Shown: positions 1 to 64,000 of the stretch, piece after piece | How the letters are laid out: every line of letters begins with the position of its first letter | How positions within the stretch are numbered: position 1 is the first letter of the stretch | Assembly: GCA_965225985.1 (NCBI GenBank) | Contig: OZ245330.1 | Coordinates: forward strand, 3,098,019 to 3,162,018 | DNA length: 64,000 bases | Direction of reading: 5' to 3' | Source of the DNA: a bacterium | GTDB taxonomy: Bacteria; UBA8248 | Program-made: the position numbers and the translations under genes | The notes under the pieces: model-generated | Told to the model about the DNA's origin: nothing | The model's database searches: none | Seen by the model: the letters and a program-made list of their open reading frames with translations, nothing else

Positions 1-506
1 ATCCCAGCATCTGCCCCTACCGGGAGTTCGCCTGCTCGGACGGGGAGATCATCGTCGCCGCCGCGAACGACAGCCTGTGGGAGCGCTTCGCCCGCGCCAT
101 CGGGCGGGCGGACCTCGCCGGCGATCCGCGCTGGAGGCGGAACGCGGACCGCGTCGCGGGCCGGGACGCGCTGGAGGCCGAGTTGCGGAAAACGCTATCG
201 GCCAAGACCCGGGCCGAATGGCTGCGGGCCATCTCGGAAGGGGGGGTGCCCTGCGGGCCGGTGCGGGACATCGGGGAGTTGGCGAACGACCCTCAGATCG
301 CGCACCGCGGCATGGTGGTCGAGATGGCGCACCCGACGGTCGGCGCCCTCAAGGTGATGGGGGTTCCGGTCAAACTCTCCGCCACCCCCGGGTCCGCCGC
401 CGCCCCGCCGCCCCTCCTGGGGGAGCACACCGAAGAGGTGCTCTCGTCCCTTTTGGGCAAGACGAAGGAGGAAATCGGAAATCTGCGGGAGAAAGGGGTG
501 GTTTGA
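1..506 (+). CDS. CoA-transferase family III (CaiB/BaiF-type), 3' part; 5' end lies outside the window
   Basis: Frame-3 translation from the window start (...ANDSLWERFARAIGRADLAGDPRW...) runs continuously into ORF 183..506 (...GPVRDIGELANDPQ...HRGMVVEMAHP...). These are family-III CoA-transferase hallmarks. Confidence 0.75.
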   Translation, partial: PSICPYREFACSDGEIIVAAANDSLWERFARAIGRADLAGDPRWRRNADRVAGRDALEAELRKTLSAKTRAEWLRAISEGGVPCGPVRDIGELANDPQIAHRGMVVEMAHPTVGALKVMGVPVKLSATPGSAAAPPPLLGEHTEEVLSSLLGKTKEEIGNLREKGVV

Positions 507-557
507 GGGCCGGGCGGAACGCGGCGCCCTTGCGGTACGGCGGACCTGCGGATAGGA

Positions 558-1607
558 TTGCGGGCACCTGGAACAGAAGTTTCCCCCTTTCGCGGGAGGC
601 GAGCCCTGAGAGTCATCACCTATTCGGTGAACTTCACGTTGCCGATCACAAATTGGTGCGTGAACCGTTGCGCTTACTGCCATTTCCGGAGCGACGCGCC
701 TCTCCTACTCTCCCTGGAGGAGTGCGGCCGGATCGGGCGTGAGGCGTACGAAAAAGGGGCGATCGAAGCGCTGGTCATGACCGGGGAGGGGATCGACCAT
801 CATCCCGCCCTGCGCCGCCAGCTCGCCCAGTGGGGCTTCGATTCCTACGCCGCCTACACGGCGGAGGTGTGCCGCCTTTGCCTCGAAATCGGTCTTCTTC
901 CCCACACCAATATCGGCACCCTGGAGGAGTGGGAGTACGAGCTCCTCAAGCCCTACAACGTGAGCATGGGCATGATGGCCGAGACGGTGAGCCCGGAGGC
1001 CACCCGCATCGCGCACCGGGCGGCGCCCACCAAAACGCCCGAGCGCAGGCTCGCCTCGGTCGAGGCGGCGGGGAAGCTCGGCATCGCCTTCACCACGGGC
1101 ATCCTGATCGGGATCGGGGAGCGGCCCGAGGAGCGCGTCGCGGGCCTGGAGGCCATCGCCGGGATACACAGCCGCTACGGCCACATCCAGGAGATCATCA
1201 TTCAGCCCCTGAACCCGCAGGAAGAGACGCCGATGGCGCGTTGGGCGCGCCCTTCGGACGGCGAGGTGGCCGAGCTCATCGCGGAGGCGCACCGGCTCAT
1301 GCCCGGCGTGCACGTCCAGATTCCGCCGAACCTGGTGGACGACCTTCCCCGCCTGTTGCGGGCGGGGGCGGACGACATCGGGGGGATTGCGCCCGAGCCG
1401 GATCACATCAACCCCAACCGCCCCTGGCCGGAGCTGGAGGAGCTGGAGGCAGCGATCCGCGGCGACGGAATGACCCTCCGTCTCCGAATGCCCATTTATG
1501 ACGAGTTCATCGCGGCGAGCTGGTGTCCCGATCCCGCGCGCCCCGCCCTGGAGCGGATGCTGGCGCGCCGGGAGGAGGCCGCCTCCGCCGCCGTGGAGGT
1601 CCCATGA
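558..1607 (+). CDS. cofG: FO synthase subunit 1 (7,8-didemethyl-8-hydroxy-5-deazariboflavin synthase CofG), radical SAM
   Basis: 349 aa. Carries the CxxxCxxC motif 'CVNRCAYC'. Typical CofG blocks are present (GEGIDHHP, IGTLEEWE, FTTGILIGIGE). Confidence 0.88.
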   Translation: MRAPGTEVSPFRGRRALRVITYSVNFTLPITNWCVNRCAYCHFRSDAPLLLSLEECGRIGREAYEKGAIEALVMTGEGIDHHPALRRQLAQWGFDSYAAYTAEVCRLCLEIGLLPHTNIGTLEEWEYELLKPYNVSMGMMAETVSPEATRIAHRAAPTKTPERRLASVEAAGKLGIAFTTGILIGIGERPEERVAGLEAIAGIHSRYGHIQEIIIQPLNPQEETPMARWARPSDGEVAELIAEAHRLMPGVHVQIPPNLVDDLPRLLRAGADDIGGIAPEPDHINPNRPWPELEELEAAIRGDGMTLRLRMPIYDEFIAASWCPDPARPALERMLARREEAASAAVEVP

Positions 1608-2839
1608 GCAAACCGGCGAGCGCCGAGATTCTGAACGCCTTCGAAGCGGGGGAAGCGATTTCGCGCTCCGCCGCCGCAGCCCTGCTGGAGGAAACCTCCC
1701 CCGAGGCGATCGAGCGGCTGAACGCCGCCGCCGACGCCGAGCGGAAGCGCACCGCCGGCGACGAGGTGAGTTACGTCATCAACGCGAACGTGAACTTCAC
1801 CAACGTCTGCTACACCGACTGCAAGTACTGCGGCTTTTGGCGCCGCCCGAACGCCCCGGACGCCTACACCCACGGCGACGACGTCCTCCGCGCCAAGTTC
1901 GAGCGCGCGCGGGGCTTCGGCGTGGGCGAGATCTGCATGCAGGGCGGGCTCAACCCCGCCATCTCTCTCGACCGCTACGAGGAGGTGCTGCGCCTGGCCC
2001 GGGAGGTCATCCCCGGGGTCCACATGCACGCCTACTCGCCGGCGGAGATCGATCATATTCAGCGCAAGACGCGCCTGCCGCTCGAAACCATCCTGCGCAG
2101 GCTGAAAGACGCGGGGCTGGGCTCCATCCCCGGGACGGCGGCGGAGATCCTCGTCGAGCACGTGAAAAAACTCATCAGCCCGGGGCGGATTCCGGTCGAG
2201 CGCTGGTGCGAGATCATCAAGACCGCCCACGCGGTGGGAATCCCGACCACCTCGACCGTGATGTACGGCCACATCGAATCCGCCGGGGACCTGGCCGAAC
2301 ACATGGATATCATCCGCAGCATCCAAGCCGAGTCCGACCGGGGGGGCGGGGCGCGCTTCACCGAATTCGTCCCCCTCCCGTTCATCCCGTACGACAACAA
2401 AATGGGGGAGGAATTCGGCATCCGGAAGATGGCTGGGCTGGATTACATCTTCCGCCTCCATGCCGTTGCTCGGTTGTTCTTCCGCGGCGCGATAACGAAT
2501 CTTCAGGTGGCCTGGCCCAAAATCGGAATCGAGGCGGCGAAGCGGGCGCTCTCGTTCGGGGTGAACGACCTGGGCGGCACCCTCATCGAGGAGAACATCA
2601 GCCGGGGCTCGGGTTCGGAATACGGCCAGAGCCTGACGGTCTCGCAGTTCAACGAGGCCATCCGCGCGGCCGGGCGCGTCCCCGTCCAGCGCACCACCAC
2701 CTACGACATCATCCGTGAGAGCGACCCCCGCTACCGCCACCCCCGCTCCGAGGATGAAGCCTATCTCGGCGAGGGGAACTACGGCGGCCGGAAAAAGTCT
2801 CCCTCCCTTCCCATGGCGAATGCCGCCGACCCCCCCTAG
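1604..2839 (+). CDS. cofH: FO synthase subunit 2 (CofH), radical SAM
   Basis: ATG at 1604 overlaps the cofG stop (ATGA). Radical-SAM motif 'CYTDCKYC'. CofH-like blocks are present (GLNPAISLDRYEEVLRLARE, VMYGHIESAGD). Confidence 0.88.
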   Translation: MSKPASAEILNAFEAGEAISRSAAAALLEETSPEAIERLNAAADAERKRTAGDEVSYVINANVNFTNVCYTDCKYCGFWRRPNAPDAYTHGDDVLRAKFERARGFGVGEICMQGGLNPAISLDRYEEVLRLAREVIPGVHMHAYSPAEIDHIQRKTRLPLETILRRLKDAGLGSIPGTAAEILVEHVKKLISPGRIPVERWCEIIKTAHAVGIPTTSTVMYGHIESAGDLAEHMDIIRSIQAESDRGGGARFTEFVPLPFIPYDNKMGEEFGIRKMAGLDYIFRLHAVARLFFRGAITNLQVAWPKIGIEAAKRALSFGVNDLGGTLIEENISRGSGSEYGQSLTVSQFNEAIRAAGRVPVQRTTTYDIIRESDPRYRHPRSEDEAYLGEGNYGGRKKSPSLPMANAADPP

Positions 2840-2878
2840 GCACCGCCGCACACCCACTCTTAAGCGAGGCTCCACGAT

Positions 2879-4324
2879 TTGCCTGAACTGCATCACAACT
2901 CATTCAAGGACATGATGAACGACGTGGTGGAAGCGGGAAGCTGCTGCGAGTGCGGCAGCTGCGTTCTCGTTTGCCCCCACAACGTAATCGAATACGTCGA
3001 CGCGAAGCCGAAGCAGACGGCCAAGGCGAGCGCGGCGTTCGACTACTGCGGAATCAGCGAGGGGATCGGCTGCGATGTGTGCGCTTCGGTGTGCCCGCGC
3101 CTCTGGCCCCGCGAGATCCATCTGCGCGACGCGGCCTTCGGCGACCGGGGAACGCTCTACGAGGGCATCTTCGGCGCCTACCGACGGATTTTCATGGCGC
3201 GCACCAAGCGCGAGGACGTAATGGAGCGCGCCCAGGACGGCGGGATCGTGACCGCCCTCCTCGCCTGGGCCCTCGCGGCGGGCGAGATCGACGGCGCGGT
3301 GGTCTCGGCGGTGGGCGAGGACGACCCGCCGTGCGATCCCAGCCCCAAGGTGATCACCACCTACGAGGAAATCGTGGCCAGCGCGGGAAGCTGGTACACC
3401 TACTGCGAAAACAACATGGCCCTGCGGGAGGTCAAGGAGCGCGACCTGAAAAAGGTCGCCTTCGTGGGGGTCCCCTGCCAGATCACCCCGCTCCGCAAGA
3501 TGGAGCTCATCGACCCGGCCTTTCTCCTCTCCGCCAAGAAAAGGCCCCAAATCATTCAAAAGCAGCGGGGCTTCCTGCGCGGCTTCTCCGACCGGGTGGC
3601 CTTCAACATCGGGCTTTTCTGCACCGAAGTCTTCACCTTCGATCTGATGACGGAAAAGATCGAAAAGGAGTTGGGCATACCCCTCACCGAGGTATCGAAG
3701 TTCAACGTCAAAGGAGAGGTGCTCGTTTACAAGAAAGACGGCGAGCTCGTCACCTTTCCCCTCCAGGAGGCGATGGAGAATTACCAGCGGCCCGAATGCC
3801 AGCACTGCGCGGACTTCTCGGCCGAACTCTCCGACATCGCCTGCGGCGGGGTCGGCACCCGGGGCTGGACCATCGTCGTCCTGCGCACCGAGAAGGGAGA
3901 GCGCGTCTGGCGCGCCTTCGAGGAAGAGGGGCTGATCGAAACCAAACCCATGCAGGAGAACCGGCGGGCCTGGAACATTCTCCAAATCCTCTCCCGCAGG
4001 CAGCGGAACCGCGTCCCCGAGGGGGGCGTGCGGAGCGGAACCGCGCCGGGGCTTCCCCCGTATTCTGTCCCGGGCGACGCCGAGTTCGCCGCCGCGCGGA
4101 TGCAGGAGAGCGGCAAGAGCGAGGAAGAGCTCACCGCCGCCCTCGACGCCGCCTACGAGAGCGAGGAGCGGCCGGCCGGGGTCAGGGGATACATGGCCGG
4201 CCAGCCCATCCCCGGCGATCCGGGAGATCCCCCGCCCGGCGAGAAACGGAAGCATCCCCCGCCGCCCACCCCCGACCAAGGCGGGGCGCCGCCCGGGTGG
4301 AAAGCGGACGAGAGCGCAGCGTGA
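2879..4324 (+). CDS. FrhB/FdhB-family F420-binding flavoprotein with an N-terminal 2x[4Fe-4S] ferredoxin domain and a C-terminal Pro/Gly-rich disordered tail
   Basis: Two Cys clusters 'CECGSCVLVCP' and 'CDVCASVCP', followed by FrhB_FdhB N- and C-like regions (GGIVTALLAWAL..., VGVPCQI..., CQHCADFSAELSDIACGG). The last roughly 120 aa are low complexity. Confidence 0.75.
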   Translation: MPELHHNSFKDMMNDVVEAGSCCECGSCVLVCPHNVIEYVDAKPKQTAKASAAFDYCGISEGIGCDVCASVCPRLWPREIHLRDAAFGDRGTLYEGIFGAYRRIFMARTKREDVMERAQDGGIVTALLAWALAAGEIDGAVVSAVGEDDPPCDPSPKVITTYEEIVASAGSWYTYCENNMALREVKERDLKKVAFVGVPCQITPLRKMELIDPAFLLSAKKRPQIIQKQRGFLRGFSDRVAFNIGLFCTEVFTFDLMTEKIEKELGIPLTEVSKFNVKGEVLVYKKDGELVTFPLQEAMENYQRPECQHCADFSAELSDIACGGVGTRGWTIVVLRTEKGERVWRAFEEEGLIETKPMQENRRAWNILQILSRRQRNRVPEGGVRSGTAPGLPPYSVPGDAEFAAARMQESGKSEEELTAALDAAYESEERPAGVRGYMAGQPIPGDPGDPPPGEKRKHPPPPTPDQGGAPPGWKADESAA

Positions 4325-4950
4325 GGGAAGTGAAGGCCCCCGCTTCCCTCAACGCCGTCTCGCTCGGGGAGGCGCTCATCCGCCGGCGGTCGATCCGGAA
4401 TTTCTCGCCCGGGCCCGTGGACCCGGAACGCATCCGAATCGCCATCGAGGCCGCCTGCCTCGCCCCCAGCCCGCACGGGACCGAGCCCTGGCGCTTCTGC
4501 CTTCTCGAATCGCCCGAGGCGAAAAAGAAGCTGGCAGAGGAGATGGGCCGCGATTTTCTCCGGGACATGGAGAGCGAGGGGGTCCCCGGGGAGGAGCGAG
4601 CCCGCCGCCACGCCGGAAGCCTTCGCCTCCTGACCGGGGCCCCCGTACTCCTTCTCGCCGCGCTCTCCCTCTCCGGCCTCGACGCCTACGAAGACCCCGG
4701 GCGCCAGGCGCACGAGTATATGATGGCCGAGCACAGCCTGGGGGCGGCGCTCCAAAACCTCATGCTCGCCCTCGCCGCCCAGGGCGTGGGGACCGTCTGG
4801 CGCTGCGCCCCCCTCTTTTGCCCCGAGACGGCGCGCGCCGCCCTGGACCTGCCCGGGGACTGGATTCCCCGGGCGCTCATTCTCGCGGGGTATCCCGAGG
4901 CCGCCCCGCCGCCGAAGACGCCCCCCGCCCCGCAAATCCTCGTCCGATGA
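4321..4950 (+). CDS. Nitroreductase-family flavoprotein, similar to the FbiB C-terminal domain (putative dehydro-F420-0 reductase)
   Basis: GTG at 4321 overlaps the upstream stop (GTGA). Nitroreductase-fold blocks (RRSIRNFSPGPV, GTEPWRF, AEHSLGAALQNLMLALAAQGVGTVW). It sits inside the F420 operon. Confidence 0.72.
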   Translation: MREVKAPASLNAVSLGEALIRRRSIRNFSPGPVDPERIRIAIEAACLAPSPHGTEPWRFCLLESPEAKKKLAEEMGRDFLRDMESEGVPGEERARRHAGSLRLLTGAPVLLLAALSLSGLDAYEDPGRQAHEYMMAEHSLGAALQNLMLALAAQGVGTVWRCAPLFCPETARAALDLPGDWIPRALILAGYPEAAPPPKTPPAPQILVR

Positions 4951-5888
4951 AGGGGCCCGTCCTTGCCCTCGCCGGGGGGGTCGGAGGCGCCAAGCTCGCG
5001 GTGGGCCTCGCGGCCGCGCTTCCGCCGGGGGCGCTCACCGTCGTCGTCAATACCGCGGACGATCTGTCCCTTCACGGCCTCCACATCAGCCCCGACCTCG
5101 ACACCGTGATGTACAACCTGGCCGGGGTGGCCGACCCGGAACAGGGATGGGGGATCGCCGGGGATACCACCACCGCCCTCGAATTGCTCGGCCGGCTCGG
5201 CGGGCCCACCTGGTTCCGGCTGGGGGATCAGGACCTCGCCACCCACGTCCGGCGCACCCAGCGCCTCGCCGAAGGCGCCCGCCTCACCGAGGTGACGGCC
5301 GAGCTTTGCGCGGCGCTCGGCATCCGCTCCCGCGTCCTTCCGATGACGGACAGCCCCGTGGCGACGCGCGTGAACACGCCCGAGGGCGAATTGGAGTTCC
5401 AGGACTATTTTGTCGCCCGAAGCACCCGGCCCCGGGTGACGGGCGTGCGCTTCCAAGGCGCGGAACGATCCCGGATGACGCCGGAGGCGGAAGAAGCCCT
5501 CAAGGAGGCGCGCGCTATCGTGTTCTGCCCTTCCAATCCGATCGTGAGCGTGGGACCCATCCTCGCCGTCCCCGGATTTCTCGAAAAATTCATGCAGAAC
5601 GACGCTCCCCGGATCGCGGTGAGTCCCATCGTGGGGGGAGCCGCTCTTCGCGGGCCCGCGGCCGAAATGCTCGAGGGCATGGGGCACGAGGCGACCGCGC
5701 TCGGGGTGGCGAGGATTTACCAAGAATTCCTGGACGGGTTCGTCCTCGACGAAGAAGACGCCGAACTCCTGCCGGAAATCGAAAAGCTGGGCCTGGCGGC
5801 ACGGGCGCTTCCCACCATCATGACCGATTTGGAGTCAAAAAAACGCCTCGCCGGGGAAATTCTCCGCTTCGCCGGCGGCCTTCGGTAA
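4947..5888 (+). CDS. cofD: 2-phospho-L-lactate transferase CofD
   Basis: ATG at 4947 overlaps the upstream stop (ATGA). CofD/UPF0052 blocks (LALAGGVGGAKL, VVNTADD, FCPSNPIVSVGPIL). Confidence 0.88.
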   Translation: MKGPVLALAGGVGGAKLAVGLAAALPPGALTVVVNTADDLSLHGLHISPDLDTVMYNLAGVADPEQGWGIAGDTTTALELLGRLGGPTWFRLGDQDLATHVRRTQRLAEGARLTEVTAELCAALGIRSRVLPMTDSPVATRVNTPEGELEFQDYFVARSTRPRVTGVRFQGAERSRMTPEAEEALKEARAIVFCPSNPIVSVGPILAVPGFLEKFMQNDAPRIAVSPIVGGAALRGPAAEMLEGMGHEATALGVARIYQEFLDGFVLDEEDAELLPEIEKLGLAARALPTIMTDLESKKRLAGEILRFAGGLR

Positions 5889-5963
5889 GACCCTTTCCGG
5901 CAGCCGTGATAAGATGGGCCTGCACACGTAACCATTCCATTAAATGGTCGCGGGGCATTTCGG

Positions 5964-6617
5964 ATGGCCACATCGGGAGAATGCATCGCTCTGGTGCCGG
6001 AGCGGGGGTTCCGCTCCGGAAAGTCCCGCCTCTCGCCCGTCCTCACGCCCGAGGAGCGGGACGAGCTCGGGCGCTGGATGCTGGGCCGCGTGCTCATCGC
6101 CCTCCGGGAATCAGATTCGGTCGGGCGGGTCGCCGTCCTCAGCGAGGACGATGAGGTGCTCGCCTTCGCGGGCGAGAACGGCGCCGCGGGCATTCGCTGC
6201 GAGGGCGCCGAGATGAACGCCGACCTGGAGAAAGGCCGCGCCTGGTCCCTTTCGAAAGGCGCCAGCGCCCTCCTCGTCATTCCGGGCGACCTCCCTGCCC
6301 TCCGGGCAATCGAAGTGGATTCGCTGATTGACCTCGGGAAAAAAACAAACGGGGAGAAAGGTTGCGTCGTCCTCACGCCCGCATTGGATGGGGGGACAAA
6401 CGGAATCTATCTGCGCCCCGCCGGCGCGCTCTCCTTCTCCTTCGGGCCCGGAAGTTTCAAGCGCCACTCCGCTGCGGCAAAGGCGGCGGGCCTGGAGGTG
6501 TCGCGTTTTGAAAGCCTGGGCCTGTGTCTGGACGTGGACCGCCCCTCGGACATTGTCGCCTTCCTGCGTTCCGGGGTACCGGCCCCCGAGTGGCTGGCGG
6601 AAATCCCGCTGCCATGA
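5964..6617 (+). CDS. cofC: 2-phospho-L-lactate/PEP guanylyltransferase CofC
   Basis: 217 aa. CofC-like N-terminus (IALVPERGFRSGKSRL) and GTP:adenosylcobinamide-phosphate guanylyltransferase-like fold features. Lies between cofD and cofE. Confidence 0.8.
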   Translation: MATSGECIALVPERGFRSGKSRLSPVLTPEERDELGRWMLGRVLIALRESDSVGRVAVLSEDDEVLAFAGENGAAGIRCEGAEMNADLEKGRAWSLSKGASALLVIPGDLPALRAIEVDSLIDLGKKTNGEKGCVVLTPALDGGTNGIYLRPAGALSFSFGPGSFKRHSAAAKAAGLEVSRFESLGLCLDVDRPSDIVAFLRSGVPAPEWLAEIPLP

Positions 6618-7375
6618 ATCCGGTTCAAATTCTTCCCATCAACGACCTCCCGGAAATCCGGGAAGGGGACGACCTTCCCCGCCTCCTCCTGGACGCGATG
6701 CGGGAAAGCGGCATCCGCTTCAAAGAAGGGGATATCCTCGTTCTGGCCCAAAAGATCGTGAGCAAGGCCGAGGGCCGCTTCGTCCGCCTGTCCGGGGTAT
6801 CGCCTTCGCCGGACGCCATTCGGATCGCCGAGCGGGACGGCCGCGACGCGCGCATGGTGGAGGTGGTCCTGCGCGAGTCGAACGAGGTGGTGGCGGCCTC
6901 GGAGCGCGCCCTCATCGCCGAGCACCGATCGGGCGCCGTTTGCGCCCACGCGGGGGTGGACCGATCCAACCTGACGGGAGACGCGGATCTCGTGCTGCTT
7001 CTCCCGGCTGACTCCGACGCCTCGGCAAGAAAGATCCGCGAAGCCCTCAACCGCCTTGCGGGGGCCGGCCCCGCCGTCATCATCGCCGATACCCAGGGGC
7101 GCGCCTTCCGAAGCGGGGTGGTCGGGGTGGCGATCGGCTGCGCGGGGGTGGAGCCGGTTGCGGACCTCCGCGGCACAAAGGATCGGGCCGGGCGGCCGCT
7201 CGAGATCACCCAGGTGGCCCAGGCGGACGAGCTGGCCGCCGCCGGGAGCCTGGCCATGGGGCAGGCGGCCGAAGGCGTGCCGGCCGTCATCGTCCGCGGG
7301 TTCGGCTACCGGCCCGGGGAAGAGCCGGCCACCCGCCTCTTCCGCAAAAAGGCGGAAGACCTCTTCCGCCGATAA
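6614..7375 (+). CDS. cofE: Coenzyme F420-0:L-glutamate ligase CofE
   Basis: ATG at 6614 overlaps the cofC stop (ATGA). CofE blocks (GDILVLAQKIVSKAEGR, HAGVDRSN, IADTQGRAFR). There is no fused nitroreductase domain. Confidence 0.88.
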   Translation: MNPVQILPINDLPEIREGDDLPRLLLDAMRESGIRFKEGDILVLAQKIVSKAEGRFVRLSGVSPSPDAIRIAERDGRDARMVEVVLRESNEVVAASERALIAEHRSGAVCAHAGVDRSNLTGDADLVLLLPADSDASARKIREALNRLAGAGPAVIIADTQGRAFRSGVVGVAIGCAGVEPVADLRGTKDRAGRPLEITQVAQADELAAAGSLAMGQAAEGVPAVIVRGFGYRPGEEPATRLFRKKAEDLFRR

Positions 7376-7440
7376 TCTCCGGGAGGGCTCCGCCTTCGGG
7401 CAGCCGGGGCTTTCCCCAAAATTCATGAGGAAAATGAAAC

Positions 7441-7761
7441 ATGCCGCTTTTTCGCTGGAGTGAAATCGAGGAGAAACAACTCAACGCGCTGGTCCGCGGC
7501 CGGATCGTGAAAACCGATAATGTGATGGCCTGCCGGATCACCGCGCCGCGGGGGGAGATATCCACCCACGAGCATGACTTCGACCAGATCACGCATATCA
7601 TCAGCGGAAAATTGAATTTCCGCCTCGGAGACGGAAACCAACGGATCGTTCAGGCGGGAGACGTCATGGTTTTGCCGGCGGGAACTCCGCACGGGGGCGA
7701 GGTGCTCGAGGAGGCGGAATACATCGATATCTTCTCTCCCCCCAATCCGGACTTCGCCTGA
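7441..7761 (+). CDS. Cupin-domain protein
   Basis: 106 aa. Cupin motifs around 'THEHDFDQITHIISGKL' and 'GDVMVLPAGTPHG'. Confidence 0.65.
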   Translation: MPLFRWSEIEEKQLNALVRGRIVKTDNVMACRITAPRGEISTHEHDFDQITHIISGKLNFRLGDGNQRIVQAGDVMVLPAGTPHGGEVLEEAEYIDIFSPPNPDFA

Positions 7762-8491
7762 GGCGAAGAAGCACCCGGGAAGCCATTCCCCCCGCCGGAA
7801 AAAGAGATCTGTTGAAAATTCACGTTCACCGGTGAATGACCCATTTACCGCGTCCCGTGGGATGAACCATACGGTTTGCAGGGTTCCGGCTTTTTTTGCA
7901 TAATTTACGCGGAGCGGTGAAAAAGGGACGCGGGATCGACCTGTACGCAGCAAGCCCGAACAGACGGCAAAAAGGATTTCTCCATGGCGGAAAGCGAACA
8001 TTCTTCCCATGTTGGGGAGGAGGAGCGAAACGAGGAATCGGGCGCATATGGGCCCTCCGGGGACGGCGACGCGGCCACTTCACCGGCGGCCGGGCTGATC
8101 ACGCTCGGATCGAAGACCGCCTTGCTCTCGCGCCCGATGCCCTGCCCCTACCTCGGCTCAAGCGAGGGCAGGGAGCACCCCTTCGACACGCCCTCCCGGA
8201 GAAACGGCTGCTACGCCCAAAAGGGGAAGAAAAAGGGGGGGCCGGCGCCCGGGGGCCGCCTCGTACAGCCGCATTCCGCGTGAAAAGCAAGAAAGCCATT
8301 GCTTGAGCCATTTCGCCCAATGCGAGCTGTACCAAAAAAAGCTTCAAGAGGAACCCGAAGATGCCGCGGGCGGGGCTGGGTCCCGCTCCAACTCGGATTC
8401 ACCGGCTTCCGATGCGAAGAGCAAACAGAGAGATAAGACGCATCGGTCCGGAACAAGAAAGAGAAAGTAATCGCGGAAAAGATCCTTTCCC

Positions 8492-8836
8492 ATGTTCGCG
8501 GGCCGCCGGTGGAGAAAGTTCTTTCAGGTCGGCCTCCTCACCTCGTTTTGCTTCGTTTCGGCGCTCGCCCTTTACATCATCATCGCGCTCGAGCCTTCAA
8601 GCTGGCTCATGTTCGTCTTTGAAACCCGAATCCGACAGCGGCTCCAATCGCTCGGCCTGAGACAACCGGGCATTGCGGGTAAGACCCAACCCGGAGGAAT
8701 CCCCGGCGGCGGCCTCCGGTCGTTGAAAGGTATGTCCGCGGCCCAAAAGAAAAAACTGAAGAGCAAGGGAATTCCCAAAGGGATGTCCCGGGCGCAATTG
8801 GAAAAACTCAAAAAACAATTTAAGGGAAGAAGATAA
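8492..8836 (+). CDS. Hypothetical small membrane protein with a Lys-rich tail
   Basis: ORF with one TM segment (LLTSFCFVSALALYIIIAL) and a basic C-terminus. GC is somewhat lower here. Confidence 0.35.
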   Translation: MFAGRRWRKFFQVGLLTSFCFVSALALYIIIALEPSSWLMFVFETRIRQRLQSLGLRQPGIAGKTQPGGIPGGGLRSLKGMSAAQKKKLKSKGIPKGMSRAQLEKLKKQFKGRR

Positions 8837-8980
8837 GCGTCCCGATCCGCGCATCCCGGAAATCCAGGAAGAAGAATCCATTTTTGTCCGGGCTGCGCCT
8901 TTCCCCGGGCAAGATAACCACCGGCTTCTGGGCGGCCGAAGAGCCGGCCGCAATGCCCCCTCGATCCGAAGAAGGTTCTG

Positions 8981-9763
8981 ATGAGAAAAATATTTTCCCC
9001 GGTTCAGTTCGATTTCCGGGCCCGGAACGTTGGGCCGCCTGAAAGGAAAACCCTTTTCCCGGCGAAAACGGCGCGCCTCAAAATACGGAACCGGCTGGCG
9101 GTACTGGCCGTCCTTTTATCCGCATCGTGGGCAACGCCCGCCCTCCCCCAGGCTGAGAAGAAATCACCGCCGCCCGGGGCGCCGACAGCGGACCGGCCCA
9201 CGCTGGCAAAGGGCGATTGCTGGCGATACCGGAACCTGAACGTCCGGAAGGGCCCGAGCGAATCGGTTCGATGCGTCGTTAAGGTGCTAAACGACGGCTA
9301 CGTCATGCGGACAAAAGGCCGCGTCGAGGGACTCGCCCGTTACGATCGCAACCTGGTTTGGCTCGGCTCGATCGGCCAAAACAGGGTCATCCGCCAGCCG
9401 GGGCGGAGCCGGCCCCCGCTCCGGCTGAATTTTCCCCTCTGGGTGGGAAAAAGCTGGTCTGACAGTTACCGGGTGCTGGATGAAACGCTCACCGGCTTCC
9501 ACCATTTTGCGAATCTCTACGTCGTCGAAGCCGTGGAGACCATCCGCATTTCATCCCAGGATATCCTGACTTTCCGAATCCGGTGGATCAGAAAAAGCGT
9601 GGCGAGCGGCGAGTCGGCCGAGGGCCACACCTGGTACGCGCCCGCGGTCCGGAACGTGGTGCGGATACAAAATAATTGGCCGGGCGGAACGAACCTCATT
9701 CTGACCGGGTTCAAACCCTCATCCAACCCTCCCCAGACAACAGGGCGCCGAAAATCGAAATAG
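8981..9763 (+). CDS. Hypothetical secreted protein
   Basis: 260-aa ORF with a signal-peptide-like segment (RLAVLAVLLSASWATPALPQA). I see no recognisable family. Confidence 0.5.
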   Translation: MRKIFSPVQFDFRARNVGPPERKTLFPAKTARLKIRNRLAVLAVLLSASWATPALPQAEKKSPPPGAPTADRPTLAKGDCWRYRNLNVRKGPSESVRCVVKVLNDGYVMRTKGRVEGLARYDRNLVWLGSIGQNRVIRQPGRSRPPLRLNFPLWVGKSWSDSYRVLDETLTGFHHFANLYVVEAVETIRISSQDILTFRIRWIRKSVASGESAEGHTWYAPAVRNVVRIQNNWPGGTNLILTGFKPSSNPPQTTGRRKSK

Positions 9764-9811
9764 CGTTCGGCTCAAGTTTTCTCCAAAGACGCTTCACAGG
9801 CCGATTTCCCC

Positions 9812-11134
9812 TCACGATGTAAATCGGAAACCGCCGACCAGCGCTCCGGGCAGCAAGCTTCCCCGCATGGATCGGGAGGAGTAGGTGCCGCCGTCGGCGA
9901 TGAGATCGCGCTCGGCGGTCAGGCCCAAAAGGTTCTCGCCCAATGCACGATAGAGGGTTTCGTCGAAACGCATGACCGCGAGCGGGGCCTGAATTTCACC
10001 GCCCTCCACCCAAAGCGTTGCAAAGCGCGTGAGACCCGTAATCCGGCAGGCGGGGATGTCGGAAAAGTTGAGATACCACAGATTGTTGACGTACACCCCT
10101 CTCTCCAGCTTCGAGAGGACCCCGCTGGCGGAAACCTCCCCCGCCGTCATTTCGATGAACTGCGGCATCTCGCCCTCCGAAGCGCCGTTCGTCGCCACGC
10201 CATACTCCCGCGCGGACCGCGGCGAGACCAAGGCCTCGGAAAAGGCGCCGCCTTCGATAAGCGGGATGCGGGGGGGCCTCCGGAAACCCTGCTCCTGGAA
10301 ATCGGGCGAACGGCCCTCCCGGGACTCTTCGGTCAGATGGATCGATTTGCTGAGGAAGAAACCCTCTTCAAACATTTTCAAAAGGGGCGTCTTCTTGGTA
10401 CGGCAGGCCCGGAGGCCGAACCCGCCGTAGCTCACCAAATTCAAAAGCTCCCGAAGCGCCGCGGGCGCGAGGTAAACCCGGTATTCTCCGGGCGAAATGC
10501 GGCGGGGCGGGCGGGCGAGAACCTCAAGATGGCGCGCCGTCTTTTCCATTCGATGGCGAAACTCGGCGGGCTCCCACTCGGCCCCGGCGTACTCTCCCTT
10601 CGCGGCCTTATCGGCGGATCGGTACAGACTCCAATCGAGCCCAAAGCGAAACGTGGAAAACCAGTTCCGCTGCCCGAAAGAGTTTGCGAATCCCGCGTGG
10701 ATCCCTCCCGCCGCGTAGAAGCCGACGAGATCCTTCTCCCGGGCGGCCTCCAATACGGCCTCCGTCACATTCTGGGTGTCCGGAAGCCGATTTTCACTTC
10801 TCCATTCGCTGGAGCCGTCCTCGGTCGCAAAAAGAAGATGCGGATCCTCCGGAAGGATCGGCAGGATATCCCGAAGTTCCCCCAAGAGCCTCGAGACGGC
10901 GGGGCGATCCGCCTCGGCCCGGCCGCTGATGACGGTCTCGCCGCGGGCCCGCCGCCCATCATCGATCAATTCGAGAAGAAGATATCCCTGGAATACGGAA
11001 CCGGCCTGCCGGATTCTAGACCGGTTGAAGCGGACGAAATCCGAATCCTCCCCCCTATAAGAACAAAGGAGAATCTCACTTCCGCGCAGGAGGGAATTCG
11101 CCCAATCGGCGATGGCGTAGAAGAATTCTTTCAC
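9812..11134 (-). CDS. pmbA: PmbA/TldE-family metallopeptidase-like protein (peptidase U62 partner)
   Basis: 440 aa. It overlaps the tldD stop by 4 nt, has the PmbA_TldD fold pattern and lacks an intact HExxxH. Confidence 0.75.
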   Translation of the reverse strand: MKEFFYAIADWANSLLRGSEILLCSYRGEDSDFVRFNRSRIRQAGSVFQGYLLLELIDDGRRARGETVISGRAEADRPAVSRLLGELRDILPILPEDPHLLFATEDGSSEWRSENRLPDTQNVTEAVLEAAREKDLVGFYAAGGIHAGFANSFGQRNWFSTFRFGLDWSLYRSADKAAKGEYAGAEWEPAEFRHRMEKTARHLEVLARPPRRISPGEYRVYLAPAALRELLNLVSYGGFGLRACRTKKTPLLKMFEEGFFLSKSIHLTEESREGRSPDFQEQGFRRPPRIPLIEGGAFSEALVSPRSAREYGVATNGASEGEMPQFIEMTAGEVSASGVLSKLERGVYVNNLWYLNFSDIPACRITGLTRFATLWVEGGEIQAPLAVMRFDETLYRALGENLLGLTAERDLIADGGTYSSRSMRGSLLPGALVGGFRFTS

Positions 11135-12570
11135 CCCTGCTCTCCCCCGAAGACCTCGACGCCGGCGAAGAGACAGGCGGGCGAGGCGTGCCCTACGTTG
11201 ATCGCCTGGTTGGGCTCCCCCTTCCCGCAGTTGGGCGTTCCAAGGGCCTCAAACGTATCGCCGCCGCCCACCATCTTGAGGCTTCGCCAGAATTCGGGGG
11301 TGATGCCGCGGTAGCTTGGCTTTTTCGCCACCTGCGTCAGCCTTCCCCCTTCAATGAGCTGCCCCCACTCGCATCCAAACTGGAACTTGAGCCGGGAGTC
11401 ATCGATGGACCAGGAACAGTTGGTCTTCATGAGAATCCCCCTGTCCACGCCGGCGACCATCTCATCGAAACCCGAGCCCCCGGGTTCGATATTGAGGTTC
11501 GCCATCCGGTCGATGGGCGGGCGGTTCCAGTTGGTGGCGCGCGAGCAGGCTACTCCGGGAAGTTCCGCCCGGGCCTGGGAGATCAGCCCTCCGAGACCGC
11601 GGAGAAGAATACCCTCCCGGATGATGTACTCCTTCCGGGCGGGAACGCCCCAATCGTCGAAGCCGAAGCTCGCAAACTCCTCGGGGCGGGAAGGATCGAA
11701 CGTAACGTTTAAAAGATCCGAACCGAAGCGATAGCCTCCGAACATATCGCGCGTGACGAAGCTGGTCCCGGCGTAGTTCCGCTCGTCGCCGAGGATCCGG
11801 TCCAGTTCCAGGGGATGGCCGATGGACTCGTGGATTTGGAGAATCATTTGGTCGGGATCGAGGAGGAGATCCATCTTCTCCGAGGGACAGTTCGGGGCCG
11901 CGAGCAGCGCGAGCGCCTCCTCCGAAACACGGGGCGCGGCTTCAGCCAGATCGAACCCTTCCACCACCTCCCAGCCGCCCTGACGGCACCGGAGATGCCC
12001 CCCAAAAGTCCTCCGGACCGTTTCCGCCCCCGCGTTCGCGTATACGCCCATTCCCGGAAGAAGGTAGCGGAACCGCTGCCGGACTCGCCCTCCATCCGCG
12101 GTGATGAAGATGGTCTCCGCCTCTTTGTTGAACAGCGAGGCTTCCCAATCGGCGATCCGGTCGTCGGTCTTGAGACGCTGGTTCAAATCCCGGAGCAATT
12201 CCACTTTTTCCCGGAGCGGCACTTCGCTCCAGGCAACTTGGGTGGGGGTCTCATACTCGCCCTGCGACCGGGGAAAAACGATACGGGAATAATCCACCGC
12301 GCCGTGCCGGGCGCAAACCCGCGCCCATGCCGCCGCGTCCTCGACGGCTCTTGCCAGGCCCTTTTTCGTCAGATCGCAGGTGGCGCCATACCCCATTCCG
12401 CCTCCCTGAACGACGGTGACCATCGCACCGAGATTTTCCGACGACGCTACGGGCTGAAGGACATCCCGCCGCACCGAAAGGCTTTCCTTCTTCTCGCGGA
12501 CAAGCCGAAACGAGCAATAGCCCGCCTTGGGGAAAAGCTCCCGGCAACGCTCCTCAAGCCCGTTCCACAT
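11131..12570 (-). CDS. tldD: TldD-family metallopeptidase (peptidase U62)
   Basis: 479 aa. 'HESIGHPLELD' zinc motif and the C-terminal GxC...Gx glycine-rich TldD region. Confidence 0.82.
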   Translation of the reverse strand: MWNGLEERCRELFPKAGYCSFRLVREKKESLSVRRDVLQPVASSENLGAMVTVVQGGGMGYGATCDLTKKGLARAVEDAAAWARVCARHGAVDYSRIVFPRSQGEYETPTQVAWSEVPLREKVELLRDLNQRLKTDDRIADWEASLFNKEAETIFITADGGRVRQRFRYLLPGMGVYANAGAETVRRTFGGHLRCRQGGWEVVEGFDLAEAAPRVSEEALALLAAPNCPSEKMDLLLDPDQMILQIHESIGHPLELDRILGDERNYAGTSFVTRDMFGGYRFGSDLLNVTFDPSRPEEFASFGFDDWGVPARKEYIIREGILLRGLGGLISQARAELPGVACSRATNWNRPPIDRMANLNIEPGGSGFDEMVAGVDRGILMKTNCSWSIDDSRLKFQFGCEWGQLIEGGRLTQVAKKPSYRGITPEFWRSLKMVGGGDTFEALGTPNCGKGEPNQAINVGHASPACLFAGVEVFGGEQG

Positions 12571-12748
12571 GCGCTACGCACCTTCCTTTTCCGACTCATC
12601 CGGCCTTGCAGGAAGGCCGCTTCCCGCCGGCCCCATTTTATCATTCAAAGCGCGCTACGATTAAATTTTGATTTTTCTTCCGGATCCAGGAAGAATACGC
12701 GACAGAAGTATCCGGGTTCATCCTTTTCCCATTTATCCGGAAGGCGGC

Positions 12749-14041
12749 ATGAACGAATCAATGAGCGATCTCAACCGGCGCCTCGCCCTTTTGGAGCGGG
12801 AGGTCGCGCAACTGCGCCGCGTTCAGGACTGTACGGCAACCCTCATCAGCTCCCTCGAATTGGAGGAGTCTCTGTTCACGATCCTGGAAACGGCGCTGGA
12901 CGTCGCGGGCGCCGCACAGGGCTCCATTCTCCTCTACAACCCGGAGCGTACCCACCTTTACATCGCGAACGCCATCGGCATCAATAAAGAGACGGTGGAA
13001 TCCACCCGGATCCCGAACGGCGAAGGCATCGCGGGCATGGTCGCCCAAACGGGAGAGCCGATTCTCGTGGAAAATATCGACGCGGATCCCCGTTTCAGCG
13101 AAAGGCGAATCCGCCGGGAACGGTCCCAGTCTTTCGTCAGCCTGCCCCTCATCTACCGGGAAAGCACCTTGGGCGTAATGAACATGAGCCACCCCAAGAG
13201 CGAAGAGAAATTTCATCTGGAAGATCTGTCTCTCCTCACCGCGTTGGCGAACCAGGCGGCCGTCGCGATCGCGCACTCGGAACTTCACCGCTCTCTGTTG
13301 GAGAAGAAGAGCCTGGAGCAGCAACTGGAGACGGCGCGGGCCATCCAGGAAGGCTTCGTCCCGGCCTCGTTCCATCTCGCGGGGGACGGCTTCGAGTTCG
13401 CTGCGCGCAACCAGGCCGCGGCGGTCGTGGGCGGCGACCTGTATCATGTCGCCGCGATTTCCGAAAGCCGGTTCGCGTTTTTTCTCGGAGACGTATCGGG
13501 AAAAGGCATCGCGTCCGCCCTGTACATGGCGAGGCTATTCAGCGATGCGCGCCATCTCATCGGAGTGGACCCGGAGCCCGCTCCGCTCCTATTCGCCCTG
13601 AACGAACTCCTCTTGAACCGCCAGCACAGAGGAATGTTCGTCACCATGTGCTATGGCGTGGCCGACACCCTCTCGAAATCCATCCGGTTCGCCTGCGCCG
13701 GGCACCATCCCCCCATCGTACGGAGATGCGACGGCTCGATTTTCCAATCCGTTCCAGGCGCTATGAACGCACCCATGGGAATCGTTCCCCAGACAAATAT
13801 CGAGGCCGACACGATTTCGCTCGGCCCGGGAGACATCCTTCTCCTTTATTCAGACGGCGCAACCGAGTCCCACGACCCATCCGGAACCGAATTCGGGATA
13901 GAGCGGCTCGAGGAAAGCCTTGCCCAAACCCGGGGAAACGCCACCGCGGCAATCGGCTCCCTCTTCCAACGATTGAATGATTTCACCGCCGGCAGCCCCC
14001 CGCGCGACGACATCACCCTCCTCGCCGTTAGGGGGATCTGA
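12749..14041 (+). CDS. GAF-domain plus PP2C/SpoIIE-type serine phosphatase (RsbU-like)
   Basis: GAF region (SILLYNPERTHLYIANAIG...GIAGMV) followed by a PP2C region (GGDLYHV, FFLGDVSGKGIASAL, LLLYSDGATE). The start is chosen at the ATG preceded by GGAAGG. Confidence 0.82.
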   Translation: MNESMSDLNRRLALLEREVAQLRRVQDCTATLISSLELEESLFTILETALDVAGAAQGSILLYNPERTHLYIANAIGINKETVESTRIPNGEGIAGMVAQTGEPILVENIDADPRFSERRIRRERSQSFVSLPLIYRESTLGVMNMSHPKSEEKFHLEDLSLLTALANQAAVAIAHSELHRSLLEKKSLEQQLETARAIQEGFVPASFHLAGDGFEFAARNQAAAVVGGDLYHVAAISESRFAFFLGDVSGKGIASALYMARLFSDARHLIGVDPEPAPLLFALNELLLNRQHRGMFVTMCYGVADTLSKSIRFACAGHHPPIVRRCDGSIFQSVPGAMNAPMGIVPQTNIEADTISLGPGDILLLYSDGATESHDPSGTEFGIERLEESLAQTRGNATAAIGSLFQRLNDFTAGSPPRDDITLLAVRGI

Positions 14042-14056
14042 CGCCGGAAACAGAAA

Positions 14057-14506
14057 TCATAGCCTCTTGTACCTGTCGATCACGCGCTGGCGGAAGGCGC
14101 CCATCGTTGGAGCCGTATAGCCCGCAAGGACGCCCGCGATGGTTTGTAGCTCGGCGTGGTACTCGATAAGAGCCGACTTGAATATTTTCCGGTTGACCGC
14201 CGCCGTTCCCGTTGCGTCCGTGTACTCAGCGGCCTCGGCTTCGTTGCTCGCATCCACCCGGGCATCCTTTTCCGCCTGGGTTTCATCCCGGAGAACGGCT
14301 TGAGATGAACTTACGCCGTCCCACCTTTTGCTATCAGTATTGGGCGGCTTGTCAATCCCAGGAAACTTTAAGATCACAAAATCCGGATCATGTTGGTCTG
14401 TTCCGTCCGAATTTTGCCCGATGATGGGAAGAGAGTGCTCATCGAAATTTGGGCCATCTATAAATTCACCTGTCGATATTCGCGCGAGTGCCTTGATCGT
14501 CGTCAT
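14057..14506 (-). CDS. Phage hypothetical protein (distal end of the tail module)
   Basis: 149-aa ORF. It is the last gene of the minus-strand phage cluster, in a lower-GC segment. Confidence 0.45.
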   Translation of the reverse strand: MTTIKALARISTGEFIDGPNFDEHSLPIIGQNSDGTDQHDPDFVILKFPGIDKPPNTDSKRWDGVSSSQAVLRDETQAEKDARVDASNEAEAAEYTDATGTAAVNRKIFKSALIEYHAELQTIAGVLAGYTAPTMGAFRQRVIDRYKRL

Positions 14507-15879
14507 TAGAATTCATACCCCCCTATAAAGACTTGATGCGTCCCTGATGATCCTCGGTGGTACAACGCTTGAAATTCTGTGGGACAGTCACCGAGAACCG
14601 CTCCAGCATCCGTCGCGCTCGCATTTATATTGCGCCCGGCAGTACCAGCAAGCATAATTCCTCCCGCAGATTCGTGGCCGTCAGGAACGCCTGACACTGA
14701 GATCAACCTGTCCGCCGTTGAATGACCGCCGTGTAAATCTTTTAAGACCACAGGAACAGGCGGGATGAACGTACTTATATCGGCAAGGGTCGGGATGGTG
14801 GCGGTAGATGTGCCAAGTCCATAGCCCGCTACGGTATCCAACAAAAGACGAACATAGCGGGCCGCTTGAATAAATCCCTGAAGGTCGCTTCCGCTGTCGT
14901 TGTACACATAGCCGAGGAGCGCCGAGCCGTCGGCGTAGCCTGCGGGAAGGGAGAGCGCGGTCGGCGGGATGGTGACGAAGACCTTGAAAGCGAAATCATG
15001 CCCCGCGATATCGGACCAAGCTGTGCCGTTGTATGTCTTGGCGATTCCTGCCGCATAGCCCCCCGCCGAGTTGGAGCGCCAGACGATGTTGACCGTTGCG
15101 CTTGCCGTATAATCGCCCTGAAGGACAAGTGCGTAGGTAGTCCCAGCCGTCAGCGAGGCGGGCGAACGAAACGGAATGCGAATGAATCCAGACGATACAG
15201 GTAAAGCATCAACTTTAATTTTGTCTGAGGTGGCAAGGGGCGTCCCGTCCGGGTCGCCGCCGGAAAGCGCTTCGATGGTCGCCCAGATGCGGCCTGAGAC
15301 AGCAGCTTGACGAAAAAGTCTTATGTCAACGAATTCAACAAAACCGGTAGTGTCCGTATCGAAGGTTTGAGCCAACTTAACGTTAGTGGTCGCTCCCTCT
15401 CGAAGCTCCTGATTGGTATCGTTTGTGGTCTGCGTCTCATCCTCAAAGTACCGTTTCGCCTCCCGCCCGAGAAGGCCCTGCCCGGAGCTTCCCTTGCAAA
15501 GATAGACCTCCCACCACCTAGGTGCCGCCTCCGTCTCGCCGCTCATTTTTCCGTTGATGCCAGAAGCGGTGATGTCGAAGGTGAGGATGCTTGAAAGGGC
15601 GACGCGCTCACCGTTTGAGAGGATGGCCTGCGCGTTGTCCCCCGGGAGCATCTTAACCTTCACCGCCGCGCTGTCCTTATCTGGATCGGTGCGGAGAACG
15701 ATACCGTCAAACCCCGTGAGCCCCCGCAGGCCCAACGCCAGCAGCGAGGTGACCGCCGCCGCCTTATGGGTTCCGTCGGTGTTGTGTTCAACGACATCGA
15801 GGCGGTTCAGGGTGTCCGCTTTCGAGGGGTGGCCCGGCCCAACCATCTCCTCGGTGTACTGGATTCGCTGATCTGCCAT
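14506..15879 (-). CDS. Phage tail fibre / receptor-binding-like protein
   Basis: 457 aa. Gly/Thr/Ser-rich beta-like composition. Its position after the baseplate-like gene suggests a fibre. Lower GC. Confidence 0.55.
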   Translation of the reverse strand: MADQRIQYTEEMVGPGHPSKADTLNRLDVVEHNTDGTHKAAAVTSLLALGLRGLTGFDGIVLRTDPDKDSAAVKVKMLPGDNAQAILSNGERVALSSILTFDITASGINGKMSGETEAAPRWWEVYLCKGSSGQGLLGREAKRYFEDETQTTNDTNQELREGATTNVKLAQTFDTDTTGFVEFVDIRLFRQAAVSGRIWATIEALSGGDPDGTPLATSDKIKVDALPVSSGFIRIPFRSPASLTAGTTYALVLQGDYTASATVNIVWRSNSAGGYAAGIAKTYNGTAWSDIAGHDFAFKVFVTIPPTALSLPAGYADGSALLGYVYNDSGSDLQGFIQAARYVRLLLDTVAGYGLGTSTATIPTLADISTFIPPVPVVLKDLHGGHSTADRLISVSGVPDGHESAGGIMLAGTAGRNINASATDAGAVLGDCPTEFQALYHRGSSGTHQVFIGGYEF

Positions 15880-15890
15880 CTGCCTTTCTC

Positions 15891-17102
15891 CTAAGCGTAA
15901 ACGTTGAAATCGCGCCGTCCGCCGGCGAGGCTCCCGCCGTCCGCCGTCTCAGAGCCGTCCGCGAGGGCGGCCGCCGTCAAAAAGTACCCCGTGTCGCGGA
16001 TTCGGATCTCCATCGTCTGCTCCCTAAGGTCCCGCGCGATGGAGAGAATATCGCCGATCTGATTGGTGAGGGGTTCGAGCTCCTCCGTCCGCAACCAGGG
16101 AACCGAGAAGACGACATAATCGTGCGCCTCGGCCAACAGCGCCCGCCAGGTGGAATCACGGATGGTGAGGATCCGGCTCGGCGCCCCCATCCGCTCCACG
16201 ATCCGCCCCTGCACGGCGCGGGCGGTCGCCGACCCGCGGATCCATTCGAACTCGAGCCGCCCCCGCGCCGGGAGGCGCACCCCGTAGAGCGCCTGGGAGG
16301 CGGCGTCGAGGGTGGCCGCCCCGTCGTCGTGCTGGATGAAATCGGTTGTCTTTCCCGTAAAATTCCGGGAAAAGAGCGCCGGCACCTGGTTCACCACCCC
16401 CTCGCGGCTCGTCTCGCAAGAGACCGAGGCCGCCTCGAGGGAGGGGAGCGCCAGGGCGGGGCGGATCGCCCCCGCCTCCGGGCCCGCGATCCCCAGCCGG
16501 AGCCGCCCGCGCGGGTCCACCTCGTACCAGCCCAGAAAATCGGCCAGGATGCCCGTCAGCGCCTCGGCGGGCGCGCGATCGTCCGCGATCACCCCCGCCG
16601 CCAGGTAGCCGAGCCCCGCCGCCACCGCCCGCCCGAGCGCCACCTGATCCAGGTCCCGCGAGGTGTAGCCCCACACGTTCACCATTAAATCCTCGGCGAT
16701 CCGGGCGGGGTTTTCGATGAGGGCGCCCGAAGCGTCCTTTTCCCCCTTGCACACCGCCGTCACCTCGCCGTTCGGCACGGCGGAGAAGGCCGCCGTCGCG
16801 ATGACCCCCACCCCCTGGAAATCGTCTGCGAGGTTCAGGGTGTAGTCCCCCCCGGCGATGAGGCCGTCGTCGTCGAAAAGGCTCACCGCGCCCAGGGCGG
16901 CGTGCCCCGCCACGCAGTAGGTCCCCGCCCCCGCGGTGTCGATCTTGGGGAGTACGTAGACCCCCGCGTCGGTCCGGGCGGGCACCGTCAGATCCCCGTA
17001 GACGATGGGGAGCGCGTCCCCCCCGTTCCCGGGGGCGGCGTAGCGCGAGGCCCGCGCGATGCGGAAAGGGTCCGCCAGCCAGTCCTTCGTCAGATCCGCC
17101 AT
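15891..17102 (-). CDS. Phage tail / baseplate-associated protein
   Basis: 403-aa ORF with strong coding character between the fibre and tail genes. Confidence 0.5.
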   Translation of the reverse strand: MADLTKDWLADPFRIARASRYAAPGNGGDALPIVYGDLTVPARTDAGVYVLPKIDTAGAGTYCVAGHAALGAVSLFDDDGLIAGGDYTLNLADDFQGVGVIATAAFSAVPNGEVTAVCKGEKDASGALIENPARIAEDLMVNVWGYTSRDLDQVALGRAVAAGLGYLAAGVIADDRAPAEALTGILADFLGWYEVDPRGRLRLGIAGPEAGAIRPALALPSLEAASVSCETSREGVVNQVPALFSRNFTGKTTDFIQHDDGAATLDAASQALYGVRLPARGRLEFEWIRGSATARAVQGRIVERMGAPSRILTIRDSTWRALLAEAHDYVVFSVPWLRTEELEPLTNQIGDILSIARDLREQTMEIRIRDTGYFLTAAALADGSETADGGSLAGGRRDFNVYA

Positions 17103-17233
17103 GGGTCACCCCTCATCCTTTCACCCCTTTGCTCCCCCTCCCCGGCCCTCCCCCGGCGGGGGAGGGAGCCGTTCTCCTCCCCACTCCCCCCCCCCATCGG
17201 AGGGAGGAAGGGTTAGGGTGCCTTGGGGCGCCT

Positions 17234-17775
17234 TTACGCCCCCTCGCACTCGAGGACCACCGCCTCCCGGCGCTCGACCGCCCGCCGCACCGAGAAGGAG
17301 GCGAGCGGCATGACATCCTCCAGGTCACCGCCCGCGAAGGCGGCGTGGACCTCCACCCTTCCGCCCACGACGGGCTCCTGGGCCAGGATCCGGCCCATCC
17401 GGGGGTGGCCTTCAACGTCCGGCGCGTTCGAGAGGGTGAGCGCGAGGCCCGAGAGCTCCCCCTCGCGGAAGACATCGAGGGGGGATCCGCCCCCCTTGGC
17501 CCCCTCGGTGAAGGCCCCCCCCGTCCAGCACCCAGTCGTGGATCCCCAGGGGCACCTCCGAGCCCTCCCCCGCGAGGGCCTCCCCGTCCGCGGTCCACGC
17601 GCCGTCGGCGAAGCGGATTCCGCCCGAGGCCGCGACGAGGGCGTCCGCCGGCACCGTGCGGCAGAAAACGCGCAGCCCCGCCGCGCTCAAAAGGTGGAAG
17701 AGCACCAGGGCCCGCCGCCCCGCCCCGTGGGCCGAGAGGTCCGAGAAGGCCGCCTCGCTCGCGTGCCGCATGTCT
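17234..17775 (-). CDS. Phage hypothetical protein, apparently frameshifted at a poly-C/G run
   Basis: N-terminal part MRHASEAAFSDLSAHG...GIHDWVLDGGG continues in another frame as FTEGAKGGGSPLDVFREGELSGL...VVLECEGA*. The break is at the homopolymer near 17480-17525. Confidence 0.4.
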
Positions 17776-18862
17776 CCCCGCCCCCTAAGGAAAGCCGCTC
17801 GCGCAGCGTGAGCTCGAAGGCGTAGTCGTCCGGCCCCTCCTCGACCGGGGCGAAGCGCCCCTCCAGGCGCATGAGGAGGAGCGCCGCCGGATCGTCCACG
17901 TCCAGATGGGCGAAGAGCGACTTGTCCCGCTCGCCCGAAACGTCCTTCACCGCCCGGAACATGGCCTGGAAGAGGTCCCGCTGCGCCCCGGTCACGTGGC
18001 GGTAGGGAAGGAACGCCGCCTCCCCCCGGTTGAGGAGCACCGCCTTCTCCACCTTGCTCTCGGTCTCCTGGCGGATCTCGAAGGCCTCGTCCCCCCGCAC
18101 GTTCCCCCACTCGAAGGCGTAGTCGGGCTCGAAGTAGTCCCCCAGGTACACCTCCGAAACCTCGATGTAGCCGTCCGGGTTCCCCGAATCCCCCTCGATG
18201 AGGAGCCGCCAGTAGCGGTAGGTCTTGGTCGCGCTCGTGAGGTAGCGGTGCAGGGTCCCGGTGCGCCAGGCGATGGTCTCCTCCAGGGCGGGCGCGCCCC
18301 AGGCGTCCGCCGTGTTCCCCTGGATCTTCACCGTCCCCCCGGAGGAGATGTTGTGCCCGTAGACGGCGGCCGCCTTCACCTCCTGGGCGGAGCCGAGATC
18401 GAATACCAGGCTCTCCGGGTCCGAGGGAGTTCCCGAGCGCCAGGCCGTGTTGGGGTCCAGCTCGAAGGTCCGCTTCGCCGCGCGGAAGCGCGTCGCCGTC
18501 GCCTGCCAGCGGTCCCCCGCCTCGAAGGCCGGGGAGGAGGCGCCGTCCGAAAAGCGCACCCTCACCCCGTCGCCCAGGCTGGTGTCGGCCGCCGCGGTCG
18601 CCACCCCCGAGGCCTCCCAGGCCCCCGGGGCGGTCGCGGAGTTGCGCCACTTGAAGGTGGCCGCCCCGGTGTCCCCCGCCCCGTCGATCTCGACCGTGGT
18701 GAGGGAGGGATCGTTCCCGGTGTAGGTCCCCGAGAAGATCGCCGCGCCCGAGCCGTTCGCCACCCGGGGCACCGCCGCCCCGACGAAGCCCGCCGCCGTC
18801 GAGGAGGCCGTGATCGCCGTCCCCGTCCCGATCCGGTTCTGGTAGAGAAACCGGTGGCTCAT
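17687..18862 (-). CDS. Phage tail protein (hypothetical); the 3' end is uncertain
   Basis: 391-aa ORF. The last roughly 30 codons look out of frame and overlap the next gene, so the true stop is probably near 17790. Confidence 0.5.
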   Translation of the reverse strand: MSHRFLYQNRIGTGTAITASSTAAGFVGAAVPRVANGSGAAIFSGTYTGNDPSLTTVEIDGAGDTGAATFKWRNSATAPGAWEASGVATAAADTSLGDGVRVRFSDGASSPAFEAGDRWQATATRFRAAKRTFELDPNTAWRSGTPSDPESLVFDLGSAQEVKAAAVYGHNISSGGTVKIQGNTADAWGAPALEETIAWRTGTLHRYLTSATKTYRYWRLLIEGDSGNPDGYIEVSEVYLGDYFEPDYAFEWGNVRGDEAFEIRQETESKVEKAVLLNRGEAAFLPYRHVTGAQRDLFQAMFRAVKDVSGERDKSLFAHLDVDDPAALLLMRLEGRFAPVEEGPDDYAFELTLRERLSLGGGETCGTRARRPSRTSRPTGRGGGPWCSSTF

Positions 18863-18913
18863 GCCGTTCTCCTTTTTATTCCCTCACCCTGCCACTCCAA
18901 GCGGCAAGCCGCT

Positions 18914-19019
18914 CGGGGACCCCGCCTTCCCTCTCTCTGTCACCCCAAGCGCCAAGCCGCTCGGGGACCCCGCCTTCCCTATCCCTCGCCCCAAAAATAT
19001 CCGATTTTCGGGGACCCCG
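18914..19019. promoter_or_regulatory. Operator-like array: three copies of the palindrome CGGGGACCCCG spaced 47-48 bp apart, upstream of the tail gene that starts at 18862
   Basis: Exact palindromes at 18914-18924, 18962-18972 and 19009-19019. The first two sit in a 45-bp tandem duplication. The third sits inside TTTTCGGGGACCCCGAAAA, a perfect 19-nt palindrome. Confidence 0.5.
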
Positions 19020-19103
19020 AAAAGAACCAGGGAGAGGGTTTGACAGGGACGCAGGGAATTCTTCCCCGCACCCGCACAGGGCAATGTAAGAGAGGAGGAT
19101 GAA

Positions 19104-19126
19104 AAGCCAACTACCGGAAATTCGGG
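19104..19126 (+). repeat. Dispersed-repeat core copy (AGCCAACTACCGGAAATTCGGGG, then a duplicated AAATTCGG)
   Basis: Exact core. Further copies at 21614-21636 and 22304-22326 inside the tandem array. Confidence 0.7.
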
Positions 19127-19270
19127 GAAATTCGGAAAATTTTAAACGGGGAAAATCAGGCCGCGGGGGAGGGGTTCTCCCTGATGCGCCTGGCCGGAGC
19201 TCCCCCGCCCCGGGAGAGGGCTGGGGTGAGGGAAACTGCGCCTCGGCGACTTCAGTCCTTCCTGTTTTCC

Positions 19271-19495
19271 CTACTTGTTCGTGACCCTGACATCGAGTGT
19301 TGTGCCGGTGCTCTGAATTCCAATTGGCACGTATGCTAAATCAGGATTGATCCTTTCCCCGGCCACCCCGACAACATCCACCTGCATCACCCCCTGCGCG
19401 CCCAACCCCCCCGGCGCGAGCCAGGGGTTCAGCGCGATGAGCGTTAAGGCGAGGGCGATGACGGTCCAGACGACGTTCTGATATATCCCGCGCAT
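19271..19495 (-). CDS. Small membrane protein, copy 1 of the MRGIY family (constant N-terminal TM helix, variable C-terminus)
   Basis: MRGIYQNVVWTVIALALTLIALNPWLAPGG followed by a unique 40-aa tail. Confidence 0.55.
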   Translation of the reverse strand: MRGIYQNVVWTVIALALTLIALNPWLAPGGLGAQGVMQVDVVGVAGERINPDLAYVPIGIQSTGTTLDVRVTNK

Positions 19496-19833
19496 TTGAA
19501 TTCTCCTTTGGGATGGGCAGCGGAACTCGTTCTCACGCCCATTCTACCGCCATCCTTTCCGGCCGGTCCCCCTCCCTGCCCTCCCCCGAAGGGGGAGGGA
19601 AAAATGCTCCCCCTCCCCCCCGGGGGGGGGTTGGGGGAACCCCCAAAATCAAAGATTTTAGGGGGCCCCGGGGTGAGGGAAAAAATAACCCCCGCGCAGG
19701 GCATGGCCCGGAATGAAAGGCGCGAGGCGTTCAGAATTACATGAGGGGGGGGGGAATCCGGGATGCGGGGGAAGGAATTTCACCCTCTCCCCTTGGGAGA
19801 GGGTGAGGGGGATGAGGGGTGAGGGGAAAAATC

Positions 19834-21291
19834 CTACGCCCGCCCGAGGTCGATCCGCCGGGTGCGCCGGCGCTTCTCCTCGAGGAGGCGGAAGAGGCGC
19901 TCGACGCTCCGCTCGTCCGGGAGGAACGCCCCGCGCAGGTCCACGTTGTACGCCACCGAGCCCCCGCCGCCGGAAACGCCCGACCGCTTCAGCGCCCGCA
20001 CCATCACCTCGGTCATCATGCGCAGCCCGCGCTCGTCCTCGAGGGGAACGATGGCCTCGGCGCGGCCGCGCTCCCCCACGTTGAGCCGGGCGGGCCCCAG
20101 GGCGAACGCCCCGTGCTGTGCGCCGTCCCCGTCATCGATCCGGCTGGTAAGAAACGGCGCGAGGATCTTCCGCGCCGCTTGGCGGTTGCCCCCTGTTCGG
20201 CGTATCACTTCTTCAATCGACGGCCGGAAATTCGGATCGGAGGAACTTTGAACGTTCCCCGTCGCAGACAGTCCCGCCAGTTTTCCGAGCCTCGTGATCT
20301 CGGCGATGTTCGCCGCGCCGGACATCTCAGGCGTATTTTTTGGGGTATTCATCCGCTTGTTGAGGGCGAGGGCGAGTGCAGCCCCGCCCCCGAGAGCCGC
20401 CGCAGCGCCCGCGCCGCCCAGACCCGCGATGAGTCCAGCGGATGAACTCGTGCCCGCTGCCGCCGCACCCGCGCCCGCAGCGGCGGGCCCCCCCGCAGCC
20501 GCGCTCGCTGCTGCGCTTCCTCCGGCGGCTACAAAGCCAGCCTGACCGACGGCGGGAACTACGGTGGACGAAAGCCCCGCGCTCGCGCCGAACGTGGACG
20601 CTGCGGTCGCCCCGCCCCCGATTCCGAGCGCGCCCAAAGCGGCAGACCCGGCGGCGCTGACTCCTTTGCTCGCAACCTCCCCGAGCAACCCCCCGGTGCC
20701 GAGCGGAGAGCCTTTCACCTCAAGTCCCAGGGCGCGCTGCACCAGGTTGGCGAAGGGCGCGACGAGGCTCTGCTCCACGATCCCCGCCGCCATCTTCGCG
20801 AGGGCGCGCATGAAGGTGTCCTTCATGCTCCTGACGAACCTGTCCCACTGGGTCAGGAACTTGTCGGTGTTGTTCCGAAAGCGCACGAAGAGGAGGTCTG
20901 CCAAAGCCGCGTCCGTGCTTCTTGCAAATCCTTCGAACGCCTCCCTCGCCTTAACTGCCACGAACGTATTTTTGCGGAGGGCCTCTTCCGAGTCCCTCAG
21001 ATAATCTCCCATGGCGGTGCGGAGCTGCTCCAGGTGGCCCGTCTGATCTTTCGCCGCCTTGCCGGCTTCCACCGCTTTTTTGACGAATACACCGTGCGCC
21101 TCGGCCGCTTCCAGCAATCCTTTTCTCAAGGCGTCCGTGGACTCGGAAAGTTGCGCGAAATCCTTTGACGCTTTGCCGGTGTCCTTCCCCATCCTCCCGA
21201 GAAGCTTCAAGAGCTTTTTCAGCATCTCGGCGAGATTGCCACCACCATCAACGTTGACTTTTACACCGTTCATCCCGTTCGCCAAGACCAC
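19834..21291 (-). CDS. Phage tail tape-measure-like protein
   Basis: 485 aa. Helical N-terminus, a long Gly/Ala-rich central region and a C-terminal domain. It sits between tail-tube-side and baseplate-side genes. Confidence 0.55.
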   Translation of the reverse strand: MVLANGMNGVKVNVDGGGNLAEMLKKLLKLLGRMGKDTGKASKDFAQLSESTDALRKGLLEAAEAHGVFVKKAVEAGKAAKDQTGHLEQLRTAMGDYLRDSEEALRKNTFVAVKAREAFEGFARSTDAALADLLFVRFRNNTDKFLTQWDRFVRSMKDTFMRALAKMAAGIVEQSLVAPFANLVQRALGLEVKGSPLGTGGLLGEVASKGVSAAGSAALGALGIGGGATAASTFGASAGLSSTVVPAVGQAGFVAAGGSAAASAAAGGPAAAGAGAAAAGTSSSAGLIAGLGGAGAAAALGGGAALALALNKRMNTPKNTPEMSGAANIAEITRLGKLAGLSATGNVQSSSDPNFRPSIEEVIRRTGGNRQAARKILAPFLTSRIDDGDGAQHGAFALGPARLNVGERGRAEAIVPLEDERGLRMMTEVMVRALKRSGVSGGGGSVAYNVDLRGAFLPDERSVERLFRLLEEKRRRTRRIDLGRA

Positions 21292-21304
21292 TTCTCCTTA
21301 TTTG

Positions 21305-21490
21305 CTACCGCTCAACTTTAACGTGAATGGGTGTGGCAGAAGCAATTGACCTTCTACCTATTTTAGCGATATCCACCTCCATCACTCCCCGCGCACTTAA
21401 TCCCCCCGGCGCGAGCCAGGGGTTCAGCGCGATGAGGCTGAGGGCGAGGGCGATGACGGTCCAGACGATGTCCCGATAGATCCCGCGCAT
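21305..21490 (-). CDS. Small membrane protein, MRGIY family copy 2
   Basis: MRGIYRDIVWTVIALALSLIALNPWLAPGG followed by a unique tail. Its stop is 14 nt before the tape-measure start. Confidence 0.55.
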   Translation of the reverse strand: MRGIYRDIVWTVIALALSLIALNPWLAPGGLSARGVMEVDIAKIGRRSIASATPIHVKVER

Positions 21491-21653
21491 TGGAATTCTC
21501 CTTTTTGGATGGCGGTGTATGATTCATCGTTCGCCCATTCTACCGCCATCCGGCCCGCCCCGCCCGGGGTGGGCCGCCCGCCAACGTGGGAATCTATAAG
21601 AGGAGGATGAAAACCCAACTACCGGAAATTCGGGGAAATTTAAATGGGGAAAA

Positions 21654-21947
21654 TCAGGCCGCCAGGGGGAGGGACTTTTCGAGGGAGAAGCTGAATTGCC
21701 CGAGGAGGCTTACTTGTTTTTCCACCGAGTCGGAGGCTTCGCCGGTTTTTCGGCCGAATTTATTCTGTGCATCGGTTGCTTCCTTCAAGCCTTTTTTCAT
21801 CTCGTCCGTGGGCTTGATGATCTTCCGGATACTGTCCGCCGCGGTCTTTGCGCTGACCCCCGTTTGGTCGAGACTTTTGGTAAAATTTTTCAGTGACTTT
21901 GTCGCCTCGTCTCTTACTTTGACAGAAATTTCAATTCCATTTGCCAA
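21654..21947 (-). CDS. Truncated paralog (97 aa) of the tape-measure N-terminus
   Basis: MANGIEISVKV...KKGL aligns to the tape-measure N-terminus MVLANGMNGVKV...RKGL. It ends ...EKSLPLAA, just before a dispersed-repeat core. Confidence 0.45.
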   Translation of the reverse strand: MANGIEISVKVRDEATKSLKNFTKSLDQTGVSAKTAADSIRKIIKPTDEMKKGLKEATDAQNKFGRKTGEASDSVEKQVSLLGQFSFSLEKSLPLAA

Positions 21948-21972
21948 GACTGTCTCTCCTTAGACTCTCCTA

Positions 21973-22164
21973 TTACTTGCTTTCAATAACCACAACAGGA
22001 ATAGGTTCATAAGAAATGCCTTTACCGCCAACACTAACAATATCCACAGGAGTAATTATCCCCTGCGCACCCGACCCCCCCGGCGCGAGCCAGGGGTTCA
22101 GGGCGATCAGCGTTAAGGCGAGGGCGATGAAGGTCCAGACGACGTTCTGATAGATCCCGCGCAT
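21973..22164 (-). CDS. Small membrane protein, MRGIY family copy 3
   Basis: The internal ATG of ORF 21973..22275 is preceded by AAAGGAGAG and encodes MRGIYQNVVWTFIALALTLIALNPWLAPGG.... Confidence 0.55.
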   Translation of the reverse strand: MRGIYQNVVWTFIALALTLIALNPWLAPGGSGAQGIITPVDIVSVGGKGISYEPIPVVVIESK

Positions 22165-22354
22165 GATTGTTCTCTCCTTTTGGATGGGCGATGGAATGCG
22201 TTCTCTCAAAAACATTCTACCGCCATCCGGCCCGGCCCGCCCGGGGTGGCCGCCCCGGGGAGGCCCGCCCGCCAACGTGGGAATCTATAAGAGGAGGGAG
22301 GAAACCCAACTACCGGAAATTCGGGGAAATTCGGAGGGGTGCAGGAAGGAAAAC

Positions 22355-22624
22355 TTAGGCCGCGAGTGAGAGGGATTTTTCGAGATGCGCCTGGCCGGAG
22401 CTCCCTCTCCCCCCGGGAGAGGGCTGGGGTGAGGGAAACTGCGCCTTGGCCGCTACCTCCAATCCCTTCTTGAGGTCGGCCGTGGGCCTGATCATTTTCC
22501 GGAAGGACCCGGCCGCTTTTCGCGCGGACTTTTCCGTTTGATCGAGAGTTTTGCTGAAACCCTGGAGGGACTTGGCCGCCTCGCCCTTCACTTCGACATA
22601 AACCGCTACCTTATTTTCTGCCAA
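22355..22624 (-). CDS. Truncated paralog (89 aa) of the tape-measure N-terminus
   Basis: MAENKVAVYVEVKGEAAKSL...KKGL...EKSLSLAA, homologous to 21654..21947. Confidence 0.45.
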   Translation of the reverse strand: MAENKVAVYVEVKGEAAKSLQGFSKTLDQTEKSARKAAGSFRKMIRPTADLKKGLEVAAKAQFPSPQPSPGGRGSSGQAHLEKSLSLAA

Positions 22625-22679
22625 GACGGTTTCTCCTATTAAACACCAACCTCAATCATTTCATCATGAAAAGTTCCGA

Positions 22680-22862
22680 TTAATCCAAAACTCTAACAGG
22701 AATAGAAGCGCCTACTCTGAATCCGCTTATCCGAACAACATCCACCTTCACAATCTCCGACTGCGCACTCAAACCCCCCGGCGCGAGCCAGGGGTTCAGC
22801 GCGATCAGCGTTAAGGCGAGGGCGATGACGGTCCAGACGACGTTCTGATAGATCCCGCGCAT
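22680..22862 (-). CDS. Small membrane protein, MRGIY family copy 4
   Basis: MRGIYQNVVWTVIALALTLIALNPWLAPGG...VRVLD. Confidence 0.55.
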   Translation of the reverse strand: MRGIYQNVVWTVIALALTLIALNPWLAPGGLSAQSEIVKVDVVRISGFRVGASIPVRVLD

Positions 22863-22922
22863 GATTGTTCTCTCCTTTTGGATGGGCGATGGAATGCGTT
22901 CCCGCAAAACATTCTACCGCTT

Positions 22923-23488
22923 ATCCCTCCCCCTTGTGGCGGCGGAGGCCGGCGCCCCTCGGGGCGGCGCGGCGCTCGAGCTCGAGGCCGGCCTCGAGGG
23001 CTTCCTGGTTGAAGCGGAACTCCTCCCAGCTAGCCTCCGCCAGAAGGTGCGGGGGCAGGCCGTAGGTCTTCGCCTGGAGGTGGATCAGGGCGAGGAGCTC
23101 CCGCCGGGCCCGTCGGAAAGGGGGCGGGGGCCGCCTCTCCTCCCCCGGCGGCGAGGGCGCCCAACTCGCCCACGGCGGCGAGGATGGCGCCGGCGTCCTC
23201 GGCGGTGAGCTCGTGGACGCTGAGCTCGGCCGGGCCGCACGCGCCGGGCTCCTTGTCGGTCATGGCCCCGCGCTCGGGCAGGAAGCACCGGCGGAGGACG
23301 CAGTGCACCCAGTCCCCCATGGCGGCCGCCCGCCCGGCCGCGTCCTCCGCGGCGCCGTTCTGGCCGGCGGGCAGGAGGCGGGGGTAGGCGGCGAGGTCCA
23401 TCACGCTCGGGGCGCGGACGAAGCCCCGCAGCCCCGAGGGCAGCTCGATGGGCCTTCGGCCCCGGTTGCGGTAGGCGCTGATGTCCAT
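22923..23488 (-). CDS. Phage hypothetical protein (tail-assembly position), probably frameshifted
   Basis: The ATG is preceded by AAGGAG. The N-terminal frame (MDISAYRNRGRRPIELPSGLRGFV...) switches near 23090-23120 into ...ELLALIHLQAKTYGLPPHLLAEASWEEFRFNQEALEAGLELE...*. Confidence 0.4.
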
Positions 23489-23514
23489 GGCGGGATCTCC
23501 TTTTTCCATGACTG

Positions 23515-24651
23515 CTAGGTGAACTGGATCTGGATCTCGTCGTCCCCGGTGTTCCGCGCCATCGAGAAGGGGACCTCGTAGGTGAGGAGGCCGTCCCGGT
23601 CCCCGAGGCCGATGTCGCCGTACTGGCACTTGGGGGCGGTGACGGTGCAGATGTTCCCCGCCGCCTGGCCCACCTGGACGCTGAGGGCGAGCTGGTTCTG
23701 CGCCTCCCACTTGGCCCAGACGTCCTCGGTGGCCTTGAGGACGGCCTCGGGGTCGAACGAGCCCGCCGGGGCGCGGCCGGTGACGAGGGAGTTGATGTGC
23801 CCCCCGGTCTGGTTCGCGCTCCGGCGCAGGGCGACGGTGTTGTTCATCGAGAAGGTGATGGACGCCGCGTCGAAGTTGAACCCGCCGAAGGAGAAGGCCG
23901 CCACCAGGGCGGGCTCGGGAAGCTGGGCGTCGTAGGCGCTCCCGGCGACCAGGGAGGCGTCCGAGACCCGGAAGTCCGCCGCGGTGAACTCCCAGTCCAC
24001 CGTCGGGACGGCGTCGAGGGGGACGTTGAGGGTGAAGGTGCCCATGCAGCCCATGTAGAGGACGCGCAGGCCGTCGATGAAGGCCGTGACGGCGCAGCGG
24101 GTGAAGCTCGACTTGTCCGAGATGGGGGCGTAGGTGACCGAGGTGCCGCCCACGACGGTCTCGCTCATCCCGCACGCCTTGAAGAGGATGCCGTAGTCCG
24201 GCGCGGTGCCCGCCGCGCCCGAGCCGCGCAGCTCGGCGGTGAAGGAGATCCGCGCCGAGCGTCTTCCCGCGACGAAGGGGAAGGGCGAGAGGCTGTCGTC
24301 CCGCACCGCCCGCTCGAGGCGCTCGACCTCGAGGTCGTGCGAAAAATTCCCCGCCCGGAAGAGTTCCGCCGCCGGGGCGGGCCGCTCGAGGAGGTAGACC
24401 GTGGTCGAGTCGGGCACCGGGCTCAGGGTGCCCACCGTCAGGGTGTCGCTCGCCGCGTCGAAGTCGGTGACCGAGACCTACTGGCCCACCCCGACGCCCC
24501 GGATGGTGCGAAGGGTCGAGCCGTTCCAGAAATCGTCCGCCTCGGTGCGCGCCGCGTCCACGACGGTGGTGGCGGTGGCGCTGTCCATCGTTCCTTCCAA
24601 CTCCTCGGTCGCGCCGATGATCTGGCGCTCCATCAACAGGGTATCGCCCAT
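23515..24651 (-). pseudogene. Phage major tail (tube)-like protein interrupted by an in-frame TAG at 24478-24480
   Basis: MGDTLLMERQIIGATEEL...TIRGVGVGQ[TAG]VSVTDFDAASDTLTVGTLSPVP... continues in the same frame for another 306 codons. Confidence 0.5.
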
Positions 24652-24716
24652 CTCTTTGCCTCTCCCTTTCTTTTAGGAAAAATGCTCTCGTCCTTTGAAT
24701 GCGGCTCTCCCCGGCC

Positions 24717-25236
24717 TCACGCCCGGGTGATCCGCTCGAAGGCCTGGAGGCGGATCTCGGCGTAATGGCAGAGAACCCCCCCGAAGGCCCGCGGTTCGAT
24801 GACGTCCACCTGGGGCGGCTGAAGGCGCTCCAGGGTGGGGACCTTGCTTCGGAGCCGGAGGGCGTCGTTCGATCGGAAGCGGTCGCAGACCGCCTCGATG
24901 AGGTCCTGGAAGACGAGCTCGCTCGCCGCGCCGTCCTTCAGCCCCATGATCCCGGCGAGGAGGAAGGTGTGGGCCCGCCGGTTCACCCCCGCGGGGATGA
25001 GTCCGCCCGGGGCGCTCGCGCCGAATCCGCCGAGCGCCTCGCTCACCCGCTCGCGCGTGACGATCCAGCCGCGAATTTGATCCCCTCCGTCCGGCGCCTC
25101 CCAGCGGAACAGGCCGATGTACTTCGCCATGTCGGCGGCGGTCCGCTGGTAGAGGTGCACCCTTCCGGCGTTTTCCACCGCCTCGATTTCGGCGGCGACC
25201 GCCGCGCCGATATCCTTGTAGAATGAGCTAGCCACG
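24717..25236 (-). CDS. Phage head-tail joining / neck-region hypothetical protein
   Basis: GTG start overlaps the upstream stop (GTGGCTAG). 173 aa, VASSFYKDIGAAVAAEIEAV.... Confidence 0.45.
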
Positions 25237-25743
25237 CAGCCTCCCCGCGATGTCGGCGCCGAGCCTTTCCACCCGGCGCGCAATGGGCCCCATGCTTTTT
25301 TCGAGGGCGTCCCGGAACATGTGCCGGCCCGCGGTGCCCCTCCGCCCGATGGCGCGCGCGATGAGGAAGGCCGCCGAGCGGGCCTCCCCGCCGCTGACCC
25401 CCAGCACCCGCTCCACCCAGCCGTAGAGGGAGGAGCCGGGCCCCGAGGGGGGCCGCCGGCCCGGGCCGCGCCCCTCCTCGACGGGAAGGGCGTAGGCGAG
25501 CGGGGTGGCGACGGTGCCGCGAAGCGAATCGAGCGCGCTCCCGCGCACCTCGGATACGATCGAGCCCCGAAGCGCGCCCGTCGCCCCCCGGGGGGTACCG
25601 GCGGCGGCGCGTGCATGAATCATCTCCACGATGTCTCCCACGGCCCGCGCGGCCTCCTCGAAAACGACGCCCGCGGGATCGGCCCCATCGCCCGCGAGGG
25701 GGCCGGCCCGCTCAAAGGTGAGACTCCAATCTCCTTTCGCCAT
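25228..25743 (-). CDS. Phage hypothetical protein (head-tail connector region)
   Basis: 172 aa starting MAKGDWSLTFERAG.... It is the C-terminal segment of the long spurious ORF 25228..27276. Confidence 0.45.
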   Translation of the reverse strand: MAKGDWSLTFERAGPLAGDGADPAGVVFEEAARAVGDIVEMIHARAAAGTPRGATGALRGSIVSEVRGSALDSLRGTVATPLAYALPVEEGRGPGRRPPSGPGSSLYGWVERVLGVSGGEARSAAFLIARAIGRRGTAGRHMFRDALEKSMGPIARRVERLGADIAGRLRG

Positions 25744-25757
25744 TCCAGCCTCCCGCG

Positions 25758-26480
25758 CTAGCGCTCCCCGGGGCCGCCGTGGGTCAGGTACCGGCCCCGC
25801 CGCTGGGAGAGCGCCTCGTCCCAGTCGAGGGAGTGGCCCGCCGGGCCCGCCGTATCCCCCTCGCGCTGGCCGATGTGGGCCTGGTACTTGCGCTCGAGCT
25901 CCTTGGCGAGCCGGGTGTACTCGGACGCCTTGCTCGGGTAGCTCACCGCGTCCGCCCCGATGAGGGGCTCGGCGCTCTGGGCGAACCGCCGGGCGAGGAT
26001 GTGGCACCCTTCCGCCGCGGCGAGCCAGGCCGCCGCGATCAGGTCGTTCGCCGGGATGCTCGTTGCGGCGTCGTCCGCGGTGTGCGGCGCCGCGTAGAAG
26101 AGCCGCGCCGTCTCCCCGGTGCCGGGGGTGAGCCGCAGGAGGCGAAGCTTCGCCGCCGAGGTCGCCGCCCCGTAGATCGTCCAGTCCCGCCGCTGCAGGT
26201 AGACAGGCTCGCGCTCCCCCTGGGGGTACTCGACCGCGAGCACCGTCGAGAGGGCCGCGTCCCAATCCGCGGGCAGGCTGAAGTCGTACGCCGCACCGTC
26301 GCCGGCGTAGTCCTGAAAAGCCTTCCGCGGCCGGTCCTTGCTGTAGCGGGCGAGGGCCGCACGGACGAGGTCCGCGAAATCCGCCTCGGCCAGTGCGACC
26401 TCGGGCGGGATCTCGCCCGACTTCAAAAAGACCTTCACGTCCGCGATGATGGTTTGTCGTGATGACACTGCGTTCTCCAC
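25758..26480 (-). CDS. Phage hypothetical protein
   Basis: Clean 240-aa ORF (MENAVSSRQTIIADVKVFLKSG...). Confidence 0.55.
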   Translation of the reverse strand: MENAVSSRQTIIADVKVFLKSGEIPPEVALAEADFADLVRAALARYSKDRPRKAFQDYAGDGAAYDFSLPADWDAALSTVLAVEYPQGEREPVYLQRRDWTIYGAATSAAKLRLLRLTPGTGETARLFYAAPHTADDAATSIPANDLIAAAWLAAAEGCHILARRFAQSAEPLIGADAVSYPSKASEYTRLAKELERKYQAHIGQREGDTAGPAGHSLDWDEALSQRRGRYLTHGGPGER

Positions 26481-26513
26481 GGGACTGGGGCGGGGTAAAT
26501 TCCCCGCCCGCCC

Positions 26514-26808
26514 CTAGGTTTTGACCGCCAGCTTCGCCTCGAAAGTGAACGAGGGGCTCGACCCTCCGATGTCCCACGAGAGACGGAACCACTTCCCGAG
26601 GTTCGTCAGCTTGACGAGGGTCTTGCCCGTACCCGTGATTTGCGCCGGCTCGGTGTGGATGTAGCCGAGCGCGTCGTCCGCCGGCCCGGCTTCGATATCG
26701 AAATCGAGGGTGGGTGAACCGCCCGACGTCGAAGGGCGTGCTCTCGCCGTCCGCCGTCCGGGCCGCTGAGGCGGCCAATGTGATCGTCTTGGTCCTTCTG
26801 TCCGCCAT
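26514..26808 (-). CDS. Phage small structural protein, apparently frameshifted
   Basis: MADRRTKTITLAASAARTADGESTPFDV... shifts near 26735-26745 into ...PTLDFDIEAGPADDALGYIHTEPAQITGTGKTLVKLTNLGKWFRLSWDIGGSSPSFTFEAKLAVKT*. Confidence 0.4.
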
Positions 26809-26818
26809 GATCGGGCTC

Positions 26819-27099
26819 CTAGAAATCGAGGTAGAGCTTCGCGCCGGCCCCTGTGAGGACCGCGTGGAGCCCCACGCCGAAGCGGATGCCGCCCGGCGCC
26901 AGGTCCAGGCTCTTGGACACTCTCCGGCGGGCGCGTTGACGGCCCGCAGCACGGTGCCGGAGGCCGCCGTGTTGTCGTACAGCGTGACAGTGGCCGCCGC
27001 GCCGGAGCCCGCCGTGAGAATTCCGCCCATGAGCTTTCCGTTCCCCGTCGTCGCGGTGCCGGTGGCGGTAACCTCTGTCGTTTCGACTGGATGGATCAT
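26819..27099 (-). CDS. Phage small structural protein, apparently frameshifted
   Basis: MIHPVETTEVTATGTATTGNGKLMGGILTAGSGAAATVTLYDNTAASGTVLRAVNAPAGE... shifts near 26925-26935 into ...VSKSLDLAPGGIRFGVGLHAVLTGAGAKLYLDF*. Confidence 0.4.
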
Positions 27100-27145
27100 C
27101 GTGTACCTCCCTTTCCCGTTCTGGGCCGTCCCGGGCCGCCGCGGG

Positions 27146-27571
27146 CTAGTTGGGCGAGAATTCCACCGTGACCGCGAAGGGGGGCAGCGCCATTCCACTT
27201 CCCACCTGCTCGACCTGGAGTCCGAGCTGGTTTCCGGTGGAAACCGAGAGGGGGCTGGCCGGGCTGTAGAGGTCATAGCCCGCGACTCCGATGTCGTTTC
27301 CGCTCGTCAGGTCATAGTTCGCAAGCTCGGCCGCGCCGGCGCCGTTCGTCCCGCGGTCGATGAGATTCAGGTTCTTGGTGTTCGTGTTCTGGCCGGTGAC
27401 GGCCGCGCCGGGCACCACCCGAACCTTCTCGATCTTGCAATTCACCGGGGCTTCGAAAATCACGTAGGTGGTGCTGGCGTCCGCGGCGGCGGCGGCGGCG
27501 GCGGCGGCGGCCGGGGAGACGACCGTCTTGTCGTGGGTTCCCGGGACGTCGCAAGCCTGTCTGTTGCTCAT
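27146..27571 (-). CDS. Phage head-associated hypothetical protein (decoration-like)
   Basis: 141-aa ORF with an Ala-run and beta-rich composition. Preceded by a CCCCAAAAATCACAGATTTTGAGG element. Confidence 0.45.
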   Translation of the reverse strand: MSNRQACDVPGTHDKTVVSPAAAAAAAAAADASTTYVIFEAPVNCKIEKVRVVPGAAVTGQNTNTKNLNLIDRGTNGAGAAELANYDLTSGNDIGVAGYDLYSPASPLSVSTGNQLGLQVEQVGSGMALPPFAVTVEFSPN

Positions 27572-27696
27572 TTTTTTCTCCTTTCTCTAAACGGGTCGAA
27601 AAGAGACCCTTTCGCAGGGACGAGGGCCACCCCAAAAATCACAGATTTTGAGGACCCGGGGCACGCCTCGCCCCTGCGAGTTCAATTGACAATCGG

Positions 27697-29805
27697 TTAT
27701 GCCGGGGCGCCGCGGTAGAATCCCCGGTAGTCGAGGACCGCGCCGCCGTAGACGTGGCGGATCTTGTAGCGCACCTTGTCCGCGTTGAATCCGCTTCCGG
27801 CCAAGGGGTTGTCCTCGACGAAGAGCTCGGGATCCTGCATGTCCTCGAGGAAGCCGATTTCGACGGTGTCCACGAGCAGGGGATCCGCGGCGAGGTACCA
27901 GTTGTTCGCGTCGGTGAGCTCCGGCACCCATAGGGGCTCGACCCCGAGGCGGTTGATCACGCTCGGCTGGGTGGAGTTCTCCCCCGAGATGACTTTCACC
28001 GCGGACTGGGTGATGTCGAACGCCTCTTCGAGCAGCTCGGTCGGATGGAGCAGGTACTTCGGGTACACCTGAGAGGCCATCTCGACCCCCGACTCGCCGT
28101 AAAACGTTTGCTGGCCCATCGACTTGATGCCGGTGATGACGTTTGCGTAGGTGAGCACGTTGGTCGATGTGTTGTTGTGGTTGGCGTGGAAGAGCGCCAC
28201 GCCGTCGTAGATGTTGGTGGCCGAGGCGAGGAACCCGAAGACGAAGTTGTTCAGGGTCCGCTGGGCCGCGCGCGCGAGGCGGCGCGGGATCAACCGGATG
28301 GATCCCATGTCGTCGTTCTGGATCATCTCCCAGGTGAGGTCCTCGATCCCGCCGCGCTTCGAAACCGCGTAGGTCACCTCCTCGTCGGTGGGCGAGGCGA
28401 GGGTGGGATAGGTGGCCTGCTCGGAAACCGCCTGCAGGTCGCCGTAGCCGCCCACCCGGATGCGGCGGTTGGTGCGGAAATCCTTCACCGGCACGATGGC
28501 CGAGACGATCTTCCGCCAAAGCTGAAAGCGGTCGTCGCGGAAATCGCGGAGGAGGGCCCGCCGGATCGAGTCGCCGAACGCCTCCCCCCAGGTGCTGGTG
28601 TCGAGCGCGGCTGAGAGCCGGCGGATGCCGTTCCAATTCTCGGCGGCCCGGTGGTAGTGAAAGGTCTCGGCGAAGAACAGATGTGGCGTAAGCCGGTGGC
28701 CGGTGAAGTCCTGGAAGGCCTCGCCCAGGAAGCGATAGGGCCGGTGGCCGTCCCGGACCGTCGGGCTGGACTCCCAAAGGCCGTCCAGTGCCGCCTTCTT
28801 CCGATCAATCTCGTCCCGGACCACCTCGGCCCGCCGCCCAAAGCCCTTCAGCGCCCCGCTCGCGGTGAGCTTCTCCAGGGCGGACGACTCCAGCCGCAGC
28901 GCCTCGTCGATCTCCTCTCCGGAGCACACGCGGCCGGTGAACTGGGTCCGGACCTTTTCCTTGACGGGCTCGGGAAGGGGAGACTCCGCGAGCCGGCAGG
29001 TGAGCCGGTCCCGGCTCTCCGCAGCACGCAACGACTCCTGCAGACTTCCGATTTCCTGTTGCATCGCTTCCTCCTCACTTTGGATCAGATGGGGATTTTC
29101 GTTTTCCATGGCGTCTCCTTTCTGCGCGAGATCCGAATCGAGGCCCGCTCTCTCGCAGGCCGAGATCAGCTGCTGCCGCGTCCATCTCCCGCCGAGTCTG
29201 GCGGCGGCCTCCGGTACGGCCGCCCTGAGTTTTCTGAACAATTTCTCCATCGCCACCACCTCTGTATCCGGCCGATCGGCCGCGGCGAGGTCCAGGAGGC
29301 CGCCCCCCAGCCGGCCCTTGTGGACCACGTCCACCGAATTGACCGCAACGATTTTTTGAAAATGCAGAACGAGGCCCCCCTCCTCCTCCCGGTACTCTGT
29401 CTGGGCCACCACATCGAAAGAAAAACCGAAGGGCTCCTCGATCCCGCGCGCGAGGGCGTCCTGGGCCAGGGCCTGGAACCAGCCGGCCGACCGGGCCACG
29501 GCGAAGGTGCTGTGGAGGTCCGATTCGACCATCCGCACGTTCCGGTGCCAGCCGACGAGGGCGCGGATGTCGGGCGCGCCGCCCTCGGCGTGATTCGCGA
29601 ACGCCTGCGCCCCCTCGAAAAGGGGCGCGGCCTCGCGGAGCACCTCCCGGGACAGGAACCAGCGCCCCTCGTGCGAGTAGCCGGGAGTTGCGATCCGCAC
29701 CTCGAAATCCCACGGTGTGTTGTCCGGGGCGGCGCCGGAGGGGACGCCCGCGGCCCGGAGAACCCGGCCCGTGAGCCGCAACCCCCGCTTTTCGCCCGGG
29801 GGCAT
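27697..29805 (-). CDS. Phage prohead protease / scaffold / major head subunit fusion (Mu gpT-like C-terminus)
   Basis: The long ORF runs to 30051, but the Arg-rich N-terminal stretch looks non-coding, so the start is probably the internal M at about 29805. Protease-like N-terminus (PWDFEVRIATPGYSHEGRW), coiled-coil middle, and a C-terminus ending ...KVRYKIRHVYGGAVLDYRGFYRG, typical of Mu-like major head proteins. Confidence 0.55.
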   Translation of the reverse strand: MPPGEKRGLRLTGRVLRAAGVPSGAAPDNTPWDFEVRIATPGYSHEGRWFLSREVLREAAPLFEGAQAFANHAEGGAPDIRALVGWHRNVRMVESDLHSTFAVARSAGWFQALAQDALARGIEEPFGFSFDVVAQTEYREEEGGLVLHFQKIVAVNSVDVVHKGRLGGGLLDLAAADRPDTEVVAMEKLFRKLRAAVPEAAARLGGRWTRQQLISACERAGLDSDLAQKGDAMENENPHLIQSEEEAMQQEIGSLQESLRAAESRDRLTCRLAESPLPEPVKEKVRTQFTGRVCSGEEIDEALRLESSALEKLTASGALKGFGRRAEVVRDEIDRKKAALDGLWESSPTVRDGHRPYRFLGEAFQDFTGHRLTPHLFFAETFHYHRAAENWNGIRRLSAALDTSTWGEAFGDSIRRALLRDFRDDRFQLWRKIVSAIVPVKDFRTNRRIRVGGYGDLQAVSEQATYPTLASPTDEEVTYAVSKRGGIEDLTWEMIQNDDMGSIRLIPRRLARAAQRTLNNFVFGFLASATNIYDGVALFHANHNNTSTNVLTYANVITGIKSMGQQTFYGESGVEMASQVYPKYLLHPTELLEEAFDITQSAVKVISGENSTQPSVINRLGVEPLWVPELTDANNWYLAADPLLVDTVEIGFLEDMQDPELFVEDNPLAGSGFNADKVRYKIRHVYGGAVLDYRGFYRGAPA

Positions 29806-30092
29806 TCCCCGGCCGGGGCCTTTGTTGGCCCCCGTTGCTGCGGGGAACAGGGGGGAGCGCGCCAAGCGCTTTCTTCCGGCTCTGAGAAATCGGTTCAACA
29901 CGGGTTTCTCTCCTCTCTTTCCTTTTGCTTCTCTCCCATCAGGGCGTTCGGGCGCCGCGACGGGTTCCCATTTCCCGGATCTTCCGGCCCGCCGCGGAAG
30001 GCCCTTTCGACCGACTCCCGCGGGGAGGGAAAAACCCGTGCGGCCGGCCACCCCGGCCGCGCGAGGAGGAATCTAAATGAAAAAGGGACTGG

Positions 30093-30114
30093 GCCAACTA
30101 CCGGAAATTCGGGG
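30093..30114 (+). repeat. Dispersed-repeat core copy (GCCAACTACCGGAAATTCGGGG)
   Basis: Exact core, 40 nt upstream of the capsid gene on the minus strand. Confidence 0.7.
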
Positions 30115-30334
30115 AATTTCGCGCCAGGAAAAAATCCGCACTGTGGGGGGGGAATCCTTTGTTCCGGGGAGAAAAAAGTTCTGGTTGGCATGAGAATGGG
30201 GTTTTCAGATATTTCCCGTTCGGGTTCAGAACCCGCGATCCCGGATTCGGGAGCAACAATCCCATTTTGAGACACGCCCCCGAGGAAATCCGCTTGACGT
30301 TTCCCCCACCCCACCTAATATATTCAATGTCGCG

Positions 30335-31297
30335 TTGCGCCTTGACGATAAGGCAAAAGAGAGGGCGGCGACCGCAGCCGAAGACCGCTTCGGCGTCCCG
30401 GCCGCGCCGCCGAAAGGGCATATGGGGCCTGGATTTTCGGGAGAAAACATTCCGGTTTCGTTGAAACCCCGGCGGCCGCTGAACATTGCCACTTCCCATT
30501 TTCGAGAGGCCCGCTCTTTTCATCCAGATGAGGGGCACACCCCCGTGCGATACAGGCTCCGCGCTTTGACCCTGATCCTGGCCGCGCTTCTCCTGTCCGC
30601 CGCCCTTCCAGGCGGCGTTGCCCGGGCGCAAGAAGTGCCCCGCAAGATGGTTTTCATCCCCGGGGGGCTGTTCTTCATGGGCAGCGACGACAAGGGGAGG
30701 GACGAGCGCCCCCGCCGCCACGTGTACCTGGATCCCTTCTTCATCGACAAGTACGGCGTGACGAACGAGGCGTTCCGCAAGTACGCGCGGCCGGAAAAAT
30801 ATTTCGGCAAAAAGTTCAACGGAAAAAAACAGCCCATCGTGGGAGTAACCTAGTACCAGGCGAGGGACTACTGCCGGTCCGTCAAGAAGCGCCTTCCCAC
30901 CGAGGGCGAATGGGAAAAAGCCGCCCGGGGGCCGGACGGCTCGAAATACCCCTGGGGGAACTTCTGGATCTCGACCAACGTGATCTGGAAGAAAAACAGC
31001 CTGAAAAAGACCCACCCCGTTGACCGGAACTACAACCACAACACGAGCCCCTACGGCGTCTCCGACATGGCCGGAAACGCTTTCGAGTGGGTCCAGGACT
31101 GGTACGACCCGGAATACTACAAGCGGATGCCGGAGCGGAACCCGAAGGGCGCCTCGCGCGGCTTACTGCGCGTCTACCGCGGCGGCGCCTGGGACGTCAC
31201 GACCCAGCACGCCTTCCGCGGCTCCTACCGCTACCGCGGGCACCCCTACAAAACGGTCGACAACCTCGGCTTCCGCTGCGCCCGGGACCCGCGCTGA
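30335..31297 (+). pseudogene. FGE-sulfatase (SUMF1/EgtB/PvdO-type) domain protein with an in-frame TAG at 30851-30853; a reverse-oriented cargo gene between the portal and capsid genes
   Basis: GGLFFMGSDD...RHVYLDPFFIDKYGVTN...IVGVT[TAG][26 protein letters not shown]...[11 protein letters not shown]...RVYRGGAW...GFRCARD. The stop sits where the family has a conserved Trp (TGG). Confidence 0.65.
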
Positions 31298-31315
31298 GCC
31301 GCCGGCCCGCGCCGC

Positions 31316-32707
31316 CTAGGCGCTCCCCTCCACCTCCAACCCGAACTGCGAGGCCAGGTGGGCGAAGAGCTTTCCCGCCGCCCCGTCCTTGATCCAGCCC
31401 CGCCGCGTGGCGAGGTCCAGGGCGCGGCCGATCTCGTGGAGGGCGGCCGAGAGCTTTTGAGTGTCCTTCACGGAAATTTCCGGAAGCACCGCCCGCGCCC
31501 CCGCCCGGGCCGCCTCCTCCGAGAGCCTTCCCGCGCGGCGCGCCTCCGCGAGCTGCTTTTCGGCCATCTGCTGGAGGATGTGGCGCACCGTCCGCTGGCG
31601 CCGGCGCATCCGCTTCAGGGTGGGCTGGTCCATCGACTCCGCCGAGGCCCGGTTCGCGTCCTCCCCCTGGCCGAACCAGTGCTGGGGCACCCCCATCCCC
31701 CCCAGAACGAGCCCGCGCATGAGCCGGGCGAGCCCGCCCGTCCCCGCCTCCCCGGACCGGAGGTCGGGCGAGATCACCTGCCAGGCCTCCTTCTCGTTGT
31801 GCACCCGCACGCTCGCCGGCCGGGGGGCGGCCCCGTTCTGGGCCAGCCACTCGGCGATCCGCTCGGGCCCCGCCCCCTTCAGCGTCACGTCGTAGACAAA
31901 ACTGTTCTGGATGCGGGAGCGCTCGGCCGCGTCGAAGAGAAACCGCTCGTAGATGTCGATCCAGTCGATGGCCGCGAGGATGTCGCTCGTCCCGCGCGCC
32001 GCGTCGCTCGCCTTGTTGATCTGGAAGAGGAACGCCTCCCCGCCCCCGAAGCGCTCGCGCTCGCGCGCCGCCGCCGGGCCCAGGTACTCGCGCGGGTCCC
32101 CGGCCAGCACGGTGCGGACCCGCCGGCCCGGCCCCCCGTCCTCCCGCTTGAGGATCACCCCGATGGGAAGGGCGCAGTTGTCCGGATCCGTCACCACCTC
32201 CTCGATGAGGCGGGGCGAGATGTAGCCCAGGCGCACCCTCCCCTCGAAGCGCGAGACCGCCGCCGGGAGCAGCAGCTCCCCGAAGATGCCCAGCTCGCTC
32301 ACCAGCCGCTCGAAGCGGAGGTCCATCTGGTTCACCGGGTCCTCCCAAAATCCCCGCACCGCCGCCAGCGCCTCCGGGTCCGGGCTCTGCCACGAGATTC
32401 CCTCCCCCACCACGTGGTCGGTCACGATCTCGATGAGCCGCCGCCCCATCAGGTTGGTGAGCCAGAGGTCGTAGGCCAGCCCCTGCATCCGCTCCTGGGT
32501 GTAGCGGGGAACGTCCCCCCGCCGCCCCGAGAGCGAGCGCCAAAGATCCTCGTCCGGATCGATCGAAGTCCCCGGAAAGGCCGCCCGCGCAGGGGAAGCC
32601 CCCCGCGCAGGCGTTGCCCCCGGCTTCGGGGGAGTTGCCCCCTTCCTCGCCGCCTTCTTCGCGCCCGCCGCCGCCACATTCGCCAAGGCCGAACCCTCCC
32701 TTTTCAC
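31316..32707 (-). CDS. Phage portal protein
   Basis: 463 aa. The GTG/ATG start lies within repeat copy L1. The size, charged C-terminus and position immediately upstream of the capsid gene fit a portal. Confidence 0.55.
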   Translation of the reverse strand: MKREGSALANVAAAGAKKAARKGATPPKPGATPARGASPARAAFPGTSIDPDEDLWRSLSGRRGDVPRYTQERMQGLAYDLWLTNLMGRRLIEIVTDHVVGEGISWQSPDPEALAAVRGFWEDPVNQMDLRFERLVSELGIFGELLLPAAVSRFEGRVRLGYISPRLIEEVVTDPDNCALPIGVILKREDGGPGRRVRTVLAGDPREYLGPAAARERERFGGGEAFLFQINKASDAARGTSDILAAIDWIDIYERFLFDAAERSRIQNSFVYDVTLKGAGPERIAEWLAQNGAAPRPASVRVHNEKEAWQVISPDLRSGEAGTGGLARLMRGLVLGGMGVPQHWFGQGEDANRASAESMDQPTLKRMRRRQRTVRHILQQMAEKQLAEARRAGRLSEEAARAGARAVLPEISVKDTQKLSAALHEIGRALDLATRRGWIKDGAAGKLFAHLASQFGLEVEGSA

Positions 32708-32860
32708 CCAAAAATCATCCCGCGTCCGCCCTCTCCCCGCATGGAGAAAGGCCCGGGCCGCAAAGGCGCAAACGCCCCGCGCAGCCCCTTCTACCGGGGG
32801 AGCCTAGCCCAGGCTCGGAGAAAGCCAACTACCGGAAATTCGGGGAGGTTTGTGGGGGGG
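32668..32860 (+). repeat. Long copy L1 (about 190 bp) of the dispersed repeat family; it includes the portal gene's upstream region and first roughly 13 codons
   Basis: About 90% identical to 35531..35725. Contains the core at 32823-32845 and ends in a G-run. Confidence 0.75.
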
Positions 32861-33015
32861 GACGGGGGGGCTTTCTCCTGGGGGAGCCCAGGCCACACGG
32901 GAGAGAGTCAGCTGGCGGATATGCGGGGATGGGTGAGGAGGTGTCGAGCCCGGGCGGGCGGATCCCTCTATAATAATATGTTTTTTCTCACTCGCAATTT
33001 GAGGAACGATCAATA

Positions 33016-33774
33016 GTGCTTGCTTTCTATCTTGATGAATCAGGAACCCACAGCCTTAACCCCATAGAGTCTGAGTACCCAGTATTTGTATTGGCCGGGT
33101 GTCTAATGGACCAATCTTATCACGACAAAACGGCTACCGAGAGAATGAATCAATACAAGACTTGTCTTTGGAGACGAGAGGACATTATTTTGCACACTTC
33201 AGGTATCGTCGGAAAACAAAAAGGGTTTGAAAATTTAAGGGATGAAGCCGAATGGGAGAAGTTTTTAAGAAAAACAAATCGGCTGATGAGCGAATTGGAT
33301 TACATGGTTATCGCTTGCGCCATCCTAAAAAATGCACACAAAGAAAAATATGGTGGGGCGGCCTTTAACCCTTATTGTTTTTCTTTAGAAGTATTGGTTG
33401 AGCGATTGGTTTTTGAACATCGGGATAGAAAAGAAGTGGTTCCCGCTCAGATCATTGCTGAATCAAGGGGTGAAGTGCCTGACAGGCGACTCGATCTTGC
33501 ATGGAAGCGCCTTAAAAGAGATAGAACCTCTTATATTGGAGCAAAGGAAATTCGAACAAGAATCAAAGACGATGTTGTATTTTTTCAGAAAAAAGAAAAC
33601 ATTTACGGGCTTCAGCTAGCGGATTTAGTGGCGAGCCCAATAGGCAGAAAGGTTCTTGGGAGGCTAAGTCAAAATGATTGGGAGATTGTAAAAGGGAAAT
33701 TTCGGACCAACCCAAGAGGAAGGTACACCGGTTGGGGTCTCATTATTTTGCCCAAAAAAGGAAGCGGCCACTAA
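33016..33774 (+). CDS. DUF3800-domain protein
   Basis: Starts MLAFYLDESGTHS.... AT-rich (about 45% GC) island. Confidence 0.7.
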   Translation: MLAFYLDESGTHSLNPIESEYPVFVLAGCLMDQSYHDKTATERMNQYKTCLWRREDIILHTSGIVGKQKGFENLRDEAEWEKFLRKTNRLMSELDYMVIACAILKNAHKEKYGGAAFNPYCFSLEVLVERLVFEHRDRKEVVPAQIIAESRGEVPDRRLDLAWKRLKRDRTSYIGAKEIRTRIKDDVVFFQKKENIYGLQLADLVASPIGRKVLGRLSQNDWEIVKGKFRTNPRGRYTGWGLIILPKKGSGH

Positions 33775-33911
33775 AAGTGACCGCCCCACTCCACGTGTGC
33801 CCAAGTATTGTCCGGGCACCGGTTTTACAATCTAAATATAAGCTTCCGGCTATTCATTTGTCAAATATCACGTAAATTCAACGATTTGCATGGGTTTTGG
33901 CTGTTTATAGG

Positions 33912-34136
33912 TCAGCCTTCCCCTTCGAGCCCCTTAATTGCGGCCACAGCCCTCTGGCCGTCGCTCATCCCCCGGTGGTTCCAGCGGAAATCAAATTCGC
34001 TCAAGTATCGGGGCAAGTGCTCTTTACTGACGTGGTGGAAGGTTCCAATCACGCCACGCTTTATGAGGTTGAAATAGCTCTCGGCAAAATTCGTGTGAAT
34101 GATCCCGCAAAATTTCAGTTGGCCGAAGGCCTCCAC
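33912..34136 (-). mobile_element. Remnant of an IS1595-family transposase (C-terminal fragment only)
   Basis: 74-aa ORF ...IHTNFAESYFNLIKRGVIGTFHHVSKEHLPRYLSEFDFRWNHR... matches the conserved C-terminus of ISXO2/IS1595 transposases. No N-terminal part or inverted repeats were found. Confidence 0.5.
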
Positions 34137-34320
34137 CCCCCGCCCTTCGTGCTAAAATCATCTCATTCAAGAAGCCATCGGGAAAAATTTGCGGGTGAAT
34201 GGTTTCCACGCGCTCTGTTCTCCCACGAGGAGGTGGCCTGCGCTTTCACGCCTCGGGGGCAATAGGGCGCGGCCCGCTCTCCTCATCCATAGCTTATCCA
34301 TTCGAGAGAAAGGGCTCGGT

Positions 34321-35520
34321 ATGCCGATGACCCCTGCCGAGGATCGCATCCTGGCTTGTTTGGACGAAAAAGCCGTCCTGGCGACAACGCGCGAGCTCGT
34401 CCGCAGGCCGAGCGTCAACCCCCCCGGCGACTACGGCGCCGTCGCCGAATTTGTGGAAAATTGCATGAAAGATATGGGCCTCGACGTGGAGATTTCGGAA
34501 GGAACGCCCGGGAGGCCGAACGTGATCGGCCTCCTGCGGGGAGCCGGGGATGGGCCCGCTTTCTGTCTCTCCTCCCACATGGACGTCGTGGACCCCGGGG
34601 ACGGCTCCGCCTGGCGGTTTCCCCCCTTCGAGGCCCGGGTGGAAGAAGGCGTGCTTTGGGGCCGCGGATCGGCCGACTCCAAGGGCATGCTCGCGGGGAT
34701 GCTCGAGGCGGTCCGGGCCATCCGGGACTCCGGCGTGAAACCCAAGGGAGACCTCTATCTGGTGGCCGCCGTGGACGACGAAACCGCAGGGGAGTTCGGC
34801 CTGCGATACCCGTTCCAACAGGGCCTGGTTCCGGCGCGCTCGGCCATCCTGGGCGAGGCTTCGAACTTCGACGTCCCCCACGTCTTCAAGGGCCGGATCT
34901 GGTTCGAGCTGGATGTATTCGGAAAACCGAGCCACGGCGCCTTTCCCCAGGACGGGGTGAACGCCATCCTCAAGGCCTACAAGGTCATCGACGCCATCTA
35001 CGGCATCAAGCTGGGCGGCCATCCCCGCTTGGGGAACGACACCATCAGCCTCGGGACCCTCCGGGGCGGGAAGGTCGTCAACGTGGGTCCAGGGGAATGC
35101 ACGGCGGCCTTCGACGTCCGCTGGGGGCCGCCTCTCGGCAGCCGCGACATCCGGGCAAGGGTGGAAGAGGCCGCAAGGGGGGTCGTACAGAAGGATGGGG
35201 ACTTCGGCGTCGGAAAGATCCGCGCCAGCGAGGAGAGAGACCCCTTGGAGTTTCCGGAAGACTCCCCTCTGATCCGGGCGATCAAATCCGCCTGCCGCAA
35301 GATTCGGGGAAAAGAATCCGGCCTCATCGGCTGGTACTCCAGCGGCGAGGTCTATCACATGTTCCAAGGGGGGCACATCGACTGCGGCACCCTTTTCGGC
35401 CCCGGCGAGCCGCGGCAGGCGCACGCCATCGACGAGCGGATCGCGGTCAAAGACCTGGAAGAGGGCGCCAAAATCTACGCCCTGACGGCCCTGGCCATGT
35501 GCGGCGGGCCGGCCGACTGA
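34321..35520 (+). CDS. M20-family metallopeptidase (ArgE/DapE/acetylornithine deacetylase-like)
   Basis: HMDVVDPGDG, GRGSADSKG, AAVDDETAGEFG and the dimerisation domain are present. Confidence 0.82.
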   Translation: MPMTPAEDRILACLDEKAVLATTRELVRRPSVNPPGDYGAVAEFVENCMKDMGLDVEISEGTPGRPNVIGLLRGAGDGPAFCLSSHMDVVDPGDGSAWRFPPFEARVEEGVLWGRGSADSKGMLAGMLEAVRAIRDSGVKPKGDLYLVAAVDDETAGEFGLRYPFQQGLVPARSAILGEASNFDVPHVFKGRIWFELDVFGKPSHGAFPQDGVNAILKAYKVIDAIYGIKLGGHPRLGNDTISLGTLRGGKVVNVGPGECTAAFDVRWGPPLGSRDIRARVEEAARGVVQKDGDFGVGKIRASEERDPLEFPEDSPLIRAIKSACRKIRGKESGLIGWYSSGEVYHMFQGGHIDCGTLFGPGEPRQAHAIDERIAVKDLEEGAKIYALTALAMCGGPAD

Positions 35521-35530
35521 TCTTCCGGCT

Positions 35531-35725
35531 CCGCCGCCGCATTCGCCGAGACCGAACCCTCCCTTTTCACCCGGAAATCATCCCGCATCCGCCCTCCCCC
35601 CGCATGGAGAAAAAACCGGGCCGCAAAGGCGCAAACGCCCCGCGCAGCCCCGCTACCGGGGGAGCCTAGCCCACACTCGGAGAAAGCCAACTACCGGAGA
35701 TTCGGGGAGTTTTGTCGGGGGGGGG
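35531..35725 (+). repeat. Long copy L2 of the dispersed repeat family, carrying a truncated portal-like 5' gene fragment
   Basis: Core at 35685-35707 (variant GGAGATTCGGGG). The reverse strand encodes (M)KREGSVSANAAAEPED..., similar to the portal N-terminus (M)KREGSALANVAAAGAK. Confidence 0.75.
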
Positions 35726-35754
35726 ATTTTTTTCGTGCCGGAAGCCCGGGGGGA

Positions 35755-36180
35755 TCAGGCCGCCGCCAGCACCTCGTTGATCGTCCCGATGAATTTGGGG
35801 AGGGAAAAGGGCTTGCGGACGAGGGCGGCCACGCCGAGCGCGGCCCGCTCCTCCGGGCCCACCTCCTCGGCGGAGCCTGTCACCACCACGCAGGGCAGCC
35901 GGCGGAGGGCGAGGTGCCCGCGGAGAAAGCGGATGAGCGCCCGGCCGTCCATGCCGGGCATGTCCAGGTCGGTCAGGACGAGGTCGAAGGCGGAAGCCCC
36001 ATCCCGCTCCAGCCCCGCCTCCAGCAGGCTGCGGGCGCGGAGGCCGTCCTCGGCCAGGGCCACGTGCCGGAAGCCGAACGCGCCCAGGGCATCGCCGATG
36101 AAGGCGCGCATCCCCTCGTCGTCCTCGGCCACCAGAACGCGGCAGCCGCGATGGGGGGTGGAAAGTTCCCTGGAGTCCAT
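35755..36180 (-). CDS. Single-domain response-regulator receiver (CheY-like)
   Basis: RVLVAEDDEGMRAF...DLVLTDLDMPGMDG...VVVTGSAE.... Divergent from the cyclase gene at 36689. Confidence 0.7.
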   Translation of the reverse strand: MDSRELSTPHRGCRVLVAEDDEGMRAFIGDALGAFGFRHVALAEDGLRARSLLEAGLERDGASAFDLVLTDLDMPGMDGRALIRFLRGHLALRRLPCVVVTGSAEEVGPEERAALGVAALVRKPFSLPKFIGTINEVLAAA

Positions 36181-36319
36181 CTTCGCCTCACCGGGCGGAA
36201 AGGCAAATTGCGGTGTGCTATTCAAATTGACAACACATCCGCATCACCCAAAGTAACCCCCCGCGAAAGAAAATCGCAAAAGAGCACACGATCTGCGCGA
36301 AAAAGCCGGGAACGCCCGG

Positions 36320-36440
36320 GCCGCCGCCGGGAGAGCCCGGGCCGCAAAGGCGCAAACGCCCCGCGCGGCCCCGCTACCGGGGGAGCCTGGCCCAGACTTG
36401 GAGAAAGCCAACTACCGGAAATTCGGGGAGGCTTGTGTGG
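36320..36440 (+). repeat. Partial copy L3 of the dispersed repeat (3' roughly 110 bp)
   Basis: GCCCGGGCCGCAAAGGCGCAAACGCCCCGCGC...AGCCAACTACCGGAAATTCGGGG (core at 36406-36428) followed by a G-run. Confidence 0.7.
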
Positions 36441-36688
36441 GGGGGGGAATTTTTGGCCCTGAGCAAGGCCTGCGACTACCTTGTTTCGAATGAAGTGGCG
36501 GAGGAATTCTCCGCTTCTTTTTCTTTTTTTCTCGGTTCGCTTCTGGCGCAATTCCTGGACGCGTTGGTCTCGACTTGCCCTCCCTGGTTGCTGCTTCTCC
36601 TCTTTCTTGACCCTCGAATTCGCAACGCTTAGACTTTGCGGGATTTTCCTTACATTTTTGAGGAACCTGAAGGCCGGAGGACCGCTCA

Positions 36689-39600
36689 TGCAGTGCCCCC
36701 GCTGCCAAGTGGAAGCTCCGTCCGACGCGGAGTTCTGCCCCGAGTGCGGGGCGAAGCTCGCGGCCACCTGCGTTCAATGCGGCACCGAAAACGCCCCCAC
36801 CCATAAGTTTTGCAAAAAATGCGGCCAATCCTTGGCCCAGGCCGACGGCGCAGATTCGGCGGCCGCCTCGAAGTTCGCCTCCCCCGAGTCCTACACCCCC
36901 AAGTACCTCGCCGAGCGGATCCTGACCTCGAAGGCGGCTTTGGAGGGCGAGCGCAAGCAGGTGACTGTCCTCTTCGCCGACCTCAAGGGCTCGATGGAGC
37001 TTCTGGCCGACCGCGACCCCGAGGACGCGAGGGCGCTCTTGGATGCTGTCCTCACCCGGATGATGGAAGCTGTCCACCGCTACGAGGGCACAGTCAATCA
37101 GGTCATGGGCGACGGGATCATGGCGCTGTTCGGCGCGCCGCTGGCGCTCGAAGACCACGCGCTCCGCGCCTGCTATGCCGCCCTCGCCATCCAGAATTCG
37201 ATCAAGTCCTTCGCTGAGGAAGCCCGCAGGGAGCACGGCGTCGAGGTGCACATCCGCGTGGGGCTCAACTCCGGCGAGGTCGTGGTGCGGGCCATCGGCT
37301 CGGACCTCCGTATGGACTACACCGCCGTGGGCCAGACGGTGAACCTCGCCTCCCGGATGGAGCAGTTGGCCCAGCCCGGCAGCATTAGGCTTACAGCCGA
37401 CACCCTGCGGTTCGCCGAGGGGTTCATTCAGGCCGAGCCCTTGGGCCCGGTCCCCATTAAGGGGATGAGCGAGGCTGTCGAGGTCTTTGAGCTAACGGGC
37501 GCGACCTCGGGCAGGACGCGCTTTCAGGCCACCGCCGCGGGCGGTCTCACCAAGTTCGTGGGACGCCGGAACGAACTTGAAGACCTTCAGGGCGCGCTCA
37601 ACAAGGCAGAAGAAGGACATGGGCAGATCTTTGCCACTGTCGCCGAGGCGGGCGTAGGCAAATCGCGCCTCTACTGGGAGTTCACCCGCTCGCACAGAAC
37701 GAAAGACTGGATGGTCATCGAGAGCGGTTCGGTCTCCTACGGCAAGGCGACGGCCTACAAGCCCGTCATCGATCTCTTGAAAGCCTATTTCTCGGTCGAG
37801 GATTCTGACGACCACCGCCGTATCCGGGAAAAAGTGACGGGCAAGGTCCTGACCCTCGATGAATCGCTCACGCCGGCGATTCCCCCCGTTCTCTCTCTTC
37901 TCGAAGTGCCGATTGAGGACGAAGGCTGGACGAATCTCGACCCGCCCCAGCGGAGACAGCGGACTCTCGACGGCGTGAAGGGTCTCCTTCTCCGCGAGGC
38001 GAAGGTCCAGCCGCTCTGCCTCGTATTCGAGGACCTTCACTGGATAGATACCGAGACGCAGGCGCTGCTCGACTCTCTGATCGAAAGCCTGCCGGGTGCG
38101 CGGGCGCTTTTGCTGGTCAACTACCGGCCCGAGTACGAGCACGGATGGGCGAACATGAGCTTCTACACGAGGCTTCGCCTCGACCCGCTTTCCTCGGAGG
38201 GAGCGGCGGAGCTTCTGGCCGCTATTCTCGGCGGGGATCCTGCCTTGGACCCGCTCAAGAAGCTCCTCATCGAGCGCACCGAGGGAAATCCCTTCTATCT
38301 CGAAGAATCCGTCCAGACCCTCATTGAGAGCGAAGCCCTGGTGGGGGCTCCCGGCGCCTATCTGCTGACGGAGGAGGTTTCCAAGATACAGGTGCCCTCC
38401 ACCGTTCAGGCGATTCTCGCCGCCCGCATGGACCGCCTTCCGCCTGAGGAAAAACGCCTGCTTCAGACAGCCTCTGTAATCGGAACACATATGTCTTATC
38501 CTTTGCTCGCAGCTATTGCCGAGATGTCCGAGGAAGAGCTGAACCGGGGCCTTTCGGCCCTACAGGCTTCCGAGTTCCTCTACGAGACGAACCTTTTTCC
38601 GGAGCGCGAATTCACCTTCAAGCACGCCCTGATACACGAGGTGACTTACGGGAGTCTGGTCCAAGAGACCAAACGGGCCCTCCACGCGCTGGTGATCGAA
38701 GTATATGAGAGGGTCTACCCTGACCGCCTGAGCGAACACCTCGATACGCTCGCCCACCACCTTGTTCGGGGTGAGGTCTGGAGCAAGGCGTCCAAGTATT
38801 TTCGCCCGGTCCTCAGCATGTCCCCCGATATCTGGGGGACGGGTGATCATATGCAAACCATTGAGTTGGGCCAGCGCGACCTGGCGTCGGCGGCGAATTA
38901 TCGGAATTTCGGCCTGGAAGTGATGGCCAGCCTCCGCGTTGGCCTGGCCTGCCATGCGTTGGGGGATTATCCTCGGGCGGAGGAGTTGTTTGGGCGGAAC
39001 GTGGCAATGCTGGAAGGCGACCTGACCCGCGAACGCTTCGACCTGCCCGGCATCGCCTCCGTGCTCTCTCGCACCGGGCTGGTCCTATGCCTCGCCGAGG
39101 AGGGAAAGTTCGCCGAAGGAGTCGTGTGCGCTGAAGAAGCGGTCCTGATCGCCGAAGGGGCAAATCACCCGTACAGCATCGCTGTAGCGCAGTTCGGCCT
39201 TGGGTTCTTATATTTCTTCAAAGGGGATTACGCTAAAGCCATTCCCGTGCTCGAGGATGGCCTGGCCTGTGCGCAGGCAGCGGACATCCCGCAGTTGTTC
39301 CCGCTTATTGCATCGCCCTTGGGCGCCGCATATGCGCGCGGCGGGCGGCTGTCGGAAGCTCTGCCCCTCTTGGAGAAGGCTGTGGAAGAAGCCGCTGCTA
39401 CTAAACTCATGATCCATCAGTCGCTCCGGACTGCCTGGCTGGGCGAGGCCCATCTGCTGGCCGGGCGGCTGGACGAGGCGAGTCAATTTGCCCAGCGGAG
39501 CCTGGAACTCTCCCGCAGGCACAAGGAGCGGGGCCATGAGGCGTGGGCCCTCCGGCTCCTCGGCGAGATCGCCTCGCGTTGTGATCCCCCGGACGCCGAG

Positions 39601-39822
39601 AAGGCAGAAGACCACTATCGTCAGGCCCATCCTTTGGCCGAGGACCTGGGGATGCGCCCCCTGCTGGCGCTCTGCCTCCTCAGCTCAGGCTCCCATTACC
39701 GCCGGGTGGAGCGGGCGGAGCAGGCCCGGGCCGAACTGTGCGCAGCGGTCGAGCTCTTCCGCTCCATGGGGATGTCTCACTGGCTGCCCCGGGCGGAAGC
39801 GGAGCTCGCCGAGGCGGGATGA
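36689..39822 (+). CDS. Double zinc-ribbon / class III adenylate-guanylate cyclase / STAND (AAA_16) ATPase / TPR protein
   Basis: Two CxxC...CxxC ribbons at the N-terminus. Cyclase catalytic-domain blocks (VTVLFADLKGSMEL, GDGIMALFGAP). Walker A 'AEAGVGKSRL'. C-terminal TPR-like repeats. Confidence 0.82.
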
Positions 39823-40009
39823 AGCGCCCCTGCGGGCGGACCAGTCGCGAAAATCCACTTTCTTGACGGCCTCCCCCGGGTTCGAATAAACTTACATGGA
39901 ACCCTCTTTTAACTGCCCGTCCCCGCTGGGGGTACCCGGCGAGGATTTTTGCGTCACGCCTCCGTTGTTCACGTCGACGATGGTATTTGCGAGAAGAAGG
40001 AACCGCGAG

Positions 40010-40252
40010 ATGCCCCTTTTCCTTGATATTCATAACAAAATCAAGGGCTTGACGGCCGCCGCGGCCCACCGGCAGGACCTCGAAGTTCAGCACAAGTACG
40101 GGGTCAAGTACCTAAGGTATTGGTTCGACGAAGGCACCGGCAAGGTCTTCTGCTTGATTGAGGCCCCGAACAAAGAAGCGGCCGTGGCCGTGCACCGCGA
40201 GGCCCACGGTAACGTTGCGGACGAGATCATCGAGGTCGAAGAAGGTCACTAG
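40010..40252 (+). CDS. DUF4242-family small protein
   Basis: MPLFLDIHNKIKGLT...YWFDEGTGKVFCLIEAPNKEAAVAVHREAHG.... Confidence 0.55.
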   Translation: MPLFLDIHNKIKGLTAAAAHRQDLEVQHKYGVKYLRYWFDEGTGKVFCLIEAPNKEAAVAVHREAHGNVADEIIEVEEGH

Positions 40253-40280
40253 CCACAGAAGTCGCCATTTCAGTTGAAAT

Positions 40281-40884
40281 GTGAATTCCGGCTCATGCCT
40301 ACCCCCAGCGCGGTTGCTCATCGAGGTTGATGCCGAGAGCCGTCTTGGCCGCGCCTATTCCCTAGCCGGGAGACATTCCGAAGGTCTGTCATTTCTGGAG
40401 CAGGGCGAGAAGGAATCCGAATCCGTCGGAGCGCTCCATTGGCACTCGCTTCATGTCGCTTGGCAGGTAGAAGAGCACCTGCAGGCCGGGCCCGGATGAA
40501 GCCGCCATGCACGCCACTCGCGCGCTTGAGCTCTCCCGCGAGCGCAAAGAGCGTGGGAACGAAGCATGGTCTCTCCGCCTCCTCGGCGAGATTCACTCCC
40601 ACCCCGACGCCCTCGACGCCGAAAAGGCCGAAGACCACTACCGGGGGGCCCTCGCGCTGGCTGAAGAACTCGGCATGCGGCCTCTCCAAGCCCACTGCCG
40701 GAAGGGCCTCGGGGCGCTCTATGGCCGGACGGGCCGGGAGGAGAAGGGCCGAGAGGAGCTCACCGCCGCGATGGACATATACCGCGATATGGAGATGACC
40801 TTCAGGCTGGAGAAGGCGGAGGAGGCGATGGCGGGGGTAGGGGAAATTTCTTGCGGGCCGGGAGACAGGGGCGGGTATTGCTGA
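40281..40884 (+). pseudogene. Fragment paralogous to the C-terminal TPR region of the cyclase-STAND-TPR proteins
   Basis: LSRERKERGNEAWSLRLLGEIHSHPDALDAEKAEDHYRGALALAEELGMRPL aligns to LSRRHKERGHEAWALRLLGEIASRCDPPDAEKAEDHYRQAHPLAEDLGMRPL in the gene at 36689..39822. There are no upstream domains. Confidence 0.5.
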
Positions 40885-40941
40885 TCACATTTTGGGGATA
40901 GAGGAAATGATCCAGAAATGAAAAAGATTTGAAAAAACTAT

Positions 40942-41229
40942 TTACTTTTGCTTTTTCTTCTTTGACGCGGACTTTTTAACTAGGATTGGGAAATGGCCTT
41001 GGGCACATTCTTCGATATTGAGTTGGCGGACCATCTGACGAAGAATACCTACCTCGACCTCAATTTTGCTGAGGCTTTTGCCATGACCACCATTGGGGAG
41101 GTGACGAAAGCTCTTATCGTTGTAATATACCCAGTAGTTATGTGGCTTGAGGCTCATCGTATGCCCTGGGGCACATTCGTTCAGCATATCGACGATCTTA
41201 TCGAGACTTACAGTGCCAAACGAAGACAC
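40942..41229 (-). CDS. Possible HicA-like toxin (weak call)
   Basis: 95-aa basic protein immediately downstream of a HicB-like gene in an AT-rich island. It has a GHxxS...G pattern but no strong motif. Confidence 0.3.
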   Translation of the reverse strand: MSSFGTVSLDKIVDMLNECAPGHTMSLKPHNYWVYYNDKSFRHLPNGGHGKSLSKIEVEVGILRQMVRQLNIEECAQGHFPILVKKSASKKKKQK

Positions 41230-41231
41230 TG

Positions 41232-41693
41232 TCAGGCAGCCAAGGCTTGCTCTTGTTCTTCAATGATGTTCATCTCGGGCGTTGGCTTGGTGATCTCCAA
41301 TACCTCTACTTGGTTTGACCTATCTGCGGGCAGTTTGGGCAACCCTTCCACAGAATGATTGGATTCCCTTACCTCTTCTACTGCGGCCTTCCATTCCCTG
41401 AGAGTTGCTTCGCACTCGTCACAGAAGAAGGATTCCACCTCTCGGCTGAATTCGCTAAAATCCTCCGAACCATAGGCGATATCATAGAGAACCGAAATAA
41501 AAGCTTTTTTGAAGTTTAGATACGCTTCTCCCCCTGTTTTTCCGCCCGCCGAAAGACCTCCGGGGGTAACACCATAAATCCAGGTTCCGGCTTCTTCTTT
41601 AACGGCCAAAACTCGGCCCATAGCAGTGATGTCAGCCACAAAGCCCTTCCCAGAAACCTTTTCCCTAATAGTGAATAGGAGTGGCAGGTTCAT
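41232..41693 (-). CDS. HicB-like (UPF0150, RNase-H-like fold) antitoxin-type protein
   Basis: The N-terminus LPLLFTIREKVSGKGFVADITAMGRVLAVKEEAGTWIYGVTPGGLSAGGKTGGEAYLNFKKA fits the HicB pattern. AT-rich. Confidence 0.45.
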   Translation of the reverse strand: MNLPLLFTIREKVSGKGFVADITAMGRVLAVKEEAGTWIYGVTPGGLSAGGKTGGEAYLNFKKAFISVLYDIAYGSEDFSEFSREVESFFCDECEATLREWKAAVEEVRESNHSVEGLPKLPADRSNQVEVLEITKPTPEMNIIEEQEQALAA

Positions 41694-42009
41694 GGAATCC
41701 CTCCAGTTGGAATAATGCGTCCGATCGCAATTAAACGCACAAAACCCTAACAAAACCCTATAGGTACCTATCGGCACCAAAGCGGGAGTTAATAACACAA
41801 TGGCAAGTTCTCATCAATCGCTGAACTACACCATAAGCGGCCAAGGCTTTCAACAGTAAGTGAACCCCTCTCAGTATAATTTAACCCAAATGAGACAAAA
41901 AGCGACCATTATTTTCATTAAAATGTCCAATTTCACACACATTGTTTGAGCACATTGCATGCCAATTCATCTTGTTTCTGGTTGATATTTGTGGAATTTC
42001 TAAATGGGA

Positions 42010-42120
42010 CACCACCCAACTCCGCGCAAACGCCCGGCACGGCCCCGCTACCGGGGAGCCTGGCCCAGACTTGGCGAAAGCCAACTACCGGAAATTCGGG
42101 GGGGTTCGGGCGCGGGGGAA
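42010..42120 (+). repeat. Partial copy L4 of the dispersed repeat
   Basis: Core at 42079-42101 preceded by GGCCCCGCTACCGGGGAGCCTGGCCCAGACTTGG. Confidence 0.7.
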
Positions 42121-42236
42121 ATTTCTTGCGGGCCGGGAGACAGGGGCGGGTTTCATGCCCGCCGCCGCGGTTTCCGTGAATCACCCGGGCGGGGGGGGAG
42201 TTTTTTGCGGGGCGGGCGGCGCCCCCGGGCCGGCGG

Positions 42237-42689
42237 TCACGCCAGGGGTGTGGGAGCGCCCGCCGATTTGGTCTCTTCGAGGGCCTCGCCGATCGCGCCG
42301 GCGAGGTCCTTAAGTTCAAAGGGTTTTTGGAGGAATGCCGGGACGCCGAGGGCGGCGAGCGCCGCGCGGACATCGCCCCGGCCGGTGCCCGACATGGCGG
42401 CGCAGGGCGTCGGCCCGAGATCGGCGTGCCCCCGGATCCAGCGCAGGAGGGTGAGGCCGTCCATCCCGGGCATCCGCAGGTCGGTCAGGACGAGGCCGAA
42501 GGGCTCCTCCCGCGCCAGCCCCTCCTCCAGGTGGGTGAGGGCAGAAAAGCCTTCCCCGGCGAGGGTGACATGGCGGTGGCCGAGGGCGCGAAGGGCCTCG
42601 CCGAGGAATTCGCGCGTATCGGGGTCGTCATCCACCACGAGGATGCGGCGGCCGTTTTCTTCCTCATCTCCGGGAATCGGGGAATCCAT
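42237..42689 (-). CDS. Single-domain response-regulator receiver (CheY-like)
   Basis: RILVVDDDPDTREFL...LVLTDLRMPGMDGL.... A paralog of 35755..36180. Confidence 0.7.
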   Translation of the reverse strand: MDSPIPGDEEENGRRILVVDDDPDTREFLGEALRALGHRHVTLAGEGFSALTHLEEGLAREEPFGLVLTDLRMPGMDGLTLLRWIRGHADLGPTPCAAMSGTGRGDVRAALAALGVPAFLQKPFELKDLAGAIGEALEETKSAGAPTPLA

Positions 42690-42928
42690 TTTCTCCACTC
42701 TCCTTGCGTTTGCCGTGAGCGCGAATCTTTCTTCCTGCACACCACCCAAGATGTTGCAAGATGCGGTCCGCCGGGCGGGGGGAAAGTGAGCCGCGACACG
42801 CGGGGGGTGTGAGGGCGATCACAGGAAGGCCGGTTTTCAGGCGGTATTCGGCGAACCGGAGAAAAAGCGCGCGGGCGCGGAATGGGGCGCGCCAAATAAA
42901 CGGCGGGCCGCTGGGAAAAAAGGGGTCC

Positions 42929-44716
42929 CTACCGCCGCCACCTGCGCGTCCGGCGGCGGGCGTAGCTCGCCGGGTCCGCCCCCCAGTCGGGGGCCGAGCC
43001 GCCCTCGGTGTACCCCCCGGCGGGCGCGGTGAGGATCCCCTCGGCGCGGGCGAGCTCCTCGGCGAGCTTGGCGTAGGCGAAGGCGAAGTGATTCTCGTTG
43101 CGCTCGAAGCGCGCGCCCCCCTCCCCCTCCCCCTCCCCGCGGCCGCACCCTGAGGTTCATGAGGTGGGCGTCCACCTCGGCGAGGAGGGCTTCCTCGGCC
43201 GCGTCCCGGGGGGCGGGAAGGCGGACCGCGCCGGGCCCCCGTGGAACTCCTCCACAATCCGCTCGAGCAGCTCCTCGCGGTTCAGGCGCACATGGCCGCG
43301 CTCGACCCCGAGGAAGGCGACGCGCTTGACGGCCATCTCGCCCGGGGTGTGCCGCCAGATGAAGCAGCCCTCCGGGAGGAGGTCGTGCATCTCGCGGGCG
43401 GTCTGGGTGAAGGGCCCCCCGTCGATGACGGCGGCCTCGACCCCGAGCCGCCCGAAGAGGTCGGCGCAGCGCGCGGCGAGCCGGTCGATGGGGGGGCCTC
43501 GAAATAGACCCAGCGGACGGGGCCCTGGCCGGAGACCCGCTCGCGCACCGCGAGGGCGCAGCGCTCCCCGGTGTCGATGCCGCAAAAGCGGGGGGCGGTC
43601 ACGGCCCGGCCCCCCCGGCTTCGGCATCTTCCATGAAGAAGGGCTCCGCCCCGCGCAGCCGCCCCAGGAGGTCCGCCCCGATGGACTGGAGGTCGCCCGC
43701 CTCGGGAAGGGCGAGGCTCGAGCAGCGGAACCGCGCACGCTCGCGCGGGCTCGCCGCCGCGCGCCACTTCTCCGCGATCCGCCCGAGGCGGACGGCCCCG
43801 ACCGCGAGCTGGGAGATGCGGTAGCTCCGGTGGCCGGGGGCGGCGGCCTCCGCGTTCTGGGCGGCCCACCGCCCCGCCCCCCGCGCGAGGGCGCCGCCGC
43901 AGGCGGGGCAGGCGAGGGCGCCGGCCGCCGCCTCCCGCATCACCCGGGGCCAGCCCTCCTCCAGGACGGTCTCCTCCCCGCATCCGGGGCAGGGAACGCG
44001 CCAGACCCGCTGGTCCCCGCGCAGGTACATCGCGTGAATTCCCGCCCCGGGCGTCCGCCCCATGGCGAGGTTCACCGTGAGGGCGAGCCCCGAGGCGTCG
44101 AGCCGGTCGTTCGACCACTTCAGGTTTCGGGGGGGATGTCGTCCACCTCGTCCCGGATGAGGACGTCCATCGGCATCGAGATGGCGTTGCCGACATCGCG
44201 CAGGCCCAGGATGTAGAGGAAGCGCGAGCCGCCCCGCCCCGGGAACTCCTTCAGCCCCTTGGGGGAGACCCCCTTGTAGCGGCCGTCCCGCATGGCCCGG
44301 GCGAGGCGGCCGCGCAGGGCGGGCTTCACCCGGGTGTCGTCGAAGCGGTCCGCGAAATTCTGGTCCGGGAGGAAATAGCCCACGTTCAGCCGCAGGCGCG
44401 CCGCACAGTAGATCGCGAGGCCCACCGCGATCGTGGTCATCCCGATCTGGGTCCCCTTGAGGAGGGTCAGCGTCCGGCCCGGCAGGCCGAGGCGGAGCAC
44501 CTTTTCCAGATGGGCCGTCGCCTCGCGGAGGGCCTCCCGCCCGGCGAAGCCGAACCGCCCGGCGTCGGTGCGGATCTCCCGCTCCAAAAAGGCGGGGAAG
44601 GAGAGCCGCCCCGCCCCGAAGACCGGCCTCCCCCCCGCGAGGGAATCGAACACTTCTTCTCCGGTTTTCTTTTGCTGGAAATGAAACGATTTTTCCCCGA
44701 TCCGATCCAAGGCCAC
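42929..44716 (-). CDS. Phage terminase large subunit (GpA-like), with several apparent homopolymer frameshifts
   Basis: N-terminal ATPase segment with 'LKGTQIGMTT'. Later segments in other frames include a zinc ribbon 'CPGCGEE...CPACGG' and ...FERNENHFAFAYAKLAEEL...*. Frame breaks coincide with G/C runs near 44130, 43605 and 43495. Confidence 0.5.
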
Positions 44717-44777
44717 CCTCCCCGGGGAGGCACTTCGCGCCGCTCCCCGGGAGGGAGTCTAGGGCCGGGGCCCCGGA

Positions 44778-44800
44778 AGCCAACGACCGGAAATTCGCGC
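44778..44800 (+). repeat. Dispersed-repeat core, diverged variant (AGCCAACGACCGGAAATTCGCGC)
   Basis: 62 nt upstream of the terminase start on the minus strand. Confidence 0.6.
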
Positions 44801-45206
44801 ATTTTCGGGTAGTGGGTCAATTTGAATTTTTTAGGGGTAGGGTGCGAAAAAGGTTCTTCATTTGAATTTCAATATACACAATAAGAAATGCCCCCTCGGA
44901 CCCGATCCGAAAAGGGCATTTCCCCATTAGTGGTTCAAAAGCAACACTTACATATTCAAGTTTGGTAATTCAAGAAAAATATTGATCAGGGTTTTCCCTT
45001 CTAATTTAACCATTTTCGCGAATATCTATCCCTGGCGGGTCCATGCATCAAGCAAATAGTCCTGATTCGACTAAGGGCGGCTATCGTCTTTCAAAAGGTC
45101 AAAGGGTGAATATGGGTTGAAATCCATTCTTGCATGTCGTATATTTAGGTTAATCTAAAAATAAATTTAGTTTAACAAAAATTATGCGCGAGCAGGAGGC
45201 CAAACA

Positions 45207-45684
45207 ATGACGAAAATAATGTTTCGAGTTCCAGCGTTGGCGATTGTTTTTTGGGGGGGGTCTCTTGGCCGGGTGGGTGTCTTTGGCCGGGGCGGCCGAG
45301 AGGGTCATCTACATGCAGGCCATGGAGCCCAAAGGAACAACCTCTGCGAGCAAAGAGCCGTTTCCGGGCAAGACCCTTCCCAAGGGAGGTGGCTACATCA
45401 TCAAGCCGCCGAGCAAAGCGGGCAAGTGGCAAGTGTCGACCTACATCTTTAACCCCACCCAAGTCATTGTGAACAAGGGTGAAAAGGTGACGCTCAAGAT
45501 TCTTGGCATCAACGGCTCAAAACACACCGTGTCCATCGAGAGGTATGCGAAAAAGCCGTTTTCGATCAAACGTGGAAAGTTGACGGAGGTTTCCTTCGTC
45601 GCGGACAAGGCAGGCGTCTTCAGGATCGTCTGTTCCGAGCATCCACCAAGTATGACGGGCGAGATCATTGTCTTGGCCAACTAA
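45207..45684 (+). CDS. Small blue-copper (cupredoxin) protein with a signal peptide; frameshift in a T6G8 run
   Basis: MTKIMFRVPALAIVFWGG, then a shift to ...LLAGWVSLAGAAE.... Type-1 copper ligand pattern H...CSEHPPSM near the C-terminus. Confidence 0.6.
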
Positions 45685-45845
45685 GGCCAAATAATCAAAT
45701 TAGGACACTACCCAACTTCGCGGCCCCCCCGGCATGGGGAGACCCTCCCCCGGCATGGGGAGACCCGCCCCATTCGCCGGGACAGTCAATGAAACCGGGA
45801 TGTTCCGGATTCTTCAGCCGGCAAGAGCCCGCCCGCGGGCCGCCC

Positions 45846-47009
45846 CTATCGCAGAGAGGAGGCGGACTCGAGCTTCTTGAGGGCGTCCTTGGCTTCCTGG
45901 AAGTCGGGGTTCAGCACGATGGCCCGGCGCAGGGTCGAGGTCGCCTGGTAGGCGTCGCCGCTCCCGAAGAGGGCGAGGGCCATGTTGTAGTAGAGGACCG
46001 CATCGTTCGGCGCGACGGAGAGGGCCTGGCGGTAGTTCTGGATGGCCTCATTGTATTTCTTTTGCTGGCGGAAGGCGATTCCGAGCCGGTTGTAGTAGTG
46101 GATGTTGTCGGGATTGGCCTCGAGCGCGGCCGCGAATTCCGTCTCGGCGATGTCGGCGCGGCCGTTTTCGAGGAAAAACTCGGCGACGGCTGCGCCCCGG
46201 TCGCCCTCGTCTGGGTTCAGGGAAACGGCGGCCTCGATCGCCTCGCGCGCCTCCTCCACGTTTCCCTTCGAGATGTGCGCCTTGGCCAGCCGCGTCTGGC
46301 GATCGGGGTTGCGGGGGCTGAGGAGGGTCGCGCGCTTGATCGCCGCGAGCGCCGCGTCCGTCTTGCCCTCCTTTTGGAGCATGTCCCCGATGCGGTCGTA
46401 GGCCTTGGTGTAATTCTCGTCCACCTTCACCGCCTCCTGGTAGCAGGACTTCGCCTTGCGGCCCTCGCCCATGACCTCGTAGAGCTCGCCCGTCTTCGTC
46501 CAGACGCGGGGCGACTTGGGGTCGATCTCCTGGGCGGCGCTGATCTCTTCAACGGCCTCGTCGGGGACGCCGATGTCCAGGAAGGCGCCGCCCCGGGCGA
46601 GCCGGACGACGGTTTCCGCCGAGTACTCCCGCCGGAGGAGGACGGCGTTGATCATGTCCTCGACATTCTTCTGGGAAAGCGGGGTGATCAGCTGGCCGTC
46701 GGCTTCGAATTCGGCCGCATGGGCGATCTGATCCTCGTCGAGGCCGTCGCTTGTCAGCAGAAACGGCACGTTCTCGGTGACGGAGTTCTCCCGGACGAAG
46801 CGGAGGAGCTTTATGCCGTTTCTCTCGGGGGCCTCCCAGTTGCACAGGATGACGTCCACGCGGGTCTTGAGGAGGCTTTCCATCGCGTCGTTTTCGGTGA
46901 CGATATCGCGCAGGACCTCGAACCCCGACCGGTGCAGCATCTTCAAGAGCACGCTGCGGAACTGGCCCATCTCTTCGATAACGATGACCTGAAGCTTATC
47001 GTCAGCCAA
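45846..47009 (-). CDS. Response-regulator receiver domain fused to TPR repeats
   Basis: The N-terminus (VIVIEEMGQFRSVL...DVILCNWEAP) is receiver-like. The C-terminus has at least six TPR-like repeats. Divergent from the cyclase gene at 47421. Confidence 0.78.
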   Translation of the reverse strand: MADDKLQVIVIEEMGQFRSVLLKMLHRSGFEVLRDIVTENDAMESLLKTRVDVILCNWEAPERNGIKLLRFVRENSVTENVPFLLTSDGLDEDQIAHAAEFEADGQLITPLSQKNVEDMINAVLLRREYSAETVVRLARGGAFLDIGVPDEAVEEISAAQEIDPKSPRVWTKTGELYEVMGEGRKAKSCYQEAVKVDENYTKAYDRIGDMLQKEGKTDAALAAIKRATLLSPRNPDRQTRLAKAHISKGNVEEAREAIEAAVSLNPDEGDRGAAVAEFFLENGRADIAETEFAAALEANPDNIHYYNRLGIAFRQQKKYNEAIQNYRQALSVAPNDAVLYYNMALALFGSGDAYQATSTLRRAIVLNPDFQEAKDALKKLESASSLR

Positions 47010-47420
47010 CGCCGTGACCTCCGGGCGGGGGGGCGGATGATACCGGGCTTCCCGTCCCGCCGCGGGCCTCTGGGGAAACGCCGGGCGCGGCCCCTTGCAG
47101 GGCGGCGCCGGGCCCGCGCCCGAACCGCATGAATCGCCGGGCGGTTTTCAAAACTCCGTATAAAGAATGAATATACCTAAAAAATAACACAATTATGCGC
47201 GGGAAAGTTCTACCGATTTAAACTTTTGGCATCTCTTTGCCGGGAAGGCGTTTCCCCGGGTTCGATTCAGAGGAAAAAGCATGGCAGAATTGGATTTTGG
47301 TATAATCGCCGGACGATAGGGCGAGCCGGGGATTTGTGAGATTTCCGGGAAACGGGCGTCCCAAGGCCTTTCGCGCGGCGCCGGGCCGGGGGGCGGCCCG
47401 TTCCCGAGGGGAAGCGCGCC

Positions 47421-49763
47421 GTGCAATGTCCCGCCTGCCAGCATGAAAACCGGGATCGAGCGCACTTTTGCGATCAGTGCGGCGCCAGGTTAGAGCGATC
47501 CTGCCCCCACTGCGGAAACGCCGCCCGGCCGGGCGCCGCCTTTTGCGACCAATGCGGAGGGGCTCTCGAATCCCCCGCCCCCGCCGCTTCCCCTCCCCCG
47601 GGCCTGGAGGCGCGGGCGGAAGCCTTCGCCAGCCGGATCCCCAGCTACACCCCCGCGCACCTGGTCAAAAAAGTGCTGACCTCCCGGGGCGCCATCGAGG
47701 GAGAGCGCAAGCAGGTGACCGTCCTCTTCGCGGACGTTTGCGGCTTCACCGGGCTCTCGGAGCAGCTGGACCCGGAAGAGGTCCACGGCCTCATGGACCG
47801 CTGCTTCGAGATCCTGATGCGCGAGATCCACCGCTTCGAGGGGACCATCAACCAGTTCACCGGGGACGGGGTGATGGCCCTCTTCGGCGCGCCCGTCGCC
47901 CACGAGGACGCGCCCCAGCGCGCCATCCGGGCGGCCCTGGGCATCCAGGGGGCGCTCCGCCAGGAGGCGCTCCGCGAACAAGGCGCGGATTTCCCGGGCG
48001 GGGAGGGCGCGGCGTTTCAGATGCGCATCGGCATCGACACGGGCACCGTGGTGGTCGGCAAGATCGGCGACGACCTGCGGATGGACTACACCGCCGCGGG
48101 GGACACCACGAACCTGGCCGCCCGCCTCCAGGCCGCCGCCGAGCCCGGCACCGTGCTGGTCAGCGAGAACACCCACCGCCTGACGAAGGATTTTTTCGAG
48201 TTCTCCCACGCCGGGCCGATCGAGGTGAAAGGGAAGAAAACCCCGGTGGCCGTCTACGGCGCGATCCGGCCCAAGGCGGTGCGCTCGCGCATGGAGGCGG
48301 CCGCGCGGCGCGGGCTCACCCCCCTGGTGGCCCGGGACGCGGAGATCGGCCACCTCATGACCGCCTTCGCCAAGGTCAAGGAGGGCCACGGCCAGATCGT
48401 CTCGCTGGTGGGCGAGGCCGGGGTCGGCAAGTCCCGCCTGGCGCACGAGTTCAAGAAGCGCCTCCGCGGCGAGGACATCACCCTCTTCGAGGCCTACTGC
48501 CCCTCCTACGGCCATGCCACCCCCTACCTGCCCGTCGCCCAGATCATAAAAGGCTACTGCGGCATCACGGACGCCGACAACGAGGTCAAGATCCGGGAGA
48601 AGGTGACATCGGCCTGAAGCCGGTGGGTCTCGTGGGGTCACCACGAGGGGCTGGACATCACAAAAAGGCTCGAATACGTCATCGCCTATCTCAGCAACAT
48701 CATCTCCATCCGGGTGAAGGACGATCTGCTGCAGGGCATCAGCCTGGAGGATCGCAAGCGGGAGAGCTTCGACGGGCTGAAGGCCATGTTCGTGGGCGAG
48801 AGCCAGGAGAAGCCCGTCGTGGTCATCCTGGAGGACATCCACTGGATCGACAAGATCTCCGAGGAGTCCTTCGACTACCTGAGCGCGAGCGTTCCCAAGA
48901 ACCGGCTCCTCGTCCTGGCGCTCCACCGCCCGGAATACCGGTGTCCCTGGGGGACGAGCTCGAGCTACCTTCGGATTCCCGTCGAGCCGCTCTCCCCCGC
49001 CGAGAGCGACGAGATGATCCACCGCGTGCTGGAGGTCCCGGAGGTGGGCCGGGAGGTGAAGGAGCTCGTCCAGGCCAAGAGCGAGGGAAACCCCTTCTTC
49101 CTGGAGGAGCTCATCCTGGAGCTGCGGGAAGCCGGGTGGATCCGGACGGAGAAAAACGCCTGCCGCATGGTGGGCGCCGGGGCGAAGGCGCAGGTGCCCG
49201 CCACCGTCCAGGACGTCATCATGGCCCGCATCGACCGGCTGGCGGATCCCCTGAAGCACACCCTCCAGCTGGCCGCCGTGATCGGCCGCGAGTTCCCCTT
49301 CGCCGTCCTGGAGAAGATCGCCGATCCGGCCCACCAGCTGGAGCCCTCGCTCCAGTCCCTCCAGCATTCGGAGTTGATTACGGAAAAGAACCTCTTCCCG
49401 GAGCTGGAGTACATGTTCAAGAACGTCCTCACCCAGAACGTGGCCTACAACAGCCTGCTCGTTCAGCGCCGCCGCGAGCTCCACACCCGGATCGCCGCCG
49501 CCATCGAGGAGCTCAAGCGGGACAGCCTGGAGGAGCACTTCGAGGTTCTGGCCCACCACTACAAGAGCGGCAACCAGCCCGGGAAAGCCTTCGAATTCCT
49601 GGCCCGCGCGGGAGAGAAGGCGATGGAACTGCACTCGGTGGAGGTGGCCGAGAGCTACTACAACGACGCCATCGCCATCGCCGCCGAGCTGGACCCTTCA
49701 GACGCGGCGAGGGAGAAGGGGCGCGAGCTGAAGTCGAGGCTGCGGGAAATCGGCACGTACTAA
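47421..49763 (+). pseudogene. Second zinc-ribbon/adenylate-cyclase/STAND/TPR paralog, interrupted by one in-frame TGA (48615-48617); otherwise a single frame
   Basis: ORFs 47421..48617 and 48714..49763 share a frame. Cyclase blocks (VTVLFADVCGFTGL, GDGVMALFGAP), Walker A GEAGVGKSRL and TPR repeats are present. The sequence reads KVTSA[TGA]SRWVSWG.... An extended -10 promoter (TGGTATAAT) lies at about 47303. Confidence 0.7.
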
Positions 49764-49786
49764 TCCAATTTTTGAAAGGGCGCGCG

Positions 49787-50572
49787 ATGAGCGAAAAAGT
49801 CTCCATACCGGCAGTGAACGTTTCGGGCCTCCGGGAAGCGGCCCGGCAGGAGTACGCCGAGGTGGCGGGCGACCCCCACAAGGGGTTCCACTTCCACACC
49901 GGAAGAGTGCTGGCGGCAATTCTCGAATATCCAGAAACCTGGCTGGAGAGCCTCCCCGAGAGCGCCGTCGAGTCGCTGGCGGGCACCGGCAACCCATTCT
50001 CCCTGGGCGGGATCCGGGCCGGCGAGCGCGTCGTGGACGTCGGCTGCGGGGCAGGCTTCGACAGCTTCCTCGCCGCGGGCTTCACCGGGCCCTCCGGCCG
50101 CGTCATCGGGGTGGAAATGACGCGGGAGATGCTCCAAAAGGCCCGCGGCGGCGGCGCCGGGAGCGGTCTCGCCCACCTGGAATTCAAAGAGGGCTTCGCT
50201 GAGGAGCTGCCCGTCCCGGACGGGTGGGCCGACGCCGTCATCTCCAACGGCGTGCTCAACCTCTGCCCGGACAAGCACCGGGTGTTCGGGGAGCTGCACC
50301 GCGTGCTCAAGCCGGGGGGGCGGATCCAGATCGCCGACATCCTGGTGCAAAAGCCCGTTCCCGAGGAGGCGAAAGAAGACATCGATCTTTGGACGGGGTG
50401 AATCGCGGGGGCTCTGCTGGAGGCAGAGCTGGAATCGGTCGTCACCCAGGCCGGATTCGAGGGTTTCGAGATCACCTGGCGGAAGGATGTCTTCGCCGGG
50501 GCGCCGCAGGACTCCAGCGCCGCCGCCTTCGGCACCCTGGGCATCAACTACCGCGCCCGCAAGCCCGCCTAG
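49787..50572 (+). CDS. ArsM-like SAM-dependent methyltransferase with an in-frame TGA (50399-50401) at a conserved Cys position; candidate selenoprotein or disrupted gene
   Basis: Methyltransferase motifs (VVDVGCGAGFD, VISNGVLNLCPDK). Reads ...DIDLWTG[TGA]IAGALLEAELESVVTQAGFEGFEITWRK..., where family members have 'GCIAGA'. A hairpin GCTCTGC-TGGAG-GCAGAGC starts 9 nt after the TGA. Confidence 0.65.
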
Positions 50573-50595
50573 ACCGAAGGGTGGGGGCGCAAAAC

Positions 50596-51225
50596 GTGAC
50601 CCGCGACCCCGTCCGGCGGGAGTACTCCCGCCTCGCGGCCCGCTACGACAGGAGATGGTCCTCCTTCAACGAGGCGACGGTCGCGGCCACCCTCGGGCGA
50701 ATCTCGGTCTCGGGCCGGGAGCGGATCCTCGACGCGGGCTGCGGCACGGGAAACCTGATCCTCCGCCTGCGGGAGCGCTGGCCCGGGCTCGCGTGCTGGG
50801 GGGCCGACCTCAGCGGCGAGATGCTGCGGGTGGCGAAGGGAAAGCTCGCGGGTCGGGCGCCGCCGCTGATCCAGGCCGACGCGGAGCGCCTGCCCTTCCC
50901 CGGCGCCTCCTTCGACATCGTCACCTCGTGCAACGCCCTTCACTATTGCCCGCGGCCCGCGCGGGCGCTCGCCGAGTTCCGGCGCGTCCTCCGCCCGGGC
51001 GGGCGGCTCGTCCTCACCGACTGGTGCCACGACTACCTCAGCTGCAAGCTCTGCGACGCTTTTTTGACCCTCTCCAACCGGGCGCACAGGCGGGCCATGG
51101 GCACCCGCGCGTGCGCGGAGGCGCTGCAGGAAGCGGGGTTTTCCCTGGAAAACATCGATAGTTACAAGGTCAGCTGGCTCTGGGGCCTGATGACGGCGCG
51201 GGCCTCGAAGGCCGCTTCAAGCTGA
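50596..51225 (+). CDS. Class I SAM-dependent methyltransferase
   Basis: ILDAGCGTGNL, LIQADAERLPFPGASFDIVTS, LRPGGRLVL. Confidence 0.72.
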   Translation: MTRDPVRREYSRLAARYDRRWSSFNEATVAATLGRISVSGRERILDAGCGTGNLILRLRERWPGLACWGADLSGEMLRVAKGKLAGRAPPLIQADAERLPFPGASFDIVTSCNALHYCPRPARALAEFRRVLRPGGRLVLTDWCHDYLSCKLCDAFLTLSNRAHRRAMGTRACAEALQEAGFSLENIDSYKVSWLWGLMTARASKAASS

Positions 51226-51315
51226 AAAAATAGCGCCCGCCCCCGGCACACGCTCCCGGGGGCGGGCGCCCCGCGTCATCATCAAAATGCCGGGACAGTC
51301 TCCGGCCCCGGGGGC

Positions 51316-51771
51316 CTAGTTCACGCTCTCCCCATGGAGCACGACGGGCCCGCCGCCAGAATTTCCGCCGCCGCCTGAGCCGCCGCCCCCCCCAGGGCTG
51401 TCGCCCGGATCGCCGCCACCCGGATCTTCAGAATCAATGCCGAGCAGCGCGTTCACCGCCCCGATCACGGCATCGGTGAGGGCCTCGCCGAAGGATGCCT
51501 CGGCCGCCGCCGCGGGATCCTCGCCGGAGAGGACCGCATCCTCATAAGTCGCGATCTGGCCCACCATGGAGTTGGGCGCGGCGTTGGCCCTTCCCGTCGC
51601 GGAAGCGTGGGCCGCGTTGAGGCCGCCCAGCGCGCTCGCCGTCGCGCCCTGGGCCGCGGCGGCCTTCGGGCCGAAGGGGTGGGAATCCCCCCCGGCGCCG
51701 AAGAGCGCCAGGGCGCCGATCAGCCCGAAGAGGGCGAAGCCGATTATGAAGGAGCGCAGGTGGCGCAGCAT
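51316..51771 (-). CDS. Hypothetical membrane-anchored protein with a Gly-rich C-terminus
   Basis: N-terminal TM segment (SFIIGFALFGLIGALALFGA). C-terminal GGGDPGDSPGGGGGSGGGGNSGGG. Confidence 0.4.
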   Translation of the reverse strand: MLRHLRSFIIGFALFGLIGALALFGAGGDSHPFGPKAAAAQGATASALGGLNAAHASATGRANAAPNSMVGQIATYEDAVLSGEDPAAAAEASFGEALTDAVIGAVNALLGIDSEDPGGGDPGDSPGGGGGSGGGGNSGGGPVVLHGESVN

Positions 51772-52042
51772 GATCTTTCCTCCCGATGGGGGTCCCGAAT
51801 CCCCCCGCCTTGTCCGATGTCTCCGTAAGTCAACCGCTTACTATCTTTCGGAATTATATTACATCCTCCCGCAGCACTCGTCCGCCGAAAACCGCCCGTT
51901 TGTGAACCCGTTCACGCACCGGGAGTGATGGGTTCACAACCGGCGGATTTCGGCCCCGCTTGACGGCCCCCCGCGGCCCCATTATGTTCGGGCCGTCCCG
52001 ATCATGCCTCTACATATACATACCTCTATATAAGGAGCGGCC

Positions 52043-53026
52043 GTGGCCGAGGTGCTGATCCTGAACCGGCGGGAGGTGGAAGAACTCCTCACCCTGGAGG
52101 TCATCCTCCCCGTCATCGAGCGCGCCTTCGTCGCCTTCGCCGAGGGCCGGACGGTGGCCTATCCCGTGGTGCGCGAGGAAGTCGCCGCCCACCGGGGGAT
52201 TTTCGGCATCAAGTCGGGCTACCTCACCGACGAGGAGGTGATCGGGCTCAAGGCGGGGGGCTTCTGGCTGGGGAACCCGGCGCGGGGGCTGACCGCCCAC
52301 CAGTCCACCACGGTGATGTTCGACCCGGCGACCGGCCTTCCGACCGCCCTCATGGACGGAAACCACATCACCACCATCCGCACCGCCGCGGTGGGCGCCC
52401 TGGCGGCGCGAGAGCTCTCGCGCGGGGACAGCCGGACCGCGGCCGTCCTCGGCTGCGGCACCCAGGGGACGGGCCAGGCCGGGGCGCTCTGCCACGTCCG
52501 CCCCATCGAGCGGCTGCGCGCCTTCGACGTCATCGAGGAGAGCCGGGAGCGTTTTGCAGGGATTTGCCGGGCGAAGGGCATCGAGGTCGAGACCTTCGAT
52601 TCGCCGGAGGAGGCGGTGCGCGGGGCGGACATCATCGTGACCGCGACGCCCGCCAAGGCGCCCGTCCTCCGGGCCGGCTGGGTGGGGCCGGGGACCCACG
52701 TGAGCGCCTTCGGGACCGACACCCGGGGGAAGAACGAGGTGGAGGCCGCCCTCTTCCCCCGGGCGCGCGTGGTGGTGGACGACATCGCCCAGGCCACAAC
52801 CATCGGGGACACCCAGCACCCGGTGGGCCAGGGCCTGATGTCGGAGGCGGACATCCACGCCGAGCTCGGCGAAATTCTGGCGGGAAAGAAAAAGGGAAGG
52901 GCGTCCGCCGAGGAGATCACCCTCTTCGACGGCACCGGGCTCGCCTTTCAGGATCTGATCGCGGGGCACCTCGCCATGGAGCTCGCCGCCGAGAGCGGCG
53001 CGGGCGTGCGGGTGGAGTTGAGCTGA
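52043..53026 (+). CDS. Ornithine cyclodeaminase / mu-crystallin family protein
   Basis: Rossmann 'VLGCGTQG', plus TIRTAAVGALAA and the overall OCD_Mu_crystall pattern. Confidence 0.82.
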   Translation: MAEVLILNRREVEELLTLEVILPVIERAFVAFAEGRTVAYPVVREEVAAHRGIFGIKSGYLTDEEVIGLKAGGFWLGNPARGLTAHQSTTVMFDPATGLPTALMDGNHITTIRTAAVGALAARELSRGDSRTAAVLGCGTQGTGQAGALCHVRPIERLRAFDVIEESRERFAGICRAKGIEVETFDSPEEAVRGADIIVTATPAKAPVLRAGWVGPGTHVSAFGTDTRGKNEVEAALFPRARVVVDDIAQATTIGDTQHPVGQGLMSEADIHAELGEILAGKKKGRASAEEITLFDGTGLAFQDLIAGHLAMELAAESGAGVRVELS

Positions 53027-53421
53027 GGGGGGGGGAATGAATCGGCTCGAATTGTTCGGAAATCATCTTAAGTCATGAAGAAAAGACATATCCGGCAAAT
53101 CTAGAGGGTTTCGTGAAAAGATCCAGATACCTCTCTACGCGCTGCAGGTTTCACCATCGAAGTTGTTCCAAGAATTAGGGCGAAGGCGCAAAATTCGGAA
53201 GACCCGCCACTTTACGTCGATTTTGCCTTCCGTGTGATGCTATTGCGAACAGTTTTAAATCCCTCTGCAACTGAGCCAGAAGAGTAAACTTTTGTACCGC
53301 GGATTTCAGTTTTCTTTAGAGTTATACTCGGCACTTTATCTGATTTGTTACGAATGACGATTTCGCTTTTCTTTGGCATCTTTCTCTTTCCCCACATATG
53401 GGGCGTAACTTCAATAAAATC

Positions 53422-54126
53422 TCATGTTTCCAGGGAACTTGAAATAACAGCCATCCAGGTAAACAACTCCTCGCTAGTAATAACTTCCGAAATAGAATCT
53501 GTAACCCAACTATCGATACTCAAAACGCCTAGAAATCTGTCGCTACTATCTACCAATCCAATGCAGAGAATGGAACGAATTTCTTGCATTGAATTACTTA
53601 TTCTGGAGGCATCTTTTTGAGCAAATTTCAACTCTTTTGTATAATAATTCTCAAATGCTTTCCTGGAATCGAAAGGGCCAAATTTACCCTCTGTGGGCCA
53701 TTGAAAGATTTCAAGCGGACGTTCCCACGCCAAACCGGAAATAAAATATCCTTTGCGGAACCGAGCCTGTGAAGACCAGTCAGATTCGTCACCTAGCTGC
53801 CATCGACAAGTTGGAACAATAAATTCTGAATTGTAATTTGGCTGCTGTAATATGGATAATCGATAGCCTGAAACACGCCCAAAGAAATGTAAATATGCAG
53901 CTCTAAGTACGACCTCTTCAACCCGTCGCCGGTCTCGCTTACGAGTTCCCAACAAACGAAAACCATGCGCCAATAAATAAATTACACTAAATGCGCCAAC
54001 CGTCCCTAATGAAGAAATTGCTGAGCCAATGCCGACGCCGACCGTCCCGATGTGTCCGCAGGATTCTTGAAATTTCCTGGAACGGAACCATCGCAGAAAT
54101 TTTCTTGAATGGAACCATCGCTGCAT
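53422..54126 (-). CDS. Hypothetical membrane protein in an AT-rich island
   Basis: 234-aa ORF. Direct repeat at the N-terminus (HSRKFLRWFRSRKFQES), then a TM segment. A 61-aa basic ORF (53212..53397) follows 24 nt downstream. Confidence 0.4.
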   Translation of the reverse strand: MQRWFHSRKFLRWFRSRKFQESCGHIGTVGVGIGSAISSLGTVGAFSVIYLLAHGFRLLGTRKRDRRRVEEVVLRAAYLHFFGRVSGYRLSILQQPNYNSEFIVPTCRWQLGDESDWSSQARFRKGYFISGLAWERPLEIFQWPTEGKFGPFDSRKAFENYYTKELKFAQKDASRISNSMQEIRSILCIGLVDSSDRFLGVLSIDSWVTDSISEVITSEELFTWMAVISSSLET

Positions 54127-54265
54127 AAATAAAATACCACCGTGTGAAGGGGGCGGTATAATTCATTTGGCAGCTCAAATTCCAACTCTATAAAACCGGA
54201 GACATTATTGCACGATATCTTTTGGTATCGCAAGAAACTTCTTTAATAATTTACTCATTCTTATT

Positions 54266-54871
54266 TTACCCCTCCCCCTCCTCCCGCACCACGATGGGCC
54301 TTCCACTTTCGTCGAGCTCGAGGACGCCCGCTCTGGCCTCTTCCTCCGCCGCCGCCCGGTCGGCCACCTCGCGCACGGCGTCCAGCAGGTCGGGGTGATC
54401 GGGCAGGTCCTCGGCCATTTTTGCGAGGATGGCCCGCTTCGCCGTCTCGAACCCTTTGGTGAACTGAAGGCGGAGCCTGTCCGCATCGTTCCGCGAGCGC
54501 TCGAGGGCGATCACCATGCGGGCGAGCTGATCGGGGGCGAGCTTGGCCATGGCCTCGGGGGTCACCTCCGCCACCGCCTCGGCCGCCTGGGCGAGGAGCA
54601 TTCCCCGGGCATAAGAGGCCGCCCCCGCGCCGGGATTCTTCTCGATGATCTTGTCCACGAGGATCTCCACCCGCTGCATCTTCTCGATGCCCTCCTGGAT
54701 CCGCCGGTTGTGGCGGCCCATCGAGAAGAGGTGGATGCGCTCCCCGGTCGCCTCCTCGAAGGCCTCGCAGGCCTCCTGGAGGGTGCCCCCTTCCAGCAGA
54801 ATGGGGTTCGCCTTTTCCTCCGCGCGGTGCCGCTGGACCTTGGTGGGGATAAGTTTCCTGTAGCGGCCCAT
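54266..54871 (-). CDS. Hypothetical protein, possibly phage-related (terminase-small-subunit / DUF3486-like; weak call)
   Basis: 201 aa. The ATG overlaps the upstream stop (ATGA). Helical and charged. Confidence 0.4.
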   Translation of the reverse strand: MGRYRKLIPTKVQRHRAEEKANPILLEGGTLQEACEAFEEATGERIHLFSMGRHNRRIQEGIEKMQRVEILVDKIIEKNPGAGAASYARGMLLAQAAEAVAEVTPEAMAKLAPDQLARMVIALERSRNDADRLRLQFTKGFETAKRAILAKMAEDLPDHPDLLDAVREVADRAAAEEEARAGVLELDESGRPIVVREEGEG

Positions 54872-54873
54872 CA

Positions 54874-55203
54874 CAGCTCTCCCACCAGGATGCCGGGCTC
54901 CTCGGGGAGCGCCCCTTCGAGGAGACCCCTTCCCCTGCGGGTGAGGTGGACCTCGTAGTCGGTGAGCAGGCGCCCGACCGCGCCCGGCACGATCTTCTTC
55001 AAAAAACCCCGCCCCGCCAGCTCGTCCACGAAGCGCTCGAGCGTCTCCCGCGGGAGGGGCGCGCCCCCTTCGTGGTGGCCCGCTTCGCGGAGCGCGCTCC
55101 AGAGCATGAGGCTCCCCACCCCGGTGCCCCGTTGGAAGGCCCCGCGGTAGTAAAGCGTTTTCAGGACATCGCCCCGCAGGACGCCCGCCGCCAAATCGTT
55201 CAC
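54874..55203 (-). CDS. Small winged-helix-like hypothetical protein
   Basis: 110 aa (MNDLAAGVLRGDVLKTLYY...FVDELAGRGFLKKI...). Coupled to the downstream gene. Confidence 0.4.
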
Positions 55204-55252
55204 TTTCCACGCCTCCTTTTTTTCGTCCCGCCGCGGCGGGGGGGGCTCCCCC

Positions 55253-55612
55253 CTATCCCTGCGGGGGGCCCTCCGCCTCCCCGCGAAGGGCGGCGATTCC
55301 CTCGTTCGCCCGGCGCAGCTCCGAGAAGACCTCCGCGAACGCCTTGCGGATACCCTCGAGCTCTCGGCTGATATCGTCCCGCCTTGCGTAGCGGAGGTGT
55401 ATCTCGTCGATCCGCGCCTCGGTCCGCTCGATGCGCGCGCGAAGCTCGCCCTCGATCGCGCCGGTCCGCTGGGTCAGGCCCCGATCGGTGCGATCGATCC
55501 GGCCGCGCAGCTCGGAGTAGACGAGCCGGGCCAGCACCCCGGCCGCCGTCATCACCAGGACGAGCGCGCCCGCCGCCGCCGTTCCGATCCATTCCACTCC
55601 CAGGCCCGCCAT
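55253..55612 (-). CDS. Membrane-anchored coiled-coil protein
   Basis: MAGLGVEWIGTAAAGALVLVMTAAGVLARL... followed by a heptad-like region. The boundary is accurate to about 1 nt. Confidence 0.45.
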   Translation of the reverse strand: MAGLGVEWIGTAAAGALVLVMTAAGVLARLVYSELRGRIDRTDRGLTQRTGAIEGELRARIERTEARIDEIHLRYARRDDISRELEGIRKAFAEVFSELRRANEGIAALRGEAEGPPQG

Positions 55613-55693
55613 CCCCGGCCTCCGTTTCGCGCGCCCGCCGGGGCCCTTCCGCCCCGGCCTCGCCACGCCCCGAATGTAGCCGAGCGGGCCCGA

Positions 55694-55716
55694 AAGCCAA
55701 CAACCGGAAATTCGCG
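55694..55716 (+). repeat. Dispersed-repeat core, diverged variant (AGCCAACAACCGGAAATTCGCGC)
   Basis: About 85 nt upstream of the minus-strand gene 55253..55612, in a divergent intergenic region. Confidence 0.6.
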
Positions 55717-55794
55717 CAGTTTCGCGGCGGAAATCCGCCCGGCGGCGTGGTAGACTCGGGTCCGCCGCTGCCCCTCGAATCGTGAGGCAAATCA

Positions 55795-56577
55795 ATGGTT
55801 TTCTTTCGATCTCACCGCCTCATTCCCGCCGCCGCGCTCCTCCTCGCGGGCGGCCTGGCCCTCGCCCCTCCCGCCCGGGCGACCACCTTGCGCCGCGTCG
55901 AGGTCACCTGCCCGGTGGACGGGGAGAGGTTCTTCGCGCGCACCGTCATGAGCACCAACTCGGTGGGAACGGACCGGGACCTCTTCCGGCGAACCAGCGG
56001 GCTGCACGCCGGGAAGGTGATCATCTGGACCTGTCCCGGAAACTATTACAGCGGCTACGCGAAGGATTTCCGAATCCGGCTCGGCGAGGACCTGAAGCGG
56101 CGCATCCGCGAGGAGCTTCGCCCCCTGATCAAGGGCGTCCCCGCCGCCGCCCTCCCCGCCTGGGCGCGCTACGAGCTGGCCGGGCGGATCTACGAGTGGC
56201 ACGGGCAGCCCCCCGAGGCCATCGCCTGGACCTACCTGCGGGCCACCCACTTCCTGAAAAATTTCCGGCGGAGTGGCGATCCGGGAGGCGGGCGGACTTC
56301 CTCCCTCGCCGGCCTGCGGGCGCGGGCGGCGGGCTGGTTCGCGAAGGCGTTCGAGGACAAAGAAACCAACGAGAAAAACCTCGTCCACATCGCCTACATC
56401 GCCGGGGAGCTCCTCCGCCGCGCGGGGAAGTTCGGCGAGGCGATCACCTGGCTCGACAGGGCGGCCTCCCTGTCAAAGGGCGCTTCCCCGGAGTTTCGCC
56501 TTTGGATCACGGAGCAGCGCTCCCTCGCCGCGGCGAAGAACGCGTGCAAGTGCGACGGCGGGCCGGAGGGCCGGTGA
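55795..56577 (+). CDS. Secreted hypothetical protein
   Basis: Signal peptide (LIPAAALLLAGGLALAPPARA). 260-aa ORF. Confidence 0.5.
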   Translation: MVFFRSHRLIPAAALLLAGGLALAPPARATTLRRVEVTCPVDGERFFARTVMSTNSVGTDRDLFRRTSGLHAGKVIIWTCPGNYYSGYAKDFRIRLGEDLKRRIREELRPLIKGVPAAALPAWARYELAGRIYEWHGQPPEAIAWTYLRATHFLKNFRRSGDPGGGRTSSLAGLRARAAGWFAKAFEDKETNEKNLVHIAYIAGELLRRAGKFGEAITWLDRAASLSKGASPEFRLWITEQRSLAAAKNACKCDGGPEGR

Positions 56578-56597
56578 CGCGCCGGGCGAGGCGAAGC

Positions 56598-57080
56598 ATG
56601 AGGCGCTTCTCCGGGCGCGGCGGGGCGGCCGCCCTCGCGGGGGCGCCGCTCTTCTTCTTTCTGCTTTCCGAAAATGCCCTTGCCCACGGGGAAGAAGCCG
56701 CCCTCTTCGCCTCCCTCGCGGTCGAGCCCGGCTTCCTGCGGGCGGCGGTCGCCCTCTTCGGGGGGGCGCTCACCCTCCTCGGCGCCGGGGTGTTCTACCA
56801 GGGCTGGGTCACGCGGAAGCGGACGGAGACGCCCCCCCCGGAAAGAAGGAGGGCGGCCCTCGAGCTCCTCGCGCCGGGGGCCGCCATCGCGGGACTGGGG
56901 CTGGCGATCGCGGCGGGCGGCCTTTTCTTCGTCCCCGAGATGGTGGACCTGCCCCACCCCCATCTTGCCGGGGAGGCCGGGGCCCCGGCCCCGCCCGAGG
57001 ACCTGATCTTGAAAAAATCGCCGGGCGAACGCGGGCGGGGCAATCCCCTCAAAGGGTCCGCTGGCGGCGCGCGCGAATGA
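56598..57080 (+). CDS. Hypothetical membrane protein
   Basis: MRRFSGRGGAAALAGAPLFFFLL.... Several hydrophobic segments. Confidence 0.45.
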   Translation: MRRFSGRGGAAALAGAPLFFFLLSENALAHGEEAALFASLAVEPGFLRAAVALFGGALTLLGAGVFYQGWVTRKRTETPPPERRRAALELLAPGAAIAGLGLAIAAGGLFFVPEMVDLPHPHLAGEAGAPAPPEDLILKKSPGERGRGNPLKGSAGGARE

Positions 57081-57705
57081 TCTCGAGACCCTGCCGGGCG
57101 GGGATGTAGTCCGGGTCGAACTCGAGCGCGCGCTCGAAGAGCCGCCCGGCCTCCTCCAGCCTCCCCTCGGCCAGATAGATCCGGCCCAGGTTGAAGTGCG
57201 GGAACTGGCGGCAGCAGTAGCGCTTCGCGCGCATGGCCTTGCGGAGCCAAGGCTCCGCCTCGCGGGCCCGGCCCAGCGCGATGAGGTAGACCCCGATGTC
57301 GTTGTAGGGGTTCCCGAAGTCCGGGTCGAGGGGGATGGCCTTCTCGCACTGGGCGATGGCCTCCTCGTAGCGGCCCAGCATGCTGAGGGACCAGCCGAGG
57401 AAGGTGTGGGCCTCGGCGGTGGGGTGGATCGCGATGGACCGGCGGAAGAGGGCGATGGCGTCATCGTACTCGCCGAAGGCGTGGAGGAGGGAGCCCTTCC
57501 GGCGGAAGAGGAAGGCCCGGACGATGGGTTTCAGGCCCTCGAGGTCGTCTCCGGCTTCCTTTTGCCTTTCTTCTTGTGCCTCCGGGCGGGGCGCGCCGGG
57601 CTTCTCCTCCGCGAAAGAAGACACGGCGCCGAAGGGGGAAGTCGGAGGGAGCGCAAGGAGGGCGGCGAAGAGAAAAAGTGGGGTCCGCGCCCAGCCGCGG
57701 TTCAT
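57049..57705 (-). CDS. Secreted TPR-repeat protein
   Basis: Signal peptide, then three to four TPR-like repeats (AHTFLGWSLSMLGRYEEAIAQCEKAIPLDPDF...). Confidence 0.6.
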   Translation of the reverse strand: MNRGWARTPLFLFAALLALPPTSPFGAVSSFAEEKPGAPRPEAQEERQKEAGDDLEGLKPIVRAFLFRRKGSLLHAFGEYDDAIALFRRSIAIHPTAEAHTFLGWSLSMLGRYEEAIAQCEKAIPLDPDFGNPYNDIGVYLIALGRAREAEPWLRKAMRAKRYCCRQFPHFNLGRIYLAEGRLEEAGRLFERALEFDPDYIPARQGLEIIRARRQRTL

Positions 57706-57779
57706 TTTTCCGCCCTCCCGGTACGATTCTACCACCCGGGGGGAGAAGGGGAAGAGGGGGAGAAACGGCGGCGCCCGCT

Positions 57780-57962
57780 AATTCCTCCCCCCGGCCGGCC
57801 GCTTCATCCCGGCGATCTGCTTTTCGAGCTTTTCGATGTGGGCGCGGAGGCGGCGGGTTTCCTCCCCGGCGTGCGCTTCGAGGGCGATGAGGTATTCGAG
57901 GATCTCGCGCCACTTCCCCGCCCGGAAGCAGACCCGCGGCGCGAATTCGCCCACGGCCAGCC
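57780..57962 (-). CDS. Small coiled-coil protein downstream of the holin (spanin-like position; weak call)
   Basis: (V)GEFAPRVCFRAGKWREILEYLIALEAHAGEETRRLRAHIEKLEKQIAGMKRPAGGRN*. Confidence 0.3.
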
Positions 57963-58003
57963 CGGCGAGGGTGTCCTCGGGCCGGCGGGGCGGGGATTTT
58001 CCC

Positions 58004-58211
58004 TCAGCGGATGCGCTTTTGCGCCCGGATGCGGCCGGCGATGGCGAGAAGGCCGCCCGCCCCGCCGCCCGCCGCCGCGAGCAGGGAGGCGATCTGGGCC
58101 TGCTCCGCCTCCGGGACGGCGTAGCCAAACAGGGCCGCCCCCCCCGGCGAGCAGGGCGACGATCCCGCCCCACACGCCCTTCGATGCATACCAGTTCTTG
58201 AAGTCCGTCAT
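58004..58211 (-). CDS. Holin-like small membrane protein; frameshift in a C8/G8 run (58138-58145)
   Basis: MTDFKNWYASKGVWGGIVALLAGG, then a shift to ...AALFGYAVPEAEQAQIASLLAAAGGGAGGLLAIAGRIRAQKRIR*. Two TM segments. Confidence 0.5.
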
Positions 58212-58246
58212 CTTGTTTCTCCTTCCGGTAAAGGGGCCGGCGCGGC

Positions 58247-58742
58247 TCACCACCGAACGCCCGGCCGCCAGTTCAGGGGGTCGGGATTCGGCTCGAGCAG
58301 AAAGCCCGCCCCGAGGTGAAGGTGTGTCTCGCCGTAGAGGCGCGTTCCGATCCGGAGGCCGGAGTCTGTCTCTTCGAGCCACCGTGCGAAGCGGCGGATC
58401 TCTTCTTGAAGCCTTTTTTTCACCCTCACTCCACCCGCCCTCCGGCCGGGCGCGGTACCGCCAGGGGCGAAGGTCCAGCGCGACGTTGTACTCGTGCTCG
58501 GAGCGCGCCGCCGCCCGGTAGCGCGGGCTGCGCCGCAGGCGGGCCTGGCACCCGGCGCAGCGGAAACCCGAGGTGATCGCGATGGGGGCGCCGCGGCGCG
58601 CGCGGAGGGCGTGAAAGGCTTCGAGCAGGCGGGGCTGGTGGCGGAACAGGCTGTCCCCGCAGCGGACCCCCGCCTCGCGCACCTCCCCGTGGGGGCAGGA
58701 GAGAACGTCGTACCGCGTGTCGATGTAGCGTCCGATCTTCAT
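58247..58742 (-). CDS. Peptidase M15-family endolysin (L-alanyl-D-glutamate peptidase-like); frameshift in an A7/T7 run (58414-58420)
   Basis: MKIGRYIDTRYDVLSCPHGE...ITSGFRCAGCQ...SEHEYNVALDL..., then a shift to ...KRLQEEIRRFARWLEETDSGLRIGTRLYGETHLHLG...*. Confidence 0.55.
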
Positions 58743-58847
58743 GCCGCGCGCCTCCCGGCGGAGGTTGATGCAGGGGCAGGCGCGCCGGCCCCCCCGGCGG
58801 GGACCGCGAGCGCAGCCCGCTCCGGGCAATGTAGAGGGCGCGGCCGG

Positions 58848-58870
58848 ACCCAACTACCGGAAATTCGGGC
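58848..58870 (+). repeat. Dispersed-repeat core copy (ACCCAACTACCGGAAATTCGGGC)
   Basis: About 100 nt upstream of the endolysin start, in a divergent intergenic region. Confidence 0.65.
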
Positions 58871-59035
58871 TTGTTCGGGGCGGGGAAAACGGGCGGAAAG
58901 GCCCGATGACGAAGGAAAAAGAAAGGGATGCGCCGTCTTTCGGAGAGAGAGGTTCGGTGGTAGAATATCTGCCCGTTGGACGAATTATTTTTTTCGGGGG
59001 GAGTACCGCCGCCGGTCCAAGGAGGTTCGCGTCAA

Positions 59036-59526
59036 TGAAAAAATCCTTCGTTCTCATCTTCACCGTAATCTTGGCGGGCGGGGTGGTCGGTTGCGGCGCC
59101 CGGTCCGGCACCGGGATCAGCAAGGAGACGGGGGGCGCCGTCCTCGGCGGCATCGCGGGCGGGGTCCTCGGCTCGCGAATCGGCGGGGGGCGGGGCCGGG
59201 TCATCGCCACCATCGGCGGGGCCATTCTCGGAGGCCTCCTCGGCGGGTCCATCGGGCGGCAGCTGGACGAGCGGGACAAGCTCCTGATGGCCAATCAGAC
59301 CCAGGTCGCCCTGGAAAAAACCCCTTCCGGCTCCGCGAGCGAATGGCGGAATCCCGACACCGGCCACAGCGGGACCATCACCCCCGAGCCGGCCTACCGG
59401 AGCGAGGGGGGAACGGTCTGCCGCGAGTTCCAGCAGACCGTCACCATCGGCGGAAAGACCCAGCAAGCCTACGGAAGGGCGTGCCGGCAGGCGGACGGCT
59501 CCTGGAAGATCACCAACACCAACTAG
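59036..59526 (+). CDS. Lipoprotein with a glycine-zipper region and a 17-kDa-surface-antigen-like C-terminal domain
   Basis: MKKSFVLIFTVILAGGVVGC lipobox, then GAVLGGIAGGVLGSRIGGG...GGAILGGLLGGSIG and a Cys-containing C-terminus. Confidence 0.55.
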
Positions 59527-59585
59527 GGAAAGTGGCGGGCCCGCCCGGGAAAGCGGGGCGGACCACCCCCGACAGGAGAAACCGG

Positions 59586-59900
59586 ATGAAAAAATCGATC
59601 GTCAGGTTCGCGCTGGCCGCTTCCTTGCTGGCTTTTCACACGGGGACGTTCGCCGCGGGCCTGGAGTTGGGAAGAGAGGACATGGGCGAATCCGATGCCA
59701 CCCTCATCGTGGTGGACCTTATCGCCGTCCGCCCCCTCTCCCACATCGCCCTGGCGGCGGGAGCGATACTCTCCCTTCCCGCGCTGTTGCTGCAGGACAT
59801 GGCCGGAAACGACACCGAACCGATCAAGAAATTTCTCGTCACCGACCCTTACAACTTCGCGGTAAAGCGCCCGCTCGGAGATTTCAGCCGGCAGGAATGA
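59586..59900 (+). CDS. Small secreted protein, paralog of 60047..60328
   Basis: MKKSIVRFALAASLLAFHTGTFA signal, then ...DLIAVRPLSHI...VTDPYNFAVKRPLGDFS. Confidence 0.45.
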   Translation: MKKSIVRFALAASLLAFHTGTFAAGLELGREDMGESDATLIVVDLIAVRPLSHIALAAGAILSLPALLLQDMAGNDTEPIKKFLVTDPYNFAVKRPLGDFSRQE

Positions 59901-60046
59901 GGGAGGATCGGGCCAACCCATCCGGGAGGAGAGCCTGCTGCGTTTTTGCCTCTTCATTCCTTGCGGAAATTGCGGCTTTTCTGCGATCGGCCGCGTGAAC
60001 GGGAAGCCGCCCCATGACGGGAAGCCGCCCCATAAGGAGAGCACTC

Positions 60047-60328
60047 ATGAAAAAATTCTTATTCTCCCTCATTTTGGCCGTGGCGCTCCTCGCACCCGCC
60101 GGCGCGGCCTACGCCCAGGAGTCCCCGAACTTCGGCGAGGTCGTCCTCGACCTCGCCGTCGTCCGGCCCTTTCATTATGTCATCATGGCGGGGGGCTTCG
60201 TCCTCTATCCGTTCGCCTGGGTGCTGGACCCCCTCTTCCGCGACGATCCGGAGCTGCTGAAGGAGGAGCTGCTCACCCGGCCCTACAAATGCGCCATCGA
60301 GAGGCCGATCGGCAACTTCGACTGCTGA
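60047..60328 (+). CDS. Small secreted protein, paralog of 59586..59900
   Basis: MKKFLFSLILAVALLAPAGAAYA signal, then ...DLAVVRPFHYV...LTRPYKCAIERPIGNFDC. Confidence 0.5.
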   Translation: MKKFLFSLILAVALLAPAGAAYAQESPNFGEVVLDLAVVRPFHYVIMAGGFVLYPFAWVLDPLFRDDPELLKEELLTRPYKCAIERPIGNFDC

Positions 60329-60585
60329 CGCAGCGGACGAAGGGCGCCGAACCGCCCCGCCCGGACCGATAGAGAAAGCGAGCTGAAGAAGAAGGGGGCC
60401 CGACCGGCTCCCTTTCTTTTTTCCCAAGATCCCTTCCGCCTCCCCCCGGCGGGGGGGGAAGGAAAAATTCAGAGATAGAATCCTTTTTATCTGATATTTT
60501 TATGGCCAATGCCCGTCCCGGGGCTTATCTTAGTACTGTGTATATTGTATACAATCTTGAAAGCCTTTGAAAAAGGAGGCCGAAC

Positions 60586-61395
60586 ATGGACACAGCAGCC
60601 AGATGGCCCAAATTTCTAAGCGATGCCTTCACAACCACCCGCTACTCGGGGGTATGGCTCCTGGTCCGGGTCTGGCTGGGATTTCTGTGGCTGGACGCGG
60701 GCTGGCACAAGCTCATGGGAAAGGGATGGCTCTGGTTCGACGGCGGCGCCTCGCTGGAGGGCTTCTGGACGCGGGCGGTCGCCATCCCGGCGAAGGGCCG
60801 GCCCGCCATCCGCTACGACTGGTACCGCGACTTCCTCGCCTACATGCTCGATAACGGCTGGCACGAATGGTTCGGCACCCTGATCGTCTTCGCCGAGATC
60901 CTGGTCGGGCTGGCCTTGATCCTCGGCGCGCTGACCGGGCTCGCGGCCTTCGGCGGCTGGTTCATGAACGTGAACTTCATGCTCGCGGGAACGGCGGCCA
61001 CGAACCAGGTGATGGCCACCATGGCCGCGATGCTGATGATCTCCTACGCGGTGGCCGGGCACGCCGGCCTCGACCGCTGGCTGCTTCCCCGGCTGGGAAC
61101 CCCCTGGGGGGCGGCGCAGAAGATCCCCCTCATCGATCGGCTGGAGGGGTTCGCGGTCCAGCTCTTCTACATCGTCCTGCCGCTCGGCTTCGGCGTCCTG
61201 GCGGGGCAAGAACTTATCGCCTCCGACTTCGTGAACCACTTCATCCCGCTCAAGGCCCTGGGCGGCATCACGGGCGGGGCGCTCGGCCTCGCCGTCGGGG
61301 GATACGTGGTCTACCGGATTCACCGGGCTCCGGCCGGGGAGAAAGCGTCTCCGGCGGCTCCCGGCCCGAGGGAGAGACTCCCCCGGGCCGCCTGA
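60586..61395 (+). CDS. DoxX/DoxD-family membrane protein
   Basis: Four to five TM helices with the DoxX pattern (RVWLGFLWLDAGWHKL..., GTLIVFAEILVGLALILG). Confidence 0.68.
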   Translation: MDTAARWPKFLSDAFTTTRYSGVWLLVRVWLGFLWLDAGWHKLMGKGWLWFDGGASLEGFWTRAVAIPAKGRPAIRYDWYRDFLAYMLDNGWHEWFGTLIVFAEILVGLALILGALTGLAAFGGWFMNVNFMLAGTAATNQVMATMAAMLMISYAVAGHAGLDRWLLPRLGTPWGAAQKIPLIDRLEGFAVQLFYIVLPLGFGVLAGQELIASDFVNHFIPLKALGGITGGALGLAVGGYVVYRIHRAPAGEKASPAAPGPRERLPRAA

Positions 61396-61564
61396 GCGGC
61401 GCGGCGGTCGGACGGGCCGCTCCGGCCGGAGCCACCGGCCGGGGCGGTTTTTTCAGGCCGGAGGCAAGCGCCAGAAGAGCAGTCCGGGGGGAGGTGCCTC
61501 CCCCATCACCCCCTCCCCGGCGGGAAATCGCCAATAGTCCTTACGTTTCGGGGATTAATTTCGG

Positions 61565-61593
61565 TTGAAAGTTCCGACGGCAGGTACTATAAT
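61565..61593 (+). promoter_or_regulatory. Consensus sigma70-type promoter: TTGAAA, 17-nt spacer, TATAAT
   Basis: -35 at 61565-61570, -10 at 61588-61593, spacer exactly 17 nt. Read directly from the sequence. Confidence 0.6.
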
Positions 61594-61599
61594 TTATAT

Positions 61600-61913
61600 T
61601 ATAGGATCGAGATAAACAGGGGGAAACAGAACTGGGGACGCTGAGAAAAGATCGGCCGGAGCGATAGGGGCTTCCGCTCCGAGGGAGACTGCTCTCACAA
61701 CGGGAGGAAAGCTCGATGAAGCGAGACAGGAACCCGGTTCTGCAGGTGCAGTTTTCGGTCTCCCCGGCCCCACCGTCGGCCGGGCGGGGAGACTATAGGA
61801 AGGCGGACGACCCAAAAATGGGCGGCTTACCGTCCCGAATGGCAGCGGGGAAAATCCCCCGGCCAGAAAATTAGCATAGGGAGCGGGGTGCAACGCCCCG
61901 CTCCCTATTTTTT
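61600..61913 (+). ncRNA. Candidate structured RNA of about 310 nt (an sRNA, or a cis-regulatory leader of the downstream GAF gene); class unknown
   Basis: Lies between the consensus promoter and a strong intrinsic terminator. There is no ORF of 60 aa or more. Several stable hairpins are present, for example GGAGCG-ATAGGGGCTTC-CGCTCC, CTGCAGGTGCAG and TCTCCCCGGCC...GGCCGGGCGGGGAGA. A 52-codon ORF (61716..61874) with a GGAGGA SD is an alternative reading. Confidence 0.45.
61878..61913 (+). terminator. Rho-independent terminator
   Basis: AGGGAGCGGGG-TGCAAC-GCCCCGCTCCCT followed by ATTTTTT. Confidence 0.7.
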
Positions 61914-61976
61914 CCGCCCTCATAAAATGGAAGAAGCTTCCCGATTCTGCTCCCACCGTCTGGAAGCCACCTCGAA

Positions 61977-62572
61977 ATGGGGAGAGGGGCCATGGACCAG
62001 CAAGAAAAAAAGATTCTTATCTCGGCACCATCCGGAAGATCACCGAGGAGCTCACCTCCACCCTCGATATCGAAGAGGTGCTTCAGCACATCGTCCGCCT
62101 GACGGCGGAGGCCGTGGGCGTCAAGGGGTGCAGCCTCCGGCTGCTGAACGAGAAGACGAGACAGTTCGATCTCTCCGCCGCCTGGGGCCTGAGCCCGGTC
62201 TACCTCTCGAAGGGGCCCATCGACGCGGACCACAGCATGTCCGCCTGCATGAAGGGCGGCCTCGTGCACATCCTCGACGCGAAGAGCGACCTTCGCGTGC
62301 AGTACCCCGAGGACGCGCAGACGGAGGGGATCGTCTCGATGCTCTCGGTCCCGATGCTATCGGTGGGCCGTGTCCTGGGGGTGCTCCGCCTCTACACGTC
62401 GGAGACGCGGGACTTCGAGCGCGACGAGCTCGAATTCGTCCAGACGCTGGCCGACCTGGGCACCCTCGCGCTCGAGCACGCGCGCCTCTACACCGGCCTC
62501 AAGGAGGACCACGCCGCCCTCGTCGAGGACTTCCACGCCTGGTTCGAGGCGAGCACCTACCACCCCGCCTGA
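61977..62572 (+). CDS. GAF-domain protein; frameshift in an A7 run (62005-62011)
   Basis: MGRGAMDQQEKK, then a 1-nt shift into the GAF frame ...LGTIRKITEELTSTLDIEEVLQHIVRLTAEAVGVKGCSLRLL.... Confidence 0.58.
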
Positions 62573-62714
62573 GCGTTTCCACGGGGGGCGAATACACGGA
62601 GTGCAAGGGGGCCGGGGTGCGGCGGGCGGCCCGGTGAGAATTTCCCGGTCCGGCTGAAAAAGATGAAACCGCGGGGCATATTCGCGCCCCGTTTTTTTTC
62701 GTCCCCGGGCGGGG

Positions 62715-64000
62715 CTAGTCGGATTCGGCCCGGGCCACGGCGGGGGCCGTCCCGAGGTCTCCGGCCGTCGCGTCGTACTGCCGGAAGTAGGCGAGGTAGA
62801 TGAGGAAGGAGGCCACGTAGCAGACCGAGGCGATCCAGAAGGGCGCGAGCCACTGGTTTTGGGCGATGAAAAACCCCGCAATCCCCGCGCCGATCGCCAT
62901 GGGGAATTCCTTGAAGGCGTGGATGACGCCGTTGGTGGTTCCCCGCTCGGACGGCTCGACGATCTCCATCGGGAAGAGCTGATAGATCGGGTCCACCATC
63001 CCCAGCGTCGGGAAGATTGAGCCGATCAGGACCAGGGAGATGAGGTAGAAGATCGCCGCCAAGAGAAAATCGTCCGTCAGCCCGAGGAGCAGGACGAAGG
63101 GGACCCCCGCCATCCGGACCCAGACGATGGTGTTCACCTTCCCCAGGCGCTGGACCAGCAAGGGGATGAGCAGGGTGGCCGCCGCCACCGCGAGCGCCCC
63201 CACCGAGAAGACCAGGCCGATGTCCTCGGTGGAGGCGTGGATCTTGGTCGCGAAGTAGATGTTGAAGAAGGGGGCCGTCGCCCCCAGCCCCACGCTCATC
63301 AGGGCCGAGGTGAGCGCCAGCATGGTTATGTGCCGGTAGCTCCGCACCCCGCTCCACCACTTGCGCAGGGAGAGCCGCTCCCAGTCCTCCCGGATGAGGT
63401 AGATGGGCACCCAGGCCGCCGCCATGATGGGAAGGGCGAGGAAGAGCGCCCCCCGGAAGGCCCAGGCGCCGCCGGGCGCCACCCCCACCGTGAGCGCCAC
63501 CGCGAGGGGGAGCACCCCCGCCCCCAGGTTTCCCACGAAGTTGGAGCTCGTCTTGAGGACCGAATCCACCCCGAAGAGGTAGATGCGCTCCTCGGGCTCG
63601 CTCTGCTCGGTCAGGAAGGGAGGGCCCACGATGGCGTGGAAGCCCTCGGCCCCGCCCGCCAGGGCGTTCAGGGCCAGGAGCCAAGTGGGGTCCAGGGTGA
63701 TGAGGAGCATGATCTTGGCGGCGATGTTGGCGCTGTAGGAGACGAGGTAGGTGACCCGCCTGCCGAAAATGTCCGAGAGCATCCCGGCCGGGATCACGAC
63801 CAGGCCGTGCAGGAGCCAGTTCACCGTGACCATGGTGGCGACGAAGGCGGGCTCGAACCCCAGGGCCAGGAGGTAGAGGTTGAAGAGCAGGTTCCAGATT
63901 CCCAGGTTGAGGCCGAGGAAAGGCCCGCGGGCGAGGAGCAGCCGGGCGTTCGGGCGAAAACCCCGGATGCGCCGGACGTACTCCGAATCGCGGAGGAAGA
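62715..64000 (-). CDS. MFS-family transporter; N-terminal part lies outside the window
   Basis: Twelve-TM pattern. The reading frame continues upstream past 63833 to the window edge. Confidence 0.75.
   Translation of the reverse strand, partial: FLRDSEYVRRIRGFRPNARLLLARGPFLGLNLGIWNLLFNLYLLALGFEPAFVATMVTVNWLLHGLVVIPAGMLSDIFGRRVTYLVSYSANIAAKIMLLITLDPTWLLALNALAGGAEGFHAIVGPPFLTEQSEPEERIYLFGVDSVLKTSSNFVGNLGAGVLPLAVALTVGVAPGGAWAFRGALFLALPIMAAAWVPIYLIREDWERLSLRKWWSGVRSYRHITMLALTSALMSVGLGATAPFFNIYFATKIHASTEDIGLVFSVGALAVAAATLLIPLLVQRLGKVNTIVWVRMAGVPFVLLLGLTDDFLLAAIFYLISLVLIGSIFPTLGMVDPIYQLFPMEIVEPSERGTTNGVIHAFKEFPMAIGAGIAGFFIAQNQWLAPFWIASVCYVASFLIYLAYFRQYDATAGDLGTAPAVARAESD

Follow-up and report, generated by a model that had tools for sequence, protein, structure and literature searches.

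Positions 558–7375 of the window, the stretch of 64 000 nucleotides analysed here, hold a conserved operon of seven genes with which a Nitrospinota bacterium would make F420. Six of the genes are textbook, and the point of interest is the remaining one, encoding an FrhB-like Fe-S flavoprotein (FrhBL), which in numerous bacteria and archaea is found next to genes for F420 synthesis. We would give roughly even odds (about 0.5) to FrhBL being a ferredoxin-type:F420 oxidoreductase that accompanies the pathway and is not specific to its nitroreductase (NTR). No description of a link between an FrhB-like gene and F420 synthesis was found in the literature searched, and the review PMC8498797 contains no instance of ‘FrhB’. 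A preliminary description of this DNA had proposed a complete, translationally coupled F420 operon with a built-in electron-delivery module for the NTR. That interpretation was supported in part: profile searches and the junctions in 28 loci bore out what the genes are, that the pathway is complete and that the genes are tightly coupled, whereas the distribution of FrhBL did not fit a module dedicated to the NTR.

Layout and conservation of the operon

The seven genes are co-directional on the plus strand in the order cofG, cofH, frhBL, NTR, cofD, cofC and cofE, and the open reading frames, their order and their coordinates all agreed with those first listed (Table 1).

Table 1. Genes of the F420 operon and domains of FrhBL in the window
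Feature	Position	Strand	Remarks
cofG, FO synthase radical-SAM subunit	558..1607	+	TTG start, 349 aa
cofH, FO synthase radical-SAM subunit	1604..2839	+	ATG overlaps cofG stop (ATGA), 411 aa
frhBL, FrhB-like Fe-S flavoprotein	2879..4324	+	TTG start, 481 aa
FrhBL N-terminal ferredoxin domain, aa 17–74	2927..3100	+	Fer4 matches; eight Cys, two [4Fe-4S]
FrhBL F420-reductase module	3191..3958	+	FrhB_FdhB_N aa 105–182, FrhB_FdhB_C aa 191–360
FrhBL C-terminal extension, aa 380–481	4016..4321	+	two predicted helices, then Pro-rich motif
NTR, stand-alone FbiB-C/FbiE-type	4321..4950	+	GTG start overlapping frhBL stop, 209 aa
cofD, 2-phospho-L-lactate/enolpyruvyl transferase	4947..5888	+	ATGA overlap, 313 aa
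cofC, guanylyltransferase	5964..6617	+	75-nt gap upstream, 217 aa
cofE, F420-0:gamma-glutamyl ligase, single-domain	6614..7375	+	ATGA overlap, 253 aa

Four junctions read in the sequence are 4-nt start/stop overlaps (ATGA at 1604, 4947 and 6614, GTGA at 4321), exactly where they had been claimed, and the other two are gaps of 39 nt (cofH/frhBL) and 75 nt (cofD/cofC). The same order with tight junctions was found again in about 30 Nitrospinota/Tectomicrobia genomes. Scoring the candidate start closest to each junction in 28 orthologous seven-gene loci from other genomes (L086, the contig of the window itself, would be the 29th and was not counted), we found the overlaps to be recurrent, with −4 for NTR/cofD in 28/28 loci and for both cofG/cofH and cofC/cofE in 24/28, the four other values for cofG/cofH being scoring artefacts. 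The frhBL/NTR junction measured −4 or +1 to +15 in 26/28 loci and −28 in the other two. In the window this GTGA overlap is likely but not certain, because the NTR has a second candidate GTG start at 4330, 9 nt downstream of the first; with either start no more than 6 nt separate the two genes. The TTG start of frhBL is kept in most orthologous loci. For cofG, which also starts with TTG, the public call begins at GTG 627, but position 558 is the better start, since GTG 627 cuts off residues aligned by the CofG profile, whose match starts at residue 16 of the longer frame; apart from 558, no start codon precedes the conserved CofG N-terminus.

Pathway genes and the stand-alone nitroreductase

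Families were assigned by Pfam and NCBIfam profile searches of the translated ORFs, with five genes passing NCBIfam equivalog cut-offs: cofG (NF004884, 361 bits, cut-off 209; also TIGR03550, 324 bits), cofH (TIGR03551, 387.6 bits, cut-off 374.1; also PF19288 CofH_C), cofD (TIGR01819, 324.3 bits, cut-off 257.45), cofC (TIGR03552, 134.9 bits, cut-off 105) and cofE (TIGR01916, 277.4 bits, cut-off 180.65; also PF01996, 246.6 bits). The radical-SAM motifs read CVNRCAYC in CofG, a CxxxCxxC motif, and CYTDCKYC in CofH. In CofC, the diagnostic position (G163 of M. tuberculosis FbiD, S162 of the Mycetohabitans enzyme) is a Gly, which marks it as a predicted PEP/2-PL type and not a 3-PG type. Judged by family membership, CofG together with CofH would make the deazaflavin FO, and CofD with a CofC of the PEP/2-PL type would convert this into dehydro-F420-0 by attaching enolpyruvyl (or lactyl) phosphate; the NTR, as an FbiE-type enzyme, would reduce dehydro-F420-0 to F420-0 using FMNH2, and CofE would add the glutamate tail.

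The NTR matched PF00881 with 95.7 bits and, as had been proposed, resembles the FbiB C-domain, its top PDB match being that of M. tuberculosis (4XOM, 111 bits, E 4.5e-31), with the next nitroreductase in the PDB at 63 bits. It has the fold of FbiE and the FbiB C-domain (4XOM/4XOO/4XOQ) and keeps the equivalents of FbiB Pro289 and Met372, but differs from them in scoring 149.7 bits against TIGR03553, under the cut-off of 249.55, in having a Gly at the position of Arg337, as in the Nitrospinota clade, and in being directly preceded by an FrhB-like gene. Its identity as a separate FbiB-C-type gene stands, but not its novelty: according to passages in PMC8498797 and PMC8764529, a stand-alone dehydro-F420-0 reductase was already named FbiE, from Braga et al. 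2020. A separate gene of that type beside cofD and cofC, as in the window, was described for Thermomicrobium and predicted in other lineages.

The operon shares its pathway genes with known F420 clusters of Gram-negatives and Chloroflexi (Ney 2017; Braga 2019, 2020; PMC8498797 Fig. 10); its split cofG/cofH and its cofE of a single domain are features also of archaea and of some bacteria, and Nitrospinae are already listed as carriers of F420 genes (PMC8498797). The list of accessory genes given there for known clusters comprises Fgd, Fno, FDOR, LLHT and Mer, with an FrhB-like gene unmentioned.

Architecture and family of FrhBL

FrhBL matched PF04422 (78.8 bits) and PF04432 (127.8 bits) above cut-off and has an N-terminal Fer4 dicluster, but remained below the equivalog cut-offs for FrhB (TIGR03289, 200.8 against 331.5) and for FpoF (NF040616, 119.7 against 475), which with FqoF belongs to the F420H2 dehydrogenases. 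The two Cys motifs noted earlier, CECGSCVLVCP and CDVCASVCP, are both present, and C22/C23/C25/C28/C32 and C57/C65/C68/C72 are invariant in our alignment (A1). Its best PDB match, over aa 97–393, was FrhB, the beta subunit of the F420-reducing [NiFe] hydrogenase (3ZFS/4OMF; 157 bits for 3ZFS_C), followed by 8RIU_B (152), 8RJA_E (149) and Fsr (137). The QDGGIVT motif and Cys200, Cys248, Cys307 and Cys310, which align with four conserved Cys of FrhB, do not vary within the family; FrhB has neither a ferredoxin domain nor the tail of FrhBL. By homology to the solved F420-reductase structures, FrhBL would carry FAD, an adjacent [4Fe-4S] cluster and a two-cluster ferredoxin domain. An AlphaFold model (pLDDT 56) was too poor for inspection of an F420 pocket.

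The closest architectural likeness was to two F420-reductase subunits of Ca. Ethanoperedens thermophilum, CODH zeta (8RIU_B) and FwdI of the formylmethanofuran dehydrogenase (8RJA_E), with which FrhBL aligns over aa 8–375 (149–152 bits), including the two-cluster ferredoxin domain of the zeta subunit, and shares three parts: a ferredoxin domain with two clusters at the N-terminus, next an F420-reductase domain with FAD/[4Fe-4S], and lastly an extension at the C-terminus. For those CODH and Fwd complexes, F420-reducing activity has been measured (PMC11493965). They are, however, large archaeal catabolic complexes, whereas FrhBL is bacterial, lacks such partner genes nearby and is set in a biosynthetic operon; it differs further by a 24-aa insertion (aa ~213–236), common to 4/5 of the nearest tail-less relatives, three of them cof-linked, and by a different and longer Pro-rich tail. 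This tail, with 19% P, 15% G and 15% A, gave no match in a Pfam search and contains the motif GYMAGQPIPGDPGxPPPGEKRKxPPPPxPxQGGAPPGW. It had been described as an unusual Pro/Gly-rich tail of 120 aa; the composition holds, but it is 102 aa long and a hallmark of the family, kept across phyla and missing from all relatives under about 50% identity, instead of an oddity of one protein.

More than 860 homologues were found, the top 120 being 65–100% identical at 89–100% query coverage. One tight family (65–91% identity) spans Nitrospinota, Tectomicrobia, Planctomycetota and Proteobacteria, and tail-less relatives (34–55% identity) are embedded in F420 clusters of Bathyarchaeia and other lineages. 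The nearest relatives were not Fpo/Fqo/Fsr subunits with unrelated neighbourhoods, and the frhB-like genes of this clade adjoin cof genes in many lineages. The arrangements include cofC-fbiC-frhBL in Spongiibacter, frhBL divergent from cofE-cofD-cofC::fbiC in Sterolibacterium, cofG-cofH-...-frhBL at loci L090, L091 and L171/L173, frhBL-cofD-cofC-cofE-cofG-cofH at L094/L095 (a complete cof operon without NTR) and a cofE/frhBL/NTR/cofD grouping in Bathyarchaeia. Immediate neighbours in the wider clade were cofE (16/80 loci), NTR (6/80), cofD (4/80) and cofH (2/80). About 40 proteobacterial loci have no cof genes within 10 kb; of these, ~19 have an F420-dependent LLM gene (TIGR03617) within ~7 kb, 13 of them within 3 kb, and some have a PPOX-class F420 enzyme directly upstream. 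A planctomycete locus has the F420-dependent Mtd nearby. The annotated frhBL neighbourhoods contained no FrhA/FrhG or Fpo genes, and no conserved ferredoxin or other partner gene adjoining frhBL.

Possible roles of FrhBL

The favoured role is one resembling FpoF, which has an N-terminal ferredoxin domain and by itself acts as a ferredoxin:F420 oxidoreductase in Methanosarcina. FrhBL would then let the F420/F420H2 pool exchange electrons with ferredoxin or another one-electron carrier, its ferredoxin domain acting as an electron wire outward, and as a cellular ‘charger’ of the cofactor it would be inherited and expressed together with the biosynthetic genes; substrate, direction of flow and partner are here what we infer, whereas the data show the gene identities, the cofactor motifs, their conservation and the neighbourhoods. 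Three cluster types occur, namely FrhBL with NTR, FrhBL without NTR and NTR without FrhBL, and a general F420-linked role is favoured because it is the only one of four readings to predict all three without extra assumptions. The diversity of frhBL neighbourhoods makes the link to F420 independent of any single arrangement. According to a 2021 review, no F420-reducing enzyme of these bacteria had yet been the subject of a study, and in Tectomicrobia and Betaproteobacteria Fno alone was recognisable, which leaves room for an enzyme such as FrhBL. Against the charger role, the commonest neighbours of frhBL are biosynthetic and not F420-consuming, which would also fit a direct biosynthetic role, and the FrhB-family members HCAR and BciB do not use F420. 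With no conserved partner gene beside frhBL, one can only guess at what donates or accepts the electrons. The identity of 65–70% between phyla, tail included, points to constraints that may go beyond those of a simple soluble oxidoreductase, such as several partners. The Pro-rich tail probably serves in docking to a partner.

The main idea of the preliminary description, that FrhBL passes electrons from ferredoxin or F420H2 to the NTR step, regenerating the FMNH2 of the FbiE-type enzyme directly or via F420H2, we regard as unlikely. It would explain why frhBL and NTR overlap or lie within 15 nt in all but two Nitrospinota loci and why the two genes also neighbour each other in Bathyarchaeia, whose versions of both proteins share only about 35% identity with those of the window, and it would provide a physiological reductant for the flavin of FbiB-C/FbiE, for which an added flavin reductase was required in vitro (PMC6450877). 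Yet some cofD-cofC-NTR operons have an FbiE-type gene but no FrhBL in the vicinity, and frhBL occurs in NTR-less cof operons (the complete one of L094/L095, L091, L171/L173 and Sterolibacterium) and in the ~40 proteobacterial loci, where no NTR lies within 10 kb, a pattern that argues against a strictly NTR-specific helper. Expression of fbiABCD alone is moreover enough for F420 production in E. coli (PMC6450877), so that the FbiB reductase works without a partner of the FrhBL type. A direct biosynthetic role is possible, including that of the ‘CofX’ explicitly postulated by Bashiri et al. or, as also suggested at first, of an alternative dehydro-F420-0 reductase; we hold it quite improbable that FrhBL passes ferredoxin-derived electrons to the enolpyruvyl C=C, either redundantly with FbiE or, where both occur, on a different intermediate. 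FrhBL is the sole redox enzyme in one complete (L094/L095) and several partial cof operons, Sterolibacterium being similar, with CofC of the Gly type or absent, and cofE, fused to the reductase in FbiB, is its commonest immediate neighbour. HCAR and BciB, ferredoxin-dependent chlorophyll reductases of the FrhBL superfamily with FAD and Fe-S, show that the fold can act on non-deazaflavin substrates, BciB reducing a vinyl C=C with ferredoxin. They are not close relatives, however, FrhBL being much nearer to F420-reductase modules (150–157 bits) than to HCAR (5DQR, 34 bits), and in Nitrospinota and Bathyarchaeia, which have a bona fide FbiE-type gene as well, such an enzyme would be redundant. 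Most proteobacterial copies also lie far from cof genes and beside F420-using enzymes, and NTR-less organisms may use 2-PL as the true substrate, in which case no reductase is required.

We think it similarly doubtful that the ferredoxin domain serves to re-reduce the radical-SAM [4Fe-4S] clusters of CofG/CofH. These need a low-potential one-electron donor, FrhBL has the Fe-S wiring, and frhBL lies directly downstream of cofH/fbiC in Nitrospinota, Spongiibacter, L091 and L171/L173, and two genes further downstream in L090; but Bathyarchaeia and most Proteobacteria, which form the largest groups, do not have it near cofG/cofH, the task needs no F420-binding module, and radical-SAM enzymes are elsewhere served by general flavodoxin and ferredoxin systems. 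Among 10 longer relatives of the FrhBL clade, 0 were radical-SAM fusions. That the adjacency has no F420 meaning, with FrhBL acting on an unrelated substrate like HCAR/BciB, would agree with its scores under the NCBIfam cut-offs for FrhB and FpoF and with the heterogeneous neighbourhoods at many proteobacterial loci, but appears very improbable, as at least six gene arrangements, from Bathyarchaeia to Proteobacteria, connect the clade with the synthesis of F420 or with enzymes that depend on it, a recurrence far above chance expectation.

Gene content and conservation of the F420 operon

Profile searches of the seven ORFs, all reading in one direction within window 558–7375, identified the F420 operon that a preliminary description had proposed from sequence alone, with CofG, CofH, CofD, CofC and CofE exceeding curated NCBIfam/TIGRFAM equivalog cut-offs and with FrhB_FdhB_N and FrhB_FdhB_C of the FrhB-like Fe-S flavoprotein (FrhBL) both above gathering score. 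For CofH a second model, NF005609, gave a score of 405.1, just below its cut-off of 426. The radical-SAM motif CxxxCxxC was found as CVNRCAYC in CofG and as CYTDCKYC in CofH, both having PF04055 matches. The four 4-nt start/stop overlaps could be read in the sequence (ATGA at 1604, GTGA at 4321, ATGA at 4947 and ATGA at 6614), the remaining two junctions being gaps of 39 nt and 75 nt.

Features of the window and of homologous loci from other genomes or metagenomes (handles beginning with L)
Feature	Sequence	Position	Strand	Match or remark
CofG	Window	558–1607	+	NF004884, 361 bits (cut-off 209)
CofH	Window	1604–2839	+	TIGR03551, 387.6 bits (cut-off 374.1)
FrhBL	Window	2879–4324	+	PF04422, 78.8 bits (gathering 22); PF04432, 127.8 bits (gathering 23.3); N-terminal 4Fe-4S dicluster domain
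Nitroreductase (NTR)	Window	4321–4950	+	PF00881, 95.7 bits
CofD	Window	4947–5888	+	324.3 bits (cut-off 257.45)
CofC	Window	5964–6617	+	134.9 bits (cut-off 105)
CofE	Window	6614–7375	+	277.4 bits (cut-off 180.65)
Family III CoA-transferase, 3' end	Window	183–506	+	51 nt upstream of cofG
Cupin-domain gene	Window	7441–7761	+	Start 66 nt past cofE stop
Minor tail protein	Window	23515–24435	-	phrog_290
Capsid-protease fusion	Window	27697–30051	-	Phage_capsid_4, E 2e-42
Portal protein	Window	31316–32707	-	phrog_10963, E 3e-45
Signalling protein	Window	36481–39822	+	1113 aa
CofC-CofG-CofH fusion	L002, Sterolibacterium MAG	4982–7978	-	998 aa
F420-dependent Mtd	L029, planctomycete	804–1667	+	NF002162, 353 bits against 297
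Six-gene frhBL operon	L095	6989–13140	+	FrhBL 55% identical
HiPIP gene	L042, marine gammaproteobacterium	11545–11877		Same strand as frhBL
HiPIP gene	L044, marine gammaproteobacterium	11571–11906		Same strand as frhBL
Predicted lipoprotein	L035	11469–11843	-	Convergent with frhBL
Predicted lipoprotein	L040	11473–11805	-	Convergent with frhBL

Both cofG and frhBL start with TTG, and the NTR gene might also begin at a GTG 9 nt downstream. On an ENA metagenome contig 100% identical to the window, cofG is publicly called from GTG 627 (326 aa), which drops about eight N-terminal residues within the CofG profile match (beginning at residue 16). That start is probably too short, because 558 is the sole start codon upstream of the residues aligned by the profile. 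A promoter/terminator scan of positions 1–9000 gave no promoter-like site on the + strand inside the operon and one + strand terminator-like site, inside frhBL and within chance expectation; it was uninformative as to operon boundaries. The small cupin-domain gene following cofE on the same strand could be part of the operon transcript.

A scan of one genome per GTDB species yielded 238 FrhBL relatives, of which the best 80 loci were taken with 10-kb flanks, so that the neighbourhood evidence covers 7–10 kb flanks per locus. The genome nearest to the window was an uncultured Nitrospinaceae MAG, with an FrhB-like protein 91% identical. Nearly all of about 35 Nitrospinota and Tectomicrobia loci shared the gene content and order of the window to the limits of their contigs, with identities to the window proteins of 69–91% for FrhBL and 32–95% for the other operon proteins. 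We then took the candidate start nearest each junction in the 28 loci from other genomes having all seven genes. The NTR/cofD overlap was kept in every one, the cofG/cofH overlap in 24 (the remaining four being scoring artefacts) and the cofC/cofE overlap likewise in 24, with the frhBL/NTR junction at -4, or +1 to +15 nt, in all but two. The seven-gene arrangement is clearly not due to chance. Shared ancestry accounts for part of this conservation, since genes farther upstream are also syntenic.

In about 30 Nitrospinota loci (L004–L036) the CoA-transferase gene likewise came immediately before cofG, about 2.4 kb upstream of frhBL. We rejected it as a part of the system, as genes farther upstream are equally conserved and its recurrence is probably lineage synteny. 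Five gammaproteobacterial loci carried a 31%-identical CoA-transferase homologue and a near-threshold TIGR03619-like (F420-dependent-type) LLM, 4–5 kb upstream of frhBL.

CofC type and the stand-alone nitroreductase

At the diagnostic position of CofC (G163 of M. tuberculosis FbiD, S162 of Mycetohabitans CofC), Gly denotes a PEP/2-PL-activating enzyme and Ser or Thr one using 3-phosphoglycerate (3-PG) (PMC8764529). The window CofC has Gly there, within SFSFGPGSF, and is thus predicted to be of the PEP/2-PL type. The PEP route is the most economical reading, and in it dehydro-F420-0 would be reduced by the free-standing FbiB-C homologue. The best solved relative of NTR was the M. tuberculosis FbiB C-terminal domain (4XOM, 111 bits, E 4.5e-31); the next nitroreductase in the PDB reached 63 bits. 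Its top NCBIfam matches were FbiB models, although it scored below the cut-off of TIGR03553 (FbiB_CTERM), a model annotated as FbiB C-terminal domain (149.7 versus 249.55). In M. tuberculosis FbiB, Pro289 and Met372 have been proposed to lie around the enolpyruvyl methylene, with Arg337 also a proposed pocket residue (PMC6450877). The Pro289 and Met372 equivalents are conserved in NTR. At the Arg337 column the window clade has Gly, with an adjoining gap and with Arg residues 3–4 positions upstream.

The identity assigned to NTR in the preliminary description held, but the enzyme type was already known. Thermomicrobium is the source of a characterised stand-alone FbiB-C-type reductase (Braga et al. 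2020, cited in PMC8764529), and a 2021 review, which names such an enzyme FbiE and puts it in several bacterial and archaeal lineages, already has Nitrospinae among the carriers of F420 genes (PMC8498797). NTR homologues of 42–50% identity were also found in cofD-cofC-NTR operons of other lineages. The operon and its stand-alone nitroreductase, although correctly described, are therefore of known kinds and ordinary.

Architecture of FrhBL and its proline-rich tail

FrhBL has 481 aa, with eight Cys in two ferredoxin-type motifs at aa 17–74. Its aa 8–375 aligned with the F420-reductase subunits of Ca. Ethanoperedens CODH (8RIU_B, 152 bits) and formylmethanofuran dehydrogenase (8RJA_E, 149 bits). 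The same stretch also matched F420-dependent sulfite reductase in its N-terminal half (137 bits), as compared with only 34 bits for HCAR, an F420-independent family member. The Ca. Ethanoperedens subunits reduce F420 in assays and are composed of a two-cluster ferredoxin domain, an FAD/[4Fe-4S] domain and a C-terminal extension (PMC11493965), which is exactly the domain layout of FrhBL. The QDGGIVT motif and residues C200, C248, C307 and C310 aligned with FrhB and 8RIU zeta and were invariant in the family, the four Cys being, by homology, predicted ligands.

FrhBL scored below the FrhB equivalog cut-off (TIGR03289, 200.8 versus 331.5), and no FrhA/FrhG or other hydrogenase genes were present in any annotated neighbourhood. 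It was also below the FpoF/FqoF cut-offs (NF040616, 119.7 versus 475; NF006808, 120.7 versus 444), with no Fpo/Nuo-like membrane complex genes within 10 kb, even if it might conceivably dock onto a complex encoded elsewhere in the genome.

The C-terminal tail, regarded in the preliminary description as an unusual feature of one protein, comprises the last 102 aa, rich in Pro, Gly and Ala, and proved to be widely conserved. Full-length homologues in Nitrospinota, Tectomicrobia and Beta- and Gammaproteobacteria were 65–91% identical over nearly the whole protein and had in common the tail motif GYMAGQPIPGDPGxPPPGEKRKxPPPPxPxQGGAPPGW. The tail is thus not drift. Among 1.84 billion cluster representatives at 50% identity, the tail-bearing proteins fell into essentially one full-length cluster, beyond which the next relatives were 41–48% identical, had 376–413 aa and ended near residue 380. 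The tail therefore sets apart a single close-knit group of orthologues, and presumably it is a docking element. No resemblance to the tail was found in Pfam, and from an AlphaFold2 model (14-sequence alignment, mean pLDDT 56, ferredoxin domain unmodelled) only its rough secondary structure was taken. FrhBL carries 24 extra residues between its PCQ and LFCTE motifs. Four of its five nearest tail-less relatives, three of these being cof-linked, share this insertion, which FrhB and the Ethanoperedens subunits lack. Ten longer distant relatives had almost only extra Fe-S domains, with one HTH_IclR and one PSD3 match, and without cof, NTR or radical-SAM fusions. Taken as a sequence-based assignment, FrhBL would be a new, free-standing variant, bacterial as well as archaeal, of the FrhB-type F420-reductase module, found in F420 biosynthetic clusters and having a clade-specific insertion and, in the family of the window protein, a conserved Pro-rich tail.

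Genome neighbourhoods and possible functions of FrhBL

While frhBL of Nitrospinota and Tectomicrobia lies within the operon as in the window, Spongiibacter pelagi has cofC-fbiC-frhBL, and in the Sterolibacterium locus frhBL is divergent from cofE-cofD-cofC::fbiC, without a nitroreductase. The CofC::FbiC of the latter is a triple fusion in an operon with cofD and a single-domain cofE, its CofC part having the Gly (PEP/2-PL) diagnostic residue. Two further proteobacterial loci had cofC-fbiC about 8 kb from frhBL, and in about 40 the 10-kb flanks were free of cof genes. A TIGR03617 F420-dependent LLM oxidoreductase (378 bits against 278) was encoded no farther than about 7 kb away in about 19 of these cof-less loci, and at most 3 kb away in 13 of the 19; in one marine clade a PPOX-class F420 enzyme was also found directly upstream of frhBL (119.5 bits against 84.9). 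In the planctomycete locus, the Mtd gene lies about 480 nt upstream of frhBL; such an archaeal-type methylene-H4MPT dehydrogenase is unusual for Planctomycetota.

Of four tail-less relatives inspected, three were likewise linked to F420 genes, in the orders cofG-cofH-LLM-CMD-frhBL (L090) and cofD..cofE-cofG-cofH-frhBL (L091, the frhBL start abutting the cofH stop), or with cofE and an LLM no more than 3.5 kb away (L092); the fourth, from Caldiarchaeum, had no F420 genes nearby. A metagenome scan seeded with tail-less proteins gave 80 loci, 34–55% identical to the window protein; in 37 the available sequence included a cof gene or NTR. In 28 of the 80 such a gene was the immediate neighbour (cofE 16, NTR 6, cofD 4, cofH 2), and cof genes occurred in 16 of the 25 loci having at least 2.5 kb on both sides. 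The largest group, by source names Bathyarchaeia, had cofE(-) frhBL(+) NTR(-) cofD(+). Two loci (L094 and L095) carried a six-gene operon, frhBL-cofD-cofC-cofE-cofG-cofH, with a Gly-type CofC, a tail-less FrhBL 53–55% identical and no nitroreductase/FbiE.

Clusters were consequently of three types, with FrhBL and FbiE together (Nitrospinota, Bathyarchaeia), FrhBL alone (L094/L095, L091, L171/L173, Sterolibacterium) or FbiE alone (L087, L089). Six or more independent arrangements of genes, bacterial and archaeal alike, link the clade to F420, so that a merely coincidental adjacency can be dismissed. We give a probability of about 0.5 to FrhBL being a stand-alone FpoF-like ferredoxin:F420 oxidoreductase, which would be inherited and expressed with the cofactor pathway. 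Such an enzyme, acting between the general F420 pool and one-electron carriers, is favoured because it predicts all three cluster types as well as the F420-consuming neighbours in Proteobacteria. A donor strictly specific for FbiE is less favoured, as it predicts no clusters with FrhBL alone, yet those occur; the dedicated electron-delivery module of the preliminary description accordingly kept its link to F420 but lost its strict tie to the nitroreductase, also in view of the clusters with FbiE alone. Less favoured, too, are a simple substitute for FbiE, which predicts no clusters containing both, yet those occur, and a donor for the radical-SAM FO synthase, by which Bathyarchaeia and most proteobacterial loci would be left unexplained.

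Roles in biosynthesis nonetheless stay alive, as the commonest immediate neighbours are biosynthetic genes and the physiological reductant of the FbiB-C/FbiE flavin remains to be found, with Bashiri et al. postulating a dehydro-F420-0 reductase, CofX, in organisms without the FbiB fusion (PMC6450877). We consider it rather unlikely that FrhBL is an unrecognised component of F420 biosynthesis, giving ferredoxin-dependent redox input for the lactyl side chain. If so, it would feed the reductase in FbiE clusters, e.g. by generating F420H2 or FMNH2 for FbiE, and would itself be CofX in FbiE-less clusters with a PEP/2-PL-type CofC (L094/L095, Sterolibacterium, many archaea), the six-gene L094/L095 operon being the cleanest test case. 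The oxidoreductase and biosynthetic readings can also be merged: if F420H2 reduces the FbiE flavin, a general F420 reductase would also be the supply for the last reductive step.

The 2021 review named Fgd, Fno, FDOR, LLHT and Mer as genes associated with the clusters, never mentioned FrhB, and stated that no F420-reducing enzyme had been studied experimentally in Gram-negative or newly recognised producers (PMC8498797). Full-text literature searches that paired FrhB with dehydro-F420-0, F420 biosynthesis or cofE/cofD returned nothing relevant, the cluster maps of Ney 2017 and Braga 2020 lying outside the searched scope. With F420 increasingly recognised beyond methanogens and actinobacteria, two gaps concern how the cofactor stays reduced in such producers and how, without an FbiB fusion, the dehydro-F420-0 step obtains its reducing power or is replaced ('CofX'). 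The FrhBL clade, a single, highly conserved and easily recognised family that accompanies the biosynthetic genes in lineages as different as Bathyarchaeia, Nitrospinota and Proteobacteria, offers a cloneable candidate for either role; should it truly be a ferredoxin:F420 oxidoreductase, it would also help in equipping heterologous hosts for F420-dependent biocatalysis. What merits a modest follow-up is this concrete and strongly conserved candidate for an unanswered F420 question, and not the operon, which is not unusual in itself.

Among other neighbours, a HiPIP gene comes immediately after frhBL, in the same orientation, in 8–9 marine gammaproteobacterial loci and is itself followed by a convergent TIGR03617 F420-dependent LLM. 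We rejected it as a general partner, as it is confined to one clade and has a Tat signal; its periplasmic location therefore argues against direct partnership with FrhBL. Convergent with frhBL in L035, L040, L051, L055 and L060 (- strand) was a gene for a small predicted lipoprotein (lipobox ...ACG), which has the conserved C-terminal motif VVYDPI(D/N)TSKLxxxWWEQYNK and no Pfam match. Some neighbours gave NCBIfam 'SoxX-like' matches; five small convergent ORFs that we inspected were predicted lipoproteins without a haem motif. Pfam searches of other neighbours showed heterogeneous, uninformative genes.

Elsewhere in the window, a prophage-like block spans about 23500–32700 on the - strand, with several large ORFs lacking a family match and with no phage-specific match in flanking ORFs from about 14000 to about 35500. 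In the large signalling protein encoded beyond it, zinc ribbons and TPR repeats occur together with an adenylate/guanylate cyclase domain and an AAA ATPase.

Follow-up and report, generated by a model that had tools for sequence, protein, structure and literature searches.

Why would a phage-derived gene cluster hold four small genes beside its tape measure gene, with pieces of that gene lying between them? We addressed this in a 64,000-nucleotide stretch of bacterial DNA (the window), for which an earlier note had described small membrane-protein genes with a constant N-terminus and variable C-termini, interleaved with truncated paralogs of a tape measure protein (TMP).

The four-gene array is present in an independent assembly

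All four small genes are intact, lie on the minus strand beside the TMP gene and begin where the earlier note had placed them (22862, 22164, 21490 and 19495; Table 1), with start-to-start distances of 698, 674 and 1995 nt (A to B, B to C and C to D). The array is not the assembly artefact that had been feared, because an independent assembly (L009, a 1.59-Mb contig) is colinear over 23600-18801 at ~99% identity and holds the same four small genes and two TMP stubs; parts of the array are corroborated by L010, L011 and L001. Between the window and L009, amino-acid-changing differences in the small genes are confined to the tails: A is the same, B differs by T38A and C by R46G and A50T. In L010 (P0004), A carries a single substitution, D41G. 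The unit of small gene D is absent from the single-copy relative L003, and the D insert is bordered by duplicated GGGGGAGC.

The flanking genes belong to a phage tail module. Two-frame translations suggest that the chaperone extension is a GT-like frameshift product; it is conserved in L008 (80-aa ORF) and fused in frame in L005, and the chaperone had no Pfam or PHROG match. The 485-aa protein is a putative TMP, judged by its place after the chaperone, its coiled-coil N-terminus and its hydrophobic Gly/Ala-rich centre. At full length it had no Pfam or PHROG match, and weak TMP family matches came from the paralogous stubs only. Its probable start is a TTG at 21285, which matches the RBS and TTG of the stubs. 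The 391-aa tail gene downstream of the array is kept in all related loci. Of the terminase only a fragment survives, at a distance of 11 kb, and the ORFs scanned included neither an integrase nor a repressor; the phage-derived element looks defective on these counts, so prophage-state expression cannot be argued from context.

Table 1. Features of the array and its flanks, in minus-strand order
Feature	Position	Strand	Description
Tail tube protein gene	23515..24435	-	306 aa; Pfam Phage_tube_2 E=1.1e-15, phrog_290 E=3e-22; upstream anchor
Tail assembly chaperone	22921..23509	-	G-like ORF 23509-23030 plus second-frame extension to TAA 22923-22921
-10-like box, unit A	22911..22916	-	TAGAAT; directly 3' of chaperone stop codon
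Small gene A	22680..22862	-	60 aa; signal/anchor helix, AxA, beta-rich tail
TMP stub A	22355..22624	-	89-aa ORF; ~62 TMP N-terminal codons fused to normally non-coding post-TMP sequence
17-mer, promoter-like	22306..22322	-	Between units A and B; TAGATT 18 nt downstream
-10-like box, unit B	22214..22219	-	Equivalent of unit A box
Small gene B	21973..22164	-	63 aa
TMP stub B	21654..21947	-	97-aa ORF; homologous to TMP N-terminus
17-mer, promoter-like	21615..21631	-	Between units B and C
-10-like box, unit C	21537..21542	-	Equivalent of unit A box
Small gene C	21305..21490	-	61 aa; directly 5' of sole full-length TMP
Putative TMP gene	19834..21291	-	Full-length; 485 aa counted from GTG
Hairpin	19780..19806	-	GC-rich, perfect, 12 bp; 27 nt past TMP stop; terminator-like, without U-tract
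-10-like box, unit D	19541..19546	-	Equivalent of unit A box
Small gene D	19271..19495	-	74 aa; between TMP and downstream 17-mer
TMP remnant	19237..19269	-	33 nt; codons ~55-65; directly after small gene D stop; repeat family D7
17-mer, promoter-like	19107..19123	-	Upstream of 391-aa distal tail gene
391-aa tail gene	17687..18862	-	phrog_8610 E=8.6e-15; weak F5/8 type C-like match

The small proteins share a leader helix and one variable mini-domain

Codons 1-33 of the small genes show 86-95% nucleotide identity between copies. The ~95% identity claimed earlier for the first ~30 codons holds for pairs A/B, A/D and B/D, whereas pairs with C reach 86-90%. Divergence is indeed abrupt and starts just past a G-run, GCGCCGGGGGG, beyond which the codon-aligned tails share 48-57% nucleotide identity. 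The description of these tails as four unrelated sequences did not survive: they have a common register, Q/R-G-x-[IVM]-x-VD[VI]...P[IV]x[IV], and each scored 16-27 bits against an HMM built solely on tails taken from 80 distant members of the family, a score that 0/500 shuffles per tail attained (maximum 9.7). On sequence evidence, the four tails are homologous alleles of one mini-domain. This domain is conserved over 166 representatives, and all four copies match the family profile.

In each of the four proteins a conserved hydrophobic helix follows an N-terminus of positive charge; next come an AxA site and a beta-rich domain of 27-41 residues, whose hypervariable loop is bounded by V-x-V-D-I-x-x-V-x-G and P-V-x-V. 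Among 75 family members the N-terminal region has net positive charge, and 75/75 carry Ala at -1 and A/V/L/S/T/I at -3, mostly at one fixed distance. AlphaFold gave a confident helix for residues 4-26 (pLDDT 85-94) and low-confidence tails (pLDDT 55-60). The "single TM helix" of the earlier note may be a cleavable signal peptide instead, and the proteins are probably exported or cleaved. GC3 falls from 0.88-0.91 in the constant part to 0.26-0.64 in the tail, a drop seen in every phage-borne lineage and not in a chromosomal member. No match to the family was found in PADLOC, Pfam, PHROG, NCBIfam or PDB, and it is unannotated and uncharacterised.

Many families of secreted peptides combine a conserved leader with a variable core. 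The signal-peptide-like N-terminus, conserved AxA site and short variable mature part would accordingly suit a secreted signal or toxin peptide, the leader being the secretion signal and the mature peptide carrying specificity, or else a lysis regulator (holin or antiholin-like), and no lysis genes were identified in the cluster. We consider either role very unlikely, however, since the C-terminal part is a conserved mini-domain and not a free-form peptide, the neighbouring genes include none for a receptor, processing or modification, a holin would normally be expected beside an endolysin, the small proteins have neither Cys nor a lipobox, and the strict position at the chaperone/TMP junction would be left unexplained.

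Each small gene has a conserved leader and a -10-like box

As reported earlier, a common leader, GGATGGCGGTAGAATG...AAAGGAGA, stands 5' of each of the four small genes. In 14 leaders, drawn from lineages whose proteins are merely ~47% identical, GGTA(G/T)AAT is almost invariant 40-47 nt 5' of the ATG. We infer that the -10-like box is the promoter of the small gene; a consensus promoter scan of 18700-23600 made no calls. The "dispersed-repeat core" is a 17-mer, GAATTTCCGGTAGTTGG, that occurs 11 times in the window against 0.16 expected. All copies lie on the minus strand, and the spacing to TAnnnT is fixed. It does follow the stubs, but it is not specific to the array: six of the 11 copies lie among host genes. 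The copy between units A and B scores below the threshold of the promoter scan, and the copy after unit D, upstream of the 391-aa tail gene, sits where single-copy relatives have theirs. No terminator was found between any small gene and the TMP or stub start (gaps of 19-55 nt), so the small gene does not form a self-contained moron, and transcription starting at the -10-like box would continue into the TMP gene. The post-TMP hairpin has a minimum free energy of -24 kcal/mol (z = -3.5 against shuffles).

Tape measure fragments point to stacked modules

The 89- and 97-aa ORFs share homology with the N-terminal part of the 485-aa TMP, and both end in EKSL(S/P)LAA immediately 5' of the 17-mer, in agreement with the earlier note. 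The junction of stub A (GGCGCAG joined to TTTCCCTCACCCC) recurs in L002 unit 1 and in unit D, where the 33-nt TMP remnant meets post-TMP sequence at this same point. Stub B has a different deletion junction, and in L009 it is frameshifted by a 1-nt deletion in an A-run. The truncated paralogs are thus best read as deletion stubs of stacked full modules, cut down by at least two independent deletions. For these pieces, the claim that the array does not look like duplication followed by decay was wrong. The broader claim, that the locus was shaped by recombination and not just by duplication in place followed by drift, agrees with the mosaic breakpoints, the copy numbers of 1, 2 and 4 and the L002 loop block described below. 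We propose that recombination stacked complete modules drawn from related elements, each made up of a -10 box, a small gene, a TMP gene, the hairpin region after it and a 17-mer element, and that redundant TMP copies were then deleted to stubs, leaving each small gene intact.

Such a history could also be recent and accidental, the outcome of related elements having undergone unequal or illegitimate recombination at repeats (the constant leader, the 17-mer), with the extra small genes as functionless passengers, intact merely through being short and young. Substrates are at hand in the repeated 17-mers and in a constant segment of ~150 nt, the stubs attest to duplication then decay, and stub B is frameshifted in L009. 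L009, the sole independent full-length four-copy sample, differs from the window by ~1%, which leaves little time for decay, so the intact extra genes may simply be young. Nevertheless, all four ORFs retain start, SD and -10 box as well as each motif that defines the family, and the deletions ran up to the small genes' flanks yet never entered the genes. The tail divergence indicates old alleles, each maintained somewhere, and stacking with small genes kept and the upstream TMP truncated recurs in a distant lineage (L008, L019, L020). Together this makes a neutral by-product an unlikely explanation.

Tail and tape measure are exchanged jointly, though not in strict pairs

Homology to the ~94%-identical L002, L003 and L004 stops at window position 22735, just past the constant N-terminus, and restarts at 20116 within the TMP gene. 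Because of these breaks, the small-protein tail and TMP residues 1-390 appear to behave as one exchangeable mosaic cassette; relative to L003, residues 1-390 are replaced and residues ~390-485 are 96% conserved. The earlier suggestion of cassette exchange stands to this extent, but the tail moves jointly with the TMP segment, no inverted repeats were found in the array, no reverse transcriptase among the 30 window ORFs scanned, and no programmed cassette-switching machinery. Copy number among relatives does vary (1, 2 or 4). Two recent duplicates in L002 are told apart by five non-synonymous codons in the loop block (positions 46-51) and two synonymous ones elsewhere, and the loop substitutions show no adenine specificity.

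Such genes stand beside TMP genes in related loci, among them a Tectomicrobia lineage only ~47% identical, in which a small gene and a truncated 264-aa TMP are followed by a second small gene and a full TMP. Nitrospinota loci keep the chaperone and small gene, and TMP and tube gene are not detectable. The small gene is accessory in this clade of phage-derived elements, since in phages further removed that share the tube family (29-34% identity) no member of the small-gene family lies between chaperone and TMP.

The joint exchange seen against L003 would fit a small protein that serves the element's own tape measure, as would its invariable place in this clade immediately 5' of a TMP or stub, across a short gap without a terminator, and the presence of both genes in every stacked unit. 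During assembly, the protein might keep the hydrophobic Gly/Ala-rich TMP segment at the membrane, or it might aid tail assembly in some other way; copy C alone would then matter, the other three being leftovers of module stacking. We doubt this reading. Phages of the same tube family build tails without such a gene, Nitrospinota loci have it with no detectable TMP, and distant family members lie outside tail modules, beside host genes (TrkA/TrkH, for example). Tails are assembled in the cytoplasm, whereas the small protein has an export signal, and surplus TMPs were deleted while surplus small genes were not. In L002, near-identical tails adjoin two different TMP N-terminal types; therefore the pairing of tail and TMP is not strict.

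Comparison with known exclusion systems

HK97 gp15 is an exclusion protein of the inner membrane, and its effect depends on the tail and TMP of the incoming phage (PMC3594210, PMC10883804). The gp15 gene likewise lies between a frameshifted tail assembly chaperone and the TMP, the protein has 62 aa (60-74 aa here) with an N-terminal hydrophobic helix, and both proteins are accessory relative to related phages. Both also have non-phage relatives from which the C-terminal part differs; the gp15 N-terminus resembles YebO (PMC3594210). In contrast, the two have no sequence relationship (hhalign probability 0.1%), and the gp15 C-terminus is charged and helical-looking where ours is beta-rich and preceded by an AxA site. 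In HK97 a terminator separates gene 15 from TMP and the gene occurs once; our array has no such terminator, and the loci here stack 2-4 diverged copies along with TMP stubs.

Ltp-type lipoproteins (phage TP-J34) and P22 SieA are envelope proteins that block DNA injection, and this exclusion is overcome by changes in TMP (Ltp) or ejection proteins (SieA), so that the injection conduit is the target (PMC10883804; for Ltp, Bebeacua 2013 is cited by title in PMC3952083). They are small and prophage-encoded, as proposed for the array products, but no homology was found, Ltp is a lipoprotein, and both are encoded in the lysogeny region and not in the tail operon. Tab (JBD26) and Tai, prophage morons that block tail assembly through TMP recognition, are small accessory late-operon proteins whose specificity maps to TMP (PMC10884400). 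However, Tab is encoded between terminase genes and acts on assembly in the cytoplasm, and the Tai genes lie upstream of the packaging module, whereas the family here bears an export signal and is encoded where chaperone and TMP genes meet.

In general terms, the array shares its abrupt constant/variable boundary, stacking and strain-to-strain copy-number variation with CDI (cdiA-CT/cdiI) and Rhs orphan cassette arrays, in which stacked displaced modules keep a large-gene fragment beside a small intact gene. The proteins and biology differ, no toxin-immunity relationship is evident here, and our fragment is the large gene's N-terminus, upstream of the intact copy.

A possible role in superinfection exclusion

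The earlier note had guessed at immunity or superinfection exclusion. HK97 gp15 is the best available analogy for this, although the family has no homology to any known exclusion protein. We tentatively suggest, at somewhat less than even chances, that the small proteins are an envelope-located exclusion factor, analogous and not homologous to gp15. We favor exclusion because position, size and topology match gp15; because the gene is accessory, with its own conserved -10-like box and export signal; because small genes were retained, intact and profile-matching, while TMP copies were lost; because variability is focused on the loop and GC3 drops at the tail; and because distant relatives lie outside phage tail modules, as with gp15 and YebO.

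The defective look of the element, the empty promoter scan, the missing terminator between small gene and TMP or stub, the possible youth of the intact extra copies, the low-confidence tail structure, the loose tail/TMP pairing and the lack of homology to known exclusion proteins count against exclusion.

By analogy, we infer both the function and its specificity as follows. The four genes, alleles of one family, would encode very small Sec-targeted envelope proteins; in this clade the gene is a moron-like insertion between tail-chaperone and tape measure genes with its own -10-like box. The product, in or just outside the inner membrane, would block TMP-dependent genome entry by related phages. 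Each tail variant would have a different exclusion specificity, and an array of them may widen it.

The small genes encode diverged members of one protein family

Across the four small genes of the array (A to D), nucleotide identity is 86-95% over the leader and codons 1-33, and 48-57% over the codon-aligned tails. The earlier note had described four unrelated tails, and this proved to be wrong. Scored against an HMM built from the tails only of 80 distant family members, the window tails reach 16-27 bits; the best shuffled sequence reached 9.7 bits, and 0/500 shuffles per tail scored higher. Scores above all shuffles indicate that the tails are homologous, and by this comparison the four are diverged alleles of one mini-domain.

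A word-indexed search returned only 9 clusters of the family, and an exhaustive profile search recovered 166 representatives at E<=1e-3, counted at 50% clustering, with proteins of ~60-80 aa. Members share a short positive N-terminus, a strongly conserved hydrophobic helix (YTKxxLTVIAxAL...), an AxA-like site, and a tail in which V-x-V-[DN]-I-x-x-V-x-G is followed by a loop of variable length and [LI]-P-V-x-V. Pfam, PHROG, PADLOC, NCBIfam and the PDB held no relative of the family, and there were no matches in viral-contig searches with the family or in a tblastn search of one member against 50,697 deposited phages. AlphaFold models (9, then 34 sequences) were confident for helix residues 4-26 only.

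All 75 members in which both landmarks could be placed have Ala at -1 and A/V/L/S/T/I at -3, and in half of them the distance from the start of the helix to the AxA-like site is the same. The same 75/75 show the Sec/SPase I pattern, in which a positive n-region, a 12-15-residue h-region and a helix breaker precede small residues at -3 and -1. As to the constant N-terminus of the earlier note, this pattern suggests that it may be a cleaved Sec signal peptide. In that case the tail may be the whole mature periplasmic peptide. Alternatively, the helix, which is conserved to an unusual degree, could be an uncleaved anchor. Proteins of this design might also serve some other envelope or secreted function, which we consider quite improbable.

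A separate group of small proteins (loci L025, L027-L031 and L007) has only the N-terminal anchor YTRVVLTVIAVALTVIAVRPW...AQAQ in common with the family and carries an unrelated, conserved C-terminal domain of ~55 aa (PRYEVAVPKDWGKFVAFSNNNLLLEAPDKSLRIVDVEGK...). As the anchor is joined there to an unrelated domain, the N-terminal leader seems to be a reusable module.

The array is real and lies in the structural module of a degraded or domesticated prophage

The array sits within a siphovirus-type structural module whose relevant genes all lie on the minus strand (see the table). That the array exists as assembled had needed confirmation, and it received it: the independent assembly L009 (a 1.59-Mb contig) is colinear with 23600-18801 at ~99% identity and carries the four genes and both pieces of the tape measure protein (TMP). 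Parts of the region are also reproduced in each of L010, L011 and L001, and together these four rule out an assembly artefact.

Features of the array and its surroundings
Feature	Position	Strand	Remark
Portal	32707-31316	-	phrog_10963
Protease-capsid fusion	30051-27697	-	Pfam Phage_capsid_4
Tail tube	24435-23515	-	Phage_tube_2
Chaperone ORF	23509-23030	-	Conserved second-frame extension to 22921; usual G/GT arrangement
Small genes (starts)	22862, 22164, 21490, 19495	-	60, 63, 61, 74 aa
Full-length TMP	21291-19834	-	485 aa
Post-TMP spacer	19555-19833		Folded stretch at 19570-19640
48-nt tandem duplication	18879-18974		Leader of 391-aa tail gene
Distal tail genes		-	391, 403, 457 aa
Large terminase fragment	44716-44120		N-terminal part
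17-mer copies	19107, 21615, 22306, 30094, 32825, 35687, 36408, 42081, 44780, 55697, 58850	-	Span 19107-58866
17-mer with conserved ~100-nt segment	32720-32841, 35580-35703, 36300-36424, 41975-42097		Segment downstream of the 17-mer in these four copies
Paralogous ORFs	35755-36225, 42237-42749	-	156 and 170 aa
Zinc-ribbon/cyclase/AAA_16 proteins	36481-39822, 47421-48617	+	Between phage remnants

Phage-like genes are confined to ~14-33 kb of the window, with host genes on both flanks. One flank has F420 biosynthesis, PmbA/TldD and GAF-SpoIIE; the other has an M20 peptidase, adenylate cyclase-STAND proteins, an ornithine cyclodeaminase and an MFS transporter. The large terminase is present as an N-terminal fragment only, 11 kb from the portal gene, and the window ORFs scanned included no integrase, repressor or lysis gene. 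From the host flanks, the terminase fragment and the small phage-like span, we conclude that the element is a degraded or domesticated prophage and no obviously complete phage. It is a grounded prophage, or else possibly a domesticated particle-producing (GTA-like) element.

Several other features of the region were recorded. The phage-like cluster (14000-33000 and 42200-44720) consists of structural genes only, with fully host-like GC3. Two paralogous ORFs match the C-terminal part of phrog_5982 and phrog_20458 (function unknown), and each lies directly downstream of a 17-mer copy. Two plus-strand proteins combine a zinc ribbon, an adenylate/guanylate cyclase and AAA_16, the larger adding TPR repeats in a STAND-like architecture. 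Rfam and tRNA scans of the whole window gave no matches.

The small gene occupies a constant slot in varying copy number

Every locus of the clade with usable flanks has the order chaperone, small gene, then TMP or a TMP fragment. L003, L004, L018 and L021 have one copy of the small gene. L002 has two, as do the Tectomicrobia loci L008, L019 and L020, in which the copies flank a truncated TMP of 264 aa; the window and L009 have four. Nitrospinota loci keep the chaperone and the small gene, with TMP and tube gene not detectable. Four loci of the Nitrospinota type (L005, L015, L016 and L017, 99.8-99.9% identical) have a fused G-T chaperone ORF of 231 aa, one small family gene with a TATAAT box and no tube gene; a TMP-like start, MSVPKSNANTVSINITSDVK..., directly follows the small gene and is not continued as a TMP. 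The small protein could be a partner of the TMP, a role that we judge unlikely.

In the more distant L039-L043, which have the same tube family (29-34% tube identity), the chaperone genes run straight into the TMP, and no family match was found at E<0.01. Relative to these phages the small gene is an extra gene between otherwise adjacent genes, as is expected of a moron in the Juhala/Hendrix sense, and its absence from them indicates that it is accessory. Very distant family members occur elsewhere, for example beside TrkA/TrkH.

The array records module stacking and deletion

The single-copy locus L003 runs chaperone, small gene, TMP, hairpin-rich spacer, 17-mer (GAATTTCCGGTAGTTGG) and 391-aa gene. 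In the window, units A and B are followed by ORFs of 89 and 97 aa with homology to the TMP N-terminus. Units A and D and unit 1 of L002 have one junction in common, at which TMP codons ~51-62 lead to GGCGCA(G) and then to TTTCCCTCACCCC..., the sequence normally found after the TMP stop codon; past it, all three run into the post-TMP segment and then the 17-mer. The junction of unit B differs from that of units A and D, and unit B is thus an independent deletion. Unit D is bracketed by a duplicated GGGGGAGC. These junctions and the duplication show that whole modules were stacked and that the redundant TMPs were later cut down to stubs.

Compared with L002 and L003 (~94% identical), homology stops at 22735 and returns at 20116, which indicates that the tail and TMP residues 1-390 form one mosaic cassette. 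In L002, near-identical tails adjoin two different TMP N-terminal types, showing that the linkage between tail and TMP can be broken. A history of this kind could leave an array as a neutral by-product of recombination, although we think this unlikely; every small gene in the array retains its putative -10 box, SD, start codon and family motifs. Whatever the function, the locus is a clear example of mosaic joints and deletion stubs that record a history of recombination.

The tails differ in composition and vary in the loop

GC3 is 0.88-0.91 in the constant part and 0.26-0.64 in the tails, against 0.86-0.98 in neighboring backbone genes. The tails thus have a composition unlike their surroundings, another mark of a moron, and the constant part is backbone-like; all phage-borne lineages show the drop, and a chromosomal member does not. 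The family is marked by this striking break within a gene and by a hypervariable loop. The two copies in L002 have identical leaders and genes except for 2 synonymous changes and a block of 5 non-synonymous codons (46-51, in the loop), and between the window and L009 all amino-acid differences inside the small genes fall in the tails. Substitutions between the window and L009 are too few for dN/dS, and the diversification counts too small for a formal selection test.

A diversity-generating retroelement was considered and rejected, since a scan of 30 window ORFs found no RT, neither 17-25 kb nor the window contains another copy of a tail that might act as a template repeat, and the loop differences in L002 involve all bases and are not adenine-specific.

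Expression signals and the dispersed 17-mer

A GGTA(G/T)AAT motif lies 40-47 nt upstream of the ATG and is near-invariant across 14 leaders drawn from lineages with only ~47% protein identity; we infer that it is a -10 box, and it may belong to a promoter of the gene's own, as in a moron. A consensus sigma-70 scan called no promoter at the array, where no -35 is recognizable. Short stems can be seen by eye in the leaders (GAATG/CATTC, GGGGAA/TTCCCC and GGTGAA/TTCACC), but RNAalifold on the 14-leader alignment gave no consensus structure, and we claim no conserved 5′-UTR hairpin.

The gap between each small gene and the TMP or stub start is only 19-55 nt and contains no hairpin; the small genes are thus not directly followed by a terminator of their own, as a moron might be. 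All GC-rich hairpins here follow a stub or the TMP. Of these, only the one behind the TMP is significant and that of unit A does not outperform shuffled sequence, so we rejected intrinsic terminators at the stubs. The post-TMP spacer has many nested hairpins and homopolymer C/G runs; the stretch 19570-19640, for instance, has a fold of -54 kcal/mol (z = -2.8). Relative to the window, the spacer has a 44-nt insertion in L009. The tandem duplication before the 391-aa gene (copies 90% identical) is a single copy in L003.

The dispersed-repeat core of the earlier note is the 17-mer. It is not part of the gene family, and of its 11 window copies, all on the minus strand, six lie among host genes. 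Other copies precede the genes for portal, capsid, distal tail and terminase fragment, and the element is confined to loci of the window's own lineage. Each copy is followed 16-18 nt further on, at fixed spacing, by TAnnnT or CAGGCT. The 17-mer/TAnnnT element scored 8/12 in the promoter scan, under the tool's threshold, and we call it promoter-like because its copies are dispersed, all point the same way and keep a fixed spacing. It probably serves this lineage as a promoter or regulator site of its own. The conserved segment downstream of four copies (ctttctccgagcctgggctaggctcccccggtagcggggctgcgcggggcgtttgcgcctttgcggcccgg) could be a small RNA or a leader that they have in common; Rfam gave no match in the window.

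Comparison with known exclusion proteins and possible function

The closest known system is the gene 15 moron of HK97. Its product gp15, an exclusion protein of the inner membrane, blocks the genome entry of superinfecting phages, with an effect that depends on the tail/TMP of the incoming phage (PMC3594210; PMC10883804). HK97 gene 15 encodes a 62-aa protein with an N-terminal hydrophobic helix between GT and TMP, and the window genes likewise encode small proteins with a predicted N-terminal helix in the slot between chaperone GT and TMP. Homology was rejected (hhalign probability 0.1%), and neither YebO nor any other Pfam family matched 8 + 34 family members. Gene 15 also has an annotated terminator, while the window small genes have none before the TMP. 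Given both differences, the small proteins would at best work like gp15 and are not members of its family. Ltp-type exclusion lipoproteins carry a lipobox, whose invariant Cys follows the signal peptide; the four window proteins (4/4) lack Cys and the conserved site is AxA, not L-x-x-C, and we rejected an Ltp-like lipoprotein.

By analogy, our preferred reading, possible though short of probable, is that the small proteins have an envelope-located exclusion function whose specificity the array would widen. A more detailed proposal, which we regard as speculative and somewhat unlikely, is that the locus is an exclusion repertoire. Modules of an exported mini-protein and a TMP would have been captured from rivals by recombination at conserved joints, the mini-proteins kept as periplasmic blockers and the TMPs discarded. 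Each mini-protein would block the TMP-mediated DNA entry of its rival from the periplasm, and each past capture would have left a stub as its footprint, by analogy with orphan immunity arrays at CDI and Rhs loci. Under such a repertoire, the low GC3 and hypervariable loop would be signs of an arms race where peptide and TMP meet.

Whatever their function proves to be, this work defines an unannotated family of predicted exported proteins, with distant members from Tectomicrobia and Nitrospinota MAGs. If the exclusion reading is right, the family would be a second, unrelated occupant of the chaperone/TMP "moron slot" of HK97 gp15, found in uncultivated high-GC lineages, and to our knowledge the first case of such genes stacked into a multi-allele array. 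Obstruction of the tape-measure conduit might then be a general, evolvable form of siphophage exclusion, with module capture as a way to widen its specificity.

Follow-up and report, generated by a model that had tools for sequence, protein, structure and literature searches.

The locus analysed here, a 64,000-nt (64 kb) stretch of bacterial DNA that we call the window, raises the question of why one short repeat recurs, always in the same orientation, among dispersed phage-like genes. Comparative analysis suggests that the repeat is probably a promoter heading each piece of an old, chromosomally inherited and fragmented phage gene cluster, and that these pieces could still be switched on together.

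A search allowing up to three mismatches recovered 11 same-strand matches, at positions 19105, 21613, 22304, 30092, 32823, 35685, 36406, 42079, 44778, 55695 and 58848. Each lies within 1 nt of the position reported in the initial annotation, and dinucleotide-shuffled window sequence gave no match. When a position-weight matrix was made from the 53-nt module described below, these 11 sites scored 31–77 bits and no other site in the 64 kb reached 8 bits. There are thus no weaker copies, and the family has exactly 11 members in the window. The copy distribution is known from ~100 kb of this genome, and no copy is present in ~38 kb of flanking host DNA. Searches of Rfam and of phage databases found no match to the repeat.

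All 11 copies are intergenic and share one orientation, which matches the direction of the downstream gene. Ten of them are located 82–385 nt upstream of a minus-strand start codon supported by a ribosome binding site (RBS). The start-codon distances first proposed, 40–130 nt, become 82–242 nt once RBS-supported starts are used. The remaining copy (35685) is a duplicate of the putative promoter together with the portal 5ˊ end.

Structurally, each copy read on the minus strand is a module of ~53 bp with the same fixed layout. The module opens with a pair of 10-bp boxes (CCGAATTTCC) in direct tandem repeat, spanning about −59 to −40, of which the upstream one is degenerate (CGAAnnT). These are followed by GGTAGTTGGCT, which includes a weak −35 sequence (TTGGCT), then by a non-conserved 16-nt spacer and a −10 hexamer (TAnnnT). 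Across five unrelated spacer sequences, TAnnnT or CAGGCT is found exactly 16 nt past TTGGCT. The sole exception is P58848, whose spacer is 14 nt in the window but has the usual 16 nt in four further assemblies of this species. The CG and CC bases flanking the boxes are as well conserved as the A/T tract, and B-type copies have a poorly formed distal box. The tail of (A/G)GGTTTGT and a G-run, initially said to follow most copies, is restricted to the four B-type copies; in general, this position holds the reverse complement of the second, degenerate box (CGAAnnT).

The putative promoter modules and the genes associated with them are given here with reference to L080, a relative whose phage genes are contiguous, to the sister genome L093 and to strain L074.

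58828..58878, minus strand: module P58848 (distal box, proximal box, GGTAGTTGGGT, spacer, TACATT), heading the lysis block
57778..58742, minus strand: lysis block with an M15-type endolysin (Pfam Peptidase_M15_3), a holin-like 68-aa gene and a 134-aa gene; PHROG endolysin and holin matches; homologous to L080 1829-2359
55673..55725, minus strand: module P55695 (search and matrix)
54266..55612, minus strand: coiled-coil 119-aa gene, 110-aa gene and Mu Gp27-like 201-aa gene, the last a probable small terminase (weak Phage_Mu_Gp27 match); matches L080 3437-5284 with order kept (tblastn)
44756..44808, minus strand: module P44778; orthologous copy at L093 11937
43040..44716, minus strand: gpA-type large terminase, ATPase part and C-terminal part (Pfam GpA_ATPase, PHROG terminase)
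42237..42749, minus strand: CheY-like receiver-only response regulator (Pfam Response_reg) downstream of the terminase; L093 has one too
42057..42109, minus strand: module P42079, B-type, −10 CAGGCT (search and matrix)
36384..36436, minus strand: module P36406, B-type, kept in strain L074; upstream of a receiver-only response regulator (35755-36225)
35531..35725, minus strand: L2, a duplicated putative promoter (module 35663-35715), 190-nt portal leader, RBS and first portal codons
32668..32860, minus strand: L1, module P32823 (32801-32853) and portal leader; orthologous copy at L093 17855
31316..32686, minus strand: portal gene (phrog_10963 portal, E = 3e-45)
30070..30122, minus strand: module P30092 (search and matrix)
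23030..29901, minus strand: protease-capsid fusion (27697-29901) to chaperone-like gene (23030-23488), including head-tail connector genes and the tail tube (23515-24651); PF25209 and PF18906 matches; collinear with L080 10001-17296
22282..22334, minus strand: module P22304, A-type, upstream of a small MRGIY gene (start 22164)
21591..21643, minus strand: module P21613, A-type, followed by an MRGIY gene (start 21490) and a 485-aa tape-measure-like gene (19834-21291)
19083..19135, minus strand: module P19105, A-type, heading the distal tail genes
14057..18862, minus strand: distal tail genes (tblastn; phrog_8610), including homologues of three genes (357, 178 and 403 aa) located after the tape measure in L080

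The capsid gene in this list starts at 29901 rather than 30051, in agreement with the 734-aa product P0001.

Homologues of the window's phage genes occur in the same order in L080 (tblastn). In the window, this order is cut into six blocks by cargo, with one repeat copy heading each, and L093 likewise has one copy ahead of each of its blocks. The missing contiguous prophage organisation of the 44.8-59 kb region, noted initially, is explained by a cluster that is fragmented yet keeps its ancestral gene order. The ancestral order appears to be lysis, small terminase, large terminase, portal, capsid to tube, and tail.

The cluster is found at the same chromosomal site, beside an F420 operon (cupin-cofE-cofC-cofD), in L078 and L079. 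The identity of the phage proteins (61–73%) matches that of the flanking host proteins. The dN/dS values of the phage genes are 0.12–0.23, indicating purifying selection, and their dS is either close to the value for the host flanks or as much as ~1.5 times as high. The head genes are distantly Mu-like. In the genes scanned, Pfam revealed neither an integrase nor a replication domain. Given also the shared site in several species, the divergence at the rate of the flanking host genes and the split of an order that is contiguous in L080, this is no ordinary prophage.

Relatives that carry the module, assigned as Nitrospinae/Tectomicrobia-type from the names attached to homologues, have phage proteins with 61–78% identity to those of the window. 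Their boxes are a species-specific version, GCGCATTTCC CCGCATTTGC (or ACGAATTTGC, ACGCATTTCC), positioned exactly 27 nt before TAnnnT. This architecture is present upstream of the terminase in L081, L084 and L085, and upstream of the capsid gene in L078, L079, L084 and L085, although only a single box is visible in L085. With a relaxed pattern, the 27-nt spacing yields eight matches, compared to a shuffle mean of 1.0 and to 0–3 matches at other spacings. The box change (CGAATTT versus CGCATTT) is the same at both promoter positions of a given genome. The −35-like part is not kept, the −35 regions of the relatives are non-consensus and GC-rich, and scanning with a simple sigma-70 consensus fails to pick out the sites. 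This fits weak, activator-dependent promoters. No such boxes are seen in L080, so not every member of this phage lineage carries the module.

From these features we infer promoter activity, activator dependence and co-regulation. The initial annotation had proposed a phage-gene promoter or regulatory element, and this part is supported by the TAnnnT at a fixed 16 nt behind unrelated spacers, by the intergenic placement and orientation of every copy and by the same architecture in relatives. Presumably, a dedicated activator would bind the two boxes, which are spaced by one helical turn beside the −35 region, and recruit the host RNA polymerase. A search for a cognate sigma factor or activator found none in the window or related loci. 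An ancestral contiguous late operon may have been split into the six blocks by inserted host and cargo genes, and one module per block would allow the blocks to be switched on together.

The putative promoter, at times with part of the portal leader, also appears to have been duplicated locally. L1 and L2 share ~90% identity over ~190 nt, and the copies at 36406 and 42079 consist of the core plus ~85 nt and ~56 nt, respectively, of the L1/L2 downstream leader. Two copies had been regarded as exceptions to the association with gene starts. The one at 35685 belongs to L2, which carries the first portal codons, lacks an intact downstream gene and abuts the 3ˊ end of a plus-strand M20 peptidase gene beside an inserted DUF3800-M20 block. 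The other, at 42079, is upstream of the next minus-strand genes (41798-40942), two genes without assigned function in a low-GC island. Four further copies are putative cargo-gene drivers or duplication remnants; duplicated copies may now drive two CheY-like receivers, small MRGIY proteins and the two unassigned genes.

Several signs of decay weaken the case for a functional, co-regulated unit. Strain L074 lacks window positions 8351-33424, a loss located beside an IS element. L078 has an IS element within the tube gene, and the distal tail genes are missing at this locus in L079. Several genes of the window are frameshifted. The endolysin frameshift is at a T7 run (58414-58420), whereas the 165-aa ORF is intact in L089-L092. 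The terminase carries two frameshifts, one at a G7 run (44129-44135), and is intact in L093 and L081. Every located frameshift of the window is at a homopolymer site and is absent from other assemblies.

Other functions could be envisioned for the repeat. Repressor operators, which would silence the cluster or block elongation without recruiting polymerase, are unlikely. The stoperators of cluster A mycobacteriophages (L5) are 13–14-bp repressor sites without an associated −10. Like these, the core is asymmetric, present in many copies, confined to short intergenic spaces and strictly of one orientation relative to transcription, and its overlap with the −35 region in the window would suit the action of a repressor. 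Here, however, the −10 belongs to the conserved module, and its fixed 27-nt distance across species despite a changing −35 reflects promoter geometry rather than mere position. The non-consensus, GC-rich −35 regions of relatives argue that activation is needed, and the clusters yielded no repressor gene. It is quite improbable that the module is a housekeeping-sigma promoter with UP-element boxes, or an extended promoter of an alternative or phage-derived sigma factor, acting without a separate activator. UP elements of the rrnB P1 type have proximal and distal subsites near −44 and −54 that are contacted by RNA polymerase alpha subunits. The AATTT tracts are centred near these positions, and window copies have a TAnnnT −10 and a 4/6 match to the −35. 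Equal conservation of the CG and CC flanks speaks against this, as does a box that varies by species in concert at both promoters of one genome. Moreover, the motif is confined to phage-derived blocks and cargo, its boxes are 29 nt from the −10, too distant for a sigma −35 element, and the region contains no sigma or RNA polymerase gene.

The initial annotation also viewed the repeat as mobile or recombinogenic. A non-regulatory MITE, REP-like element or recombination site that is intergenic by chance is very improbable. Cargo is indeed flanked by copies, with the DUF3800-M20 insertion lying between the 193-bp L1 and L2, and some copies were carried along by local tandem duplication. Where the window and L093 are rearranged relative to each other, the breakpoints abut the element, and since homology between the two begins exactly at its upstream edge, the proposal that it delimits cargo blocks holds in this one sense. 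However, the four copies checked have no consistent terminal inverted repeat, hairpin or flanking duplication, and the lack of inverted repeats is not expected of a MITE or REP element. The strictly uniform orientation follows gene direction, Rfam and phage databases have no match, four single copies have sharp core edges and unrelated flanks, the module is kept at orthologous positions across species, and there is no recombinase nearby. Least probable of all is an RNA element, whether a conserved 5ˊ leader, a riboswitch-like element or a small RNA encoded by the repeat. The B-type copies have a common leader of 56–190 nt with a GC-rich hairpin, and the capsid leader has a terminator-like hairpin. 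Nevertheless, the part common to all 11 copies is upstream of the putative −10 and would be left out of the transcript. Of four leader folds, three do not exceed shuffled sequences in stability (z = −0.7, +1.1, −1.3), with only the tail leader standing out (z = −3.1), and no Rfam family matches.

The cluster is thus a candidate domesticated element, either a gene transfer agent (GTA) or a conserved defective prophage, and the repeat family is best read as its candidate activator-dependent promoter regulon, the element being GTA-like. No such domesticated element has been described in this bacterial group. In RcGTA of Rhodobacter capsulatus, several dispersed loci are activated by GafA and CtrA (PMC9638019, PMC6363796, PMC5026251). 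Both systems have chromosomally inherited, phage-derived head-tail genes, and both spread structural, lysis and accessory functions over distinct loci, which promoter-bound regulators switch on jointly, as is proposed here from sequence. Unlike RcGTA, the candidate element described here is from a different phylum (Nitrospinae/Tectomicrobia-type) and has a different phage ancestry (protease-capsid fusion PF25209, Mu Gp27-like, gpA-type terminase). Its core head-tail operon is itself in six pieces, on one strand and with order kept, each with a near-identical 53-bp module, and no GafA-like gene was found.

In phage Mu, protein C activates the late promoters Plys, PI, PP and Pmom, which have a good −10, a poor −35 and a conserved activator site centred in the −40s. 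The module resembles them in equipping several transcription units with a −10, a poor −35 and a conserved box site. However, the C site is a dyad whereas the boxes here are direct repeats with a 10-bp period, and no Mor/C-family protein was detected. Boxes of the PhoB/OmpR type are tandem direct repeats one helical turn apart that abut or replace the −35 and accompany a normal −10. This geometry is shared, but the sequence is unrelated to pho boxes, and the response regulators of the window are receiver-only, lacking a DNA-binding domain.

The PeSL cassettes of T4-like phages are composite terminator and early-promoter motifs in hyperplastic regions of lytic phages (PMC2839356, PMC4122927). 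There, as here, a short promoter motif is repeated between genes, and breakpoints of insertion, deletion and gene swapping are at the motif. In contrast, the module lacks a consistent stem-loop and stands in front of structural blocks that are conserved within a chromosomal element. Finally, the CcGTA and BaGTA clusters are controlled through antitermination by GafYZ and BrrG, respectively (PMC11150451; bioRxiv 10.1101/2024.11.20.624540). Shared features are long leaders, terminator-like hairpins and a dedicated factor at the structural-cluster promoter, the last proposed here. In those systems, one promoter reads through the whole cluster, whereas a promoter copy for each block would be a different solution to the same problem.

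The element is a repeat of about 53 bp, read on the minus strand. A search of the 64-kb window for its core, AGCCAACTACCGGAAATTCGGGG, with up to three mismatches recovers 11 copies on one strand only. Individual copies are named by position:

19105, 21613, 22304, 30092, 32823, 35685, 36406, 42079, 44778, 55695 and 58848, all on the same strand: copies of the element found with up to three mismatches

The core is absent from dinucleotide shuffles of the window, which confirms the dispersed, same-orientation repeat family proposed in the initial annotation. The family is sharply defined, because a weight matrix for the whole module scores the 11 sites at 31–77 bits and the rest of the window stays below 8 bits throughout. 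The portion of the genome inspected for the element amounts to about 100 kb, and no copies are present in approximately 38 kb of flanking host DNA, compared to 11 copies in 40 kb. Also upheld are the two long copies, L1 (32668–32860) and L2 (35531–35725), which extend to about 190 nt with about 90% identity, and two more copies that carry part of the same leader. Searching public databases for the core yielded 71 single matches among GTDB representative genomes (all in unrelated coding DNA, and a chance-level number), one chance match in IMG/VR, and two matches in JGI metagenomes, of which the one inspected is a chance match. The species is therefore absent from these three collections.

Structurally, every copy has the same order on the minus strand: a distal box, a proximal box, the segment GGTAGTTGGCT, a 16-nt spacer, and a −10-like hexamer. 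The proximal box is CCGAATTTCC. The distal box reads CGAAnnT and is a perfect CCGAATTTCC in two copies, with the others matching at 4–8 of 10 positions. The hexamer conforms to TAnnnT in nine of the 11 copies (as TACATT, TAGATT, TAGGCT, or TAGACT) and is CAGGCT in two. Spacer sequences fall into five unrelated classes, and their length is constant at 16 nt; the spacer of copy 58848 has 14 nt in the window, but four further assemblies of this species (L089–L092) show 16 nt there. All copies are intergenic, and 10 of 11 are located 82–385 nt upstream of a co-oriented minus-strand start codon that bears an RBS.

Promoters of the sigma-70 type carry a −35 hexamer near TTGACA, 16–18 nt upstream of the −10 hexamer. 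The GGTAGTTGGCT segment includes a −35-like TTGGCT, and the candidates in the window copies (TTGGCT, TTGGGT, and TTGGCC) match the consensus at three to four of six positions. The tandem boxes, in the window and in relatives, are direct repeats with a 10-bp period that adjoin the −35 region. The element sites escape a simple sigma-70 consensus scan because only 8 of 12 positions match, which is taken as a sign of weak promoters that need help and not as evidence against a promoter. Sigma-54 and ECF-type promoters were rejected from sequence, on account of the unconserved spacer and of the 29 nt that separate the boxes from the −10 hexamer. This comparative anatomy lends good support to the initial reading of the element as a putative promoter or regulatory element.

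The genes surrounding the copies are of two kinds:

1–14041: host genes, including the F420 biosynthesis operon, PmbA/TldD, and a GAF-SpoIIE phosphatase
14057–58742, minus strand: phage-type genes for distal tail, tape-measure-like, tail tube, head-tail connector, protease-capsid fusion, portal, gpA-type large terminase, Mu Gp27-like, endolysin, and holin proteins

A relative carries these phage-type genes as a contiguous cluster (L080) in the order endolysin, trypsin-like, 111-aa gene, Mu Gp27-like, terminase, portal, capsid, tube, tape measure, and tail. The homologues in the window keep exactly this order, split into six blocks that match L080 by tblastn:

58742–58250: lysis block
55450–54383: small-terminase block
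44656–43040: large terminase block
32557–31328: portal block
27571–23171: capsid-to-chaperone block (genes downstream of the capsid gene only)
20358–16761: block from the end of the tape measure to the distal tail

The capsid gene itself (27697–29901) was matched in a separate identity comparison with relatives. A 784-aa version of this ORF has no exact look-up match because the true start is at 29901, and no capsid relatives were found in IMG/VR. One copy of the element is located at the start of each of the six blocks. In a sister genome with about 90–95% DNA identity (L093), the blocks are separated by different cargo, and again one copy precedes each. No tandem boxes were seen in the contiguous cluster. 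The head, tail, packaging, and lysis gene set is present without an integrase or replication module, as Pfam detected neither type of domain in the genes scanned from 14 to 59 kb. A tRNA scan found nothing.

Interspersed among the phage blocks are an FGE-sulfatase, DUF3800, an M20 peptidase, two receiver-only response regulators, two zinc-ribbon/adenylate-cyclase/AAA/TPR proteins, methyltransferases, ornithine cyclodeaminase, and DUF2225. The FGE-sulfatase gene, between portal and capsid (30335–31297, plus strand), is split into two ORFs; its insertion is old, because two related loci (L085 and L086) hold an intact gene in the same interval. The cargo is rich in signalling genes. The two zinc-ribbon/adenylate-cyclase/AAA_16/TPR proteins are paralogous (36481–39822 and 47421–49763), and the second is interrupted near 48617–48714. 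There are three CheY-like receivers, of which those at 35755–36225 and 42237–42749 are receiver-only and that at 45846–47009 is fused to TPRs; the first lies directly behind a copy of the promoter with the leader common to four copies, and the second follows the terminase gene. Low-GC islands at 40001–42000, 32001–34000, and 52001–54000 (52–57%; elsewhere about 65%) overlap cargo of unknown function (40942–41798, DUF3800, and 53422–54126), which suggests recent foreign acquisition.

In more distant genomes the 23-mer of the window is absent and the architecture is the same. The boxes GCGCATTTCC CCGCATTTGC, or variants of them, are located exactly 27 nt upstream of TAnnnT at the following loci:

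L081, L084, L085: box pair upstream of the terminase gene
L078, L079, L084, L085: box pair upstream of the capsid gene

The loose pattern GnATTTnn-N27-TAnnnT has eight matches in about 130 kb of relatives, compared to a shuffle mean of 1.0, and spacings other than N27 give zero to three matches in the same DNA. Seven of the eight are the terminase and capsid promoters listed, and the extra one is in the capsid upstream region of L081. The box sequence is species-specific (CGAATTT versus CGCATTT) and the same at both promoters of one genome, and the −35-like segment is not conserved in relatives, where that position is GC-rich and non-consensus. Together, species-specific boxes and a non-conserved −35 segment suggest that a factor with sequence specificity binds the DNA at about −59 to −40. 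Given the 29 nt between the boxes and the −10 hexamer, an UP element contacted by the RNA polymerase alpha subunit, or a sigma contact at −35, is a poorer fit.

An extra box-like array with a 10-bp period, CCAGAATTTT CCGTAATTTA CCGCATTTTC, occurs in relatives, in the intergenic region that separates the capsid gene from the divergent diadenylate cyclase gene:

L078 (9783–9830), L079, L081 (21287), and L084: extra box-like array upstream of the capsid gene, preceding the main box pair by about 70 nt

The diadenylate cyclase gene adjoins the capsid block in every relative, the window excepted. In the window, a terminator-like hairpin, GCGGCCGG..CCGGCCGC followed by ACGGGTTTTT (30040–30060, minus strand), lies right at the beginning of the predicted capsid leader, downstream of the −10 hexamer and ahead of the start codon at 29901.

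The initial annotation had also regarded the element as simply a mobile repeat, and this reading is not supported. MITE and REP elements are recognised by target-site duplications together with either terminal inverted repeats or a palindromic hairpin. The element shows no consistent stem-loop or terminal inverted repeat, and a MITE/REP identity was rejected for want of the latter: inverted repeats are absent from three of four copies checked, and L1 has only chance-sized ones. The flanks of single copies are unrelated to each other. A structured RNA was likewise rejected, since three of four leaders fold no better than shuffles. The leader of the tail gene starting at 18862 is the only one that folds better (z = −3.1). 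The window has no Rfam matches at gathering score. In the leader of this tail gene are two tandem 48-nt repeats (18879–18974) that are 90% identical. A second, unrelated family of small repeats, CCCTCTCCC..GGGAGAGGG, forms a hairpin palindrome between tail-region genes:

19200–19229, 19609–19638, 19783–19812, and 22403–22432: copies of the second repeat family

Several copies of the module mark duplications or cargo boundaries. L2 comprises the promoter, the whole portal leader, the RBS, and the first portal codons, followed by the 3′ end of the plus-strand M20 gene. The DUF3800–M20 block is thereby bracketed by L1 and L2 as direct repeats, a pattern expected had it been acquired at the portal promoter through recombination or duplication. 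Copy 36406 fronts a receiver-only response regulator, and copy 42079 is upstream of two minus-strand genes of unknown function, located in a low-GC island. Three tandem copies of a unit of about 690 bp, made up of an MRGIY small gene, a tape-measure N-terminus, and the promoter, lie between 21.3 and 23.0 kb. The four paralogous MRGIY genes, which encode a hydrophobic N-terminus, start at 19495, 21490, 22164, and 22862 (within 19271–22862); no homologues were found in the fetched related loci. Truncated duplicates of the tape-measure N-terminus occur twice (21654–21947 and 22355–22624). The window and L093 become homologous exactly at the upstream edge of the element at both the terminase and the portal promoter, and therefore cargo turns over immediately upstream of the module.

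Near-identical copies from the same species aside, homologues of the capsid and portal proteins with 62–78% identity are found in metagenome-assembled genomes. Where names are attached to these genomes they are Nitrospinae, Nitrospinaceae, or Candidatus Tectomicrobia, and several homologues are on megabase-scale chromosomes. The cluster occupies one chromosomal site in relatives, with amt/P-II, the terminase-portal block, host genes, the opposite-strand diadenylate cyclase gene, and the capsid-to-tube block, and in L078 and L079 the last of these abuts cupin-cofE-cofC-cofD as it does in the window. Phage proteins are 61–73% identical to those of the window, which equals the flanking host proteins (CofE 65%, CofD 70%, and cupin 69–72%). 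Values of dN/dS for capsid, portal, and terminase are 0.12–0.23, versus 0.10–0.22 for the flanks, and dS of the phage genes is at least comparable to the flank value and at most about 1.5 times as high. The shared site, flank-like identity, and substitution rates indicate that the cluster is vertically inherited under purifying selection, and not the product of independent prophage integrations.

There are also signs of erosion in the clade. In strain L074 (ENA ERZ25069191 ctg586413), which is 99.6–99.7% identical to the window, positions 8351–33424 are replaced by L074 15436–16708, which carries IS3-family and IS1595-type transposase genes. This deletion of about 25 kb removes PmbA/TldD, GAF-SpoIIE, and the whole tail-to-portal region, and leaves copies 35685 and 36406 in place; it is IS-associated, and a repeat-mediated origin was rejected. 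In L078, a DDE transposase gene (15158–16642) directly follows a truncated tail tube gene, which appears to be disrupted, and in L079 the distal tail genes are absent at the locus. The window itself has frameshifts in the terminase (44129–44135), tail (17515–17522), and endolysin (58414–58420) genes, all in homopolymers of 7–8 nt. Those in terminase and endolysin, like the loss of 2 nt from the spacer of the endolysin promoter, are probably long-read errors, because other assemblies or sister genomes (L089–L093) have uninterrupted terminase and endolysin ORFs and a 16-nt spacer. The homopolymer run in the tail gene is identical in the one other assembly covering that gene. The window has 16 G/C runs of at least 8 nt.

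The search for a cognate activator or sigma factor, which the initial annotation had anticipated, found no DNA-binding regulator in the window or related loci. Pfam and PHROG scans of the unknown ORFs of the window, L079, L080, L081, and L084 produced no convincing candidate, a PDB sequence search had no result, and the receiver proteins of the window are without output domains. Beside the small-terminase-like gene, a 110-aa protein (54871–55203, minus strand) is 61% identical to a protein of L080, and nothing in Pfam, PHROG, or the PDB matches its sequence. On visual inspection it resembles a winged-helix DNA-binding protein, and its single-sequence AlphaFold (AF2) model is poor (pLDDT 60.6). 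The regulator may be encoded elsewhere in the genome. Presumably, an activator would bind both boxes, one helical turn apart, beside the weak −35 segment and recruit the host RNA polymerase. With the same module on every fragment, the broken-up late operon would then be expressed as one regulon.

From its sequence, the element is best read as belonging to a phage or GTA late-promoter regulon, the unusual feature being a promoter apparently re-supplied to each fragment of a host-invaded operon. GTA particles carry random pieces of host DNA and are unable to pass on the full set of their own genes. The span of the blocks including cargo, about 45 kb, probably exceeds the capacity of a small head. 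We tentatively propose, as a possibility rather than the likeliest outcome, a GTA-like element in Nitrospinae/Tectomicrobia-type bacteria whose late operon lies in up to six pieces. These would be united into one regulon by an activator that reads tandem CGnATTT boxes 27 nt upstream of the −10 hexamer, with boxes co-varying with species and the promoter copied onto CheY-like receiver cargo that is wired to the same switch. To our knowledge, experimental proof of GTAs is confined to a few lineages, and what is understood of their regulation comes mainly from Alphaproteobacteria; judging by title and abstract, no paper in the literature searched appears to describe one in Nitrospinae-type bacteria. 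Such an element would add a candidate for a domesticated phage cluster, in a group that is uncultivated and of ecological importance, and a precise cis-element (boxes, spacing, and −10 hexamer) with which the regulator and the rest of the regulon could be sought by sequence. It would also show a phage operon tolerating repeated invasion by host genes, each surviving fragment with its own promoter copy, and provide a practical marker by which, in metagenome-assembled genomes of the clade, phage-derived clusters that are inherited could be told apart from ordinary prophages.

Among known systems, the geometry of the boxes resembles, by analogy, that of PhoB/OmpR-type boxes and of Mu C-dependent late promoters. 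Mycobacteriophage stoperators are repressor sites inside transcription units without promoter elements of their own, and the element does not fit this description because a conserved −10 hexamer at a fixed distance belongs to the module. The PeSL of T4-like phages (PMC4122927) shares with the element its behaviour as an indel breakpoint. However, a PeSL is a terminator stem-loop directly followed by a promoter, and the element, with no consistent stem-loop upstream of the boxes, does not fit this description either. The proposed regulon logic is similar to that of RcGTA, whose dispersed loci are co-activated by GafA and CtrA (PMC9638019, PMC5026251). In contrast, CcGTA and BaGTA rely on read-through by antitermination (PMC11150451; bioRxiv 10.1101/2024.11.20.624540), whereas the cluster described here appears to place a copy of the promoter on each block.
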